Assembly (NCBI GenBank): GCA_963514005.1
Contig: OY740782.1
Coordinates: 7,750,001 to 7,814,000, forward strand
DNA: 64,000 bases
Reading direction: 5' to 3'
DNA from: Raja brachyura
Taxonomy: Eukaryota
Below are positions 1-64,000 of this stretch, in pieces. Within the stretch, counting starts at the first letter, position 1. The number at the start of each line of letters is the position of its first letter. The notes below the pieces were generated by a model. The model saw nothing but the letters and a program-made list of their open reading frames with translations, searched no databases and had not been told where the DNA came from. Both the position numbers and the translations under genes were made by a program.

Positions 1-215
1 CACCCAGAGAGTTGTGAATCTGTGGAATTCTCTGCCTTGGAAGGCAGTGTAGGCTAATTCTATGGATGCTTTCAAGAGAGAGTTAGATAGTGCTCTTAAA
101 GATAGCGGAGTCAGGGGATATGGCGAGAAGGCAGGAACTGATTGTGGATGATCAGCCATGATTATATTGAACGGCTTGAAGAGCCGAATGGCCTACTCCA
201 GCATCTATTGTCTAT
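1..215 (+). mobile_element. CR1 LINE 3' end
   Basis: Encodes ...QRVVNLWNSLP... and is followed by the same 3' UTR seen in the other CR1 copies. Confidence 0.85.
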
Positions 216-354
216 ACTAAACATTGTGCCATTTACAGCATTCACAGTGCAATACTGGGGAACGTTCAACGCGTTTTAGTGCCATGCCATGCTGATTATT
301 GCCACTACATAGGCCATTCGAAACATAGGTTCTTATATTTTATCTAAATATAAG

Positions 355-475
355 TGATAGGAGCAGAATTACGCCATTCGGCCCATCATCTACTCTGCCA
401 TTCAATCATGGCTGATCTATCTCTCCCTCCTAACCCCATTCTCCTGCCTTTTCTGCATATCCCCTGACACCCATA
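355..475 (-). mobile_element. CR1 LINE 3' UTR fragment
   Basis: ggccattcggccc...gccattcaatcatggctgatc...ccccattctcctgcc matches the reverse strand of CR1 3' ends in this window. Confidence 0.7.
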
Positions 476-1803
476 AACGGGATTGCTCTAATGTGAACAC
501 TTAAAACAATCTGCAGTGCCCTAAATTGAGAACTGTCTGTTGTTTTCCTTGGAGCAAGGACGTACGAAGAAATTTAAGAGGTATGTAAGATTACAGTGGA
601 CTTGGATAGGGTACTTGAAAAGTAACTATTAACATTACTGACTGGTTGAAAGATTTGGTGGCACATTTTCAAAGTGAAGGGCAAAAAAATACAAGGATGA
701 TGTGAAAGTTATTTACATAGAACAATGCAGGACAGGAATAGACCTTTCCTGTCTGCCAACGTGAATTAGCCTTTCAGCCTGATGTCTGCACCGACCATAC
801 TGCAAATCCAAATGAATCCCATCTATCAGCTCACGATCCTCATCCATCTGCTCCTAGTTTGTGCCTCCATTTAAATTAGTCTTAAAAGTTACTATTGTAT
901 GTGCCCCTACCACTTTTTCTGGTAGTCAATGCTGGGCATCAGCCACTATGTGTTTAAAATTTAAAAAGTGCTCTCTAAATCTTCTTTAGATGTTCACCCT
1001 CTTGACAAATTTATGCCTTCTAATATTTGACATTCTACCCTGAGAAAAAGACTGGATTAAGATGCATGGGATGAACAGTAAATTGGTCATGTAGATTCAT
1101 ACCTGATTTACTGATCGAAGGCAAACCATTCAAGTTCCGTAGGGATCTGTGGGCCTCTGTTGTGCTTACCCTTGGGCATTTCAGATGGGTAAATGCTTGT
1201 CTGAATGCGAGCCTGTCCTTAATTTTTCCATTCCCTGTGATATTTTCATTAACATGGTTTTTGGAGCCAAAGTAAATTTTGAATCATCAGAGCATGACCA
1301 TATTTTAAAGTCAAAAGTATATCAGTAAATACATGGGTAATAACATGTACATGGTTTGATCTTCAAGTTATAATCTGTCCAACATCTTTTGTTTATTTTA
1401 CAACTCGATTACTGCTGATTGTCACTGACTATTCTCCATCTCCAAATAAGTTTTGAGCAGCATAATCCACAAAGAATTCTAAGAAATCCTAAGAAAAATG
1501 ATATTAATGATTTACTGCCTCTATTACCAACAGAAAATGATATTTGGCACCTTCCAAACAAATGTTTTCCTGCTTAATTGGCTTTTAAAACTATTTGAAC
1601 CAAATGGGAAGCAAAAATGTGAAAATGATTAGATCTGGTATTGATTAAGGGATAAGTGGTACTATAATGGGATCTTTGTCTTCCATCTGAGAAAGGAAGG
1701 TTTTTAGTTTTAATTTAATTTGTTTTCAATCAACAGATAACATCTTTAAAAATATACCACATCGTTGTTTTATTGGCTTAGATTCTTTCGTCATCACCAC
1801 AAT

Positions 1804-2626
1804 AAGCGAGTTCGGTATTCCGACTGCACATGCCCAGGTCATAGGTCACTACAGATAAACATTGGAGGGTGCAGATCTGTGTGTTGTCTTGGTTGTCAGA
1901 CCTTTGTTTCAGTGAGTGCTTTATGCTTCGTGCTGCTCCTTGGGGTCCATGGTCGAGCGCGGGTCTCCAGCACCGCCGTCCCCGTCCGGAGGTCGGGCGG
2001 GGCTCGTTGGAGGGTGTTGTGACTCAGACGGAGAGGTTTGGTTGCGGTGGGGGTCGAGCGCCAGGCAACATCTCCGGAGAAGGGTCTCGACCAGAAAAGT
2101 CACCCATTCCTTTTCTCAGGGGATGCTGCCCGCCGCAACTCGAGCATGCACCCCCGCCGAGGTGGAGATGTGCGAGGGGTGCTGCGGCGGCCCGGCTGGA
2201 CGGGCAACATCCCCAGAGAAAAGGAATGGGTTCCTCTGGAGTAGGAGCAGGGCCGGGCTAGAGCAGGACCACCCCCCTCCCACCCCGCCAACATGTGGGC
2301 CGCCGCTCCGGGGGGGGTGGGGGGGCGGTCCAGCAGCGTCGGGGACATGGGCTCGACCCGGGATACGGATGAGGCGTGGGTCTGTGTGTGCTCTCCTCTG
2401 TCTCCTACTGGCATCTGCCCCCTCTCTCTCACTGTTGCACCCACTCTTCCGCTACCTGGCACCCCCGTTCCTAAGATTAAATATATTTTTACACATAAAT
2501 CATGAATATAGATAAGAATTTACATACAGCTTATGCAGCCAGCGCTTTGTTCGCTTTTTCTCTGTAGCCAGTGGCCTTTGTCAAATCCCATGATTCTTTA
2601 TGTTTTTCGGAATACCAAACTCGCTT
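1804..2626. mobile_element. Non-autonomous TIR DNA transposon (MITE), copy 1; ISL2EU/PIF-Harbinger-like
   Basis: TIRs aagcgagttcggtattccga / tcggaataccaaactcgctt, with AT on both flanks (1802-1803, 2627-2628). GC-rich interior. A homologous copy lies at 10302-10993. Confidence 0.75.
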
Positions 2627-3760
2627 ATAGAACTTGGGAGCAAGAGCTTGGAAAATGACTAACTGCATAATTTATAATTTTGTAATGTCGAGTTTATTGT
2701 CATAGTCATACTGCAAGGAAACAGGCCATTTGCCCAACTCGTTCACGTCAACCAAGAAACTAGTCCCATTTTCCGGAGTTTGGCCTTTATCCCTCTAAAC
2801 ATTTCCTATCCATATCATGTATACAAGTACAGTGAGATACAGTCACAATTAAAATGTTGCTTGCATAAGCACCACATAGATTCAGGCAACACACACAAAC
2901 ATAAACTATAGATAATTTGCACACATTCACAATGAAACACAATGAAAAGAAAAGGACTACAAAAAACAAGAGCCTGGAGAGGAGCGATTACTTTTGCTGA
3001 ATTAATTGATATCAGTAAAGATGGAGGAGTGGGGGTGGAAAGCGTTCAGCTTTCACATGGTTACTTTTGGATGAGGGAGATATTTATCCAGTTTTGCTAC
3101 TAAGATGAGTTACTGCAGCTCCTATACTGTTCACTTCTCCACAAGTGTTGGCAATTAAACTTCAGGACTTTGACCCAGTGATTCTGTAGAACTTGTGAAG
3201 TGTTGCTGAGTTTGAAGACAAGTGTTCCAGAGAAGTTGATGTTTTTGACAAGTCATAAATCTTATTGTAGCAATGTTACAAAATTTTGAGATCTGCAATT
3301 TATCCCATCAGATAGAGCATAAAAAGAAGTTTAATGTGACACCTAATTCACTTTCATATCTTCAGTATTTAAAAAGTTATGCCCATTTTCATACTCGGAA
3401 ATTAGCATCTTGTTCCCTATTGCTTTTCCATTGTCTCAAAGGCTGTGATCGAGGACAGTCAAAAAAGCCCATAACTTTCTTAAAAATTAAGAGAACTGAA
3501 TGACATTTTCAGTTATTATAGATTGAAGCATTCTGAAACAAATATGAAACAATCTTACTTGGATGAGCTGAAATTAAAGCATATAATTAGTTAGTTATCT
3601 AATTGTAGCTAATTACAAAATTGACCGTTGCGACGGAAATAGTAATAAACACCCAGACTGCCTTGGAAATTCAAAAAGTGATATTCTCAAGATCGGAACT
3701 TTAATATTATTGTATTATATGCTGTAAGTCCGTAACAGATAGGTAAATAATTTAAAATTT

Positions 3761-6700
3761 CTAGCAAAAGACCAAGTCTTTATGGAGAAGATCAGCTGCT
3801 TGCTGGTACATTGGCATATCATAATCAGTAGCATCATCATACTCCTCAGATTGCAACCAATGAGCAACTTTGTACACCTTGTTTTTCCTCAACTTTTCAA
3901 TTTTGCCATTGTAAACTAAAGGTTTTTGCTCTTCAAACCATGCATGACATGCCTTTGTACCCACTACTTTTCCATTAAGAATGTCCTGTAGATCATCACA
4001 TTTGGAGTAGTCCAAATTCGGATAATCTCTGCAAATGCTGTTTAAATCAGTCTCTTTCAAATTTTTTTCCTAGTTTTTTCCTCTCTTTCGTGTCCCGAGC
4101 ATGCTCCTTGTCTTTCTGTCGCTTGATGATTTCTGCTCTCAATTCCTTCTGTTTTGTCTTCCGTCTGTTCCTCTGCACTCTCCCCCATGTCACTGCGTTA
4201 CAGAGCACTTCCTCCCTACGTTGCTCCTCGAGATTATCAAGGTAATTGACTGTTCTATTCTTGCAGGCCCGCATCCTACATGACAAATAACACGTGGTGG
4301 CATTGGGAGATTTCTGTTTCGATGAGCTAAACATCCCCATTATCTCCTCCACATCAATGTTGTGCGATCTTGCTGATGCAGTCTCCTCCTTCAGTTTCTC
4401 AGTTACATCAAGTTCAAAGTATTTACTATACTGCCTCTCCAACACAGTGATGCCAGCTTGAAGACCGCTCCTCTTCTTTGAACTGAACGGTGTATGTACT
4501 TGTAGCTCCCGAAGTTTTGTCAATGTGGCATCAAGATGTACCTCCTCACCGAAGAAATCTTCCCTTGCCAATATCAAGTTGGCTGGATTTTCTGTGGCTT
4601 CCTTTAGAGCAGCAATCACCCCTTTAACCACTTTGATGCCATCAACATGGTTGTTCTGATTCTGGCTTGAAGTGTAGAAGTGCTTCATCCAAGGCCCAGT
4701 CAGATATTTGCCAACTAAGCCTAATATCTGAAGTACCACTTTTGCTTCAGCCTGGGTGAAGTCATGGAGGGTGGTGTATTTCAACCCCCCACAGGATGTT
4801 CCGCTATTCAGCAGGGCAACAAAGTCATAGAAACTAGGTGCAGGAGTAGGCCATTCGGCCCATTCGAGCCTGCACTGCCATTCAATATCATCATGGCTGA
4901 TCATCCAACTTGGTATCCCTTACCTGCCTTCTCTCCATGCCCCCTGATCCCTTTAGCCACAAGGGCCACATCTAACGCCCTCTTAAATATAGCCGATGAA
5001 CTGGGCTCAACTACCTTCTGTGGCAGAGAATTACAGAGGTTCACCACTCTCTGTGTGAAAAATGTTTTTCTCATCTCGGTCCTAAAAGATTTTCCCCTTA
5101 TCCTTAAACTGGGACCCCTTGTCCTGGACTTCCCCAACATCGGGAACCATCTTCCTGCATCCAGCTTGTCCAACCCCTTCAGAATGTTGTAAGTTTCTAT
5201 AAGATCCCCCCTCAATCTTCTAAATTCTAGCGAGTACAAGCCGACTCTATCCAGTCTTTCTTCAATGTAAGTCCTGACATACCAGGAATCAGTCTGGTGA
5301 ACCTTCTGTACTCCCTCTATGCCAAGAATATCTTTCCTCAGATTTGGAGACCAAAACTCTACGCAATACTCCAGGTGTGGTCTCACCAAGACCCTGTACA
5401 ACTGCAGTAGGATCTCCCTGCTCCTATACTCAAATCCTATTGCTATGAATGCTAACATACCATTCGCTTTCTTCACAGCCTGCTGCGCCTGCATGCCTAC
5501 TTTCAATGACTGGTGTACCATGACACCCAGGTCTCGTTGCACCTCCCCTTTTCCTAATCGGCCACCATTCAAATAATAGTCTACTTTCCTGTTTTTGCCA
5601 CCAAAGTGGATAGCCTTACATTTATCCACATTATACTGCATCTGCCATGCATTTGCCCACTAACCCAGCCTATCCAAGTCACCTTGCAGCCTCCTAGCAT
5701 CCTCCTCACAGCTAACATTGCCCCCCAGCTTCGTGTCATCCCCAAACCTGGAGATGTTGCATTCAATTCCCTCGTCCAAATCATTAATATATATTGTAAA
5801 TAGCTGGGGTCCCAGCACTGAGCCTTGCGGCACCCCACTAGTCACTGCCTGCCATCCTGAAAAGGACTCGTTCACTCATTCTCTTTGCTTCCTGTCTGCC
5901 AGCCAGTTCTCTATCCACATCATAATGTTCTATGAGCTTGCTACTAATATGGAAAAGTATATACAATCTGTTGCCACGGTACCGCGGGAGGACTCCTCGG
6001 GGGGATGTTCCTGTCATCTAAAAATGCGACAAATCCTTTTGGGTCCCCTTTTCCGTTCTTGTACCGAAGTTTGCTCATCTGCAGAATGGCATTTACTGCT
6101 TGACAGTCTTTCCCAAACAAGAATTGTCCTCTGGATTGTTTCTGCATTTTGAGGGCTGAGCGGACTGATGTAGCAATGGAGTCAAGCGGATGCATGTGGC
6201 AGTAGAACTCATTCAAAGATTTACCCCACTCACATTCCTAATAGCAGCATGATTAGCTGAACACCTGTCACTCATTGTGTTTGAAATGTTGTCGATTATC
6301 TTTTGCCTGGTTTCTTGAAAATCTGCTTGCTCATTGAAATAAGTGTAAGTTTTACACAAATTGTCAACTGTTTCACAAATATGTTGCGCATAGTCCTCAG
6401 CAGTCCCACCAGCCAATTCATCGACTGCTGCAGAAAGACATTTGTCTGTGGTGGTGAAGTGTACACTGTTAATGTGGGTCTCTTCCTGGGTGGTTGCATC
6501 AAAACCCACAGTCAAACCCTTTGTTGCTAGGATCATCTCTGCTGTTTGCAACGCAGCAACAGCTCCCAATTCTCGGGCCATAACTTCAACTGCACTACGT
6601 GAAGGAACATGATCCAGATTAAGTCCACTCCGCTTGCAGAACTGGCTTATCAGGATTGGAATGTTTGCTGTGGGAATTTTGTTTACAATACAGTCAAACA

Positions 6701-7775
6701 CATGCTTCCTTGTTGTTGAGGAGTACGTTTTCTGGCCCACCTTTGCCTTGACAATACTGGCAGCCTGCAGAGTTTCGATTGTTTGTTTGAGGACAGGATT
6801 GCCAAATTCGAGGCCTCTCACATCCTCTTCCCTGTCCTTTAAATTTTCATGAACTTTTCTGTACTGATGAATTGAAACAGTTTTCCTCTTTTTCTAACTG
6901 CCACAAAACATCAGCAATTGTCTCTGTGCTTTTATAAGTCTCAAAAACTCTGCCTTGGTTTCAGCAAGCTCTCGTGCAAATGTTTCCCCACATAATTTGG
7001 TTTTGAGTTCCTGAATCTTTCTGTCCTTTAAATCTATTTGGTTTTGCTTTCTCTTTAAGGCTTGGTTAACTACACGTTTGGGAATTTTCAACTGTGCCCT
7101 AAGTTCACTGATCTTTGTGTGATACTTTAGTGTAAGAGCAACCTTGGATTCGGACAGAAAGTTTAGTCTTTTCTTTCTGTTTCCTTGGTAAAAGACTTAG
7201 AAATACTCTGCTACATCTTGTTGAAACACGAGATGTTGATGGCATTGGTTCAGGTGAGGCAGCAGCTGTCGTTGATGTTGCTAGATTCAGTGGAGGATGC
7301 AGACTATGACTGTCATCGCCCATGTCCTCAGTGTCTTGAAATATGGGCACTTGGCTAATGTCAAGGATTCAGGATCTTGAGCACCAGGCGGTGGAATGTC
7401 ATCTAAAGAAATGTGTTGACTGCCTTCTGGAAGTTTAAAAGTTTCATCACAGATTTCCGTAAATGCTCCAAGTTCCTTGGGATTGGTGAGTTTTTTTAAA
7501 CTTAAGCAAAGTCCGGTTAACGAGAGCCTTCACTCTTGACTCTTAACAGCACCAAATGAATAGCCTTCTGCATCCGACAAAGAGAAATGTGAACTCAGCG
7601 ATTTCTCTGTTTCAGACAGACTTTTTCCAAATGAGGTATACAAGTACAAGATGTGTCCATTTTTAAGATGCCTCTTAGACTCGGGCATGACAGAAAAATT
7701 CACTTCAAGTTGAACTCTAGCTATGCCTGTCTGGGCTTTTGGATTGACAATTTTGCATTTCTTCTTCGGAGACAT
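3761..7775 (-). pseudogene. Frameshifted transposase of roughly 950-1000 codons, interrupted by CR1
   Basis: Collinear ORF pieces 7530-7775, 7105-7350, 6894-7091, 6213-6821, 5944-6216, 4047-4829 and 3761-4060. Motifs GFDATT (D), TMSDR (D), CHMH (CxxH), RGNRLY and HNIDVEEIMGMFS (E), in the order typical of hAT-type DDE transposases. Confidence 0.78.
4826..5921 (-). mobile_element. 5'-truncated CR1 LINE nested in the transposase
   Basis: RT C-terminus ([11 protein letters not shown], ...[22 protein letters not shown]) plus 3' UTR. tcata occurs at both junctions (4825-4829, 5920-5924). Removing the insert restores ...LIEHYDFVALL... Confidence 0.92.
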
Positions 7776-10301
7776 CTGTTTATAATGTAAATTAAAAAAA
7801 AAAAAACACTGAACAGCATTAACAGAAAAAAGTTATTATTTGCAGTTTTAGAAAAAAAGGTAGAAATGATAAAGTTAAATGCTAAAACAAATAGTAAATA
7901 CCCAACAAGAAATTCATATTCAGTTTCATCAAATGAATTTAATCAATTCAATTCATAAATTCAATTACTAGATGTAAACATCTATCCATTTCTTAAGGCA
8001 AGGTTAACATTTTTAAATAGCTTAAGGGTCCAAATAACATTCACAATATAACGTGATTATTAAATCTCATTGTCATGAACTTATAGGACAAATGGAAGGA
8101 ATTTAATGTTTAATTCCCATAAATTAATGGGCATTTTAATCATCTTGTGAGTGGGTTTTTCTGGAACGCGATTGATTGGAACGTTGCGGTTGCATTGAAT
8201 CTGAACCCCATATCGGCAGGGAAAACACTGCTGGTTCGTGTGGGGCCCAAATCACATTTTCGCAACGTAAAATTAGATTAAAGTCATCCCAAGAAGCAAG
8301 ATTATATGTAAAATAAACGACTTTGTATTGTCCCGTTCTTACAATCCGTCATGTTGTAGGCGTTGAGGTCGTTAGAAGTCGCTTTTTATTTTAATCCAGC
8401 GATTAAATTGTCCAGCGAATTAAAAAATATATATATATATCGAGAACGGAAGTCCGGTTGATTTTTCATCAGCAGCTAACAGCCCGAGGAAGTCCGCCTC
8501 CGACAAGTAGTACAAATCGACATTTTAATCCCGCCCCCCCTCCCCCCCCCCCCGAAAGGCGCCAAAGTCGTGCACACGGCCAATGGCAGAACTGCAATGC
8601 CACTGAAGGTAGGTTTTGTAACATCGCTACTTAGAGATGAGGGAAAGACTATCAGAATTAGTAAATGTTTACGCAATATTTTTCAGTGTGTGCAGCCTGC
8701 AAATATGTTGTGTGGGTATCAGAGGAGGTGAATACCTTGTTCAGTAGCAGAATGCTAATTGGCTGAACAGTTCAGTGCTCAGTAGTGATGAGCTTTTAAT
8801 GCCGTGGCTACATCCATTTAGATGACTGGATCTATACTTGTAGATAGTAAATGAATGACGCAGAAAACGTGCTGCTTCTATCACATTGATACAGTGAAAA
8901 CTCGCACCCTCGCCACCAAAAGAAACTTAGATTTCCCAAAATCATGGATCGTGATGATATTATTATTCAGTGTCATTGGGAACTGACTGGGCTTTCTTCA
9001 CTTCTCAGTTTATTGCCCATTACTTTGTTTCATACCATGCATGACCCCTTCCCGTGACGCTGGTTAGTTACGTTTATAGACTGACGTGAGATGATATCTC
9101 ATGCCTTTCTGATTCCTGTACAATGTCTGAGGTCAGCATTAGGCTGGGCTCAACGCAATGCTGCTGATGCTCAAAGACCAAAGGGCAGCGTACTTGACAC
9201 TGGAAAGTGCCATTGGCATCATCTTTAGAAGAGGAAGCCTTCTATTGACTTTTATGACTTTCACTGGGAGCATGTCCTGCCCATAGCTTCTCTATGCACG
9301 TTAAAACCGTCAGTGAGCAACATTTATGGAAGCAGTTTGAGAACAAGAGCAGAAGTCGGGTTGGGTCGGTGGGGTTTGTAAGGATGGTGAAGCTGTACAG
9401 AAAATAGTTCTGATCTGGAGCTTGCTCCCTGTAAAAGTGATTTTTACAAAACAGAATTGATCTCAACCACCAAATAATAATTAGATGACAGTAGGGAAAG
9501 TAATTTCAAGTTCAAGTTTTTGCTTATTGTCAACCAATTAAGGTACAGTGAAATTTTACGGGCTAAGTGAGTAGATTTGGGGAGTAGGACTGAAAGAGCA
9601 CGAGGCATGGGTTGATTGATGCGTGATTCCTCCGCCTTGATGATTCAATGGATACTTTTTAATAGAAGAAATAGAACTGACTTGGAACAAGACGGTGAAC
9701 TAGCAATATTAACTGGGGTTATGACAGCTGGTGTAAATTATTTATACTGCTATTTATGGGAGGATTATTGCTGGGGGGTGAATCAGAGTTACCACTCAGA
9801 CTGCCAGTATTTGTGTGCTGTGATCCAATAAGATTGCAAACGGTTTCCAATAATGATCACGGTCAATGATTTTTCTCACACAATATTTTCAAATATTTTT
9901 TCATGGTGAAACAAACTGACTAGATCTGATGGATTATAAACTAAATATCATTACTTTGTATCTCATCATTCACTGTATGTTTTATGTTTCCCTCATTTCC
10001 ACTGGGACATCTGCAAGCATGCACAAATCAAACGTTATGTCCACATTCTAGAAACTTTAGTCCAATTTATAATAAATCTCGATCTCCTTAATGTCAGTGT
10101 TAATTAAAGAAACCAATCTGAACAGCGGCATCAGTTGTTTATTCTGTGCTGATCCTGAGTAGAATGTTATAAAAGTTGTGCACTCTCAGCCATGTGTTTC
10201 CTCTTGCCTTTTTGAATCTAGTCCCAGTTTTATAATCCAGTCCATGTGCCTCCCTGGATTCATTCAGCTGTTCACTTTAGCTTGTTGTTGACAATTTTAA
10301 T

Positions 10302-10993
10302 AAGCAAGTTCGGTATTCTGAAAAACACAAGGAATCATGGGATTTGTCAAAGGTCACTGGCTATAATTTTAAAAAACGAATGAAGCACTGGCTGCATAAA
10401 CTATGTAAATTCTTATCTCTATTCGTGATTTATGTGTATATCAGAAATTAAAAATATTTAATCTGAGGAACGGGGGTGCCAGGTAGTGGTAGAGCGGGTA
10501 TAACAACGAGAGAGATGGAGCAGATGCCAATGGAAGATGGGAGAGCGCGCACAGTTCCATGCCTCATCTGCAACCGGGGTTGAGACGTCCAGAAGGCGGC
10601 CCACAGGCTCGCGGCTGGGGGGGGTGGGGGGGGTGGTTAAACGGGGCGGTCCAGCGGCGGCTCGGCAGCGCCTGCTTCAGCCCGGCCCCGCTCCTACTCC
10701 CGAGGAACCCATTCCTTTTCTCCGGGGATGCTCTCTGTCCAGCCGAGCCGCCGCAAAATCCCATGCACACCCCCGCCGGCGGTCACTGGGTGGGAGGTGT
10801 GGCCGGCCAACCTCTCAGGCGCGGGGGGACGGGGACTGCCCAGCGCCTGACCTCAACCATGGACCCAGCAAAAAGCACTGGCTGAAACGAAGGTCAGATA
10901 ACCAAAGATACACACAGAAGATCCGCACCCTCCAATGTTTATCTCCAGTGACCTGTGACCTAGGCATGCGCAGTCGAAATACCGAACTCGCTT
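10302..10993. mobile_element. Same MITE family, copy 2, inverted relative to copy 1
   Basis: TIRs aagcaagttcggtatt / aataccgaactcgctt, AT flanks (10300-10301, 10994-10995). The interior is the reverse complement of 1804-2626 with indels. Confidence 0.75.
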
Positions 10994-11147
10994 ATTGTGT
11001 GGAAATAATTCAGGACTTGGTTTAGGTCAGGGCAAGTATTGTGTTTTGTAGGGAGCTCTTTCAGTTTCAGTATTTAATGAAATCGCTTAATTCTATTAAA
11101 AACAAATAATCTTAAGATACAATTTGAAAAGATTTTTCTGGTTTGTT

Positions 11148-13300
11148 GTGCTGAGCCACCGGGAGATCAGGTTGGTTATTGCGAACAGAGCGGAGGTGTT
11201 GCACAATGCGATCGACAAGTCTATGCTTGGTCTCAGCGATGTATAGCAGCTGACACCTAGAGCAATAAATGAGGTTGGAGGAGGTGCAGGTGAACGGCTT
11301 TAGACCATTTTATTTTAAACTGCCGGCAGGACATCAACCGCCTCAACTTCTCCACTCTCCTTTCTCACTTAACCTCTCCGCCCCCGAACATACAGCCCTC
11401 CACTCACTCTGCAACAACCCAGACTGGGTGATCAAACCTGCCGACAATCTCTACAAGGCTGAGGCCACGCACCAACTCTCAGACACCTCCTCCTACTTAT
11501 CCTTGGATCATGACCCCACAGACGAGCACCAGGCCATTGTCTCTAACATCATCACTGACTTCATCACTTCTGGCTCCCTGCCATCCCAAGCCTCCATTCT
11601 CATCGTTCCCCAGCCCCGCACGGCCCAATTTTACCTTCTCCCCAAAATCCACAAACCTGACTGTTCTGGCAGACCCATTGATTCTGCCTGTTCGTGCCCC
11701 ACCGAACTTATTTCCACAAACCTCAACTGCATCCTATCCCCCCTGGTTAAATCCCTCCCTCGCTACGTATGTCCAAGACACCTCACATTCTCTTTGTCTC
11801 CTCCATAACTTCCGTTTTCCAGGCCCCCACTCCCTCATCTTCACCATGGATGTCCAGTCACTCTACACTCCATCCCCCACCAGGAGGGTCTTGAAGCCCT
11901 CCGTTTCTTCCTCGACCGCAGAACCAACCAATCCCCGTCTACTGATACTTTCCTCCGCCTAGTCCTTATCCTTAACAACTTTTCGTTTGACTCCTGTCAT
12001 TTCCTTCATGGGCCCAAGCTATGCCTGCCTCTTGGTAGGGTACCTCCTGCACCCATACAGAATCTCTGACTTCATCCATTTCACCACTAACATCTGTCCG
12101 GCACTCAAATACACCTGGACCATTTCTGATATCTCCCTACCGTTTCTAGACCTCACTATCTCCAACGCAGGTGACAGACTACTGACCAACATCTACTATA
12201 AACCCACTGACTCCCATGGCTATCTGGACTACATTTCTTCCCGCCCTGCTTCCTATAACAACTCCATCCCCTACTTCCAATTCCTCCGTCTACGCTGCAT
12301 CTCCACCCAGGATGAGGTGTTCCAAACTAGGGCATCTGAGATGTCCTCGTTCATTAGGGAACTTCTACTATCGATGAGGGTCTCTTCTATACCACGTAAC
12401 TCTGTTCTCACTCCCCATCTCCCCCCCCCCCCCCCCCCCCCACTAGTAATAAGGGCAGAGTCCCCCCCGTTCTCACCTTCCACCCTACCAGCTGTCACAT
12501 GCAACAAATAATCCTCTGACATTTTCGCCACCTCCAACGGGATCCCACCACTGCCCACATCTTCCCATCTCCTCCCCTTTCGGCTTTCCACAGAGACTGC
12601 TCGCTCCGTAACTCCCTGGTCAATTCGTCCCTTCCCACCCAAACCACCACCCCCCCCCCCCCCCCCCCCCAGCACTTTCCCTTGCAACCGCAGGAAATGC
12701 TACACTTGTCACTTTACCTCCCCCCTTGACTCCATCCAAGGGCCCAAACCGTCTTTCCAGGTGCGGCAGAGGTTCACCTGCACCTCCTCCAACCTCATCT
12801 ATTGCATCCGCCGCTCTAGGTGTCAGCTGCTCTACATTGGTGAGACCAAGCATAGGCTTGGCGATCGCTTCGCCCAACACCACCGCTCAGTTTGCAATAA
12901 CCAACCTGATCTCCCGGTGGCTCAGCACTTCAACTCCCCCTCCCATTCTGAATCCGACCTTTCTGTCCTGGGCCTCCTCCATGGCCAGAGTGAGGACCAC
13001 CGGAAATTGGAGGAGTAGCACCACATATTTCACTTGGGTTGTTTACGCCTCAGCAGTATGAACATTGACTTCCCCAATTTTAGGTAGTTACTGCTTTCTC
13101 CTTCTTCCCAGCTCTCCCACAGCCCACTGTCTCCACCTCTTCCTTTGTTCTTCCTGCCCCCCCCCCCCCACCCCCACATCAGTCTTGAGCCGAAACGTCA
13201 CCTATTTCATTCGCTCCATAGATGCTGCCTCACCCGCTGAGCTTCTCCAGCAATTTTGTCTACCTTCGATTTTCCAGCATCTGCAGTTCCTTCTTAAACA
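11148..13300 (+). mobile_element. Penelope-like retroelement (RT + GIY-YIG endonuclease), decayed, with inverted 5' segment
   Basis: RT motifs VIKPAD, FYLLPKIHK..GRPI, MDVQSLYT, LPFLDL, YYKPTD; endonuclease NLIYCI..S.C.LLYIGETK...HFN. 11148-11295 is the reverse complement of ~12772-12928. Terminal repeat ends ...ttcttaaaca. Confidence 0.9.
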
Positions 13301-14779
13301 TTATGTTAATATGGTTTCTTAAGAATCTTATATCCTTAAGAATTTCTTCATGCAATACTGTCAGACATGAAATTTAGATCCAGGCATGTAGAAGAATTTT
13401 TACATTCCATGTCTGTGCAGATCTCCCTCTGCTATTTTTATTTTATGAGAAAAGATGGAATAGTCCCAATATCCACAAAAGTTGCGCTTGGTCTTCTGAA
13501 TTTCTCAGTCCCTATCTCAATTCCTCAGAGGAAAATGCTTGAATTGAAAGTAGAAATGTATTTGGATTTCCTCCAGATATTTTACATGCAAATTATCTCG
13601 GAGTACAACTATGATCAAGTGATCCATATAGCCCTAGACATTGCTGAAATTCTGCTATGCATCTACAACATCTGATGTTGCTAAGTCCTCCAGCTAGGGA
13701 GGAGCTAAGCTCCTTTTGTAAATGCAAAAGCAGTGCATTTTTCAAATCTGTACAATCATTTTGGAAAGATCTCTGTTCTTTCAAGAAAATTGAGAGTCTG
13801 GCAGAGTTGCAGAATGTGATTGGCCCTCCAGGAACAAGAAAAGGGCTTTCACTTTCTTGGTCTGATTATGAAGATTTCAGGTTGTACACAATATCATTGT
13901 AAGAGTAGTAGTTTATTTATTTCTCATTGTAGAATTCTTGTTTGGATTTAAAATATGTTTTTGAGAAATATAGAAACGGAAAACAGGAGCAGGAATAGAC
14001 ATTCAGACTTTTGAGTCTGCTGTGCCATTCAATTTAATCATGTCTCCCTTCTAAATACAATATTCCAATGCTCTTCCCAAGCCTGTTAATGCCCTTTCTA
14101 TGCAGAAATCGTCTCAAATATATTCAACGATTTGGGCCAAACGCAGGCACGTGAGACTAGTGTAGATTGAACATGTTGCATGTTACTTCGATTAATACTA
14201 CAATATGATTTTTAGTCACCTACAAAGTGTCGCACTTTTTTAATAACCTTTCCATGGGTTTAATGGGAGTGTGGAACTGGGACAGAGGTGAGTGGGAAGA
14301 GAGTACAGCAAACTATCTGATGAGCCAATTGCTGAACCGTTAGGCCTTCAGAAAGTTGTTTGGAGGATTATTAATGTTACTGTATTTTCAACCTGTCTGA
14401 CCAGTTTATAAAGTTAGGGAGCAGTATAACAGAAGGATCCTTCAAGGAATATAGTTGAGAAAGTAGGGAAATGTAGCTTACTCTGGTCGAAAAAATTAAA
14501 AAATAGGAGACAAGAAACTGCAGATGCTGTTTTAACTGTGAACAAATAGTCAATATACATCCTAGTTCCTGCGACTCTGTACCTCTGCAGTGCACTTTCT
14601 GCCAATAATTAGTAATGAAAGAGTGTTGGAAATGTGAAATAAATAAATGCACATTTTTGTGAATACTGATATCTGTGGAAAAGGAAAGCGGTGACATTCG
14701 GTACTGAATTAGTGAAATATGTTTTGCTTGCGAACCAGGCAAATCATGCCTTGCATAAGAAAATCAAGTTGTGCAAAAC

Positions 14780-15040
14780 AGAAAATAAACAGAGTGCAGA
14801 TATGTGTGTTACAGATACAGAGACAAGGCAGATTTAAAAACAAGTACAAGGGCCGCAACAAGGTAGATTAGGAGATCCAAAGCGTATGAGAAATCCATTC
14901 AAGGGTCCGATAACAACGGTGAAGAACTGTTCTTGAATCTGGTGCATGCTGCCGATGGGAGAGGGCAGAAGAAAGAATGATCGGTTTGTGATCATTCCTT
15001 GATTATGTTTGCTTTCCCGAGGCAGCATGGTGTAGATGGT
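14780..15040 (-). mobile_element. Rex1-like LINE 3' fragment
   Basis: gaagaactgttcttgaatctggtg motif, similar to 51190-51220; degenerate. Confidence 0.5.
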
Positions 15041-16108
15041 GTTTAAGAAGGAACTGCAGATGCTGGAAAATCAAAGGTAGACAAAAGTGCTGGAGAAACT
15101 CAGTGGGTGCAGCAGCATCTATGGAGCAAAAGAAATGGGCAACGTTTCGGACCGAAACACTTCTTCAGCATCGGAGGGAGCAGGAGAACTTCTTCAAAGT
15201 TGGCATACCTTGAGGAGATTTTGCAGTGGAATAGACAAAGTGTTTAAGAAGGAACTGCAGATGCTGGAAAATCGAAGGTAGACAAAAGTGCTGGAGAAAC
15301 TCAGCGGGTGCAGCAGCATCATTCCATTCTCTAGGCCCCCATCCCCTCATCTTCACCATGGACGTCCAGTCACTCTACACCTCCATCCCCCATCAGGATG
15401 GTCTCAAAGCCCTCCGGTTCTCCCTCGACCAGAGAATCAATCTATACCCGTCCACAGATACTCTCCTCTGCCTGGTGGAGTTGGTCCTTACCCTCAATAA
15501 CTTCTCGTTTGACTCCTCCCATTTCCTCCAAATGCGGCATGGGCCGCAGCTATGTCTGCCTATTTGTCGGGTACGTCGAACAATCCTTGTTTGAGGCGTA
15601 CCAGGGCCCCATCTCCGACCTCTACCTCCGCTACATCAACGATTGCTGTGGTGCTCCTGCACCCACACACAACTGACTGACTTCATCCGTTTCACCACTA
15701 ACTTCCATCCGGCACTCAAATACACCTGGACCATTTCCGACACTTCCCTACCATTTCTTGACCTCACTATTTCCATCGCCGTGATAGACCTCTGACCGAC
15801 ATCCACTATAAACCGACTGACTCCCATGGCTATCTAGACTCCTCTTCCCATCCTGCTTCCTGTAAGGACTCCATCCCCTACTCCCAATTCCTCAGTCTAC
15901 GCCGCCTCTGCTCCCAGGATGAGGTGTTCCACACCAGGGCATCGGGAATGTCCTAATTCTTCAGGGAACGGGGGTTCCCCTCCCCTACTATAGATGAGGC
16001 TCTCACCAGGGTCTCTTCCATTCTCCGTAACACTGCGCTCTCTCTCTCTCCATCCCCCCCCCACTAGTAACAAGGGCTGTCCCCCTAGTCCTCACCTTTC
16101 GCCCTACT
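15040..16108 (+). mobile_element. Penelope-like element fragment preceded by two inverted terminal-repeat copies
   Basis: 15040-15168 and 15241-15320 are reverse complements of the 13190-13300 terminus. They are followed by an RT fragment (MDVQSLYTSIPH, LVLTLNNFSF, YLRYIND). Confidence 0.88.
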
Positions 16109-17092
16109 ATTGGTAGCTGACATCATGATTACGTTGTTAATACGGAATTGTAAATGTTGGGTTTTCCTGTTGTTTCAAAGTTTGTGATCAATAATTTGTG
16201 ATTGATAGAACCACAAGATGACAAGTGTATTGTATCGGTGATAAGAATATTTTAAATGGGTATACTCTGTGATTTATTTGTGTTAAACGTCATTGCTGTG
16301 TAAACATGTGACTACGTTTCCAAAATACTATAAAAATATGTTGTATATCTTCATTCATTAGAGTGGTGGCTCGGGAGGGTTAAATATCTGTTGCATACTT
16401 GACTTTGTGTCCCTGGCACTCTCGCCGGCTAATGATCAGTAAAGCTTGTGTTGGTTTACCTAACCTATTGTCAGTTGGCTGATTTAAGAAATGAACCTTA
16501 ACATTATGGAGAAGGAAGAATTTGAGGGATATCCTACTGGGCAGTAGATACAGAGGCTTGAAAGCGCGCACAGCCAGAATCGAGAACAGCTTCTTCCCCT
16601 CTCTCAGGCTTGTGAATGGTCTGTCTCATATAGGGTACTATTGAATCAAGGCTACTCTATTGCTGACATAGAAATTTATCTCTGGAACTGGTGTGCTACA
16701 ATGCTGAGAACTATATTCTGCACTCTGGATTTCCTGCGTACTCTATTATATATCTATCATATATCTATATCTATGATATATCTATTCTTTGGCTTGCATT
16801 CAAAACCGAACTTTTCACTGTATCTCGGTACATATGACAGTAATAAACATAACCCAAAATATTGGTCAAACACCGATGAATGGGATTAGTTCAGATAGGC
16901 ACTTTGGACTGGCATGGATGAGACTGTTAGAAAGGCTTGTTTATGCACTGTCTAATTCCATGACTCTACATAACATTGACGCGACATATTAGGTAATTTC
17001 TAAAGATTAACTACGGCCTGCGCCATCTTTGATTAACCCAAAGGAATTTAATATTATATCATCTGTGAGCATCTCAACGTCTGACATTAGAA

Positions 17093-17995
17093 AAGTTTAA
17101 GTTTATTAGCCAAGTATTTACATACAAGGAATTTGCCTTGGTGCTCTGCCCGCAAGTGACAACATGACATACAGTGACAGTTAGGATTGACACAAACATT
17201 ATTGATTAAACATGTGAATTAAATAAAATACCAGAGCAAAAGGGGGCTACAGATTTTTGGTTCTTGAGTAGAGCTACTTCTCGTGGAAAAAAAGCTGTTT
17301 TTATGTCTGGGTGTGTCACCTTTGACAGTCCGGAGTCGCCTTCCAGAGGGAAATGATTCAAAGAGTTTGTGGCCAGGGTGAGAGGGGTTAGAGATGATCT
17401 TACCCGCTCGCTTCCTGGCCCTTGCAGTGTACAGTTCGTCAATGGAGGGAAGGTTATAGCCAATAACCTTCTCAGCTGATTGGACGATTCACTGCAGCCT
17501 CCAGGTGTCGTGCTTGGTGGCTGAGCCAAACCAGACCATGATGGAGAAGGTGAGGACAGACTCTACGATGGCCGTGTAGAATTGGACCATCATTGCCTGT
17601 GGCAGATTGTACTTCCTCAGCTGCCGCAGGAAGTACATCCTCTGGTTGTGCCTTTTTGACTGTGGAGTCAATGGTGCCCCCGCCCCCCATTTAAGTTCAT
17701 TGGAGATGATGGTTCCCAGGAACTTAAAATACTCTACAGATGTGACTGTGGTGTTGTTGACGGTGAGTGGGGTGAGGGGATTGTAGACTCCTATAGTCTA
17801 CAATCAGTTCCACTGTCTTAAGAGCATTGAGCTCCAGGTTGTTACGATGGCACCAGGACACCAGCTGCATCACTTCCTGTCTGTAGGCAGATTCCTCCCC
17901 ATCCTGAATCAGTCCAATCAGGGCTGTGTCGTCCGCAAACTTGAGAAGCTTGACAGAGGAGTCAGTGGAGGTGCAGTCGTTGGTGTAGAGGAGAG
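17093..17995 (-). mobile_element. Rex1/Babar-type LINE, 5'-truncated
   Basis: LYTNDC...KLLKFADDT..IGLI....ESAYRQEV..LV.WC..NNLELN..KT.ELIVD and RMYFLRQLRK...FYTAIVESVLTFSI.VW; short-repeat tail near 17093. Confidence 0.85.
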
Positions 17996-20859
17996 GGAAA
18001 AGTAATTGAAGTAGCTGATCCTTGTGTGTAGCCATGTGATATCCTGGGGTTGGATTATTGATATCTTATAAAATCAACAGACATCTTCCTTTTTGTGAGG
18101 TTTGTTTATTTCCTTCATTTTCATTGGGCTAGAGCAAGCTAAAGGCTGCCTACAGTGTGCATGGCGGTGTGTTTGATGCTTTGCTGACATCTCACTATCG
18201 AGCAGAAGTCAGGAATACATTGGAAATCAATGCCCATTCATTTGAGCTGCCCCGCTGTTCTTGAATTAGCACTGGATCCATGTATTACTGAACCAAGGAG
18301 CCAGAGGTTCCTTATCATGCAGCCCTGTTCATTAAAATGAGAACCTTGAAGCAGTGACCTTCATAAGCAGATATATTTTCACTGGACAAGGTTTTAATTA
18401 ATAACAGATTAATGATTATTAATTTTCAGTTTTTAACAATTTCTTTTTTCAGAGGGATTTAGAAATGCTGAACAGTTCTTCCAATGGCATGACTTGTCAG
18501 TAGTAGGAAGAATAGGAAAATATAATTTTAAATGCTGGAGAAACGCGTAAAGGTTTGTCTACATGAACGTCTTAATGTGGGTGGAACTTGCCCTGCCTAC
18601 AGCATAATTGCTGCACACACTTGTGGATCAACCAAGACAGTGAGCTTGAGAGCCATTCAAGATTAGTACAACTGGAGCTTGCACGAGAGTGGTCACAGGC
18701 TGGGTCAGGCAGCATCTAGTGCAATGATTAAATTGTATCAGCACTCCTCAATGGCAGGTTAGGTCAAGTTAAGTAATAATTTCATTGTTCTGGTTCCAGA
18801 CATATGAGAGAAAAGCATTTGATATTGTTGGTTGTCATTGGCAGTCACTGTTCCTCAGCTTGGACTATGGCTGTAACGGATTGTAGGATCGTATAGCTCT
18901 GCCAACTATATCTTGCTTTTACTATTTAGCACATATTCGCTCCTGATTTTACAGCTTGCCAGGTACATGTCTTATGTTCCAGCATGTTCAATGGTACTAC
19001 CTTCAATGAGCTTCCAACCTCGGCTGTTTCTGTCCCTGATGCTTCAATAATGCTCAGTTTTTGAACTGACAGGACTGTTCTGAATTTATTTCATTCAAGC
19101 TGGAACTTGTCCTTTGAATGATGATGGGATTTAATGATTGTCCCAGTACATGACCTGCAGCTTTGACCATTCCTCTGCCTCCACAGATGTTGCCTGATCC
19201 ACTGAATTCCTCCAATGTTTTTTTTGGTAAATGATTATGTGATGTGCACTTTGGTCAACATCACCATGGCTAGATGCATCTGAGACGGATATATGATGAG
19301 GTGTAGGTTAAATGGGCCAATTTGTACTGTTGGCTCACTCACCATTTTCCATTGGCCAACAATAGTGGCTGTTTAACAATTTGGTCTTTCAGAACTCAGC
19401 CCCCCTGATATCTTCGATTTAAACCATCCTCTGCAATTCTTTCCTACGCACCCTGATGTAACTGTAATGTGGTAGGCATTGGGAATCCTGCCTCCAGTAC
19501 ACCCTGTGCCATAGCCTTTTACCAGTACTGATTCATTAACTTGGGGATTAATCAATTTACATCTAATACCATGTGATAATGTCAAAGATTACTGGAGCCA
19601 TTTCTTCCTAATTGTATACCATTTGAGTACAACGTCTGGCAGAGAAATTTTAAGAAATTAACTATTTCCTGAAATGTGCTTGAAATTTAATTGGAATGTC
19701 TCCTCCAGACACAAGGCCATTTGGCACATCAGAGTTCCTCTGATTTCCCCCATTTCTCATTTTAAAAAAAAAAAAAAAATCTCTTATCTATCCATTAATT
19801 CTCAATTTGTCTGCTAACCACATACATGGTGTAAATGAACTAGCAGATTATCGTGAAAAATGCTGATTGGGTGGAATCCAGTGCACCCAGAGGAAATCTA
19901 GGCAATCACACAGAGAATGAACGACCCCACACAACATGAGACCTGACCGTACTTCTGCTCCCTGCTTACAAACAGAAACTGAAGCTAGTAGATTGGGTAT
20001 AGAAAGTCATACAATGCTGGTCTGAGTAAACAGATGAGATTCTGTGTGTGTCTGTGGAGTGATGCTTATTACAGAATTCTGAGGCTTACCTGGGTGAATG
20101 TGCACTACTATCAAAGACTTAATCAGCAAGTGTATAGAGGACTGTGTACCAAAGACGATGATTCAAGTGCTCCCAACCTGAAACTATGGATGAACCATGA
20201 AGTCCACTCCCAGGTGAAGTGCACGTCTGCAGAGTTCAATCCAAACAATCCCAAGTGGTACAAGAAGGGTCTCGACCCGAAACGTCGCCTATTTCTTCTC
20301 CCCATAGATGCTGCCTCACCTGCTGAGTTTCTCCAGCATTTTTGTCTACCTTTGATTTTTCCAGCATCTGCAGTTCTTTCTTAAACAAGAAATTTATCTG
20401 ATTTTCACAAAGCCATTAAGGCTGACATGAGGGGATTCTGGACCAAACTGGAGTTCCAAGGCAGTGATACAGACTACTGTAGATTGTGGCAAGGCTTGAA
20501 CGCTATTACACGCTACTAAAGCAAAGGTGGAGAGTATTGTTGGCAACAGTGGGTCCCTCCCCGATGAGCTCAATGCATTCTAAGCCCCACTTTGATCAGA
20601 GGGTTGGTGGAGGAACATCACCTGCCCAACCTGTCATGTGTGCGCCTGTACCAATGGCTGCTGTGGCAGATATAAGATCGGCCTTCCTGGGAGTTAAACC
20701 GTGGAAAGTTACTGGCCCGATTCGCATACTTGGGCAAATAGGACTAGCTTAAATGGGAATCTTGGTTGGATAAGTTGGACTGATGAAGGCCAGCTTACCT
20801 GTTTTCTTGCTGTATTACTCTGACACAATGGATAAGTTTCTGGCCAACTGCTGTCTTCA

Positions 20860-21370
20860 TACCCCTTATGTATATACCTCTATTAACCTCCTCGGCTGCA
20901 GGGATAACATACCTAGCCTCCCCTCGTAAACTGAACTGCTCAATCCCAGGCAACATCCTCGTGAAGCTCCTCTGCCCCCACTCCAGCTCTGTCAGGCACT
21001 ACTTATAATATGGTGATCTGAACTGCATGTTATATTCCAGCTGGGATCTGGTCAATGTTTTATAAAGTTGAAAGTAAGAACCCTGTACATTCATCCAGGC
21101 CAGTAGTCTACATGCTTTTTTCATTACATTGTGCTCCTGCATTACCATCTTCAAGGATCTTTGGACTTGCACACTAAGATCCCTGTGTTCCACAATACTA
21201 TCTAGGACCTTGCCATTCTTTGGGTATGTACCAGCCTCATTTGTACTCCAAAAAAGCGTTGTCTCACATGTTCAGGATTAAACTCCATCTGCCATTTCTC
21301 AGCCCTTTTCACCAGCACATTGATATCGCCCTGTAGCCTAAGACTACCCTACACACTATCAACAACCCCA
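20860..21370 (-). mobile_element. Old CR1 fragment
   Basis: Degenerate RT C-terminus (RDLSVQV, QLYKTL.R.QLEY..QF.SPYY). Confidence 0.65.
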
Positions 21371-22206
21371 CCCGCTGTGCCAATTCTAGCTGACCTAGCT
21401 TCTTGGAGTTGCATGGTTTAATTGCTTTGTTGCGGTCCATCATAGGTTCATTAGACATTGCAACATAAAATTATCTGCCAAATGAAATGTTTGAGGCAGA
21501 TACTGCTAGATCTTTTTAAAGAAAGTGAGGTAGGTTTTGAAAACGAATTCGATTTTGGGAGCGGGTACGCGAGGACCTCTTCTTCTTGCGTATGGCGTGC
21601 ACAGCCTAAAGTTGCAGGACAACTTGTTTTATTTGATTGTGCCCGCCGGATTGATTGCATTCGATCGAATGCAATCGAAACAGGTTGTAATCTTCCACTC
21701 CACACCAGGACTGTTCTGGCAAGGAACCCAGGTGCACTAGGAATTTGGTCTGTAGATTTATCATTTGCAGCTTGATTGTTGTGAGAAGCATCCACAGCAT
21801 CAATACAAAATGTTAATTGTCTTTAATGTGCTCAATAGTTTATTTGGTGGACATGGACACTGTTCTCTGCAATACACTGGAATCTGGCCAATAATATTTG
21901 TCAACTCTATCATGTTGACAGGAATGTAGTTGAAAAAATGTCCAAAGCAAAAACAGAAGAGGCCAGAAATACTCAGCAGATCAAACTATATTTCCGGAGA
22001 AGGAAAAGTTAATATTGAAAGCTAAGGACTTTCTTATTTATAATATCTGTTATCCTCACTAATCGTGTTTTGATTCATTGGCTTTAACTCTATTGTGAAC
22101 ATAATACATGCGTACGTGTGTATTGGAAGATAAAGTTACAGTTCAACTCTAATAGATCAACCAGTCTGCCGCTTTACTCATACTTTCCTTTGGTCTCTCT
22201 CCACAG

Positions 22207-22315
22207 AGTGGCAACAGTTTCCATGTCTTTGATCAAGGACGTTTTGCGAAAGAAGTGCTTCCAAAATACTTCAAGCACAACAACATGGCCAGTTTTGTGC
22301 GACAGCTCAATATGT
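22207..22315 (+). CDS. hsf1: HSF1 coding exon (exon 2 by vertebrate analogy), DNA-binding domain
   Basis: Acceptor ccacag| and donor |gtaagt. Translates [36 protein letters not shown](Y), the HSF DBD signature; SFHVFDQG is HSF1-like rather than HSF2 or HSF4. 109 bp. Confidence 0.95.
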
Positions 22316-22795
22316 GTAAGTAGTGGCAGGTGGAAAATCCTGTGTTTACGGTTTTTTGTAAGTATGCCCATGGCAGCGTGGTATCTATATGGGAATTGGC
22401 ACCATTTAGTTAGAAATGAGATACAGAGAAAAAAAAACCTTGTCCGATCGTGCATTGCCTCTGGTCTTTTGCTGAGGTTCTTCGGCCTATAATCTTGATC
22501 AGTAATCATCGCTCCCTCTGTAACAAAGCACTGCATTGGGGCAAGCAAAGACTCTGGAAACCTGGTGCTGTTAACGCCACAATAGCCCCTTTAAAAGTGC
22601 TTTCCACTAACTTGACTATACACGCATTTTTATTTATTATTTTAATTACCACCTCTTACACTAAAAGGTGATCCCTGTGGCCCACCACTGGTCACAGGCC
22701 TCCATTCCGGACAACGTTGTTAGAGTTCCAAATGCCTATCATTCTACTGGGGTCACATTTATTTTTTATGATGCAAAGGGAGGTGGGAACATCTA

Positions 22796-25098
22796 TCTGT
22801 ATATTACTATAACTCTCAGCTTGTTTGTTTCTATGTCTGTTCGGGGTGTGCTCCTGAAATTATGCCAAAACGGTACACGATAGCACTACGATTTTTGGCC
22901 CATCATACTTACCATTGTGTGTGTGGTGTATCAAGTTTTGTTCAGATTGATGATATATTTCTATGTTATTCACATTTTAAACTTCACAAAACCCCAATTT
23001 GACAAAAATCAAAAATCTGCGTTGACTGTAAGCAACGTATGATGTCACAATTGGATCTCATTTACATAAACTGCCCATCAGCAAAGTGTTCCACCCTACA
23101 ATTACATCACAATGGGATCTCATTTGCATTTGTTTAAAGTCCGTTTTAAAAACCACAGCAGCGTTCCATTCAGATTGATGTTATATTTTACAAGTTATTC
23201 ACATTTTAAAGTTTAAAATATCAAACTTTTCACTTTAAAACTTGCCCTGCCTGTTACAATGTTACCAAATGACAGAACACCCAGTGCAATGAGAGATTTG
23301 TTAAGTGTAAGGGGAGAGTGGGAGTGGAGGAGGAGAGGGAGAGGATTATTGTTTAATGTTATTTGAACATTGTCTTTAGTGGGGGAGTGGGATAGGGGGA
23401 GGTGAGGAGTGGGGGAGCAGGGAGATAGAGGGAGAGGAGGGGGGTTGGGAGGGGAGAGGGGTTATGGAGGGAAGGAGTGACAGGGTAGGGGGAGGGATGG
23501 AGAGGAGTAGAAGGGAAAGAAGAGGGGAATGGAGGGGAGGCAGAGCTGCGGGATGAGGGGAAATGAGCCACGCCTGGGCAGTTGGAGGATATGGGTTAGT
23601 GGTAGAATATTGTGTTGGGGAATGGGCATGTGGTGGAATATTGCTTTGGGGGAACAGGGCCCAATGGGTCCCATTTGGTCTAGTATTATTATATTACTAA
23701 AACTCTCATGTTTGTATGCGTGCGTGTCTGCGTATGTGGTCCTGAAATATACCGCCAAAACGGTATAGGATAGCGCTTTTGGCCCGCCTCACTCACCATT
23801 GTCCTGTAGTGTGTTGTATCAAGTTTTGTTCAGATTTATGGTATATTTTACAAGTTATTCACATTTTTAAACTTTGCAAAATCCACTTTGACAAAAATCT
23901 CTTCCATCTGCACTGGTTGTTAGCAGCGTATGACGTCGCAATGGGATCTAATTTACATGAACTACCCACTATGTCAGCCGTGTTCCACCTCACAATGACA
24001 TCACAATGGGATCTTATTTACATTTTTTAAAACTCCGTTTTCAAATACACAGCAGCGTTGATGTTATTTTACAAGTTATTCACATTTTGAACTTTACATT
24101 TTCACTTTGTAACGGGCGGGGCAAGTTTTAAAGTGAAAAGTGATTTTTAATTTTTTTTTTAAAGTTTAAGATGTGAATAACTTGTAAAATATACCATATA
24201 TCTGAACGAAACTTGATACAACACACCACAGGACAATGGTGAGTAAGCTGGGCCAAAAATTGTAGCGCAATGATGTACCGTTTTGGCGAAGTTCAGGGAA
24301 CAAATGTAGAAACAAACAAAAACAAACAAACAAGGTGAGAGTTTTAGTTATATATTAGACCAAGTGGGACATGTTGGGTTCCGTTCCCCCAACGCAACCC
24401 GTTCCCCCAGCGCAATATTCCACCACGCACCCACAGCTCCCAACTGCGCAGGCGTGGCTCATTTCCCCCCATCCCCAGCACTCCCTCCCCCTCCTCTTCA
24501 CACTCCCTCTTCTTTCCCCTCTCCTCCTCCTGGGAGTCCTGTCATTTGTTAGCATTGTAACGGGCAGGGCAAGTTTTAATGTTACCAAATGACAGGACTC
24601 GCAGTGCAATAAGAGATTAGTTACATTGTTGTAAGGAGAGGGAGGGAGTGGGGGTGGGGAGGAGAAGAGGGTGAGGATTGTTGTTTAATGTTATTTAAAC
24701 ATTGTGTTTAGTGGGGGAGTGGGATAGGGGGGTGGCGAGGAGTGGGGGAGCAGGGAGATAGAGGGAGATAGGGAGGGGAGAGGGGCTATGAAGGGAGGGA
24801 GTGACTGAGAGTAGGGGAGGGGAGGAAGAGAGGCGAAAAAGGGATATATAAATAAATAACAACTAAAATTCTCATCTTGTTTGTTTTTGTTTGCTGGTTT
24901 GTTTGTACCTATATTTGTTCCCGAAACTGCGCCAAAATGGTACACGATAGTGCTACAATTTTAGACCCACCTTACTCACCGTTGTCCTGCGATGTCCATT
25001 AGCCAAGTTTCGTTCAGATTGATGTTATTGACATTTAAATCTTAAATTAACTTGGTGGAATATTGCGTTGGCGGAATGGGACCCAGCGCTTGGTCTAG
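22796..25098 (+). mobile_element. Tandem/inverted array of non-autonomous Helitron-type elements
   Basis: Units start (tc)..tatattactaaaactctc and end with a GGG(A)CCC-aa-GGGTCCC hairpin plus ttggtCTAG (23683 and 25098; a minus-strand end at ~24356). No TIRs or TSDs; head-to-tail arrangement. Confidence 0.75.
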
Positions 25099-25232
25099 AA
25101 AAGTATAAAGATATAAAGACAATAATGTCTGATATTTTTTTTAGCATATCGAATATATCCACCAGTGGGAAGTGTAGAAAAGCAGAATGTTATTAAATAG
25201 AGATGTTTTAAAATGGAGAGATTACAGAATGT

Positions 25233-25429
25233 AGACACAAAGCTGGAGTAACTCAGTGGGTCAGGCAGCATCTCTGAAGAAAAGGAATAGGCGACTGAGT
25301 CTGAAGAAAGGTCTCGACCTGAAACGCCACCTATTCCTTTTCTCCAGAGATGCTGCCTAACCCGTTAAGTCACTCCAGTTTTTTGTGTCTATCTTCCGTT
25401 AAAAACCAGCTCCTTCAGTTCCTTCCTAC
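25233..25429. mobile_element. Penelope-derived hairpin element with hammerhead core and 16 bp TSD
   Basis: Inverted arms agacacaaagctggagtaactcag... / ...cactccagttttttgtgtct. Core ctgaaga-a-aggtctcgacct-gaaac at 25301-25325. Flanks agagattacagaatgt / agatattacagaatgt. Confidence 0.8.
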
Positions 25430-25459
25430 AGATATTACAGAATGTTGTGGGACAGGGAT

Positions 25460-26290
25460 CGGAGTATGGCCATGCACTTTGGTAGAAAAAATAAACGTGT
25501 AGGCTACTTTCTAAATGGAGATAAAATTCAGGAATCGGAGGCAAGGAGACTTGGGAGCGCTGGTGAAGGATTCCCAAAAGGTTAATTTGTAAGTTGATTT
25601 GGTATTAAGGAAGGCAAAGGCAATGTTACAACTCATTGTGAGAGGACTAGAATATTAAAGTAAGGATGTAATGCTGAGGCTTTATAAGGCGTTGGGCAGG
25701 CCGCATTTGGAATATTGTGAACCGTTTTGCTCCCCTTATCTGAGGAAGAATGTGCTGATGCTTGAGAGTGTCCAGAGGTGGTTTACGAGAATGATCCCAG
25801 GAATGATTGGCAGAATGATCCCAGGAATGATGGGGTTAATGTGTGAGGAGCGTTTTATGGCTCTGGGCCTGTACTCGCAGATGTTTAGAAGGATGGGGGG
25901 GGGGTAGAGGAGACTCATTGCAACCCACTGTATAATGATAGGCCTGGATAGAGTAGATATTTTTAGTTTAATTTAGAGATACAGCCATAGTTTAGAGATG
26001 TGGAAAGGATGTTTCCGGTAATAGAGCCTAGAACCAGAGGGCACAGCCTCCAAATAAAAGGCCATATCTTTAATCAGATGGTGTTGGATGTATGGAATTT
26101 ATTGCTACAGATGGCTATGGTGGCTGACATTAGGTATTTCTAAAGCAGAGATTGATAGGTTCTTGATTAGTAAGGGTGTCCGAGGTTATTGGGAGATGGT
26201 AGGAGAATGTGGAGAGGGAAAAATAGATCAGCTATGATTGAATGGCAGAGCATACTCGAGGCGCTGAATGGACTAATTCTGCTCCTGTGT
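25460..26290 (+). mobile_element. CR1 LINE 3' portion, older copy
   Basis: LRLYKALGRPHLEYC...VQRWFTRMIPG followed by the 3' UTR. Confidence 0.85.
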
Positions 26291-26913
26291 CTTATGGAGT
26301 GCATAAAGCATGCAAGTACATAATAGGAAGACCAATGCCTTTAGTTGCAAAGTGGTCTCGCTGTAACTGACTAAAACTGGTGTGACCATTACTAGAGTAT
26401 GGTTCCGTTTTGGCCGCCCTATTTAGGGAGGGATGAACCTGTATTGGAGATAGTTCACTAGAATTCCTAGATTGAAGGAGCAGTCTTGGGAGTGGATTGG
26501 CCCTTTCTGAATTTATAAGAATTATCATGGTCCTGTTGACATCTTATCCAGACAGATCAACTGTGATTAAACTTTTGCCACCTTCCCTTTACCACCACCT
26601 TCTTGGGTCATTCATTCGTATGTAACATAGCACCCTATAGCAGACACATCCTTCCTATACTTCTCTCACTGTTTACTGACTTCTGCGCTTGCTGGCAGGA
26701 TGGTTGGGTTTTTTTTTCTCCCAAAACAAACACTGAAGAAAGTTTACTTTAAATCCAGCCATCATAAATAAACAGCTGATGTGAGGTGTTTTTTTTTTTG
26801 GTTAACATGTCACATTACCCGGTTAATCCCAGGACTGAGTAAATGGGTGACTTAAGTTCAAGTGACTATTCGTTTTAATGATCGTGTTTCTCTTCAACCA
26901 TTACTGCCTGCAG

Positions 26914-27050
26914 ATGGTTTCCGTAAAGTTGTAAACATTGAACAAGGTGGACTTGTGAAACCAGAAAAGGACGATACGGAGTTTCAACATGTGTACTTCA
27001 TCCGGGGACAGGAACACTTGCTGGAAAATATCAAGAGAAAGGTGACAAAT
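26914..27050 (+). CDS. hsf1: HSF1 coding exon (exon 3), end of DNA-binding domain
   Basis: cctgcag| ... |gtaagt. (Y)[45 protein letters not shown]; 137 bp, phase-compatible with the previous exon. Confidence 0.96.
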
Positions 27051-28154
27051 GTAAGTGCAGGTTAAGTGTTGTTATGTTTTACGCCTTCTTGTTGTGAAAT
27101 ATTGGGTTTCAACTTTGCCTGTTGCGGCTTGCCCTTGAGAGGCACAGAAATTCACTATAATTTTTTCCATACCAAGTCCTGCTGCTCGCTGCACCAGCCA
27201 CTATAATTGCAGAGTTTTGCGGCTTGTAAATTGCTATGCTCGGCTATTGGTAGGTTTCCGGAGAGATGCCCCTGATCTGCAGTCTCCTGCACAATTGTCA
27301 GTTGGTGGAAGTTATTTTTGGAATGGATTAAAATTCAAGCTATGGTGCCTGAGAGACATTGAGGAATGCTGTTGCTGTGTTTACACTCCTGGGTCTGTGC
27401 TCCGTTCTCTCGATGCTTGTTGACTGGCTTTGCTGGGAAGCAGACAGATCATAGAGTCATAGATACACAGCATGGAAACAGGCCTGTGTCCAACATGTCG
27501 ACCAACATGTCCCATCTCTACTAGTCCCACCTGCCTGCATTTTGCCCATATCCCTCAGCCACATACTTAGCTTTTAAGTAATTAGACAAATGAAACCCCA
27601 TAGCTTTACAGAAGTTCCACCTTTCTTGGGGTTGTTAGGGCAATCCAACAATATTTTTAACGTTCCAAGCAGACTGGCTGCTATGCATCTCTAAATCTGA
27701 ACTTCACTGTGTGTAGCCAAATCACACCAGGTCATGATTCCTTTGCTGAGGGCAAATTCTGACAACATTTGGGCTTGTGTTTTAATTTCTTGAATGGGAA
27801 TGGGTTTCACTTACCGTGGCTGTTGTAATAATTGATTGCATCTTGAGTCTCTTTAACTCCAGAGAACCTTTCCGCCGGGTGAATTTGCATATCTTTGGTA
27901 GAATCTCACACTTAATTATTGATCTCTCAAGTTTTTTCCTGGGCGAAAACATGCATTTATTTAGAGGAAGGACCCATGTCTGAGCAGGTTCTTGGGAACC
28001 AATAAACTGGAAAACTTTGGGTTTGGTGCAGGGAGAGAATGAAAAGAATCTTCCTAGGAATCCTGGTTTAGAGCAAATTGTTACATGACTTTGTCTCATT
28101 GTTGATATTAGTTTTTCTACAGCCCAAGCTTATTATGTGAAAGAATAACATTGG

Positions 28155-28669
28155 TGGGCATGTCCCACTTAGGCATTTTTTTTCAGGCGACTGCCCGGTG
28201 ACTGTCAAGTTGTTAGCAGTCGCCTGAAAAACCAGTGTACGGCAAGTCCTTTAAAAGAGGGGGAAGAAGGAGTGGAGGCAACTTTTAAGAAGCCGGAGAT
28301 ACACGGCTGAGAAGCTCGGTGGACATTTGCATGACCGATCAGTTATCCTTGCTTCTGGAAACTACTGCTTACGTTTTTTTCCCCAATGATCCAATGAAAT
28401 TCGCCGATCAGCACCGGCTACAACCTACGAGTACCTTCGACCTCCTGGTAACGCACTAGGACTTCTTGGCGACCCACCTACGGCATGAGAATTCTCGCTA
28501 CTCTCCATGGCAGCTTCATCCTAGTGTTGAAAAATTCGCGGCACCCATAATGAGGCTAGTTCCCACAATGCGGGGACTCCTCACGACAATGAAGGCGACT
28601 CCCCGGCAACCACTCGCGAACATGTGGCGACTGCATAGTCTAAAAAGTCGCCTAAGTGGGACAGGCCCA
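28155..28669. mobile_element. MITE with tgggc(c/a)tgtcccacttaggc TIRs (PIF/Harbinger-like)
   Basis: tgggcatgtcccacttaggc at 28155 and gcctaagtgggacaggccca ending at 28669. Right flank is tta; the left TSD is not clean. Confidence 0.75.
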
Positions 28670-28729
28670 TTAGAGTTTTCAGTCTGATAATTCTCTGAAG
28701 AGAATGCACTGGGTTTTTTTTTTAAACAC

Positions 28730-29335
28730 TGAGCAGGGAGGTTCTACTTCAGTTGTACAGGGTCTTGGTGAGACCACACCTGGAGTATTGCGTACAGTTC
28801 TGGTCTCCAAATCTGAGGAAGGACATTATTGCCATAGAGGAAGTGCAGAGAAGGTTCACCAGACTGATTCCTGGGATGTCAGGACTGTCTAATGAAGAAA
28901 GACTGGATAGACTCGGTTTATACTCTCTAGAATTTAGGAGATTGAGAGGGGATCTTATAGAAACTTACAAAATTCTTAAGGGGTTGGACAGGCTAGATGC
29001 AGGAAGATTGTTCCCGATGTTGGGGAGGTCCAGGACAAGGGGTCACAGCTTAAGGATAAGGGGAAAATCCTTTAGGACCGAGATGAGAAGGACTTTTTTC
29101 ACAGAGAGTGGTGGGTCTCTGGAACTCTCTGCCACAGAGGGTAGTTGAGGCCAGTTCATTGGCTATATTTAAGAGGAAGTTAGATGTGGCCCTTGTGGCT
29201 AAGGGGATCAGAGGGTATGGAGAGAAGGCAGGTACGGGATACTGAGTTGGATGATCAGCCATGATCATATTGAATGGCGGTGCAGGCTCGAAGGGCCGAA
29301 TGGCCTACTCCTGCACCTATTTTCTATGTTTCTAC
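28730..29335 (+). mobile_element. CR1 LINE 3' portion
   Basis: ORF 28753-29148 ([13 protein letters not shown]...RGDLIETYK); 3' UTR ends in a tttctatgtttcta tail. Confidence 0.92.
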
Positions 29336-29442
29336 GATTTCATCGCCTCTGGTCAATACTGACCACTCCAGGCCAGGGGCTTTACAATGTGTCCAGTTGC
29401 CCTTCAACATGGGTGATGGTATTTCTCCCCCTCTTTTGTTAC

Positions 29443-29603
29443 ATGGAAACATAGAAAATAGGTGCAGGAGGAGGCCATTCGGCCCTTTGAGCCAGCACCG
29501 CCATTCATTGTGATCATGGCAGATTGTTCCCAATCAATAACCCGTGCCTGCCTTCTCCCCATATCCCTTGATTCCACTAGCCCCCTAGAGCTCTATCTAA
29601 CTC
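29443..29603 (-). mobile_element. CR1 3' end, tail-to-tail with the previous copy
   Basis: gaaacatagaaaataggtgcaggaggaggccattcggccc. Confidence 0.85.
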
Positions 29604-29710
29604 AAATAATGTTTGAATAATGTGGAAAGTGACCGTGTGAGTGTTCCTTGGATTGGTTTCATGGGTTGGCAGTGTTTTCTATTAATGGAACATTGTTTTA
29701 AAATTTGCAG

Positions 29711-29835
29711 ATATCAACAGTCAAGCCTGAAGAGCTGAAAGTCCGTTCAGACGATGTAGGTAAAATTCTAAGTGATGTCCAAATCATGAAAGGGAAGCAG
29801 GAAAATGTGGACAGCAAGCTGATAAACATGAAGCA
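29711..29835 (+). CDS. hsf1: HSF1 coding exon (exon 4), linker and start of HR-A
   Basis: ttgcag| ... |gtaagt. [41 protein letters not shown](H); 125 bp. Confidence 0.93.
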
Positions 29836-29989
29836 GTAAGTAGCTAAACATTGAAGTATGGAGGGTTCTTGGGGTACAAGTGGATAGCTCCCTGGACGTC
29901 ACAACACAAGTAGATCAGGTGGTTACATGCCTTTATCAGTGGGTGGCTGATGTGAAATAATGATTCGGCTGTATGAAATTATTTTAAGG

Positions 29990-30480
29990 CTGGCGATCCA
30001 GTATTGTACAAGAAGTCCAGGTATGACTTCCTGAAGGCCACCGAATGCATGGTAAGACAACTTGGAGCTTAGCTAAAGTCACAGATGGATGCCTCTCAAC
30101 TATCACCACCTGCAAGGCTAAACCGGGTAACCGGAAACGGCCATCACTTCCGGATGAGCTCAATACCTTTCATGCACACTTTGAAATGGGGTTCAATGAT
30201 GCATCTACACGAGCCCCCATAGCCCACGGTCACTTTGAGTTTACAGGATCGTTAGGGACTAATATCAGTCTTGAGTTTGACCTCAAAGCATCCTTTAAGA
30301 GGGTAAATCTACACAAATCATTGGGCCCATACAGTATACCTGGCCAAGTGCTAAAGATCTTTGTGGACCAGTTTGATGGAATAGTCAGCGCCTCACTTCT
30401 GATGACTGAGGTTCCCACCTACATCAAAGGGGCATTTATCTTGTCGGTGCCCCAAATTGACATCCCTTCATGACTACCAG
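29990..30480 (+). mobile_element. Degenerate Rex1-like ORF fragment
   Basis: SLPDELNTFHAHFE...SFKRVN.HK..GP..IPG.VLK; a similar remnant lies at ~20400-20720. Confidence 0.55.
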
Positions 30481-30484
30481 CTGG

Positions 30485-31105
30485 TATAGACAATAGCCAA
30501 CAGACAGTTGATGCAGGAGTAGGCCATTCGGACCTTCAAGCCACACCGCCGTTCAATGTGATCATGGCTGATCATCCACAATCAGTACCCCGTTCCTGCC
30601 TTCTCCCCACATCCCCTGATTCCACTATCTTCAAGAGCCCTATCTAGCTCTCTCTTGAAAGTATCCAGAGAACCGGCCTCCACCGTCCTCTGAGGCAGAG
30701 AATTCCATAGACTCGCAACTCGTGTGTGAAAAAGTGTTTCCTCGTGTCCGTTCTAAATGGCTTACTCCTTATTCTTAAACTGTGGCCCCTGGTTCTGAAC
30801 TCCCCCAACATCGGGAACATGTTTCCTGCCTCTAGCGTGTCCAAACCCTTAATAATCTTATATGTTTCAATAAGATCCCCTCTCATCCTTCTAAACTCCA
30901 GTGTGTACAAGCCCAGCTGCTCCATTCTCTCAGCATATGACAGTCCCGCCATCCCGGGAATTAACCTTGTAAACCTACGCTGCACTCCCTCAATAGCAAG
31001 AATGTCCTTCCTCAAATTTGGAGACGAAAACTGCACATAATACACCAGGTGTTCTCACTAAGGCCCTGTACAACCACAGAACTGTACTCAACTCCCCTTG
31101 TTATG
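30485..31105 (-). mobile_element. CR1 LINE 3' portion
   Basis: ORF 30644-31045 plus 3' UTR with an atagacaatag tail. Confidence 0.9.
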
Positions 31106-31114
31106 AACTAGCAT

Positions 31115-31908
31115 CCACCCCATAATGGAAAAGGGAGAGCCAGTGGATGTGGTGTATTTGGACTTTCAAAAAGCCTTTGACAAGGTCCCATACAAGATTG
31201 GTGTGCAAAACTAGAGCACATGGTATTGGGGGTAGGGTATTGGCATGGATAGAGAACTGGTTGGCAGACAGGAAACAAAAAGTTGAAATTAACAGGTCCT
31301 TTTCAGAATGGTAGGCCGTGACCAGTTGTTTACAATATATATTCATGATTTAGACGAGAAGGAATTATATGTAACATCTCTAAGTTTGCGGATGCCACAA
31401 AGCTGGGTGGCAGTGTGAGCTGCGATGAGAATGCCATGAGGCTGCAGGGTGACCTGAACATGTTGGGCGAGTGGACAGGTGCATGGCAGATGCAGTAATG
31501 TAGATAAATGTGAGGTTATCCACTTTGGTGGCAAGAACAGGAAAGCAGATTATCATCTGAATGTTGTCAGATTAGGAGAAGGGGAGGTACAACAAGACCT
31601 GGATGCCCTTGTACATCAGTCACTGAAATGAAGCACGCAGGTACAGCAGGCAGTGAAGAAAACTAATGGTATGTTGGCCTTCATTGTGAAAGGATTTGAG
31701 TTTAGGAGCCAAGAGGTCCTACTGCAGTTGTACTAGGCCCTGGTGAGATTGCACCTGGAGTATTGTGTGCAATTTTGGTCTCCTAATTTGAGGAAGGACA
31801 TTATTGCTATTGAGGGAGTGCAGCGTAGGTTCACCAGGTTAATTCCCGGGATAGCGGGACTGACACATGATGGAAGAATGCGTCAACTGGGCTTGTATTT
31901 GCTGGAAT
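31115..31908 (+). mobile_element. CR1 RT fragment, back-to-back with the previous copy
   Basis: [37 protein letters not shown]. Confidence 0.88.
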
Positions 31909-33199
31909 CTAACAGCTTTTTCACCCCGGTAATTTCCTCTTCCCTTTCCCATCGGACAGAAGATCCAAAAACTTGAAAGCACGTACCTCCAGATTCAGGA
32001 ACAGCTTCTTCCCATTTCTTATCCGACTATTGAATGGTCCTCTCATTAGCAAGAGTGTCACTGCGATCTTCCAACCTATCTCACTGCACTTTTTTTAGAC
32101 ACTTTCACTGTAACTGTAATGCTACAATGCTGTAACACTTAATAGATGGCAGTCATCTCCATGAAGTTTTAATTTGAGGTTTAAAATAAGCATCTTTGAC
32201 CACCAATGATTGATGGTGCACTCTGCTGCATTAAACTATTATGGCTTGAAATACACCAGTGAGGTATCAACTTGTTTTGAGTCGGTAGAAAAGCTTATAA
32301 TGTGAGATGTATGTTGGAATTATTTTAAAACCAGGATTCAGCACCATTCCCCTGCTGCCCATGAATTGAGGGAACACATACTCCTCGTTGCTCTGGGTCT
32401 CAGTCACGTATCATAAACAGTACAGGACCAGAACGGTTGTATCAGCCCATGACGTCAGGCCGAGATACACTGACCTTCTCTGCTTGCGTGTGATGCATAT
32501 CGTTCCATTCCCTGCAAACCTATGTGTCCGTCTAAAACTATCGTATCTGCTTCCACCGCTACTCCTGGCTGTGCATTCCAGGCACTCTCCACGCTCTGTC
32601 TTCATAAATAAAAAAAAATCTTGCTCTACGCTCCTCTAAACTTTTCCCATTGCCTTAAAGCTGTGTCCTCTAATCATTGACTTTTCCACCCTCTGGGGGG
32701 AAAAAGGTTCTAACTCCTCCCTGCCCATGCCTCTCATAATTTGAATACACTTTTATCAGGTCTCCCCTCCACCTCCGAAGCTCTATAGAAAACAATCCAA
32801 GTTTGTCCATCCGCATCAGGGTGTCAGGGGTTATGGGGAGAAGGCAGGAGAATGGGGTTCGGAGGGAGAAGTAAATCAACTATGATTGAACGACAGAGTA
32901 GACTTGATGGAATCAAGAGAAGCAGCACAGCAGCAATAAGTGTAGAAACCCTCGTAGTGCTCACACTATCAAGTGCACTCACTTCTTTCACTTGACAACA
33001 TACAACATGCTGTCCTTGGGTAAAATCAGAAACTTACAACTATTGTTCCCTGTTGCAAAATCCAACTGCAAAGATGTTTGGGAAGGTACGTGTTGCATTT
33101 GTAACACAACGTTAAAAAGCTATTTACCAAATACTGATTCTGATTTCTTTTTGCATTATTGTGCATTTTTGGCAATAAAGCACAACAAATGCTTGAGCG

Positions 33200-34090
33200 A
33201 AATGCACCTTATAATCAAATCGAGTATATTGTCATATGCTCAAGTACAGTGATGTAGAGGTACAATGAAAACCTTGCTTCCAGAAGCATTACAGGTACAT
33301 AGATAAAGACAATGCACAAAAATGTAAATCATACATAAATTATAATAAATTCTTCATAAAAACAGTGGAAAAGATTGCAAAAATAAACAATTAAAATAAA
33401 GCTTTATGGTGGTGGAAGAAGTTGTCCGAGGTAGGGTTAGGGTTGTGCAGATTGGTTCAAGAGCCTGACAGTTGTGGGAAAATTACTGTTCCTGACCATG
33501 GTGGCATCTGACCTCGGGCTTCTGTTGCTCCTGCCTGACCATAGCAGTAAAAGGTGTAGCACGACCCAGCTGTTGGGGTTCCGTGTTGCTAGACGCCACC
33601 ATCTTGAGGCAGCTTTTGATGGTGGATAAGGGTTGTGTCCACCGCTCTCAGAACTTCTTGCATTTGAATGCATTGGAATTTTGTATCAGACTACTATGCT
33701 ACCAGTCAGGATACTTTCTAAGTGCATCTCCTGGAGTTTAAGTGTATTCAGTGAAAAGCCAGATCCCTTTAAAGTTCTGAGAAAATAGAGGCTCTGGCTC
33801 ATGTATGTGCTGTGCCCAGAGCAGTCATCTGAGATGTGAACATCTAGGAATTTAAAGCTGCTATCTCTCCACCGCCGATCCAACAATGACACTGGCGTGT
33901 GGTCTCCGACTTCCCCTTTCTGAAGTCATTAATTAGTTCCTTGTTGAGCGTGGGGTTGTTGTGGCACCACTCATGAAGGTTTTCTATCTCCACTGGGTGT
34001 TGACTCATCACCACCCGTGAGATGGCCAACGACAGTGGTGTCGTCTCATTTATCGACGGCATTGAAGCCGTGCTTGCGAAGCAAAACTCT
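33200..34090 (-). mobile_element. Old Rex1-like LINE fragment
   Basis: WCHNN..LN.ELI.DFRK, FKFL.VHIS, LYFLR.L, ESILTG.I.VW remnants. Confidence 0.6.
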
Positions 34091-34661
34091 GTTAGTCTGG
34101 CATTACGGGGATATTGGCTGTGCCAGACCAGTGGAGTTTGTGGACTACTGGATGCTATTCTAATTAATGCCAATAAAATAGACGTTACATAGTAACATTT
34201 CCAGTGAACACAGTTAGTTTCAAACGAGTGCACAAAACAAGGACTCGGTGAGTTTAAACATGAATCGAGTGAAGGTGGTGCAAGAACCAGGGCACTGGTG
34301 AACAAAAGGGTTTGTCTGAATCTGCACCTGCCAGGCCAGATGACAACCATTCCAGCTCAATGATCGAACAGTGGATTATTGGTTAGACTGTAAATCAGCG
34401 TTAAGTGTCGTATATATCACATGTGGGATGTTCATTTTCACAATAAGTAGTTATGCCGTGGAGAGTTACAACTGCCATGTGAAACATGAAGCCCCTGCCT
34501 ATTACTCCCCCCCCCCCCCCCCCCCCAACAGCTCATAGCACAGCACCCGCTAAGCAGGGTGGATCAAAGTGTAAGCGAGAAATAATGAAGGGGCACTCTT
34601 TAGTCAGGGACTCAAGAAAGGTGTTACTGTGGCCGAGATGCAGATGCTGGTTTAAACCAAA

Positions 34662-35067
34662 TGTTTAAGAAGGAACTGCAGATGCTGGAAAATTTGAAGG
34701 TAGACAAAAATGCTGGAGAAACTCAGCCGGTGAGGCAGCATCTATGGAGTGTAGGAAACAGGCAACATTTTGGGTCGAAATCCTTCTTCAGACTGAAGAA
34801 ACGTTGACTATTTCCTTCCCTCCATAGATGCTGCCTCACCCACTGAGTTTCTCCAGCATTTTGGTGTACCTGGTTCAAACCAAAATTAGACACAAAAAAC
34901 TGGAGTAACTCAGCGGGTCAGGCAACATCTCTGGAGAAACGGAATAGGTGACGGTTCAGGTTGAGACCCTTCTTCAGAAGAAAGGTCTCGACCCAAAATG
35001 TTACCTATTCCTTTTCTCCAGAGATGCTGTCTGACCCTCTGAGTTACTCCAGCTTTTTGTGTCTATA
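34662..35067. mobile_element. Two nested Penelope-derived hairpin elements inside an old CR1 ORF1 fragment
   Basis: Palindromic insert 34662-34869 is flanked by ctggtttaaaccaaa (34647-34661) and ctggttcaaaccaaa (34870-34884). A second palindrome spans 34888-35065. CR1 ORF1 esterase sequence (...IYIGTND) resumes at ~35070. Confidence 0.8.
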
Positions 35068-36472
35068 TCTTCCAGGATGATGGTGCCAACATCCAGAATG
35101 TGTCGGAGTTGCCACAGGATATTCTGAAACTGGATGGTGAGCAGTCAGAGGTCATGATCTATATTGGTACTAATGATACAGGCAGGAAGGGGGATGAGGT
35201 CCTGAGCCAACTTTGGTAAAAAGTTACAAACATGACCTCAATTATGTAATCTTGAGATAGTTATATAAATATTAGGTGAATAAAATCATGAAGGGCATCA
35301 ATAATGTGAATGGTCATGGTGTTTTTCACATGGTAGAGTAGTGGAGTCTAAAACTAGAGGACATAGATTTAAAGTGAGGAGGAAGGATTTAAAAGGGATC
35401 TGAGAGGCGACTCTTTTTCACATGGAGGCTGGTGGGTAAGTGGAAAAACCTGCCAGTGGGAGTGGCAGAGGTGGGTACCATTAAAACTTTTTTTTTAAAC
35501 TTTGGATGGATACATGTAATGGTACAATTGAAAGAAATATGGGCAGATTAATGAGGGTAACTTGGGTAGGCAAAAGGGTCAGCATACATGTTGGGCCGAA
35601 GGTCCTGTTTCCATGCTGTTTTACTCTGTGACACTAACCCAGAGTAACATAGGACTGTAGTGGAGTACGTTCGACCTCTGCTTAGACCCCAAAAATTGCC
35701 CCTCATATTCTTATTCAATCTGAGGATTGGAAACAATTTACAACTCAGCAAAGCAGAACCAGAACCTGTTTTTGCTTTTATTTTTGATTTCCAGCATCTG
35801 CAGGTCAGGCAGCATCGCAGGAGAATGTGGATAGGTGATGTTTTGGGTTTGGGACCCTTCTTCAGACTTGTTATTTGTGGAGAGAAGGAGTAAACAGGGA
35901 GCATGTATGTTAGAGTTTAGAAGATTGAAAGGAGAACCCATCAAAACCTCTAAAAGGATGGATGCAGGGTGTTGTTTTCCCTGACTTGGGACTCTTGGGG
36001 ACCAGAGGGGCACAGTTTGAGAATATAGTGGAGGCCATTTATTACTGAGCTGAGGTTATATTTCCTCATTCAGAAGGCAGTTAACTTGTGGAATTCTCTA
36101 CCATGGCTGACGGGGTTGCTCAGAGTTCACTCAAAACAAGGAACAAACGGGTATCCATTGCAGAGTAGGTTTTGGCACAAGTGCTGCTAGGTCGGATTTG
36201 TAGAAATGGGTACTTGTTGATCGACCTTGATATGTGAGCCCAAGAAGCTGTTTGTGCTGTATGACTATGATACATCCTTGATTAGTGCTGGAAAATGGGG
36301 CCAAAGAAGATCAGCTGTGATATTGATGGATGTTAGAGCAGGCTCGGGGTGTCCTGTTCAAATGTTCATCAATATCATGACTGATCTTCTACCTCTGTGT
36401 TAATTGACAGCACCACACTTGCTGTGGTTTAGAACATCGAACAGTACAGTAGCAAGAGATGTCTGTAGCATT

Positions 36473-36562
36473 CTGAAGAAGGGTCTCGACTTGAAACGTC
36501 ACCCGTTCCTTCTCTCCAGAGGTGCAGCCTGTCCCGCTGAGTTACTCCAACATTTTGTGTCT
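36473..36562 (+). ncRNA. Putative minimal type I hammerhead ribozyme core in a Penelope-terminus fragment
   Basis: CUGAAGA-A-GGGUC-UC-GACUU-GAAAC-GUC at 36473-36500: conserved boxes, helix II with G-U pairs, short palindromic helix III (ACGU) and a GUC cleavage triplet. Helix I is uncertain. Confidence 0.5.
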
Positions 36563-37175
36563 ACTATGGAACAGCACAGGACAGTCCACAGTGTTTTTGG
36601 CGAACATGACACCGTTAATCTCTGCCTGCATAGATCTATATCCCTCTATATTCCATGCATAATAAAACATGCTCATGAATTCAAGGAAATATAGCAGTAA
36701 TGAGTATAGTCATCCTTCCATTGCTACGAATGTTACTGATCAGTATCATTAGGTCATTTTAATTAAAATGAAGGAGCCTTCTATTGCTCAGTTTAATCCG
36801 AGCTGCAAAGCTAATTCAGGGAGCTGATTTAAGATGATGTAATCCCGGTTATTCATGAGCAAAGAACCCGGAGACACAAGGAACTGCAGATGCTAGAATG
36901 TTGAGTGAGACACAAAGTGCTGGTGTAATTCAACAGGTTAGGCAGCAGCTTCAGACTGAAGAAGGGTCCCGACCGAAAACGCCGCCTATCCCTTCCATAG
37001 TGCTGCCTGACCCACAAAGCAACTCCAGCTAAGATTTAGTGCTGCTTGACACCATTCTGCATGCATTCTTGCCATAGGATTGTGAATCCAATCACACGTG
37101 CTCTTTGATCATGCAGTGCCATCTGTTTAGTGATGATCTTGCATTATTAATGTTAATGTTTCTTGCTATTTGCAG

Positions 37176-37251
37176 TGAAAATGAAGCATTGTGGCGTGAG
37201 GTGGCCAGCCTGCGACAGAAACATGCCCAACAGCAGAAAGTCGTAAATAAG
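37176..37251 (+). CDS. hsf1: HSF1 coding exon (exon 5), HR-A/B
   Basis: ttgcag| ... |gtgagg. (H)[25 protein letters not shown]; 76 bp. Confidence 0.96.
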
Positions 37252-39059
37252 GTGAGGGACTGGAAAACAACCTGGCGGGGTGGGGGTGGTTAAGTGAAAG
37301 TTGTGCTCCGCTAAGCTGGCCCAACACCAAGGTTGATTTTTTTCAGCAGTGCTTGTGGGTCAGGTTCCATTTTGTAGCCAAAGCACTAAGAGGAATTTAG
37401 TTCACTGCGCAAACAGTTGCCAAGTTTACCGTTTGCACTCGGGGTTATCGTGACTAGTTAACCTGTGACCTTGTCTCGCCAATGTAATTCACAGCGCTAT
37501 TTTTGTTCTGCGGGATTCCTGTTGCTTGCCCACGCCATTCCTCTTCCCTGTCCTGACCCCATACCCAGATACTTTCTCCAAAACAAAAGGAGAGACAGAT
37601 TTATGGGATGCTACCATAATGTACTATAAACGCAGCAAATACTGGAAACACACAGCAGGGCAGGCACCATCAGTGGAATGAGGAACAGAGCTAACATTGC
37701 AGGTCGAAGGACATCACTAGTGGCTATGACAGCAAGGAAGTCCGTTTATAAGTTGCAGAGAAGGTGTGAAGGGTGTGGGGTGATGGATAGGACAAAGGGG
37801 ATATCTGTCAGTCGAGGTCAGGGTTGCCATGCCATATGTTGCAGGTCATTTAGTTGAAGGGGGCATTTGTAGGGAGAGAAGTGGAGCAAAGACAGAGGTG
37901 AAGGCAGTTAGGAAGTGAGATGCCAAAGAAAGGAATGTGAATGGGTACAAATACAGGGCTGCAGGGCATTGCCACCTGTGGTTAATGGACAGAGAACATT
38001 TGATCCAGTATCACAGATGAATGACGTGCAACATAAGTGACCAGTTCTGATGCAGAGAGAGAAAGCAAGTTGTGGAATTCAGTCTCAAGTCCAGAAGGCT
38101 GCAAAGTGCTCACACAAAAGGTAAAGTACTGTTTCTCAAACTTGCAATGAGTCTTATTAAGAGTTCAGGGAAGCCACAGTTGTGTTGCAGTGGGAGTGGG
38201 TAAGAGAATAGAAAAGGAGGGGACCTGGAGCTCCAAACCAGACCCGACTGTTTCTGCTGTTTGCCATGCATCTGTTATATTAGCTCAGATTTTCCTCTTG
38301 CGTTTAACCCAGCCTGATTTGCTGATCATGTCCTGTAGTCTTCATCCTGGGATTTTAATTCCTTTTCTTTTGTCCAGGTGCCCCCCTTAATTCATTAACT
38401 GCATGGGCTGTGCAGCCTCTCCCCACAGTAACCCTGGCCTATTCCCTTTCTTTTATCTATCTTTACCTTATTTATCTGCAATTTAATACCTGCTCAATGA
38501 CCAGCTCCTTTGTTTTGCTGACAATGAGGGAAACAACAACTTAACATGCTACACATCTCGATCTCAGAGGGTGGTGCGTACATGGAACAAACTTCCCAAG
38601 CAAGTGGTAGAGCCAGGTACTGTAACAACATTTAAAAGACACTTGGACCCGTACATGGATCTGAAAGATTTAGAGGGATAAGATCCTGGAACAAGTATTT
38701 GGGGCTAGTTCATTTGGGCAACTTGGTTGGCATGGCAAGTTCACCAAAAGGCCTGTTTGCTCTAGTTGAGAGATACAGTATAGAAACGGACCCTTCAATC
38801 CACCATAGATCACCGATTCACTCTAGGTTATCTCTGTCTGCTTCGTTGTCACCTTCTTCTGGCTAACAATCTATTCTGCATTTTCCTTTGATGTCTTGTT
38901 TTCACACCTTACTCTTCCTTATCTCTGTGATTCCCTCTCCGTCTGACAAAGGGTCTTGACCCGTAACATCACCCATTCCTTCTATCCAGAGATGCTGCCT
39001 GTTACGCTGAGTTACTCCAGCACTTTGTGTCCACCCATTCACACTATTTCTTTTTCCCA

Positions 39060-39225
39060 TTTCCTCATCAAATCCCTACACATTTATGGGGTGGGGAGGA
39101 AACCGGAGCATCCGGGGGGAATCCAGGTGGTCTCTGAGAACGTGCAAGCTCCACTCGGACAGCACCCGAGGTCCGGATCAAACCCGGGTCTGTCGCTCTG
39201 TGAGGCAGCAACACCATCACTGAGC
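39060..39225 (-). mobile_element. tRNA-derived SINE (HE1/V-SINE-like) fragment
   Basis: The reverse strand shows a tRNA-like head with a B-box-like gggtttgatcc, followed by a V-domain-like gtggagcttgcacgttctc...tgctccggtttcctccc. Confidence 0.65.
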
Positions 39226-39614
39226 TGCTCTATGATTCTATCTTTGATGCGCTTTGATCCAGTCGCAGCTGCACTAGAATTGCTTTATAACTCAATCTCC
39301 AAGCACCACCTATTCCGTTCTGTGTCGCTACCATCAGGCCAAGAAGTTAACCCCGATTCAATGAGTTCAGCAAAGACTGCTGGCCACAGCAACTAATATT
39401 GACCCACTTCGACGCCAACGTTGGAACACAACAACCTGCATGCTCTTGACATAAATAGACCCAAGTGATCGCACAATCAATGGACCAATGAATTAAAAAC
39501 TACAATATCGCTGCCATATGAAAGCATGCACAATACTGGATCATTCTGCAAAATGACAGCTCCAAGAACATTCACATTTTGAATAATCTTCACCCAAACA
39601 GGACTGCAGGAGAT

Positions 39615-39845
39615 GTAGAAACATTAAAAATAAGTGCAGGAGGAGGCCATTTGGCCCTTCGAGCCAGCATCGCCATTCATTGTGATCATGGCTGATCATC
39701 CACAATCAGTACCCCGTTCCTGCCTTCTCCCATATCCCTTGATTCTGCTAACCCCTAGAGCTCTGTCCAACGCTCTTTTAAATTCATCCAGTGAATTGGC
39801 CTCTACTGCCTTCTGTAGCAGATAATTCCACAAATTCACAACTCG
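39615..39845 (-). mobile_element. CR1 3' end
   Basis: agaaacattaaaaataagtgcaggaggaggccatt... through ...cacaaattcacaact. Confidence 0.85.
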
Positions 39846-41209
39846 AGGACAGCTTTGAGGCAAATGAGACGGCAGGAGCTGTTCTTATAGATCTGACTGC
39901 TGCCTATGGCACCGGGGTCTAACTGCAAAGCTACTTTGGGTGCTGCCAGACAGGCGTATGGCACGCTACATCATGGAGCTGATATCAAACCGCAGCTTTG
40001 TGCTTAGACCAGTGATGGACAGCAGAGTAGGCTACGTAGACTGAAGTATGGCGTCCCACAGAGATCCGTCTTGGCTCTGCTGCTTTTCAATGTGTACATC
40101 CACGACCTCGCAGAGACCATCGCTGGAAAATATGGGTCTGCTGATGATCTAGCCATCCTGATGGGACACAAAGAGTGGAAGACAATCGAAAGCTTCTTGA
40201 GTCAAGGCATGGGGACGTTGGCAGTATACCTACAACAGTGGCGTCTAAAGCTGAGCGAAGGCAAAACAGTGTCAACAGCATTTCATCTAAACAACAAGGA
40301 AGCTAAGCGAGAGCTAGCTGTCTTCGTTAGCAATAGGCGCTTGTTGGACTTCCAACAAACACCTACATACCTCGGCGTAAAGCTGGACAAGTCGCTTACA
40401 TTTCGTCAAGCCTGGATGGTCTCCACGACAAGGTCATGGCACGTAGCGGCCTCATCCGACGCATGGCAGGAACAAGTTGAGGAGCCAGTCCATCAACTCT
40501 TCGCACCTCTGCCTTGTGTATGCCCCCGAATGGAGTAGAAGTAGACATACTAGCCTGGTAGACATGAGCCTGAACAGCACCTTGTGAACCATCACTGGGT
40601 GCCTTCAACCTACTCTAGTCGAGCAGCTCCCTATACTTGCAGGCTTTCTGCAAGCAGGCAAGCAGCAACTCTGGCACTATCTCGTCGTGCCATGGACCCA
40701 GATCATCTCCTCCTTCAGACTATCAGCAGAGAGCAGAGGCCACCCCGACTGAAGTTCCGTCACCCCTTTGCTCCACATGGAAAACAACTCCAAGCATCCA
40801 TCCAGCCAACTGAGACAAAAGCACACTGGATAGCCACCAAGTGGTCACAGGAGTGGAAGGCGACCTCATCTCCATTGCACAGTTACATCTCTTCACCAGA
40901 TAAAAGCTGTCCACGGTCTGACCTCCCTAGAGGAGCATGGGTGAAGCTCAACAGACTTGGTACTGGAGTTGGGGGTTTCAATGCCAGCATGTGGAGATGG
41001 GGGCTCCGCCAGAGCCCAGCCTTTGAATGCGGAGCAAAACAAAACAGACAGCCAACCATGTCATCTCTGGGTGCCCGCTCTACCACCCACCATATGGAGG
41101 TCAGGGCCATGGCAGTCATTGACGCCAACAGAGACAACAACATGGCTGCTCAACAACAGGCTTGAGATCTAACCATTCCTTTGGTTTATCTTTCATTTGC
41201 AAGAAGAAG
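39846..41209 (+). mobile_element. Vingi/Ingi-like non-LTR retrotransposon, 5'-truncated
   Basis: LIDLTAAY, LLFNVYIHDL, ADDLAI, KTVSTAFHLNN, PTYLGVKLD, WVKLNRL.TG, a CCHC remnant (ECG..QT..HV...CP), a very short 3' UTR and an (aag)3 tail. Clade assignment is from memory of motifs. Confidence 0.65.
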
Positions 41210-41249
41210 GTGACTCTCTGGGTGAGTTTTTATTTTTCTCGTCTCAGTT

Positions 41250-43592
41250 TTAAATGGCCTCCCCTTTATTCTTAGACTGTGGCCCCTGGTTCTGGACCTC
41301 CATCATTGGGAACATTTTTCCTGCATCTAGCTTGTCCAGTCCTTTTTTAATTTTATACGTTTCTATAAGATCTCCTCTCATCCTTCTAAATTCTAGTGAA
41401 TACAAGCCCGGTCTTTCCAATCTTTCCTCATTTGACTGTCCCGCCATCCCGCGGATTAACTTTGTGAACCTACGCTGCACTGCCTCAATAGCAAGAATGT
41501 CCTTCCTCAAATTAGGAGACCAAAATTGCACACAATACTCCAGGTGTGGTCTCACCTGGGTCCTGTACAACTGCAGAAGGACCTCTTTACTCCTATACTC
41601 AAATCCTCTCGTTATGAAGGCCAGCAAGCCACTTTTCATCAAAATAACCTGTTTATCTTTAGATTATCAGTGAAACTAATAAAGAGAATATATTTTTAAT
41701 GTAACACCTGATATTCTAAATAACAGCAATTAAACGTGAAGCCTTAAGTCACAACAGATAGTCAAAGTAAGAATCATTTGCAGAGCTGTCTTCATAGGAC
41801 AACCAAGGTGGATATCTGGTTCTTCTTTGTTGCTTCTTTATGGTCTTTGTGGGAGAGATAGATCAGCCATGATTGAATGGCGGAGTAGACTTGATGGGCC
41901 GAATGGCCTAATTCTACTCCTATTACTTGTGACCTTATCACATGCCATCAGCTTTCTTCACTGCCTGCTGTACCTGCATGTTTACTTTCAGTGATTGGTG
42001 TACAAGGACATCCAGGTCTCGTTGCACTTCCCTTTTTCCTAATCTGACACCATTGAGATGATAATCTTGCTCCTTGTTCTTGCTGCCAAAGTGGATAACC
42101 TCACATTTATCTACATTATACTGCATCTTCCATGCATCTGCCCACGCACTCAACCTGTCCAAGTCACCCTGCAACCTCCTAGCATCCTCTTCGCAGTTCA
42201 CACTGCCACCCAGCTATGTGTCATCCGCAAATTTGCTAGTATTACTTTTAATCCCATCATTTAAATCATTAATATATATTATAAATAGTTGTGGCCCCAG
42301 CACCGAGCACTCCACTCGCCACTGCCTGCCATTCTGACCTGGACCCATTTATTCCTGCTCTTTGTTTCCTGTCTGCCAACCAATTCTCTATCCTTGTCAA
42401 TACCCTACCCCCAATACCATGTGCTCTAAGTTTGCCCACTAATCTCCTGTGTGGGACCATATCAAAGGCTTTCTGAGTCCAGATACAGTACATCCACTGG
42501 CTCTCCTTCATCCTTTTTACTTGTCACATCCTCAAACAATTCCAGGAGAGTAGTCAAGCAGAATTTCCCCTTCATAAATCCATGCTGATTTGGACCAATC
42601 CTTTTACTGCTATCCATTATTTAATAATTGACTCCAGCATCTTCCCCACCACCGGTCAGGCTAACTGGTCTATAATTCCCCGTTTTCTCTCTCGCTCCTT
42701 TCTTGAAAAGTGGGATCACATTAGCTACCCTCAAATCCACAGGAACTGATCCTGAATCTATAGACCAATGCATCAACGATTTCTAGAGCCACCTCCTTGA
42801 GTACCCTGGGATGCAGACCAACAGGCCCTGGGGATTTATCAACCTTCAGTCCCATCAGTCTACCCAATACTGTTTCTCTCCTAATGCAAATTTATTTCAG
42901 TTCCCCTGTCTCCCTAGATCCTCTGTCCTCTCGGACATCCGGGAGATTGTTTGTGACTTCCTTAGTGAAGACAGAACCAAAGTACCTGTTTAACTCTTCT
43001 GCCATTTCCTTGTTCCCCATAGTCACCTGTTTCTGCCTTTAAGGGACCCACATTTGTCTTTACTAATCTTTTTCTCTTAACATACCTAAAGAAGGTTTTA
43101 CTATCCTTCTTTATATTCTTAGCCACCTTACCCTCATACTTTTCTTTTCACCCCGTATTGCCCTTTTTGTTCTCGTCGAAGGTTTCCCAATCTCTGGCTT
43201 CCGGCTACTCTTTGCTGTGCTATACACCTTTTCTTTTAGTTTTATTCCATCCCTAACTCCCCTTGTCAGCCACGGTTGCCTCTTTGTTTCCCAATTACTC
43301 TTACTCCCCGTAGAATCTTTCTTCAACTTTGCAATGAAATTATCTTTCATTTTCTGGATTATGCCCAGAAGTTCCTGCCATTGCTGTTCCACCATCATTC
43401 CTGCTAGGATCCTTTCCCAGTCGACCTTGGCCAGCTCCTCTCAAGCCTTCATAGACTCATTTGTTCATCCGCAACACTGACACTTCTGATTAAACCTTCT
43501 CCATAATTTATATTATGGTCACTACCTCCTAGCGGTTCCTTTACCTTGAGTTCCCTTATTAAATCTGCTTCATTAGACAACACTAAATCCAG
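41250..43592 (-). mobile_element. CR1 ORF2 fragment interrupted by a ~300 bp insert
   Basis: 41250-41630 and 41938-43592 are contiguous in CR1 coordinates (gaaggcca...catgcca junction). The insert ends in a + strand CR1 3' UTR at ~41850-41935. Confidence 0.85.
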
Positions 43593-44209
43593 AGCTTAAT
43601 AGTTTCAGTCAGACCTTTTTCACACAGAGGGTGGCTGCAAGAGGAATGGTTGAGGCGGGTACAATAACAACATTTAAAAGGTATTTGGACAGGATATGGA
43701 TAGGAAAAGGTTAGAGGGATATGGGCTAGGTGCAGTCAAATGAGGCTAGCTTAAATGGGACGAGTTTGGCCAAAGGGCCTGTTTGCGTACTGTATCTATA
43801 ACAACATGAAGCTAAATGCCAAATTTCTTCTATGGTCCACCTCATCAGAGGCCATTCTTCAATCATGTGACAATAAGCTATGGCTTACTGCCTGCGAAGG
43901 CCATGCCAGCAAAAGCAAACACCAACGGGCCAGACAATGCCTTATCTTACAATGCCTTACACTGGAGCCAAGCTGCTCCAGTGTAAGTAAACCATGTATA
44001 TATGGGAACGGTTTAGAGGGATATGGGGCAAACACAGGCAAATGGGACTAGGAGGATCTTGGTTGGCACAGATAAATTAGGCCGTTTCTATCCTCTATGA
44101 CTTTGTTGTTCCACCTGCCCAACAAAGTGGAAATTTCCAGTCCACAAAGAGCTAATCTGGATAATTCTGTCTTACTAGTCTACCATTATTCATTAAAAAA
44201 AACAAATTA

Positions 44210-45320
44210 CCGTATTTCCCGGCAATGAATACGCACCTGCGTCGAAGGCACACCCCCATTTTGAGTTGCTACATTTTGAAAAAAGACTGGCGAGACATAG
44301 AATTTCTCATTCAAAATGTTCAAAAAAAATAAAAATAAATAAAGAAAGTAACAATTCAATTTGCCCAAGGCTTCCAGATCTCCTCCATTTTGAATCACTG
44401 AATGGGTGGGGGGGGTGGAAGGTGACGACAGGTGGAGAGATGGTGGGAAAAACGGGAGCACATCGCGACCAGTTGAATCAGCTGTGATCGTATTGAATGA
44501 CAATAAAAGTTCAAGGGACCAATTGGGGGGTAAGAGTTCCTTTCACAGCATGTGGGGAGTCTATTTAGGGGGAAGAGTTCCTTTCACAGCATGTGGGCAG
44601 GAGCGTTGAGAAAGAGGGGGTCGGGGATCATGCCAGCAACTCAGTCACCGCTGCCGCCACGCTCCGGGCGCGGAGCTACCGCATTGTGGCCGGGGAGGGA
44701 AGTAGCTCGGGTGGCTGCGAGCGGCCGCCGGGACCAGACAGCGGAACCTCAGCGCTTTCTGCGGGCCCGTTCACCTCTGGCAGTGCTCTCCGTCTGAACA
44801 CCTCTCTCCTGCCACGCTCATGTCAGCCGAATCCTGCAAATCCCTAAATTCCGACTGCCGTCGGGATCAGGACATGGCCTCACTTGCTGTGCTGGGTGAC
44901 ACTGCATGGCATTAACTGCCCGGTCCGTGTCTTTCCAGAGCAAAATCGTAGAGCGGAGCAGGTCAGCGGACGATGGATAACAGGACAGCGGGCGGTGGAA
45001 CTTACTCCTGTGTCTCCGAATAACCTCAATTGGTCCCTTGATCGCACTGACGGGAGTAAGCTCCACCGACTGCTGTCCTGTTATCCATCGCCCGCCGACC
45101 CGCTCTTTGCTCTTGAGCTGATCCCCTCACTGTTCGATCCCGGCGGCCGCTCACAGCCACCCGAGCTATTTCCCTCCCCGGCCACAATGCAGTGGCAGCG
45201 GTGAGTGAGTGAGTTGCTGGCATGATCCCCGACCCCCTCCTTCTCAACACACCTGCCCATGCTGACCCGGGCCAGACTCCCCACTCGCTGTGAAAGGAAC
45301 TCTACTTCCTTTTCCCCCCT
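44210..45320. mobile_element. GC-rich palindromic non-autonomous element with a Tc2/pogo-like left end
   Basis: Starts TA|ccgtatttcccggc. Inverted arms ~44575-44720 vs ~45135-45303 and ~44950-45010 vs ~45050-45105. No right TIR found. Confidence 0.5.
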
Positions 45321-48145
45321 ATCCCCCCCCCCCCCCCCCCCCCGCCAGACCCTGGACAGCTTTTATCTGGTGAAGAGATGTAGCTGTGTAATGGAGATGA
45401 GGTTGCATTAAATCTTTCCCCTCTCACTTTAAACCTGTGTCCTCTAGTTCTTGATTCCCCAGCCCTGGGGAAAAGCGTGTGTGCATTCACCTCAGTTGAA
45501 TTGGTGAAGTGGGAGTGACTGCCTTTCACATGATGGCTGTAGTTAGTTGACTCACAATGGTATTTGTAGAACTCTGATCAAGCAAGAGTAACGCTTTGAG
45601 CAAAGGATGATTGTGTGTTTTGTTGTGGTTTGTAGTGGCAGGCAGGAGGATGCCCTTATATTTATCCCATGCATCGTTTTTTTCATCTATTTTCAATTCC
45701 ATTCACAAGTCATGGATAATGCCACAGTTGGTGCCCATTTATTCTGAGACCTGGGAATATTTTGGGTTTGAGATGAGAGGTAACAAGTAACAAAAGCCGG
45801 GTACTGACCATCCCATCACCAATGTTCATCCAACTCCCCGTGCCAATCTATTCCCAATATCCCTGTTATCATTCGTAAAGCTGCCAATGATGAGAATCCT
45901 AACAGAACCAATCCTGGTATAAATTAACGGTGAGGCTGAGCATGCTGCGGCAAATGATTGAGATTTTCAACTCTCAAAACATGTTGGCAATGTGATGGGA
46001 GAACTCTCCATTTCCTTCCAACAACACTCCGAGGTCCTTTATTGCCATCTCACCCACGATCCTCAGCATCCATTAAGCACAATGACGGAGTTATTTGCAA
46101 GGTAAAGTCAACAACATCTTATAAACCTGTGACGTCGCCCACCGTTGAGGCCAAAGGGAAGGGAGCAAAGAAACGCTGCCTGCAGGTTATCCTTCAAGTG
46201 ACTCGCAGGTCCACATCTTAAACAGATAATGGAACGCAATACATGCTTATAGTCATAACATGTGGTCGTCTCATTGGTACATGAAGGCTTAGTGAGAATC
46301 TTGACTTAATTACAATTACATTTTGTAGTTGGACAAGAAAATTAGTGGGACATTGAGTGTGGGACTTGGAGTTTATATTGGCCATTCCTCTTTGCCGTAC
46401 TGATCGAGCCCTTAATCTCATGAGCTACTAGAAATGCATGGCCAAGATCTGTCAATGTCCTTCAGGAAGCTGATGAAAGACTGGTGGGAGAGCCTTGTCT
46501 TGTCCACCTCTGGCACGTGGCTAGTGACAGTAATTAAGTTTGTCCCTATTTTTGACTGTGGATGTCCAGGTAAGTAAGATGGAGGAACATCAGTGTATTA
46601 CTCGATGGGCCGAATGGCCTCCTCCTGCACCTGTTTTCCATGTTACAGCATGTACTGCTTTCCATGAACAGACACCGTTGTTTGATAATATCTGGTTTAG
46701 AACAGTCAGCAGTTTCCAACCTGCAATAGGTAGGTTGGAGATGACTCTGGGATTGCTGCATATCAGGCTGGCTAATGTGGAAAATTGGATCAATCAAGGG
46801 GTTGAGAGGCGAGTTATTTCCTGTTGGTGGGGAATTTGCCAGACAGATGTCTAAGTGGAGGTTGATGTGCTTGTTGGACATTGCATAGAGGTTGTTACTG
46901 TTTAGAATATGGGATGCTACTTCTGAAAGGTGGATAATAGATTGGCTGTTTCATGTTTAAAACCAAATTGCTGACATTCACGAGAATATTGATCTCATGA
47001 TTAAGGTGCCTGAAGTCATGGGACCGGTACCTTGCTCTGGACGATCTGCTGGGTAATTTCATTGGCACTATTACCCTTGGGATTAAACTTTGCAACCGTG
47101 ATAATGGAGGAGGCGATCAATTTAAGTTTGTTTGAATTGCATGGTGTTCAGTAATAGAAACAAGTGAACCTTCTGCAACCTTCCTTTCCACTCATCTGAA
47201 TGAGTGCCGCAGCAACGACACTGAAGCTTGTCACGACCCAGGACAAAGCAACCTGCTTAATTGGCACCGCATCCTAAACACTGACTCCCACCATTGTTCA
47301 CTAACTAGCTAAAGTGGGCATCACCTACAAAATGCAGTGGAACCATTTTCCACAGCTTCAGCACCCTCACTGAAATCCACAAAGTGGATCCATAGCAGCA
47401 GCAGGTGAATGACCTGTAAGTCCCTTCCAAGTCGCAAGCCATTCTGACTTCAAAATACGTCACAGCCACTTCACGGTTACGGGGTCTATTTACAGATATT
47501 CTCCCTGTATCGACATGGAGGGCGCATCATGCCATAGGGAGGGAGGTGTCTCAGGCAATTTTGCCTTGCAAGTAGGGTGAAGATGGAGGAAAGCAACCCG
47601 TGCATTTTTATGTAGGGAATGGGATTGGGAAAAGGGCTCTGTTTGTTGGGACTGAGTGGATATGATGGTGAGTTTGCCACCGATAAACCATAACCAGGCT
47701 AGATTATCGTCACAGTTGTCAGTCACTTGAGACATCTTTGTTGAACAGTTGTAAACTTTTGCACTGATTACTTTCACTCAACATGAATGGCTAGATGTAA
47801 GTGGGCCGGTCATTAGGCTGTGGCTGGGCAAGTTGAGAATGAATGGGTGTGGAGTAGCATTGGGTGATTTTCATTTTCATTTCAGGTAGAGTGGGTGTTG
47901 GATAGCTGTAAATCAGTCAAACCTCATCCATGCGTCGGGCCCACCAGATGACCACGTGTGCTGATCTGCCATTGAAGGAGAGGTGGGATTGGGGCTGAGG
48001 GAGGAGATGGGTCTGTGTGAGCATTAGGATGCTTTTCAGTCTGGGACCCAGAAGGGGTTTATTTGATGGCACAGTGGCTATGAATTGGATTGGTGCTTGT
48101 TTTTGCACAGAATCGTGACTTTTTGTTTTCTTTTTCCTTTTGCAG

Positions 48146-48207
48146 CTAATTCAGTTTCTCATTTCACTCGTGCAGTCCAACAGAGTCATCGGTGTGAAGA
48201 GGAAAAT
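48146..48207 (+). CDS. hsf1: HSF1 coding exon (exon 6), end of HR-B and basic KRK motif
   Basis: Long polypyrimidine tract, tgcag| ... |gtgagt. LIQFLISLVQSNRVIGVKRK(M); 62 bp. Confidence 0.95.
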
Positions 48208-48765
48208 GTGAGTCTGAGCTCATTGTTGTGACAGGAACAAAATTAATGTCTTGTGTCCATTGTGTGATCTGCAGCCTAATGGTCAGTGGAAAGCAGTATT
48301 GATGCATTAACGTGCTTGCCAGAACATAACAAATCACTCTTTTTCAGAAAGAAAAATATTATTTTCTCCACTTAGATCCCCGCCTGGTTCTTGCAGATGA
48401 AACTTTCCTATTTCAAAACGCTTCCTAATTACGCAACGTCTATTAAATTGATGCCTCTGCGAGCCAGCCAGCCTATTTTCTGTAGCCCTGGGGTCAGCAT
48501 TCTTTCCACAGAGGTTTGTCTCTAGACTCTGACCTCCAGTGATAAATAAATGCTGCACAGTTTGGGGATTTAAGCTCGCCGGGTGTTTTGTTTTGTGCTG
48601 TTGGTTACTTCCTTGGCAACATGTTTGCTGGGAGCAGCCAATGAGCTTACATCCCAGAGCATTTCACGCGCCTCTCTCTGCGTGTGCTACTGCATGCCCA
48701 CGTGCAGGATTCCCCCTGAGATCTCGCAGTGGTTGAAGGAACAGAGCAGCTGCAGTCAGCGAGGG

Positions 48766-48768
<3 letters not shown>

Positions 48769-48842
<74 letters not shown>
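48769..48842. repeat. (CA)37 microsatellite
   Basis: Perfect dinucleotide run read directly. Confidence 0.98.
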
Positions 48843-48845
<3 letters not shown>

Positions 48846-48970
48846 GCAGCTGCTTCTCTCACTGCCCACTTAGTAACGGGCCCATGTCAATTGCAAAAGC
48901 AATATCGAGAGAAGCTAGGTTAATGAAGTTAGAATGCAGACTTCAATGATTCAATGCTACTTTATTCTCA

Positions 48971-49173
48971 AAATGTTGAAACAAGGAAATGCAGATGCTT
49001 TTTTTTTTTAAATGACGCAAAGTGCTGGAGTAACTCAGCCGGCCAGGCAGCATATCTGGAGAACCTGGAAAGGTGACACTTTGGGTTTGAAGAAGAGTCC
49101 CAACACGAAACGCCACCCATGTATGTTCTCCAGAGATGCAACCTGACACACAGGGTTATTCCAGCACTTTGCA
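48971..49173. mobile_element. Penelope-derived hairpin element with ~13 bp TSD
   Basis: Inverted arms; degenerate core tgaagaagagtcccaacacgaaacg. Flanks tactttattctca (48958-48970) and tactttattatca (49174-49186). Confidence 0.7.
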
Positions 49174-49851
49174 TACTTTATTATCACATGTATCTAAGTG
49201 CCTAAATGTTTTTGTGTGAGGTTCTGTGACAGTCCTGCAATACATTAGGCACAATCATACTAAGTGTCAGAGTGTAAGACACACTGAGTCGGTACACAAG
49301 AGTCGCCACGTTTTTTTTTTAAGTCCAAAAGTTTTTGTTTTAAAGTCCAAAGGTTTTTTTTTTTAAATGTTGGAGTCTTAACTTAGCCATAAGGGCCCGT
49401 TCTCCTGGCTGTGGCACAGGGTTGGAGTTGCAGGGTTCAATGGGGTTGCAGTGGTGCGATGTGTCTGTTCTGCTGCTGTGTGCCACTGCAGGTCCCGTCC
49501 ATTCGATCAGCCATGATCACAATGAATGGCAGTGCTGGCTCGAAGGGCCGAATTGCCTCCTCCTGCACCTGTTTTCTATGTTTCATTCTATGTGCTTGAC
49601 TTCTTGGATCAGTGCCTGATCTAATTGTATTAAAACAGTACAGCACACAAACAGGCCCTGTCTGTGTTAACTATGATACTAATTTAAACTAATCCCATCT
49701 GTCTGCACATCTCCATCGTGTGCCTGTCTAAATGTTTCTTAAATGTTGCTATCAAATCTGCTCTACCACCTGCCCAACAGATAGATTGAGGCTTTTGGGC
49801 TGATTAACTTTCCCTATTTAATCAACTGGGTTTCATCAACCTATGCTACAG

Positions 49852-49969
49852 CAGGTAGACAAAATGCTGGAGAAACTCAGCGGGTGCGGCAGCATCTATG
49901 GAGCGAAGGAAATAGGCAACGTTTTGGGCCGGAACCCTTCTTCAGACTGATGGGGGGGGGGGGGGACAA
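49852..49969 (-). mobile_element. Single Penelope terminus with hammerhead remnant and 10 bp TSD
   Basis: Minus strand reads ctgaaga-a-gggttccggccc-aaaacgtt. Perfect flanks tatgctacag at 49842-49851 and 49970-49979. Confidence 0.78.
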
Positions 49970-50457
49970 TATGCTACAGTGATTTTGCTGTCTTTTCCAT
50001 GTTCAGTCACAACCTTTTTTCTGGGGGGGGGGGAAATGTCAAAAGCCTGGAGGGCATAGCTTTAAGGTGAGAGGGGAAAAGTTTAAAGGAGAAGCAGGGG
50101 CATATTTTTACACAGAGGGTGATGGGTGCCTGGAACGTGCCAACAGGGGTAGTGTGGAGACAGATATAATACTTGCATTTAAGAGGCGTTTAGATGGGCA
50201 CATGTATATGGAGGGACATGGGTCATGTTCGGCACAGACATTGTAGGCTAAAGGGTCAGTTTCTGTGCTGTACTGTTCTATGTTCAAAGAAAGCCAATGC
50301 ATAGAATAATGTTTACAATGTTATTATTGTTATGGTTAAATCAGCAACAACATTATAATTTAGTTTGAGCTGGATGTCACAATTAATGTTTTCCTACATG
50401 CAAGTGGCATGCTTGCATCTCGAATATTAATTTCTGTATTTCTTTGCTCTCTTCCAG

Positions 50458-50554
50458 GCCTCTGATGTTAAATGATAGTAGTTCCGCGCATTCCATGCCA
50501 AAGTACAGTCGCCCATACTCCTTGGAACCCTTGCAGGAAACGGCAGCACTGACA
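50458..50554 (+). CDS. hsf1: HSF1 coding exon (exon 7), start of regulatory domain
   Basis: ttccag| ... |gtacgt. (M)PLMLNDSSSAHSMPKYSRPYSLEPLQETAALT; 97 bp. Confidence 0.92.
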
Positions 50555-50565
50555 GTACGTAGTTA

Positions 50566-51300
50566 CAGTCTAGTTTATTGTCACCTGTACTGGGGTACAG
50601 TCAAAAGCTGTTGTGTTGCGGAAAGACAATACGTGATTACAATCGAGCCAAGTATGTGTACATACAAGGAGTTTGCCTTGGTGCTTTGCTCGCAACTAAC
50701 AGCCGGAAACACAGTAGACAGTTAAAAATAAAACATTATAATTTATACATGTGAAGAATGAAATAAAAACCAGAGCACAAGGAGGCTACAGACTTTTGGC
50801 TGTTGAGTAGAGCTACTGCTCGTGGGGAAAAAAGCTGTTTTTATGTCTGGCTGTGGCGGCTTTGACAGTCCGGAGTCGCCTTCCAGAGGGAAGTGATTCA
50901 AAGAGTTTGTGGCCAGGGTGAGAGACGTCAGAGATGTTCTTACCCGCTCGCTTCCTGGCCCTTGCAGTGTACAGTTCATCAATGGGGGGAAGGGTGCAGC
51001 CAACAACCTTCTCGGCTGATGCAGCGTATAGATGCAGGATAAGGGAATAACGTTCAGGGCGAAATACATTTTAGTGCAAGGTAAAGACAACAAAGTCCGG
51101 TCAAGGATAGTCCAACGGCCATCAGAGGTAGATAGTAGTTCAGCACTGCTCTCTGGTTGTGGTAGGATGATTCAGTTGCCTGAAAATAGCTGGGAAGAAA
51201 CTGTCCCTGAATCTGGAGGTGTGCTTTTTCACACTTCTATACCTTTTGCCTGGTGGGAGATGAGAGAAGATGGAATGGCTGGGGTGTGACTCATCCTCGT
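50566..51300 (-). mobile_element. Nested Rex1-type LINE 3' ends
   Basis: ~50646-51020 is highly similar to ~17107-17480. It interrupts another subfamily (50566-50645 plus 51025-51300; LPPGKRYRSVK.HTSRFRDSFFP). Confidence 0.78.
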
Positions 51301-52823
51301 AATTTAGCATCTTAATGGACATATAATTAATGCAGAACTTTCAAGGTACAGGATAATGAGTTGAATGATCAGCCATGGTCATATTGAATGGCAGTGCAGG
51401 CTCGAAGGGCCGAATGGCCTACACCTGCACCTATTTTCTATGTTTCTATGTTTCATGCAATATTTGCCACAGTCAATTCAGGCTCCACACAAGCTGGTGA
51501 CAAAAATGGACATTGGATACATGAAAGGACACAAAGTGCTGGAGTAACTTAGCAGGTCAGGCAACATCTCTGGAGAACATGGAGTGATGTTTTGGGTCGT
51601 GACCCTTCTTCAAACTCCAGAAATGCTGCCTGACCTGCTCATTATCTCCAGTAATTTGTGTCCTTTTTCGGGCGTCTGCAGTTCTTTGTTTCGATGCAGA
51701 TACAAAAGTGAGTGTTACTTGATCTGATCTCAGTAAAGATGTGCAGGCAGAAGTTCAAATTTGGCCATAAAATATGTGGTTTGAGGATTGGATCAGTAAC
51801 TGTAATCAGAGGCCAGTTCAGCTAATGAATGGATTCTGATTTTACAGACATCCATGTTGATTTTATCCCTAAGTCAGAAAAGGCACACAAATCTCACACA
51901 AACTAGTAGACGTGCCTCTGCGGTATTGTAATGAATGGCTATGAAAGCACATGTGATTGATTAGAAAGCTCAATTACTAAAAGTGGAAAGAGATTGAGAG
52001 AGAAAGAGAGAGGAAACTAGTTCTGCCACATGTTGGACTTCTGAATTTCATAATGTATAAAATGTTAGTAAATTCTCTGACATATGTCACATAAACACAC
52101 AACTCTTGACTCTTAATAATACTTGTTTGAATGTACAAGTGTCATAAATCTGGTGACTGCTTACCAGGTCTGTACTGACCTGTTCTATCCTAAATGTGAC
52201 TCCAAACCTAACGATGTGACTGACTTTCAGTGGCTGAAATGAGCCACTCGGAACCTGAGGACAATTGGGTGTGGACTGTACAGGGCTTCAACTCTTGTCC
52301 ACAAATAAGACCAGACTTGCAAAAAATGTATGCACAATAATAATGGTATGGTACTTTATTTGTCACGTGTACTGAGGAACAGGTAGTGAGCTGTTGCATT
52401 CAAGTTTCCCCCTCTCTATATATGTCTTGAATGTTCAATTTGGCCATAAATCAGGATTATAGGATATTGAACTTGGCAATGATTCATAGAGCAGGTGCTG
52501 ATGTTGACAGGAATTTCTTAATGAAAAATAGAAAAGGAATGCACGGCGCGGGAACAAAACATGTAGTAGTGGTGTTTCATTCAAGGAGACTGGAATGGAA
52601 AAGTGAGGGCGGCCTTGGTCATATCAATCTAGATTGCAGCATCTTCCACATGACGGCACATAAGCTGTGACCTTGACTGTTGGGTTCATAACAGATCCAA
52701 TCTCGGTGTAGACGGGCTCAGCTTTGCCTGACGCCATTGCCCCAATGCTTTTCTCAATTTTTCTTGCACCAGTGCTGCACCTCGCTTTGAACTAGCTTCC
52801 CACTGGTGTGGAGATAATCCATA

Positions 52824-53378
52824 AAACAATAGACAATAGGTGCAGTAGTAGGCCATTCAGCCCTACGGGCCAGCACCGCCATTGACGGTGATCAAGGCTG
52901 ATCATCCACAATCAGTACCCCGTTCCTACCTTCTCCCCATATCCCCTGACTGCTATCTTTAAGAGCTGTATCTAACCCTCTCTTGAAAGCATCCAGAGAA
53001 TTGGCCTCCACTGCCTTCTGAGGCAGAGCATTCTACAGATTCGCAACCCTCTGTGTGAAAACGTTTATCCTCATCTCCGTTCTAAATGGCTTACCCCTTA
53101 TTCTTAAACTGTGGCCCTTGTTTCTGGACTCCCCCAACATCGGGAACATATTTCCTGCCTCTGGCGTGTCCAAACCCTTAATAATCTTATATATTTCAAT
53201 AAGATCCCCTCTCATCCTTCTAAATTCCAGAGTATACAAGCCCAGTCGCTCCATTCTATCAACATATGACTGTCCCGCCATCCCGGAAATTAACCTCGTG
53301 AACCTACGCTGCACTCACTCAATAGCAAGAATGTCCTTCCTCAAATTTGGAGACCAAAATTGCACACAATACTCCAGG
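52824..53378 (-). mobile_element. CR1 LINE 3' portion
   Basis: ORF 53033-53314 plus 3' UTR with a caatagacaatag tail. Confidence 0.92.
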
Positions 53379-53690
53379 TTACTCCATAGAGTAACAGGTC
53401 AATTCGTCACCTCTGTGGTGGAACTTACCTGCTGTAGGTGAGGTTTGTGTTCAAGCTGAGCTGTAAATTACAGTTTTTTGTACCCGAAGCAAGCAGGTGA
53501 ATGGGCTCGTACTCACCTCCACAAAACAAAGGTCGCCTATAGACTTGCCCTTGCTGCGTAACATTAAACCGAGTGGTCTGGGGTGCTTAAGCAATGGGAT
53601 GGGATGCTGACACACGAACGGTCTAGGTAATGTTCTGTCTGGGATAATAGTCCACAGCCTCTTTGGCCTTCACCCTGCTTTTCATTACAG

Positions 53691-53824
53691 CAAACTTCTG
53701 TGGGCTTTCCAGGAAACAGCTGCTTTTCACCCGATAGCTCGCTACCGTCTGGTCCAATTATTTCAGACATCACGGACATGGCGCAGTGCAGCCCTTCTCT
53801 CTCCCCGCCTCTTCACATGGAAAG
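53691..53824 (+). CDS. hsf1: HSF1 coding exon (exon 8), regulatory domain
   Basis: ttacag| ... |gtgagt. QTSVGFPGNSCFSPDSSLPSGPIISDITDMAQCSPSLSPPLHME(R), containing the conserved GPIISDIT motif; 134 bp. Confidence 0.9.
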
Positions 53825-54724
53825 GTGAGTTGTATTAACCCCGCCACATGGTGGGCTCAATCTTTCTCAACCGCCTTTAACCGCTGAGCTTCAACCCAAC
53901 CAGCGCAAGGCACACAGTCAAGGAAATCGGTTAAATCAGCTTGTCTCGGGGGAGGAATTGCCACTGGGAGAGCCGTTGTCAGTGTTTCCCATTCACTGGA
54001 GATGTGAACTGATTCATAATGCGTGGTACATAGTTCTGTCAAATAGCTAATTCCCACAAGTGAAATTATTTGACGAGTTCATTGTGTCTTTTACTAGAAG
54101 TGATATTAGTTAAGCATAATATCACATCAATTTCAAACTATTGTGGCTGTGCCAACTCCTTAAAAGAACAATTTGTTATCCCATTACCTTATTCACTTAA
54201 CCCCCCCCCTATCCAAACCCATACTGAACTACGTCTCCTTGTCCGGTTCCTTTTTTAAAGATTATCTATCAATCTGCTCCCAACAGGCAGTGAAATCCAG
54301 GTTTGTTAGGTTTTTTTTTCAGAAGCTCATTCTCACTCTGGCTTCTCCTGTCTCCTGTTCATTTACCAATCATCTTAAATTGCGGTCCTTTAGCCATTGC
54401 ACCGGTTTCCCTTTGTATTTATTCTAAGCCCTTGATCTGTGATCTTTTAGAATCATAAAAGTAAAACCTTGAGTGAATCCCATAACCATTTCTGCTTTAG
54501 GAGCAAAACAAAAGTCTTTGTACTGTGCAAGTGAGTCCTCCACGCCTATTTCTCTGTTTATTAATCTGAGGATCGCAGCTGCCTTATTGTTTCCCCTCTT
54601 GCAGAGCCCAATGTGTGCAGGGAATGGAAAGGCAGTCAAACTAGCAACTGGACCTTGTCCTTTGTTGCATGGAAGGTGTCCTCCTCTCCACTCCTCCTCA
54701 CCCACTCATTTTTATTTCTTCCAG

Positions 54725-54928
54725 ACTTAGTCCTCTGCTCAATATTAAAGAAGAGCCTCCAAGTCCAATTGCTCATCCGGATATTGAGGTGGTCAGTCCT
54801 GTTGCTATCGGCACTGAAGAGCCCCTTTCTCCATCAACCTTCATCGATTCCATCCTGGAGGACAACGACGTTAGCACTGCACAACCACAACCTGAGGACC
54901 AATGTCTCAGTGTGGCTTGCCTTGACAA
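54725..54928 (+). CDS. hsf1: HSF1 coding exon (exon 9), regulatory domain with PDSM motif
   Basis: ttccag| ... |gtaagg. (R)LSPLLNIKEEPPSP...LSPSTFIDSIL...CLSVACLD; 204 bp. Confidence 0.94.
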
Positions 54929-55494
54929 GTAAGGATAAAATATATGAAACATTCTCTTGCCCGGCGTGCAGCAGCTTATTGACTCCACAATACTCTTGCA
55001 AGAGCAGACCGTATGTTGTGATTAGCCGCTGCCTACAGGTCAGGCTCGTGGAATAATCTGTGCCGAGTTGGTATGGGTGGTCGTATGAACACAACTACAA
55101 ATTTCAGGGTGCTCTGTAGTTTGTGATGGGGTGAAAAATAAGCCAGTTTTTATTTTCTCTCTCTTGTCTCTGGCAATCGTCCTGGAAGAGTACGTGTCCG
55201 GCCTTTGGACCAGGCTGAACCTGGATCATCCGTCAGGGAGTAGCTGACACTTCAGAACCATTAATGACCAAGAATAAGCTAGGCCACCTGGGGAGTAGAC
55301 ATTTCCCCAGCAATGATTGAGAATCAGAAAACAGCTATGAAAGTCAGAGGGCGGTGAGAAACATCCATCTAACCCTCTATGTGACAGTGTATTTTATATG
55401 GGAGCTGCACTAATGGTTGGTGATATAAATTCCTTGCTTGTTCAGAAGTTCCGTTGGATTCTTAGTACATTTAAATCAAATAGATATGGACAGA

Positions 55495-56035
55495 CCATAG
55501 AGTCATAGATTGATACAGTGTGGAAACAGGCCCTTTGGCCCAACTTGCGCACACCGGCCAACATATCCCTGCTGCACTAGTCCCACCTGGTACCTGCCCG
55601 TGTTTGGCCCATATCCCTCCAAACCGGTCCTATCCATGTACCTATCTAACTGTTTCTTACATGTTGGGATATTCCCTGCCTCAACTACCTATTCTGGCAG
55701 CTTCCTTACTCCCCCTCTTTGTGTGAAGAAATTACCCCTTAGATTCCTATTAAACCGTTTCCCCTTCACCTTAAACCTATGCCCTCTTGTCCTCGATTCA
55801 CCTACTCTGCACAAGAGACTGAGCATCTACCCCATCTATTCCGCTCATGATTTTATACACCTCTATAAGATCACCTCTCATCCTCCTGAGATCCAGAATT
55901 CCAGCCTACTCAACCTCTCCCTATAGCTCAGGCCCTCTAGTCCTGGCAACATCCTCGTAAATCTTCTCTGTACCCTTTCCAGCTTGACGACATATTTCCT
56001 ATAACATGGTGCCCAGAACTGAACACAGTACTCTA
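55495..56035 (-). mobile_element. CR1 LINE 3' portion, different subfamily
   Basis: [29 protein letters not shown]; catagagtcatag tail. Confidence 0.85.
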
Positions 56036-56525
56036 AAGAATACACAGAACAGAATACATGCTGGAGGATTGTAGATGAAATGCAAGGCATAGTCCATTGA
56101 AGATTCTCGCAAACACTCCTCACCAGCGTTGTAATTGAAACACACAAGTTTTGTGAAGGAAAGTTTGCATCACAGAGTAGGCATCAATTGGGGCCCATTG
56201 TGCTAGTCAAGAAAGGTGCCCAACTTCTCACCTTCCATTAGCTGATGCAAAATCTAAACTACCATTACCTGATACAAAACTCTGAGGGTTATGTCTCTTC
56301 ACGTACACTTGCAGGCACTTTTTAATTGTGACGAGCATGTCTTCCTTCACCACCCTTTTAAGCAGTGAGGTTAAAACCCAGTAAAGTAGATTTTCTTCAA
56401 TTCCCCCATTTTCTTTCAACCAACTATTTTAAATCTCTGCTATCCTGGTTTTTGGCCATCAGCTAGGGGGAAATAATTCCTCCTGCTTATTCTTCTCGGT
56501 CTCTCATACCTTTATACACTTTAGT

Positions 56526-56875
56526 TAGAAAAATAGAAACATAGAAATTAGGTGCAAGAGTAGGCCATTCGGCCCTTCGAGCCTGCACCGCCATTCAATA
56601 TGATCATGGCTGATCATCCAACTCAGTATCCCGTACCTGCCTTCTCTCCACACCCTCTGATCCCCTTAGCCACAAGGGCCACATCTAACTCCCTCTTAAA
56701 TATAGCCAATGAACTGGCCTCAACTACCCTCTGTGGCAGAGAGTTCCAGAGACCCACCACTCTCTGTGTGAAAAAATTCCTTCTCATCTTGGTCCTAAAG
56801 GATTTCCCCCTTATCCTTAAGCTGTGACCCCTTGTCCTGGACCTCCCCAACATCGGGATAGTTATCTTCCTGCCT
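56526..56875 (-). mobile_element. CR1 LINE 3' end, same subfamily as 28730-29335 and 4826-5921
   Basis: tagaaacatagaaattaggtgc...; PMLGRSRTRGHSLRIRGK. Confidence 0.9.
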
Positions 56876-59329
56876 CTTCCTCTGTTACCAAGCAAACAGC
56901 CTCAATCTATCTAATCCTTCCCAACGACTGAAAACGTCCAGTTCCATGACAACGCTGTACATCTCCCTTGCACTGTATGGTACCACGCTAAGCATGCTCC
57001 AGCCGCACCTTGGTAGTTAGGGAAATGAGCAGAGTGTGTAGCCTCTCCTCCTCGCTTTTGATACAGGCCTGGGAATTTATTCATATTTAAAGATGTTAAT
57101 CCCCAGTACTTCCCCATTTAATATTATGTATTTTGCAGCCAATATTCCATATTTGCAATCCTCATCACCCTTGATATCACTAAATTTAGTATGGCAAACC
57201 AAAGAATACCTTTTCATTAAAAAAAAACATTCCTTTGGCCAAAACCACACTGCTCCGTACAGATGATCTTTGACCCAAATACTATCGTCATTTTCAGCAA
57301 TTGATGGTAATGATTCCCCATCGGGGGAATAAAGATATTTCTCTATCCTTCATTCCTCAACCAAAAGTTGTTTAGCCAGTCTCAAAGCCCACGTGATTGT
57401 AACAGTGCTTTTACAAATATAATCGCAAGGTACGTGGAAGCAAAACTTGTCTTCCAATTGTCCTTGAGCCGACATTTATCTTGCAATCCACATTTATAGA
57501 CCTGGTTATCTGATCGTTATCACATTGCTCTTCATCAATGTGCAACGTTGCTATAAAAAGACACACAGCAGTGGAGTGACTCAGCAGGTCAAGCAGCATC
57601 TCTGGAGAACAAAGATAGTTGCAAGAGAGAAAGCTGGAAGTGAGGTGATGGCGGGATAAAGCCCAGCAAGTAATAGCTGGATACAGGTTGGGGGGGTAGG
57701 GTATTGGCAGATGGTAAACAACAGCCAGAGATGAAAAGACAAAAAGTGTGTGACATAAGGAGAGCAGCAGGAATTACAGAGGGGGTGCACTGAGAGAGAG
57801 AGAGAGGGACTTTCCCAGCTTTCTCAACTCCCACCACAGTAAGCCTAAAGAATGATCCCGACCCAAAACATAATCTATCCAAGTTCTCCACAAATGCTGC
57901 CTGACCCTTCCACTTACTCCAGAACTTTGTGTCTTTTTTTTTTGTAAACCTGTATCTGCTGTTCCTTGTGTCAGTAAAGTTGTCATTGTGCTGTCTTTAT
58001 AATACAAATTATATTTTGGGATCTTTCATTGTCCTTGCTGCTTGGGGCATGCTGAGGCTGTGATGGCGTAACACTATTGCTGTCTTCCTTGGCTTTGAAT
58101 GCGCTTCATAATTATAAAAATTCTCAAAGTTCTCCCTCGCAGAGCTTAGCGCAGTTATTCAGCCAGTTGTGCAGTGATTAATGAGGACACATTTGTGCAG
58201 TAGCTATAATAACCAGATGAGGGCATTAGAATTTCATTCCCATCATTAATGATTTGTATTTAAAGTATTTTGATGTATGGACTCAAAGCCGTTTGACTGA
58301 ATCAATGGTCTACCAGCAGAAGCTGGAGAAGTCCTCTTCTGGTCCTTTCTTTCCATCTTATTTTGAAGCTATCATGCGATTACTTTTCCCTCTGTACGGG
58401 GGCCCCGAGACGCATCAGACTGCAGATGCTGGGATTTTGAGCTAGAAACCGTGCTGGAGGAACTCAACGGGGTTGGAGGGAAATGGATAGGTGACGTTTC
58501 GGGTCAGTTTTAAGAAAGACCCCAACACAAAATGTCATCTGTTAAGTCTGAAGAAGGGTCCCAACCCGAGATGTTGTCTGTCCATTTCCCTATACAGATG
58601 CTGCCTGACCTGCAGAACTTTTTTTTTTTTTTGTTTCTAGAGGGTGCTTGGTGACCAAGTAGATGTTCGGCACATGAAGGTTGACAGTTTCCCTTCACAG
58701 GGTCTTAGCTCGTGCTCCAAAAGCCGACAGTCTTTCATAAACTGCAGGGGTGTTTCTTTTGGTTCGATAGGTTTGAGGTCAGTGTAAGTGTCAGATCTTC
58801 TTGTGATCATAGATCAGAAGCAATGGAGTTCCTTGGGACCTTGACGCTAAGTGTCATGACCATCAAACACGCGCGGAAGTGGATGGTTGAAAATACGTGG
58901 TAAATCGAGCGTGAATGGAGAGAAATGAATAGTCAGCGGCCTCCTTTTGGAGCAAACTTGCATGATTACCAAGGATCAACTCAAAACCAATGCCTCTACC
59001 TGTCTCACTAATGCTGACAACATGTTGAATTTTCTCTTCCACGTTCATTCATTCCGTTCTCGGTGTAATAGTGCACATACAAAGAAATACTGTTAACCTC
59101 CTGCAGGAGGAAGGCAATTGAGAGCAACCTAAGATCTTTGTGGCTGAGGTGGGGGCAGGAGTGGCCAGGTTGAGTAGTGTGTGCAGTTGCATGTGACCTG
59201 GTCCTGTTAATTAGTTACGGAGAGCAGTACATTATTTGTAGGATGGTGCATGCTTTTCCCAGAGCATTATGTCCTTGCCACTGTCCTCAGGCTGGGCAGC
59301 GGGAATTAAAGTCAATCGTGAATAATTTG

Positions 59330-60125
59330 GTCCACAATACTCTCTCTAGCTATTGAGAGAGGCAAGGGAGGACAATGTTGGGACCTTGACAGAGATTTCC
59401 ATATCCCCTGAGGTTGCAGAGGTGTGGAGAACAGCCTGTATTGTTCCTCTGTCCATGAAGGGCAGGAGGGACAGACCAGGAAATAAAAGGCCATTGAACC
59501 TTACATCAGCGGCAGGGAAACACATGGAGAAGATTTTTACGGTAGGATCTGCACCATCTGGAAAAGGATACGTTTATTAGGTGTAGTCAACAATGCTTTG
59601 TCCATGGAAGGTCATATCTTAGAAACCTGATTGAGTGTTTGAGGAGGTGACGATGATGATTGGTGACCAGATTGATTCCAGTAAAGTCCCTGGTGGACTC
59701 TTCGGGGAACGATGACCACAAGGTACCATAGGGCATTGGGTATTGTACACATGGATTTTGGTAAAACTTTCGACAAGGTAGCCTCGTTGTAGCCTGATCC
59801 AGAATATTAAGGCACACGGGATCCTGAAAAACATTGATGTGCAGCGGGATCCTGGGGTGCAAATCCGCAACTCTCTAAAAGTGGCAACACGGGGAGATAA
59901 GAGTGGTAATAAACAGCCCTACGGCACACTTGCCTTCGTCGGTTGGGGCACCGAGTGTCAAAGTTGGGAAGTCATGTTGCAGCTTTGTAAAACTTTTGGA
60001 GTACGGAGGATTTGAAGAGGTTGCAGCAGCAATTGACACGCATACAGCCTGGATTAGAGAGTACAATGGAGAAGTTGGGCAAACTTGGATCGTTTCCTCT
60101 GAAGCATTGTAGGCTCAGGAAGAGA
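59330..60125 (+). mobile_element. Highly degenerate CR1 RT fragment
   Basis: WRTA.IVPL..KG.RD.PGN.RP.NLTS remnant, with further RT remnants downstream. Confidence 0.6.
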
Positions 60126-60319
60126 AATGTATTAACTTATACGATACAGCAAGACTTTATTTATTCCAGGAGGGAAATTGGTCTGCCAAGAGTCACAAAA
60201 CACAACAAGATACATGAAACATGAAATTAAAGTGACGAGTGGAAAGGATTGGGGAGGGGGGTGGGGGAGTGGAGTCGGTCTACCCAACAACACAAGGGGG
60301 AGGAGTAGAACAGTTTGAT

Positions 60320-63300
60320 AGCCAGCATCGCCATTCTCTGTGATCATGGCTGATCATCCACAATCAGTACCCCGTTCCTGCCTTCTCCCCATATCCCCTG
60401 ACCCCTATCTTTAACAGCTCTATCTAACTCTCTCGTGAAAGCATCCAGAGAATTGGCCTCCACTGCCTTCAGAGGCAGAGAATTCCACAGATTCACAACA
60501 TTCTGTGTGAAAAAGTGTTTCCTCATCTCCGTTCTAAATGCCTTACCCCTTATTCTTAAACTGTGGCCCTTGTTTCTGGACTCCCCCAACATTGGAAACA
60601 TATTTCCTGCCTCTGGCGTGTCCAAACCCTTAATAATCTTATATGTTTCAATAAGATCCCCTCTCATCCTTCTAAATTCCAGCGTATACAAGCCCAGCCA
60701 CTCCATTCTATCAACATATCACAGTCCCGCCATCCTGGGAATTAACCTCGTGAACCTACGCTGCACTCCCTCAATAGCAAGAATGTCCTTCGTTAAATTT
60801 GGAGACCAAAACTGCACACAATACTCCAGGTGTGGTCTCACTGGGTCCCTGTACATCCTCTTTGCTCCTGTGCTCAACTCATCTTGTTATGAAGGCCAAC
60901 ATGCCATTCGCTTTCTTCACCGCCTGCTGTACCTGCATGCTTACTTTCAGTGACTAATGACAAGGACCCCCTGATCTCGTTGTACTTCCCATTTTCACAT
61001 CTTGACACCATTTAGATAACAATCTGCCTTCCTGTTTTTGCTACCAAAGTGGATAACCTCACAATAATCCACATTAAATTGCAACTGCCATGTATCTGCC
61101 CACTCACCCAACCTGTCCAAGTCACCCTGCATTCTCATAGCATCCTCCTCACAGTTCACACTGCCACCCAGCTTTGTGTCATCTGCAAATTTGCTAATGT
61201 TACTTTTAATCTTTTCGTCTAAATAATTAATGTATATTGTAAATAGCTGCGGTCCCAGCACCGAGCCTTGCGGTACCCCACTAGTCACTGCCTCCCATTC
61301 TGAAAGGGACCCGTTAATCCCTACTCTTTGTTTCCTGTCTGCCAACCACTTCTCTATCCATGTCAGCACTCTACCCCCAATACCATGTGCTCTAATTATG
61401 CCCACTAATCTCCTATGTGGGACCTTATCAAATGTTTTCTGAAAGTCCAGGTACATGACATACACTGGCTCTCCCATGTCCATTTTCCTAGTTACATCCT
61501 CGAAAAATTCCAGACGAGTAGTCAAGCATGATTTCCCCTTCATAAATCCATGCTGACTCGGACCGATCCTGTTACTGCTATCCAAATGTGTCGCAATTTC
61601 ATCTTTTACAATTGACTCCAGCATCTTCCCCACCACCGATGTCAGGCTAACTGGTCTATAATTCCCTGTTTTCTCTCTCCCGCCTGTCTTCAAAAGTGGG
61701 ATAACATTAGCTACCCTCCAATCCACAGGAACTGATCCTGAGTCTATAGAACATTGGAAAATTATCACCAATGCATCCACGATTTCTAGAGCCACTACCT
61801 TAAGTACCCTGGGATGCAGACCATCAGGCCCTGGGGATTTATCAGCCTTCAGTCCCATCAGTCTACCCAACACCATTCCTGCCTAATGTGCATTTCCTGC
61901 AGTTCCTCCATCACCCTAGATCCTCTGGCCACTAGTACATAGGGGAGATTATTTGTGTCCTCCTTAGTGAAGACGGATCCAAAGTACCTGTTCAACTCAT
62001 CTGCCATTTCCTTGTTCCCCATAATAAATTCACCCGTCTCAGTCTTCAAAGGTCCAACTTTGGTCTTAACTATTTTTTTCCTCTTCACATACCTAAAGAA
62101 GCTTTTACTATCCTCCTTTATATTCTTGGAGGAAGCTAGCTTACCTTCGTACCTCATCTTTTCTCCCCGTATTGCCTTGTTAGTTATCTTCTGTTGCTCT
62201 TTAAAAGTTACCCAATCCTCTGGCTTCCTGCTCATCTTTGCTATGTTATACTTCTTCTCTTTTATTTTTATACTGTCCTTGACTTCCCTTGTCAGTCACG
62301 GTCGCCCCTTACCCCCCTTGGAGTCTTTCTTCCTCTTTGGAATGAACTGATCCTGCACCTTCCGAATTGTTCCCAGAAATACCTGCCATTGTTATTCCAC
62401 TGCCATCCCTGCTCGAGTATCTTTCCAGTCAACTTTGGCCAGCTCCTCCCTCATGGCTCCATAGTCCCCTTTGCTCAATTAAATACTGAGACTTCCGATT
62501 TTCCCTTCTCTCTCTCAAATTGTAGATTAAAACTTATCATATTAATGTCACTACCTCCTAATGGCTCCTTTACCTCGAGTTCCCTTATCAAATCAGGTTA
62601 ATTACACGACACTAAATCCAGAATTGCCTTCTCCCTGGTAGGCTCCAGTATAATAAGCTGCTCTAAGAATCGATCACGGAGGCACTCCACAAACTCCATT
62701 TCATTCCTCACCAACAGAGCTACCCCACCCCCTCTGCCCACCTGTCTGTCTTTTCGATAGGAGGTATACCCTTGAATATTCAGTTCCCAGCCCTGGCCCT
62801 CTTGCAGCCATGTCTCTGTAATTCCCACAACATCATACTTGCCAATTTCTAACTGAGCCTCAAGCTCGTCCACTTTATTTCATATACTTCGCTCATTCAT
62901 ATACAACACTTTGACCTCGGTATTCACCTCCCCTCTCACACCGGTCACTATTGGCCCTGACCTTACTCTCTTATCCCATCTCGAACTTTCCTTCCCATTA
63001 ATTCAAGAGCCTTTTGTAACTTTTCCTGTACTCACTTCCCCTTCAACTCCATCTTTATACTCCCAATTTGTCAACCACTCCCCCCCCCACTATTTAGTTT
63101 AAACCCACACGTGTAGCCCTAGCAAACCTGCCTGCCAGAACGCCGGTCCCCCTCCAGTTAAGGTGTAACCCGTCCCTTTTTTACAGGTCACCCCTACCCC
63201 AGAAGAGATCCCAGTGGTCAATAAATCTAAATCCTTGCTCCCTGCACCAGGCCACCAAGCCGCACATTCAGATCCCCCATCTCGCTGTTCCTGCCCTCAC

Positions 63301-64000
63301 GAGTACGAGGTACTGGAAGTAATCCAGAGATAACCACCCTAGAAGTCCTGTTTTTTCAGTCTTCTTCCTAACTCTCCAAACTCGCGTTGCAGAACCTCCT
63401 TCCTCTTCTTCCTGACATCGTGTTGTGCCCACGTGCACAACTACTTCCGGCTGTTTGCCTTCCCTCTCGAGGATGTTCTGAAGTCAGTTTGTGATATCTT
63501 GAACCCTGGCACCAGACCATTCTCGAGTCGCCTGCCGCCACAGAATCTCCGGACCGCACCTCGGATAATGGAGTCTCCCACCACTATAGCTGTGCCCGAC
63601 GTCGGTCTCGCCAGTCGAGTCTCATCTCTAGGATTGGAGCTACCGACCAGTCCGCCGCTTGGACTGGAAGTGCCGTCTGCCCCGACATCTCCCAAAAGGT
63701 TTACATTTGGCACAGCCACTGGGGTCTCCTGCACTCCACAGTTACTCCCCTTTCTCCCAGTCACCCACCTTCGCTCTTCCTGGATCCTTGGCGTGACTAC
63801 CTCACTGTAGGTCCTGTCCAGGAAACTCTCGTTTTCCCGGATGGCCCGGAGGTCATCTAGCTGCTTCTCTAGTGCCCCAACACGTTCATTGAGGAGTTGC
63901 ACCGGGAAATAATTTCTGCAGGTGTAGTCTCCAGAAGCTCCAGCCGTGTCCCTGACTTCCCATATCCTGCAGGAAACACACTGCACCAACATGCCTGCCA
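60320..64000 (-). mobile_element. Near full-length CR1 LINE (ORF1 + ORF2), decayed; continues beyond the window
   Basis: ORF1 63441-63992 has an N-terminal CxxC zinc finger, a coiled coil and a VVGDS SGNH-esterase motif. ORF2 has an APE endonuclease (GITETW, GGGVALLV, with an internal deletion) and RT (KSPGPDG, NYRPVSLTS, YLDFQK.FDKVPH, QGSVLGP, KFADD). Confidence 0.95.

Follow-up and report, generated by a model that had tools for sequence, protein, structure and literature searches.

ORF-free head-to-head hairpins of Penelope-like terminal repeats in the introns of a skate HSF gene

A 64-kb stretch of skate DNA (hereafter the window), made up of introns of a skate-like HSF gene, contains 27 arms of a Penelope-like terminal repeat (pLTR) and eight pLTR hairpins. 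The question is whether such short inserts spread as a family of their own or are by-products of an ordinary Penelope-like element (PLE). The repeats are dense and take up ~3.0 kb (4.7%) of the window when element limits are set by hand. An earlier note had singled out four inserts and offered two explanations, a ribozyme-processed retrozyme- or SINE-like family and stereotyped abortive Penelope insertions. The direct duplications that it reported exist at all four inserts and are flush with the insert ends:

25217..25232, plus strand: left target-site duplication (TSD) of the 25233 insert, 16 bp with 1 mismatch, partner at 25430-25445
25233..25429, unstranded: head-to-head pLTR hairpin, short antisense arm followed by tailed sense arm
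34647..34661, plus strand: left TSD of the 34662 insert, 15 bp with 1 mismatch, partner at 34870-34884
34662..34869, unstranded: hairpin, coding-type subfamily; antisense arm tailed, sense arm short
48958-48970/49174-49186: TSD of the 48971 insert, 13 bp with 1 mismatch
48971..49173, unstranded: old hairpin, tailed antisense arm and short sense arm, junction near 49086
49842-49851/49970-49979: TSD of the 49852 insert, 10 bp, perfect
49852..49969, minus strand: single tailless pLTR arm ending in a poly-C tract upstream of the core

With a loose search, 0.3-0.6% of 3000 random placements scored equally well; when the duplication was required to be flush (within 3 nt), 1 of 3000 reached 10 bp. 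Flush TSDs of 10-16 bp were found at 4 of the 12 inserts tested (3 of the 8 hairpins), and a search at 12 further spans returned nothing flush. The A+T content of the TSDs is 60-77%, compared to 56% for the window. An older hairpin (34637-35072) received the 34662 insert in its tail, and the duplicated target is therefore itself Penelope tail sequence.

As the earlier note had stated, the inserts consist of the Penelope terminal repeat; a coding Penelope copy carries this repeat at its 3' end, which the arms match at 74-95%. Coding sequence occurs at two places in the window:

11143..13300, plus strand: coding Penelope-like copy, 5'-truncated and frameshifted
15039..16110, unstranded: composite insertion of a tailed antisense arm, a second part-arm and an RT fragment

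The first copy retains part of the RT, a CX4CX2C linker (in ORF 12512-13018, upstream of GIY-YIG), the GIY-YIG endonuclease (Pfam E 0.0045, under the curated cut-off) and a 3' pLTR with its tail, and at its 5' end part of the endonuclease region is present in inverted orientation (11148-11295). The linker fits the CX2-5CxxC criterion of the Neptune clade, which Nematis shares (PMC8557442). Thirteen related proteins were found, the best of which come from skates, rays and sharks, and an exact 25-nt search for stray fish DNA in a bacterial and archaeal genome collection gave 0 matches. A little skate gene model continues the element past the tail (41/47 residues identical), so the outer ends of the arms are internal positions of the element. 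In the composite insertion, the first, tailed antisense arm halts at the palindrome that marks where the hammerhead core begins on its 5' side (15168). The insertion then skips to element sequence lying downstream of the tail, continues with a second antisense part-arm to 15320 and closes with a direct RT fragment.

Three of the four inserts have the inverted arms ascribed to them and fold into long hairpins (z -10.1, -13.3 and -6.3), whereas 49852-49969 is a single antisense arm (z 0.33). The remaining hairpins and further single arms of the window are as follows:

20259..20387, plus strand: single tailed arm starting within the first core box
34637..35072, unstranded: older hairpin hosting the 34662 insert, with a tail remnant at 34637-34661, arms at 34885-35072 and a junction close to 34977; a flush TSD was not found
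36470..36564, plus strand: single tailless arm with the sole intact minimal hammerhead core of the window
36872..37030, unstranded: decayed hairpin with its apex centred at 36955; the tailed antisense arm has lost an internal segment
51524..51692, unstranded: hairpin, short antisense arm and tailed sense arm, junction near 51612
57554..57973, unstranded: long hairpin, short antisense arm and tailed sense arm, with arms reaching upstream of the core
58419..58640, unstranded: hairpin, tailed antisense arm, partial sense repeat and short sense arm

All eight hairpins are head-to-head, and in each of them exactly one arm carries a ~35-nt Penelope tail (seven by score, one by inspection). Tail scores in seven hairpins are 12-19 in one arm and 4-6 in the other, with random sequence reaching 10 at its 99th percentile; the eighth hairpin has its tail interrupted by a nested insert. 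One outer end is thus short and the other lies about 35 nt further out, a layout with a chance of 0.004 if arms chose their ends independently at even odds. Independent priming on two strands does not by itself explain exactly one tailed arm. At the inner side, at least one arm ends at a 9-nt palindrome in 7/8 hairpins. This palindrome sits at the 5' edge of the core, and the cut site follows some 25-30 nt downstream of it; two uniform null models that we chose give such ends a probability of 8e-4 to 1e-6, with junctions read by eye. The earlier note had placed the turn at the ribozyme, and the hammerhead boxes do adjoin the apex. The cleavage site as turning point was rejected, as at most 1 of 16 arms ends there (25233 left, ambiguous because of a 3-nt microhomology). 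Ribozyme processing does not explain the turn, since the turn is at the palindrome and not at the cleavage site. Junctions vary between elements. A perfect apex is present in two, 34662 (a perfect palindrome with centre 34792) and 36872, which have the same palindromic apex though their subfamilies differ, and most of the others have 1-3 nt of microhomology.

The arms are 60-88% identical to one another and fall into several subfamilies. At this identity the copies are old and not recently mobile; the earlier note had called the elements mobile. Two arm subtypes had been described; at least four variants can be told apart by eye, and both coding-associated termini are indeed of the 'gagaaactc' type, while no coding partner for the 'gagtaactc' arms lies within the 64-kb window. 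Short copies of the 'gagaaactc' type share 89-94% identity with the terminus of the coding copy, which counts against a separate retrozyme- or SINE-like family. A tree of 26 arms and 66 columns separates the coding-type arms from the rest and is poorly supported in its interior, and we therefore relied on counts of informative sites. Among 8 elements (28 element pairs), shared variants joined the two arms of the same element at 84 sites, like arms of different elements at 33 and arms crosswise at 17. The excess of like arms (33 vs 17) was reached in 4/128 label permutations (p 0.03), and it stems largely from two adjacent columns in a CpG-prone motif and is one among several tests.

From the 8 hairpins of this one window, 3 of them with a flush TSD, we conclude that the hairpins and single arms are probably one-off, maximally 5'-truncated insertions of Neptune-type PLEs belonging to several successive subfamilies. 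This is the second of the earlier explanations, abortive Penelope insertion, with the turn moved to the palindrome at the 5' edge of the boxes. Published PLEs have an inverted pLTR, a junction palindrome, a 31-bp tail at one end and an 8-10 bp TSD around their ORFs (PMC3846280; PMC8557442). The hairpins match this architecture of inverted pLTR, junction palindrome, one-sided tail and TSD, with the ORF absent between. In anole Poseidon, the RT-endonuclease nicks AT-rich DNA on both strands and extends each of them, and reverse transcription begins within the RNA at two neighbouring sites, which between them define the tail; RNA downstream of the start sites is needed and ribozyme cleavage is not (PMC11167929). 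If this biochemistry applies by analogy to Neptune, a cDNA begun at either start site would run only 95-130 nt before stopping at the 5' edge of the core, where an RNA 5' end, an intron boundary or the poly-C tract are candidate stops. Slightly more than half of our weight within this reading goes to two cDNAs, one per nicked strand, annealing at the palindrome or other microhomology; somewhat less than half goes to a single cDNA that would fold back on the palindrome and then be copied. The product would lack sequence downstream of the start site and would have its ribozyme region buried in a long duplex, and for both reasons it should be dead on arrival.

Several of these observations might also arise from a non-autonomous fold-back retroelement, in which a master hairpin with one tailed and one short arm is transcribed within introns of the host and then copied whole by a Neptune RT-endonuclease. 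A fixed master would account for the one-tail layout in 8/8 hairpins, for the perfect apex common to 34662 and 36872 and for the high density of about 3.0 kb, and it would predict the like-arm excess, weak as that is. There is precedent as well, since in a rotifer pLTR sequence sufficed for mobilisation in trans (PMC3846280), and Chlamydomonas has non-autonomous PLEs (PMC8557442). We nevertheless consider this origin unlikely, because several subfamilies have hairpins whose two arms are of matching type (the 84 by-element sites), the closest elements (25233 and 34885) have unlike junctions, and single arms with a TSD occur too. The copies also end at the start sites, without the downstream RNA that the anole enzyme requires (PMC11167929), and folding of the hairpin RNA gives duplexes of -46 to -133 kcal/mol. 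Since a long palindrome can lose its centre once inserted, differing junctions do not prove independent origin. That skates carry a fold-back family, copied as a unit without ribozyme cleavage and seeding introns with long double-stranded RNA, is a long shot.

Loss of the ORF after insertion, comparable to the formation of solo LTRs, is a further unlikely route, one we rate slightly lower. A canonical insertion (inverted pLTR, direct pLTR, ORF, pLTR) would recombine between its direct pLTRs and leave the hairpin inside the original TSD. Such a parent structure with a TSD and a one-sided tail is published (PMC3846280), and a stereotyped junction and an intact TSD are predicted. Both coding copies in the window are 5'-truncated without a direct upstream pLTR, however, the repeats are only about 130 bp long, and single arms with a flush TSD are simpler as direct truncations.

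The reading of these copies as retrozymes, in which the hammerhead cuts out units that are then circularised and reverse transcribed, is largely refuted and very improbable. In its favor, the majority sequence of 13 arms has both catalytic boxes, is palindromic at the helix III position and has one extra nucleotide ahead of helix II, helix II is paired in 88.5% of cells, and animal retrozymes derive from pLTRs according to a 2026 preprint that includes one chondrichthyan (10.64898/2026.07.22.740005). This sequence resembles the minimal type I hammerheads of metazoan PLEs, which likewise have both boxes and the extra nucleotide, lack a helix III loop and occur mostly in dispersed truncated copies (PMC4209133). 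Their Schistosoma members include pairs on opposite strands 100-700 bp apart (PMC4209133). In contrast to them, skate helix II is 4-5 bp, helix I is weak, nearer the D. virilis variant with its 2-bp helix I, and the cores are decayed. Set against the 4-5 bp of the minimal PLE form, helix I amounts at best to 2 bp, a near-constant mismatch (12/13) and two further, partly kept pairs, and 55% of its cells are paired, several rows having the opposite arm or flank upstream. Covariation in the helices did not exceed that of shuffles (215 of 500). None of the four inserts named in the earlier note has an intact core: the cleavage triplet is changed to GCC in 25233 (core beginning at 25301) and in 48971, where C3 is also missing, G12 is changed in one arm of 34662 and helix II deleted in the other, short sense arm, and G12 is changed in 49852. 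A minimal-hammerhead scan of both strands of the 64 kb found one locus (36473-36500), with a 1-bp helix I, in a single arm outside these four inserts, and the same scan gave a hit in 6/30 shuffled windows. An Rfam scan with E up to 5 gave three matches, none of them a hammerhead; one of these, MIR2118, is under its cut-off and was rejected as reflecting a generic hairpin. Copies are inverted rather than head-to-tail, unit ends are not at the cut site, 0/9 rows of a tandem-repeat scan involve the repeat, and the arm map shows no head-to-tail units (one partial sense repeat in 58419). Membership among retrozymes fails because the named inserts have no intact core and there is no tandem array; the differing junctions and the greater sharing of variants within elements (84 vs 33) also speak against a retrozyme- or SINE-like family in this one window. 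The hammerhead in the hairpins appears to be a decaying passenger.

Truncated PLE insertion, the reading we prefer, has parallels in well-studied systems. Insertions of Adineta vaga Pen2a/Pen2, and the general scheme of Craig et al. 2021, likewise show head-to-head pLTRs with a junction palindrome, a 30-40 bp tail at one end and TSDs of variable length. The skate arms differ in enclosing nothing and in having TSDs of 10-16 bp, not 8-10 bp; the cases described in the passages covered carry ORFs or captured DNA or are solo pLTRs. Anolis carolinensis Poseidon PAc likewise has two discrete outer ends separated by the length of the tail and a hammerhead upstream of the start sites, and it inserts into AT-rich targets and into pLTR sequence. 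It differs in that the skate coding copy has the Neptune/Nematis linker and is known from sequence alone, and the portion of the PAc account covered here does not analyse head-to-head products. Animal non-LTR retrozymes are likewise non-coding, pLTR-related and a few hundred bases long with a TSD >4 bp, but they are arranged head-to-tail with a complete hammerhead per unit (canonical in the 2020 paper), whereas the skate copies have broken cores and come as single arms or in inverted pairs. A literature search with partial coverage, outside Repbase/Dfam, found no report of ORF-less Penelope hairpins in cartilaginous fish; such hairpins may have been described before.

The likeliest meaning of the locus is ordinary but unusually clean repeat debris. 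The ORF-free hairpins would record two reverse-transcription starts, a stop at the 5' edge of the core and end joining, in elements whose inverted and tailed structures have an origin that the literature calls unresolved. Extrapolated from the density of this one window, a skate genome would be expected to contain such records in very large numbers, enough for two-strand priming to be tested against fold-back by counting. As they lie on the transcribed strand in introns of the HSF gene, the hairpins are also candidate double-stranded RNA substrates. If they did spread as a unit, the hairpins would form a new type of non-autonomous retroelement that parallels MITEs among the retrotransposons and is separate from the tandem retrozymes.

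We built a profile from nine arms, an arm being one copy of the terminal repeat (pLTR) of a Penelope-like element (PLE), and found 35 matches in the window, 27 of them at E < 1e-5. These comprise single arms, the ends of coding copies and eight hairpins of two arms each, cited by start coordinate.

Features of the window
25233, 34662, 34885, 36872, 48971, 51514, 57554, 58419: the eight hairpins, arms head-to-head
near 22.2, 26.9, 53.7 and 54.7 kb, + strand: heat shock factor (HSF) exons, from translation
11143-13300: first broken coding Penelope-like copy, from sequence comparison
15039-16110: second broken coding copy, a composite, from sequence comparison
4826-5917, 28731-31911, 39605-43593, 52820-53379, 56528-56877, 60320-62622: LINE copies with RT remnants and a short common 3' tail, presumably of the shark HER1/HE1 LINE-SINE group

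The target-site duplications (TSDs) reported by the earlier note for four inserts (25233-25429, 34662-34869, 48971-49173 and 49852-49969) were recovered at those coordinates, flush with the insert ends. A flush repeat of at least 10 bp occurs in 1/3000 random placements, and among 12 inserts tested in the window only these four have a flush TSD. As for their being hairpins, 25233, 34662 and 48971 fold strongly, while 49852-49969 is a single antisense arm whose folding is no better than that of shuffles. All four are intronic, as they lie between HSF exons. The gene, a heat shock transcription factor of vertebrate type, has exons across 22200-55000 on the + strand, with HSF domains in three open frames (Pfam; 150 of 169 frames tested, those outside large repeats). 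The 34662 element inserted in the tail, a ~35-nt outer extension, of an older hairpin (34885); a remnant of that tail lies at 34637-34661. This is consistent with reports that the PLE enzyme nicks AT-rich DNA, pLTR sequence included, and that the D. virilis endonuclease requires the tail for recognition (PMC11167929).

The endonuclease region of the coding copy has 13 matches among 378 candidates, the best from Rhinoraja (73%), Hypanus, Rhincodon, Mobula and Chiloscyllium; judged by these relatives, the source of the window is a skate-like cartilaginous fish. In the 11143-13300 copy a CX4CX2C linker precedes GIY-YIG. Such a linker is reported to mark Neptune/Nematis (PMC8557442), and vertebrate PLEs are described as Neptune or Poseidon (10.64898/2026.07.22.740005). 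The copy is putatively Neptune-type, a clade assigned from the linker motif and not from a tree. Between its ORF end and the hammerhead core lies a ~99 nt pyrimidine-rich stretch with poly-C and GT/AG ends (13084-13182), which may be a retained intron of the kind known from D. virilis Penelope. At 15170-15239, post-tail sequence caught by a template jump holds an open frame with a methionine that may be where the element's ORF begins.

Elsewhere, inverted repeats of ~800 bp (1798-2636 / 10292-10999, 73-85% alike) enclose minus-strand ORFs at 4050-4919 and 6213-6890, interrupted by a LINE fragment, and bound a likely DNA transposon. Its 225-aa ORF resembles unnamed eukaryotic clusters with high confidence; a weak lead, of lower confidence, points to a transposase RNase H domain. 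Both inverted repeats hold pLTR fragments (2060-2235 and 10707-10748), so a pLTR piece may have been transported inside another transposon; the left fragment contains a small head-to-head remnant, left out of the hairpin count. A GA-rich internal repeat region lies at 22800-24844 and a (CA)37 microsatellite at 48769-48842.

In seven of the eight hairpins at least one arm ends inside a 9-nt palindrome, TCAG-T-CTGA, that overlaps the first catalytic box (junctions read by eye). The apex is perfectly palindromic in 34662 and 36872, and in the 15039 composite the first arm also halts at the palindrome, then jumps template. This clustering has a probability of 8e-4 and 1e-6 under two uniform-range nulls of our own choosing. 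The turn-around proposed at the ribozyme is displaced to the 5' edge of the core: the cleavage triplet lies ~25-30 nt downstream of the palindrome, and at most one of 16 hairpin arms, an ambiguous case, ends there. The D. virilis intron reportedly ends where helix I begins (PMC4209133), and a transcription start site has been located in the PLE pLTR (PMC8557442). The intron-like stretch just upstream (13084-13182) is a possible clue to the stop, a lead and not a result.

Outer ends occupy two possible positions ~35 nt apart. Tail scores over 25 arms separate the two arms in seven of the eight hairpins, at 12-19 for the tailed arm and 4-6 for the untailed; in the eighth a nested insert divides the tail. 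This one-sidedness corresponds to published PLE structure, in which a tail of 30-40 bp is present at a single end (PMC3846280, PMC8557442). In the anole element the tail is described as sitting between two internal reverse-transcription start sites (PMC11167929). The frame of the 15039 composite continues ~70 nt beyond the tail, and a Leucoraja erinacea (little skate) gene model has the same post-tail run (41/47 residues identical), supporting both outer ends as internal element positions.

Identity between arms is 60-88%, so the inserts are old and mixed in age. Over 28 hairpin pairs, the informative sites shared numbered 84 for arms of the same element, 33 for like arms from different elements and 17 for crosswise combinations; each hairpin therefore derives from one subfamily. 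The hairpins and single arms are probably one-off truncated insertions, which favours the "stereotyped abortive Penelope insertions" of the earlier note as the most likely reading. Counting against it, the 33 versus 17 excess ranks 4/128 in label permutations (p 0.03), as if a non-autonomous hairpin had been copied as a unit; given the 84 by-element sites and the single subfamily per hairpin, such copying is unlikely. Twelve of the 33 like-arm sites fall in two neighbouring alignment columns of a CpG-prone motif. At these columns (71-72) A occurs in 4/8 short arms and 0/8 tailed arms, which could be chance, strand-biased deamination or the trace of a master copy. Short copies of the coding 'gagaaactc' subtype (49852, the 34662 left arm, 20257) show 89-94% identity to the coding terminus; nothing in this comparison points to a separate lineage. 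A coding partner for 'gagtaactc' arms is absent from the window, which carries little weight with two coding copies in it. Slightly less probable than unit copying is a solo product derived from a full insertion.

The majority sequence from 13 arms follows the layout of a minimal PLE hammerhead as defined in PMC4209133. Helix II is paired in 88.5% of cells and helix I in 55%, with the third position of helix I mismatched in 12/13 arms; covariation of the helices in this alignment was not above shuffles. None of the named inserts retains the intact core claimed for some of them: a descriptor scan found one in the window, outside all four, with a helix I of 1 bp (6/30 shuffled windows likewise gave a match), and an Rfam search of the window found no hammerhead. 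In all three named hairpins the fold pairs the post-cut-site strand with the opposite arm, and anole ribozyme mutants are reported to insert as normal (PMC11167929). On these grounds the ribozyme is a passenger in these copies, whatever its role in the parent. A retrozyme, the earlier note's other suggestion, is very improbable: unlike non-LTR retrozymes, the inserts lack tandem units, a complete ribozyme per unit and ends at the cut site.

In the anole Poseidon element both strands are reported to be nicked and extended, with two internal start sites and a requirement for RNA downstream of them (PMC11167929). In one-off truncated insertion, short cDNAs would halt at the 5' edge of the core and unite head-to-head where the palindrome or another microhomology lets them anneal; alternatively, a single cDNA would fold back. 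Arkhipova and colleagues interpreted junction palindromes as self-priming (PMC3846280). Internal deletions of one arm are not mirrored in the other, and the 25233 junction is not derivable from a perfect apex through simple deletion, which together give two cDNAs a slight edge; the strict one-tail rule points to fold-back or endonuclease resolution. Since long palindromes are unstable, junction variety could also be post-insertional, which counts against the one-off reading.

Our search, of the literature only, found no description of ORF-less hairpins in cartilaginous fish; minimal hammerheads paired on opposite strands were already noted in Schistosoma (PMC4209133). The skate inserts match every tested feature of a truncated inverted-pLTR Penelope insertion, and the hairpins are a real feature of a known kind. 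With their one-tail rule and stop point they offer useful data on how PLE ends are formed.
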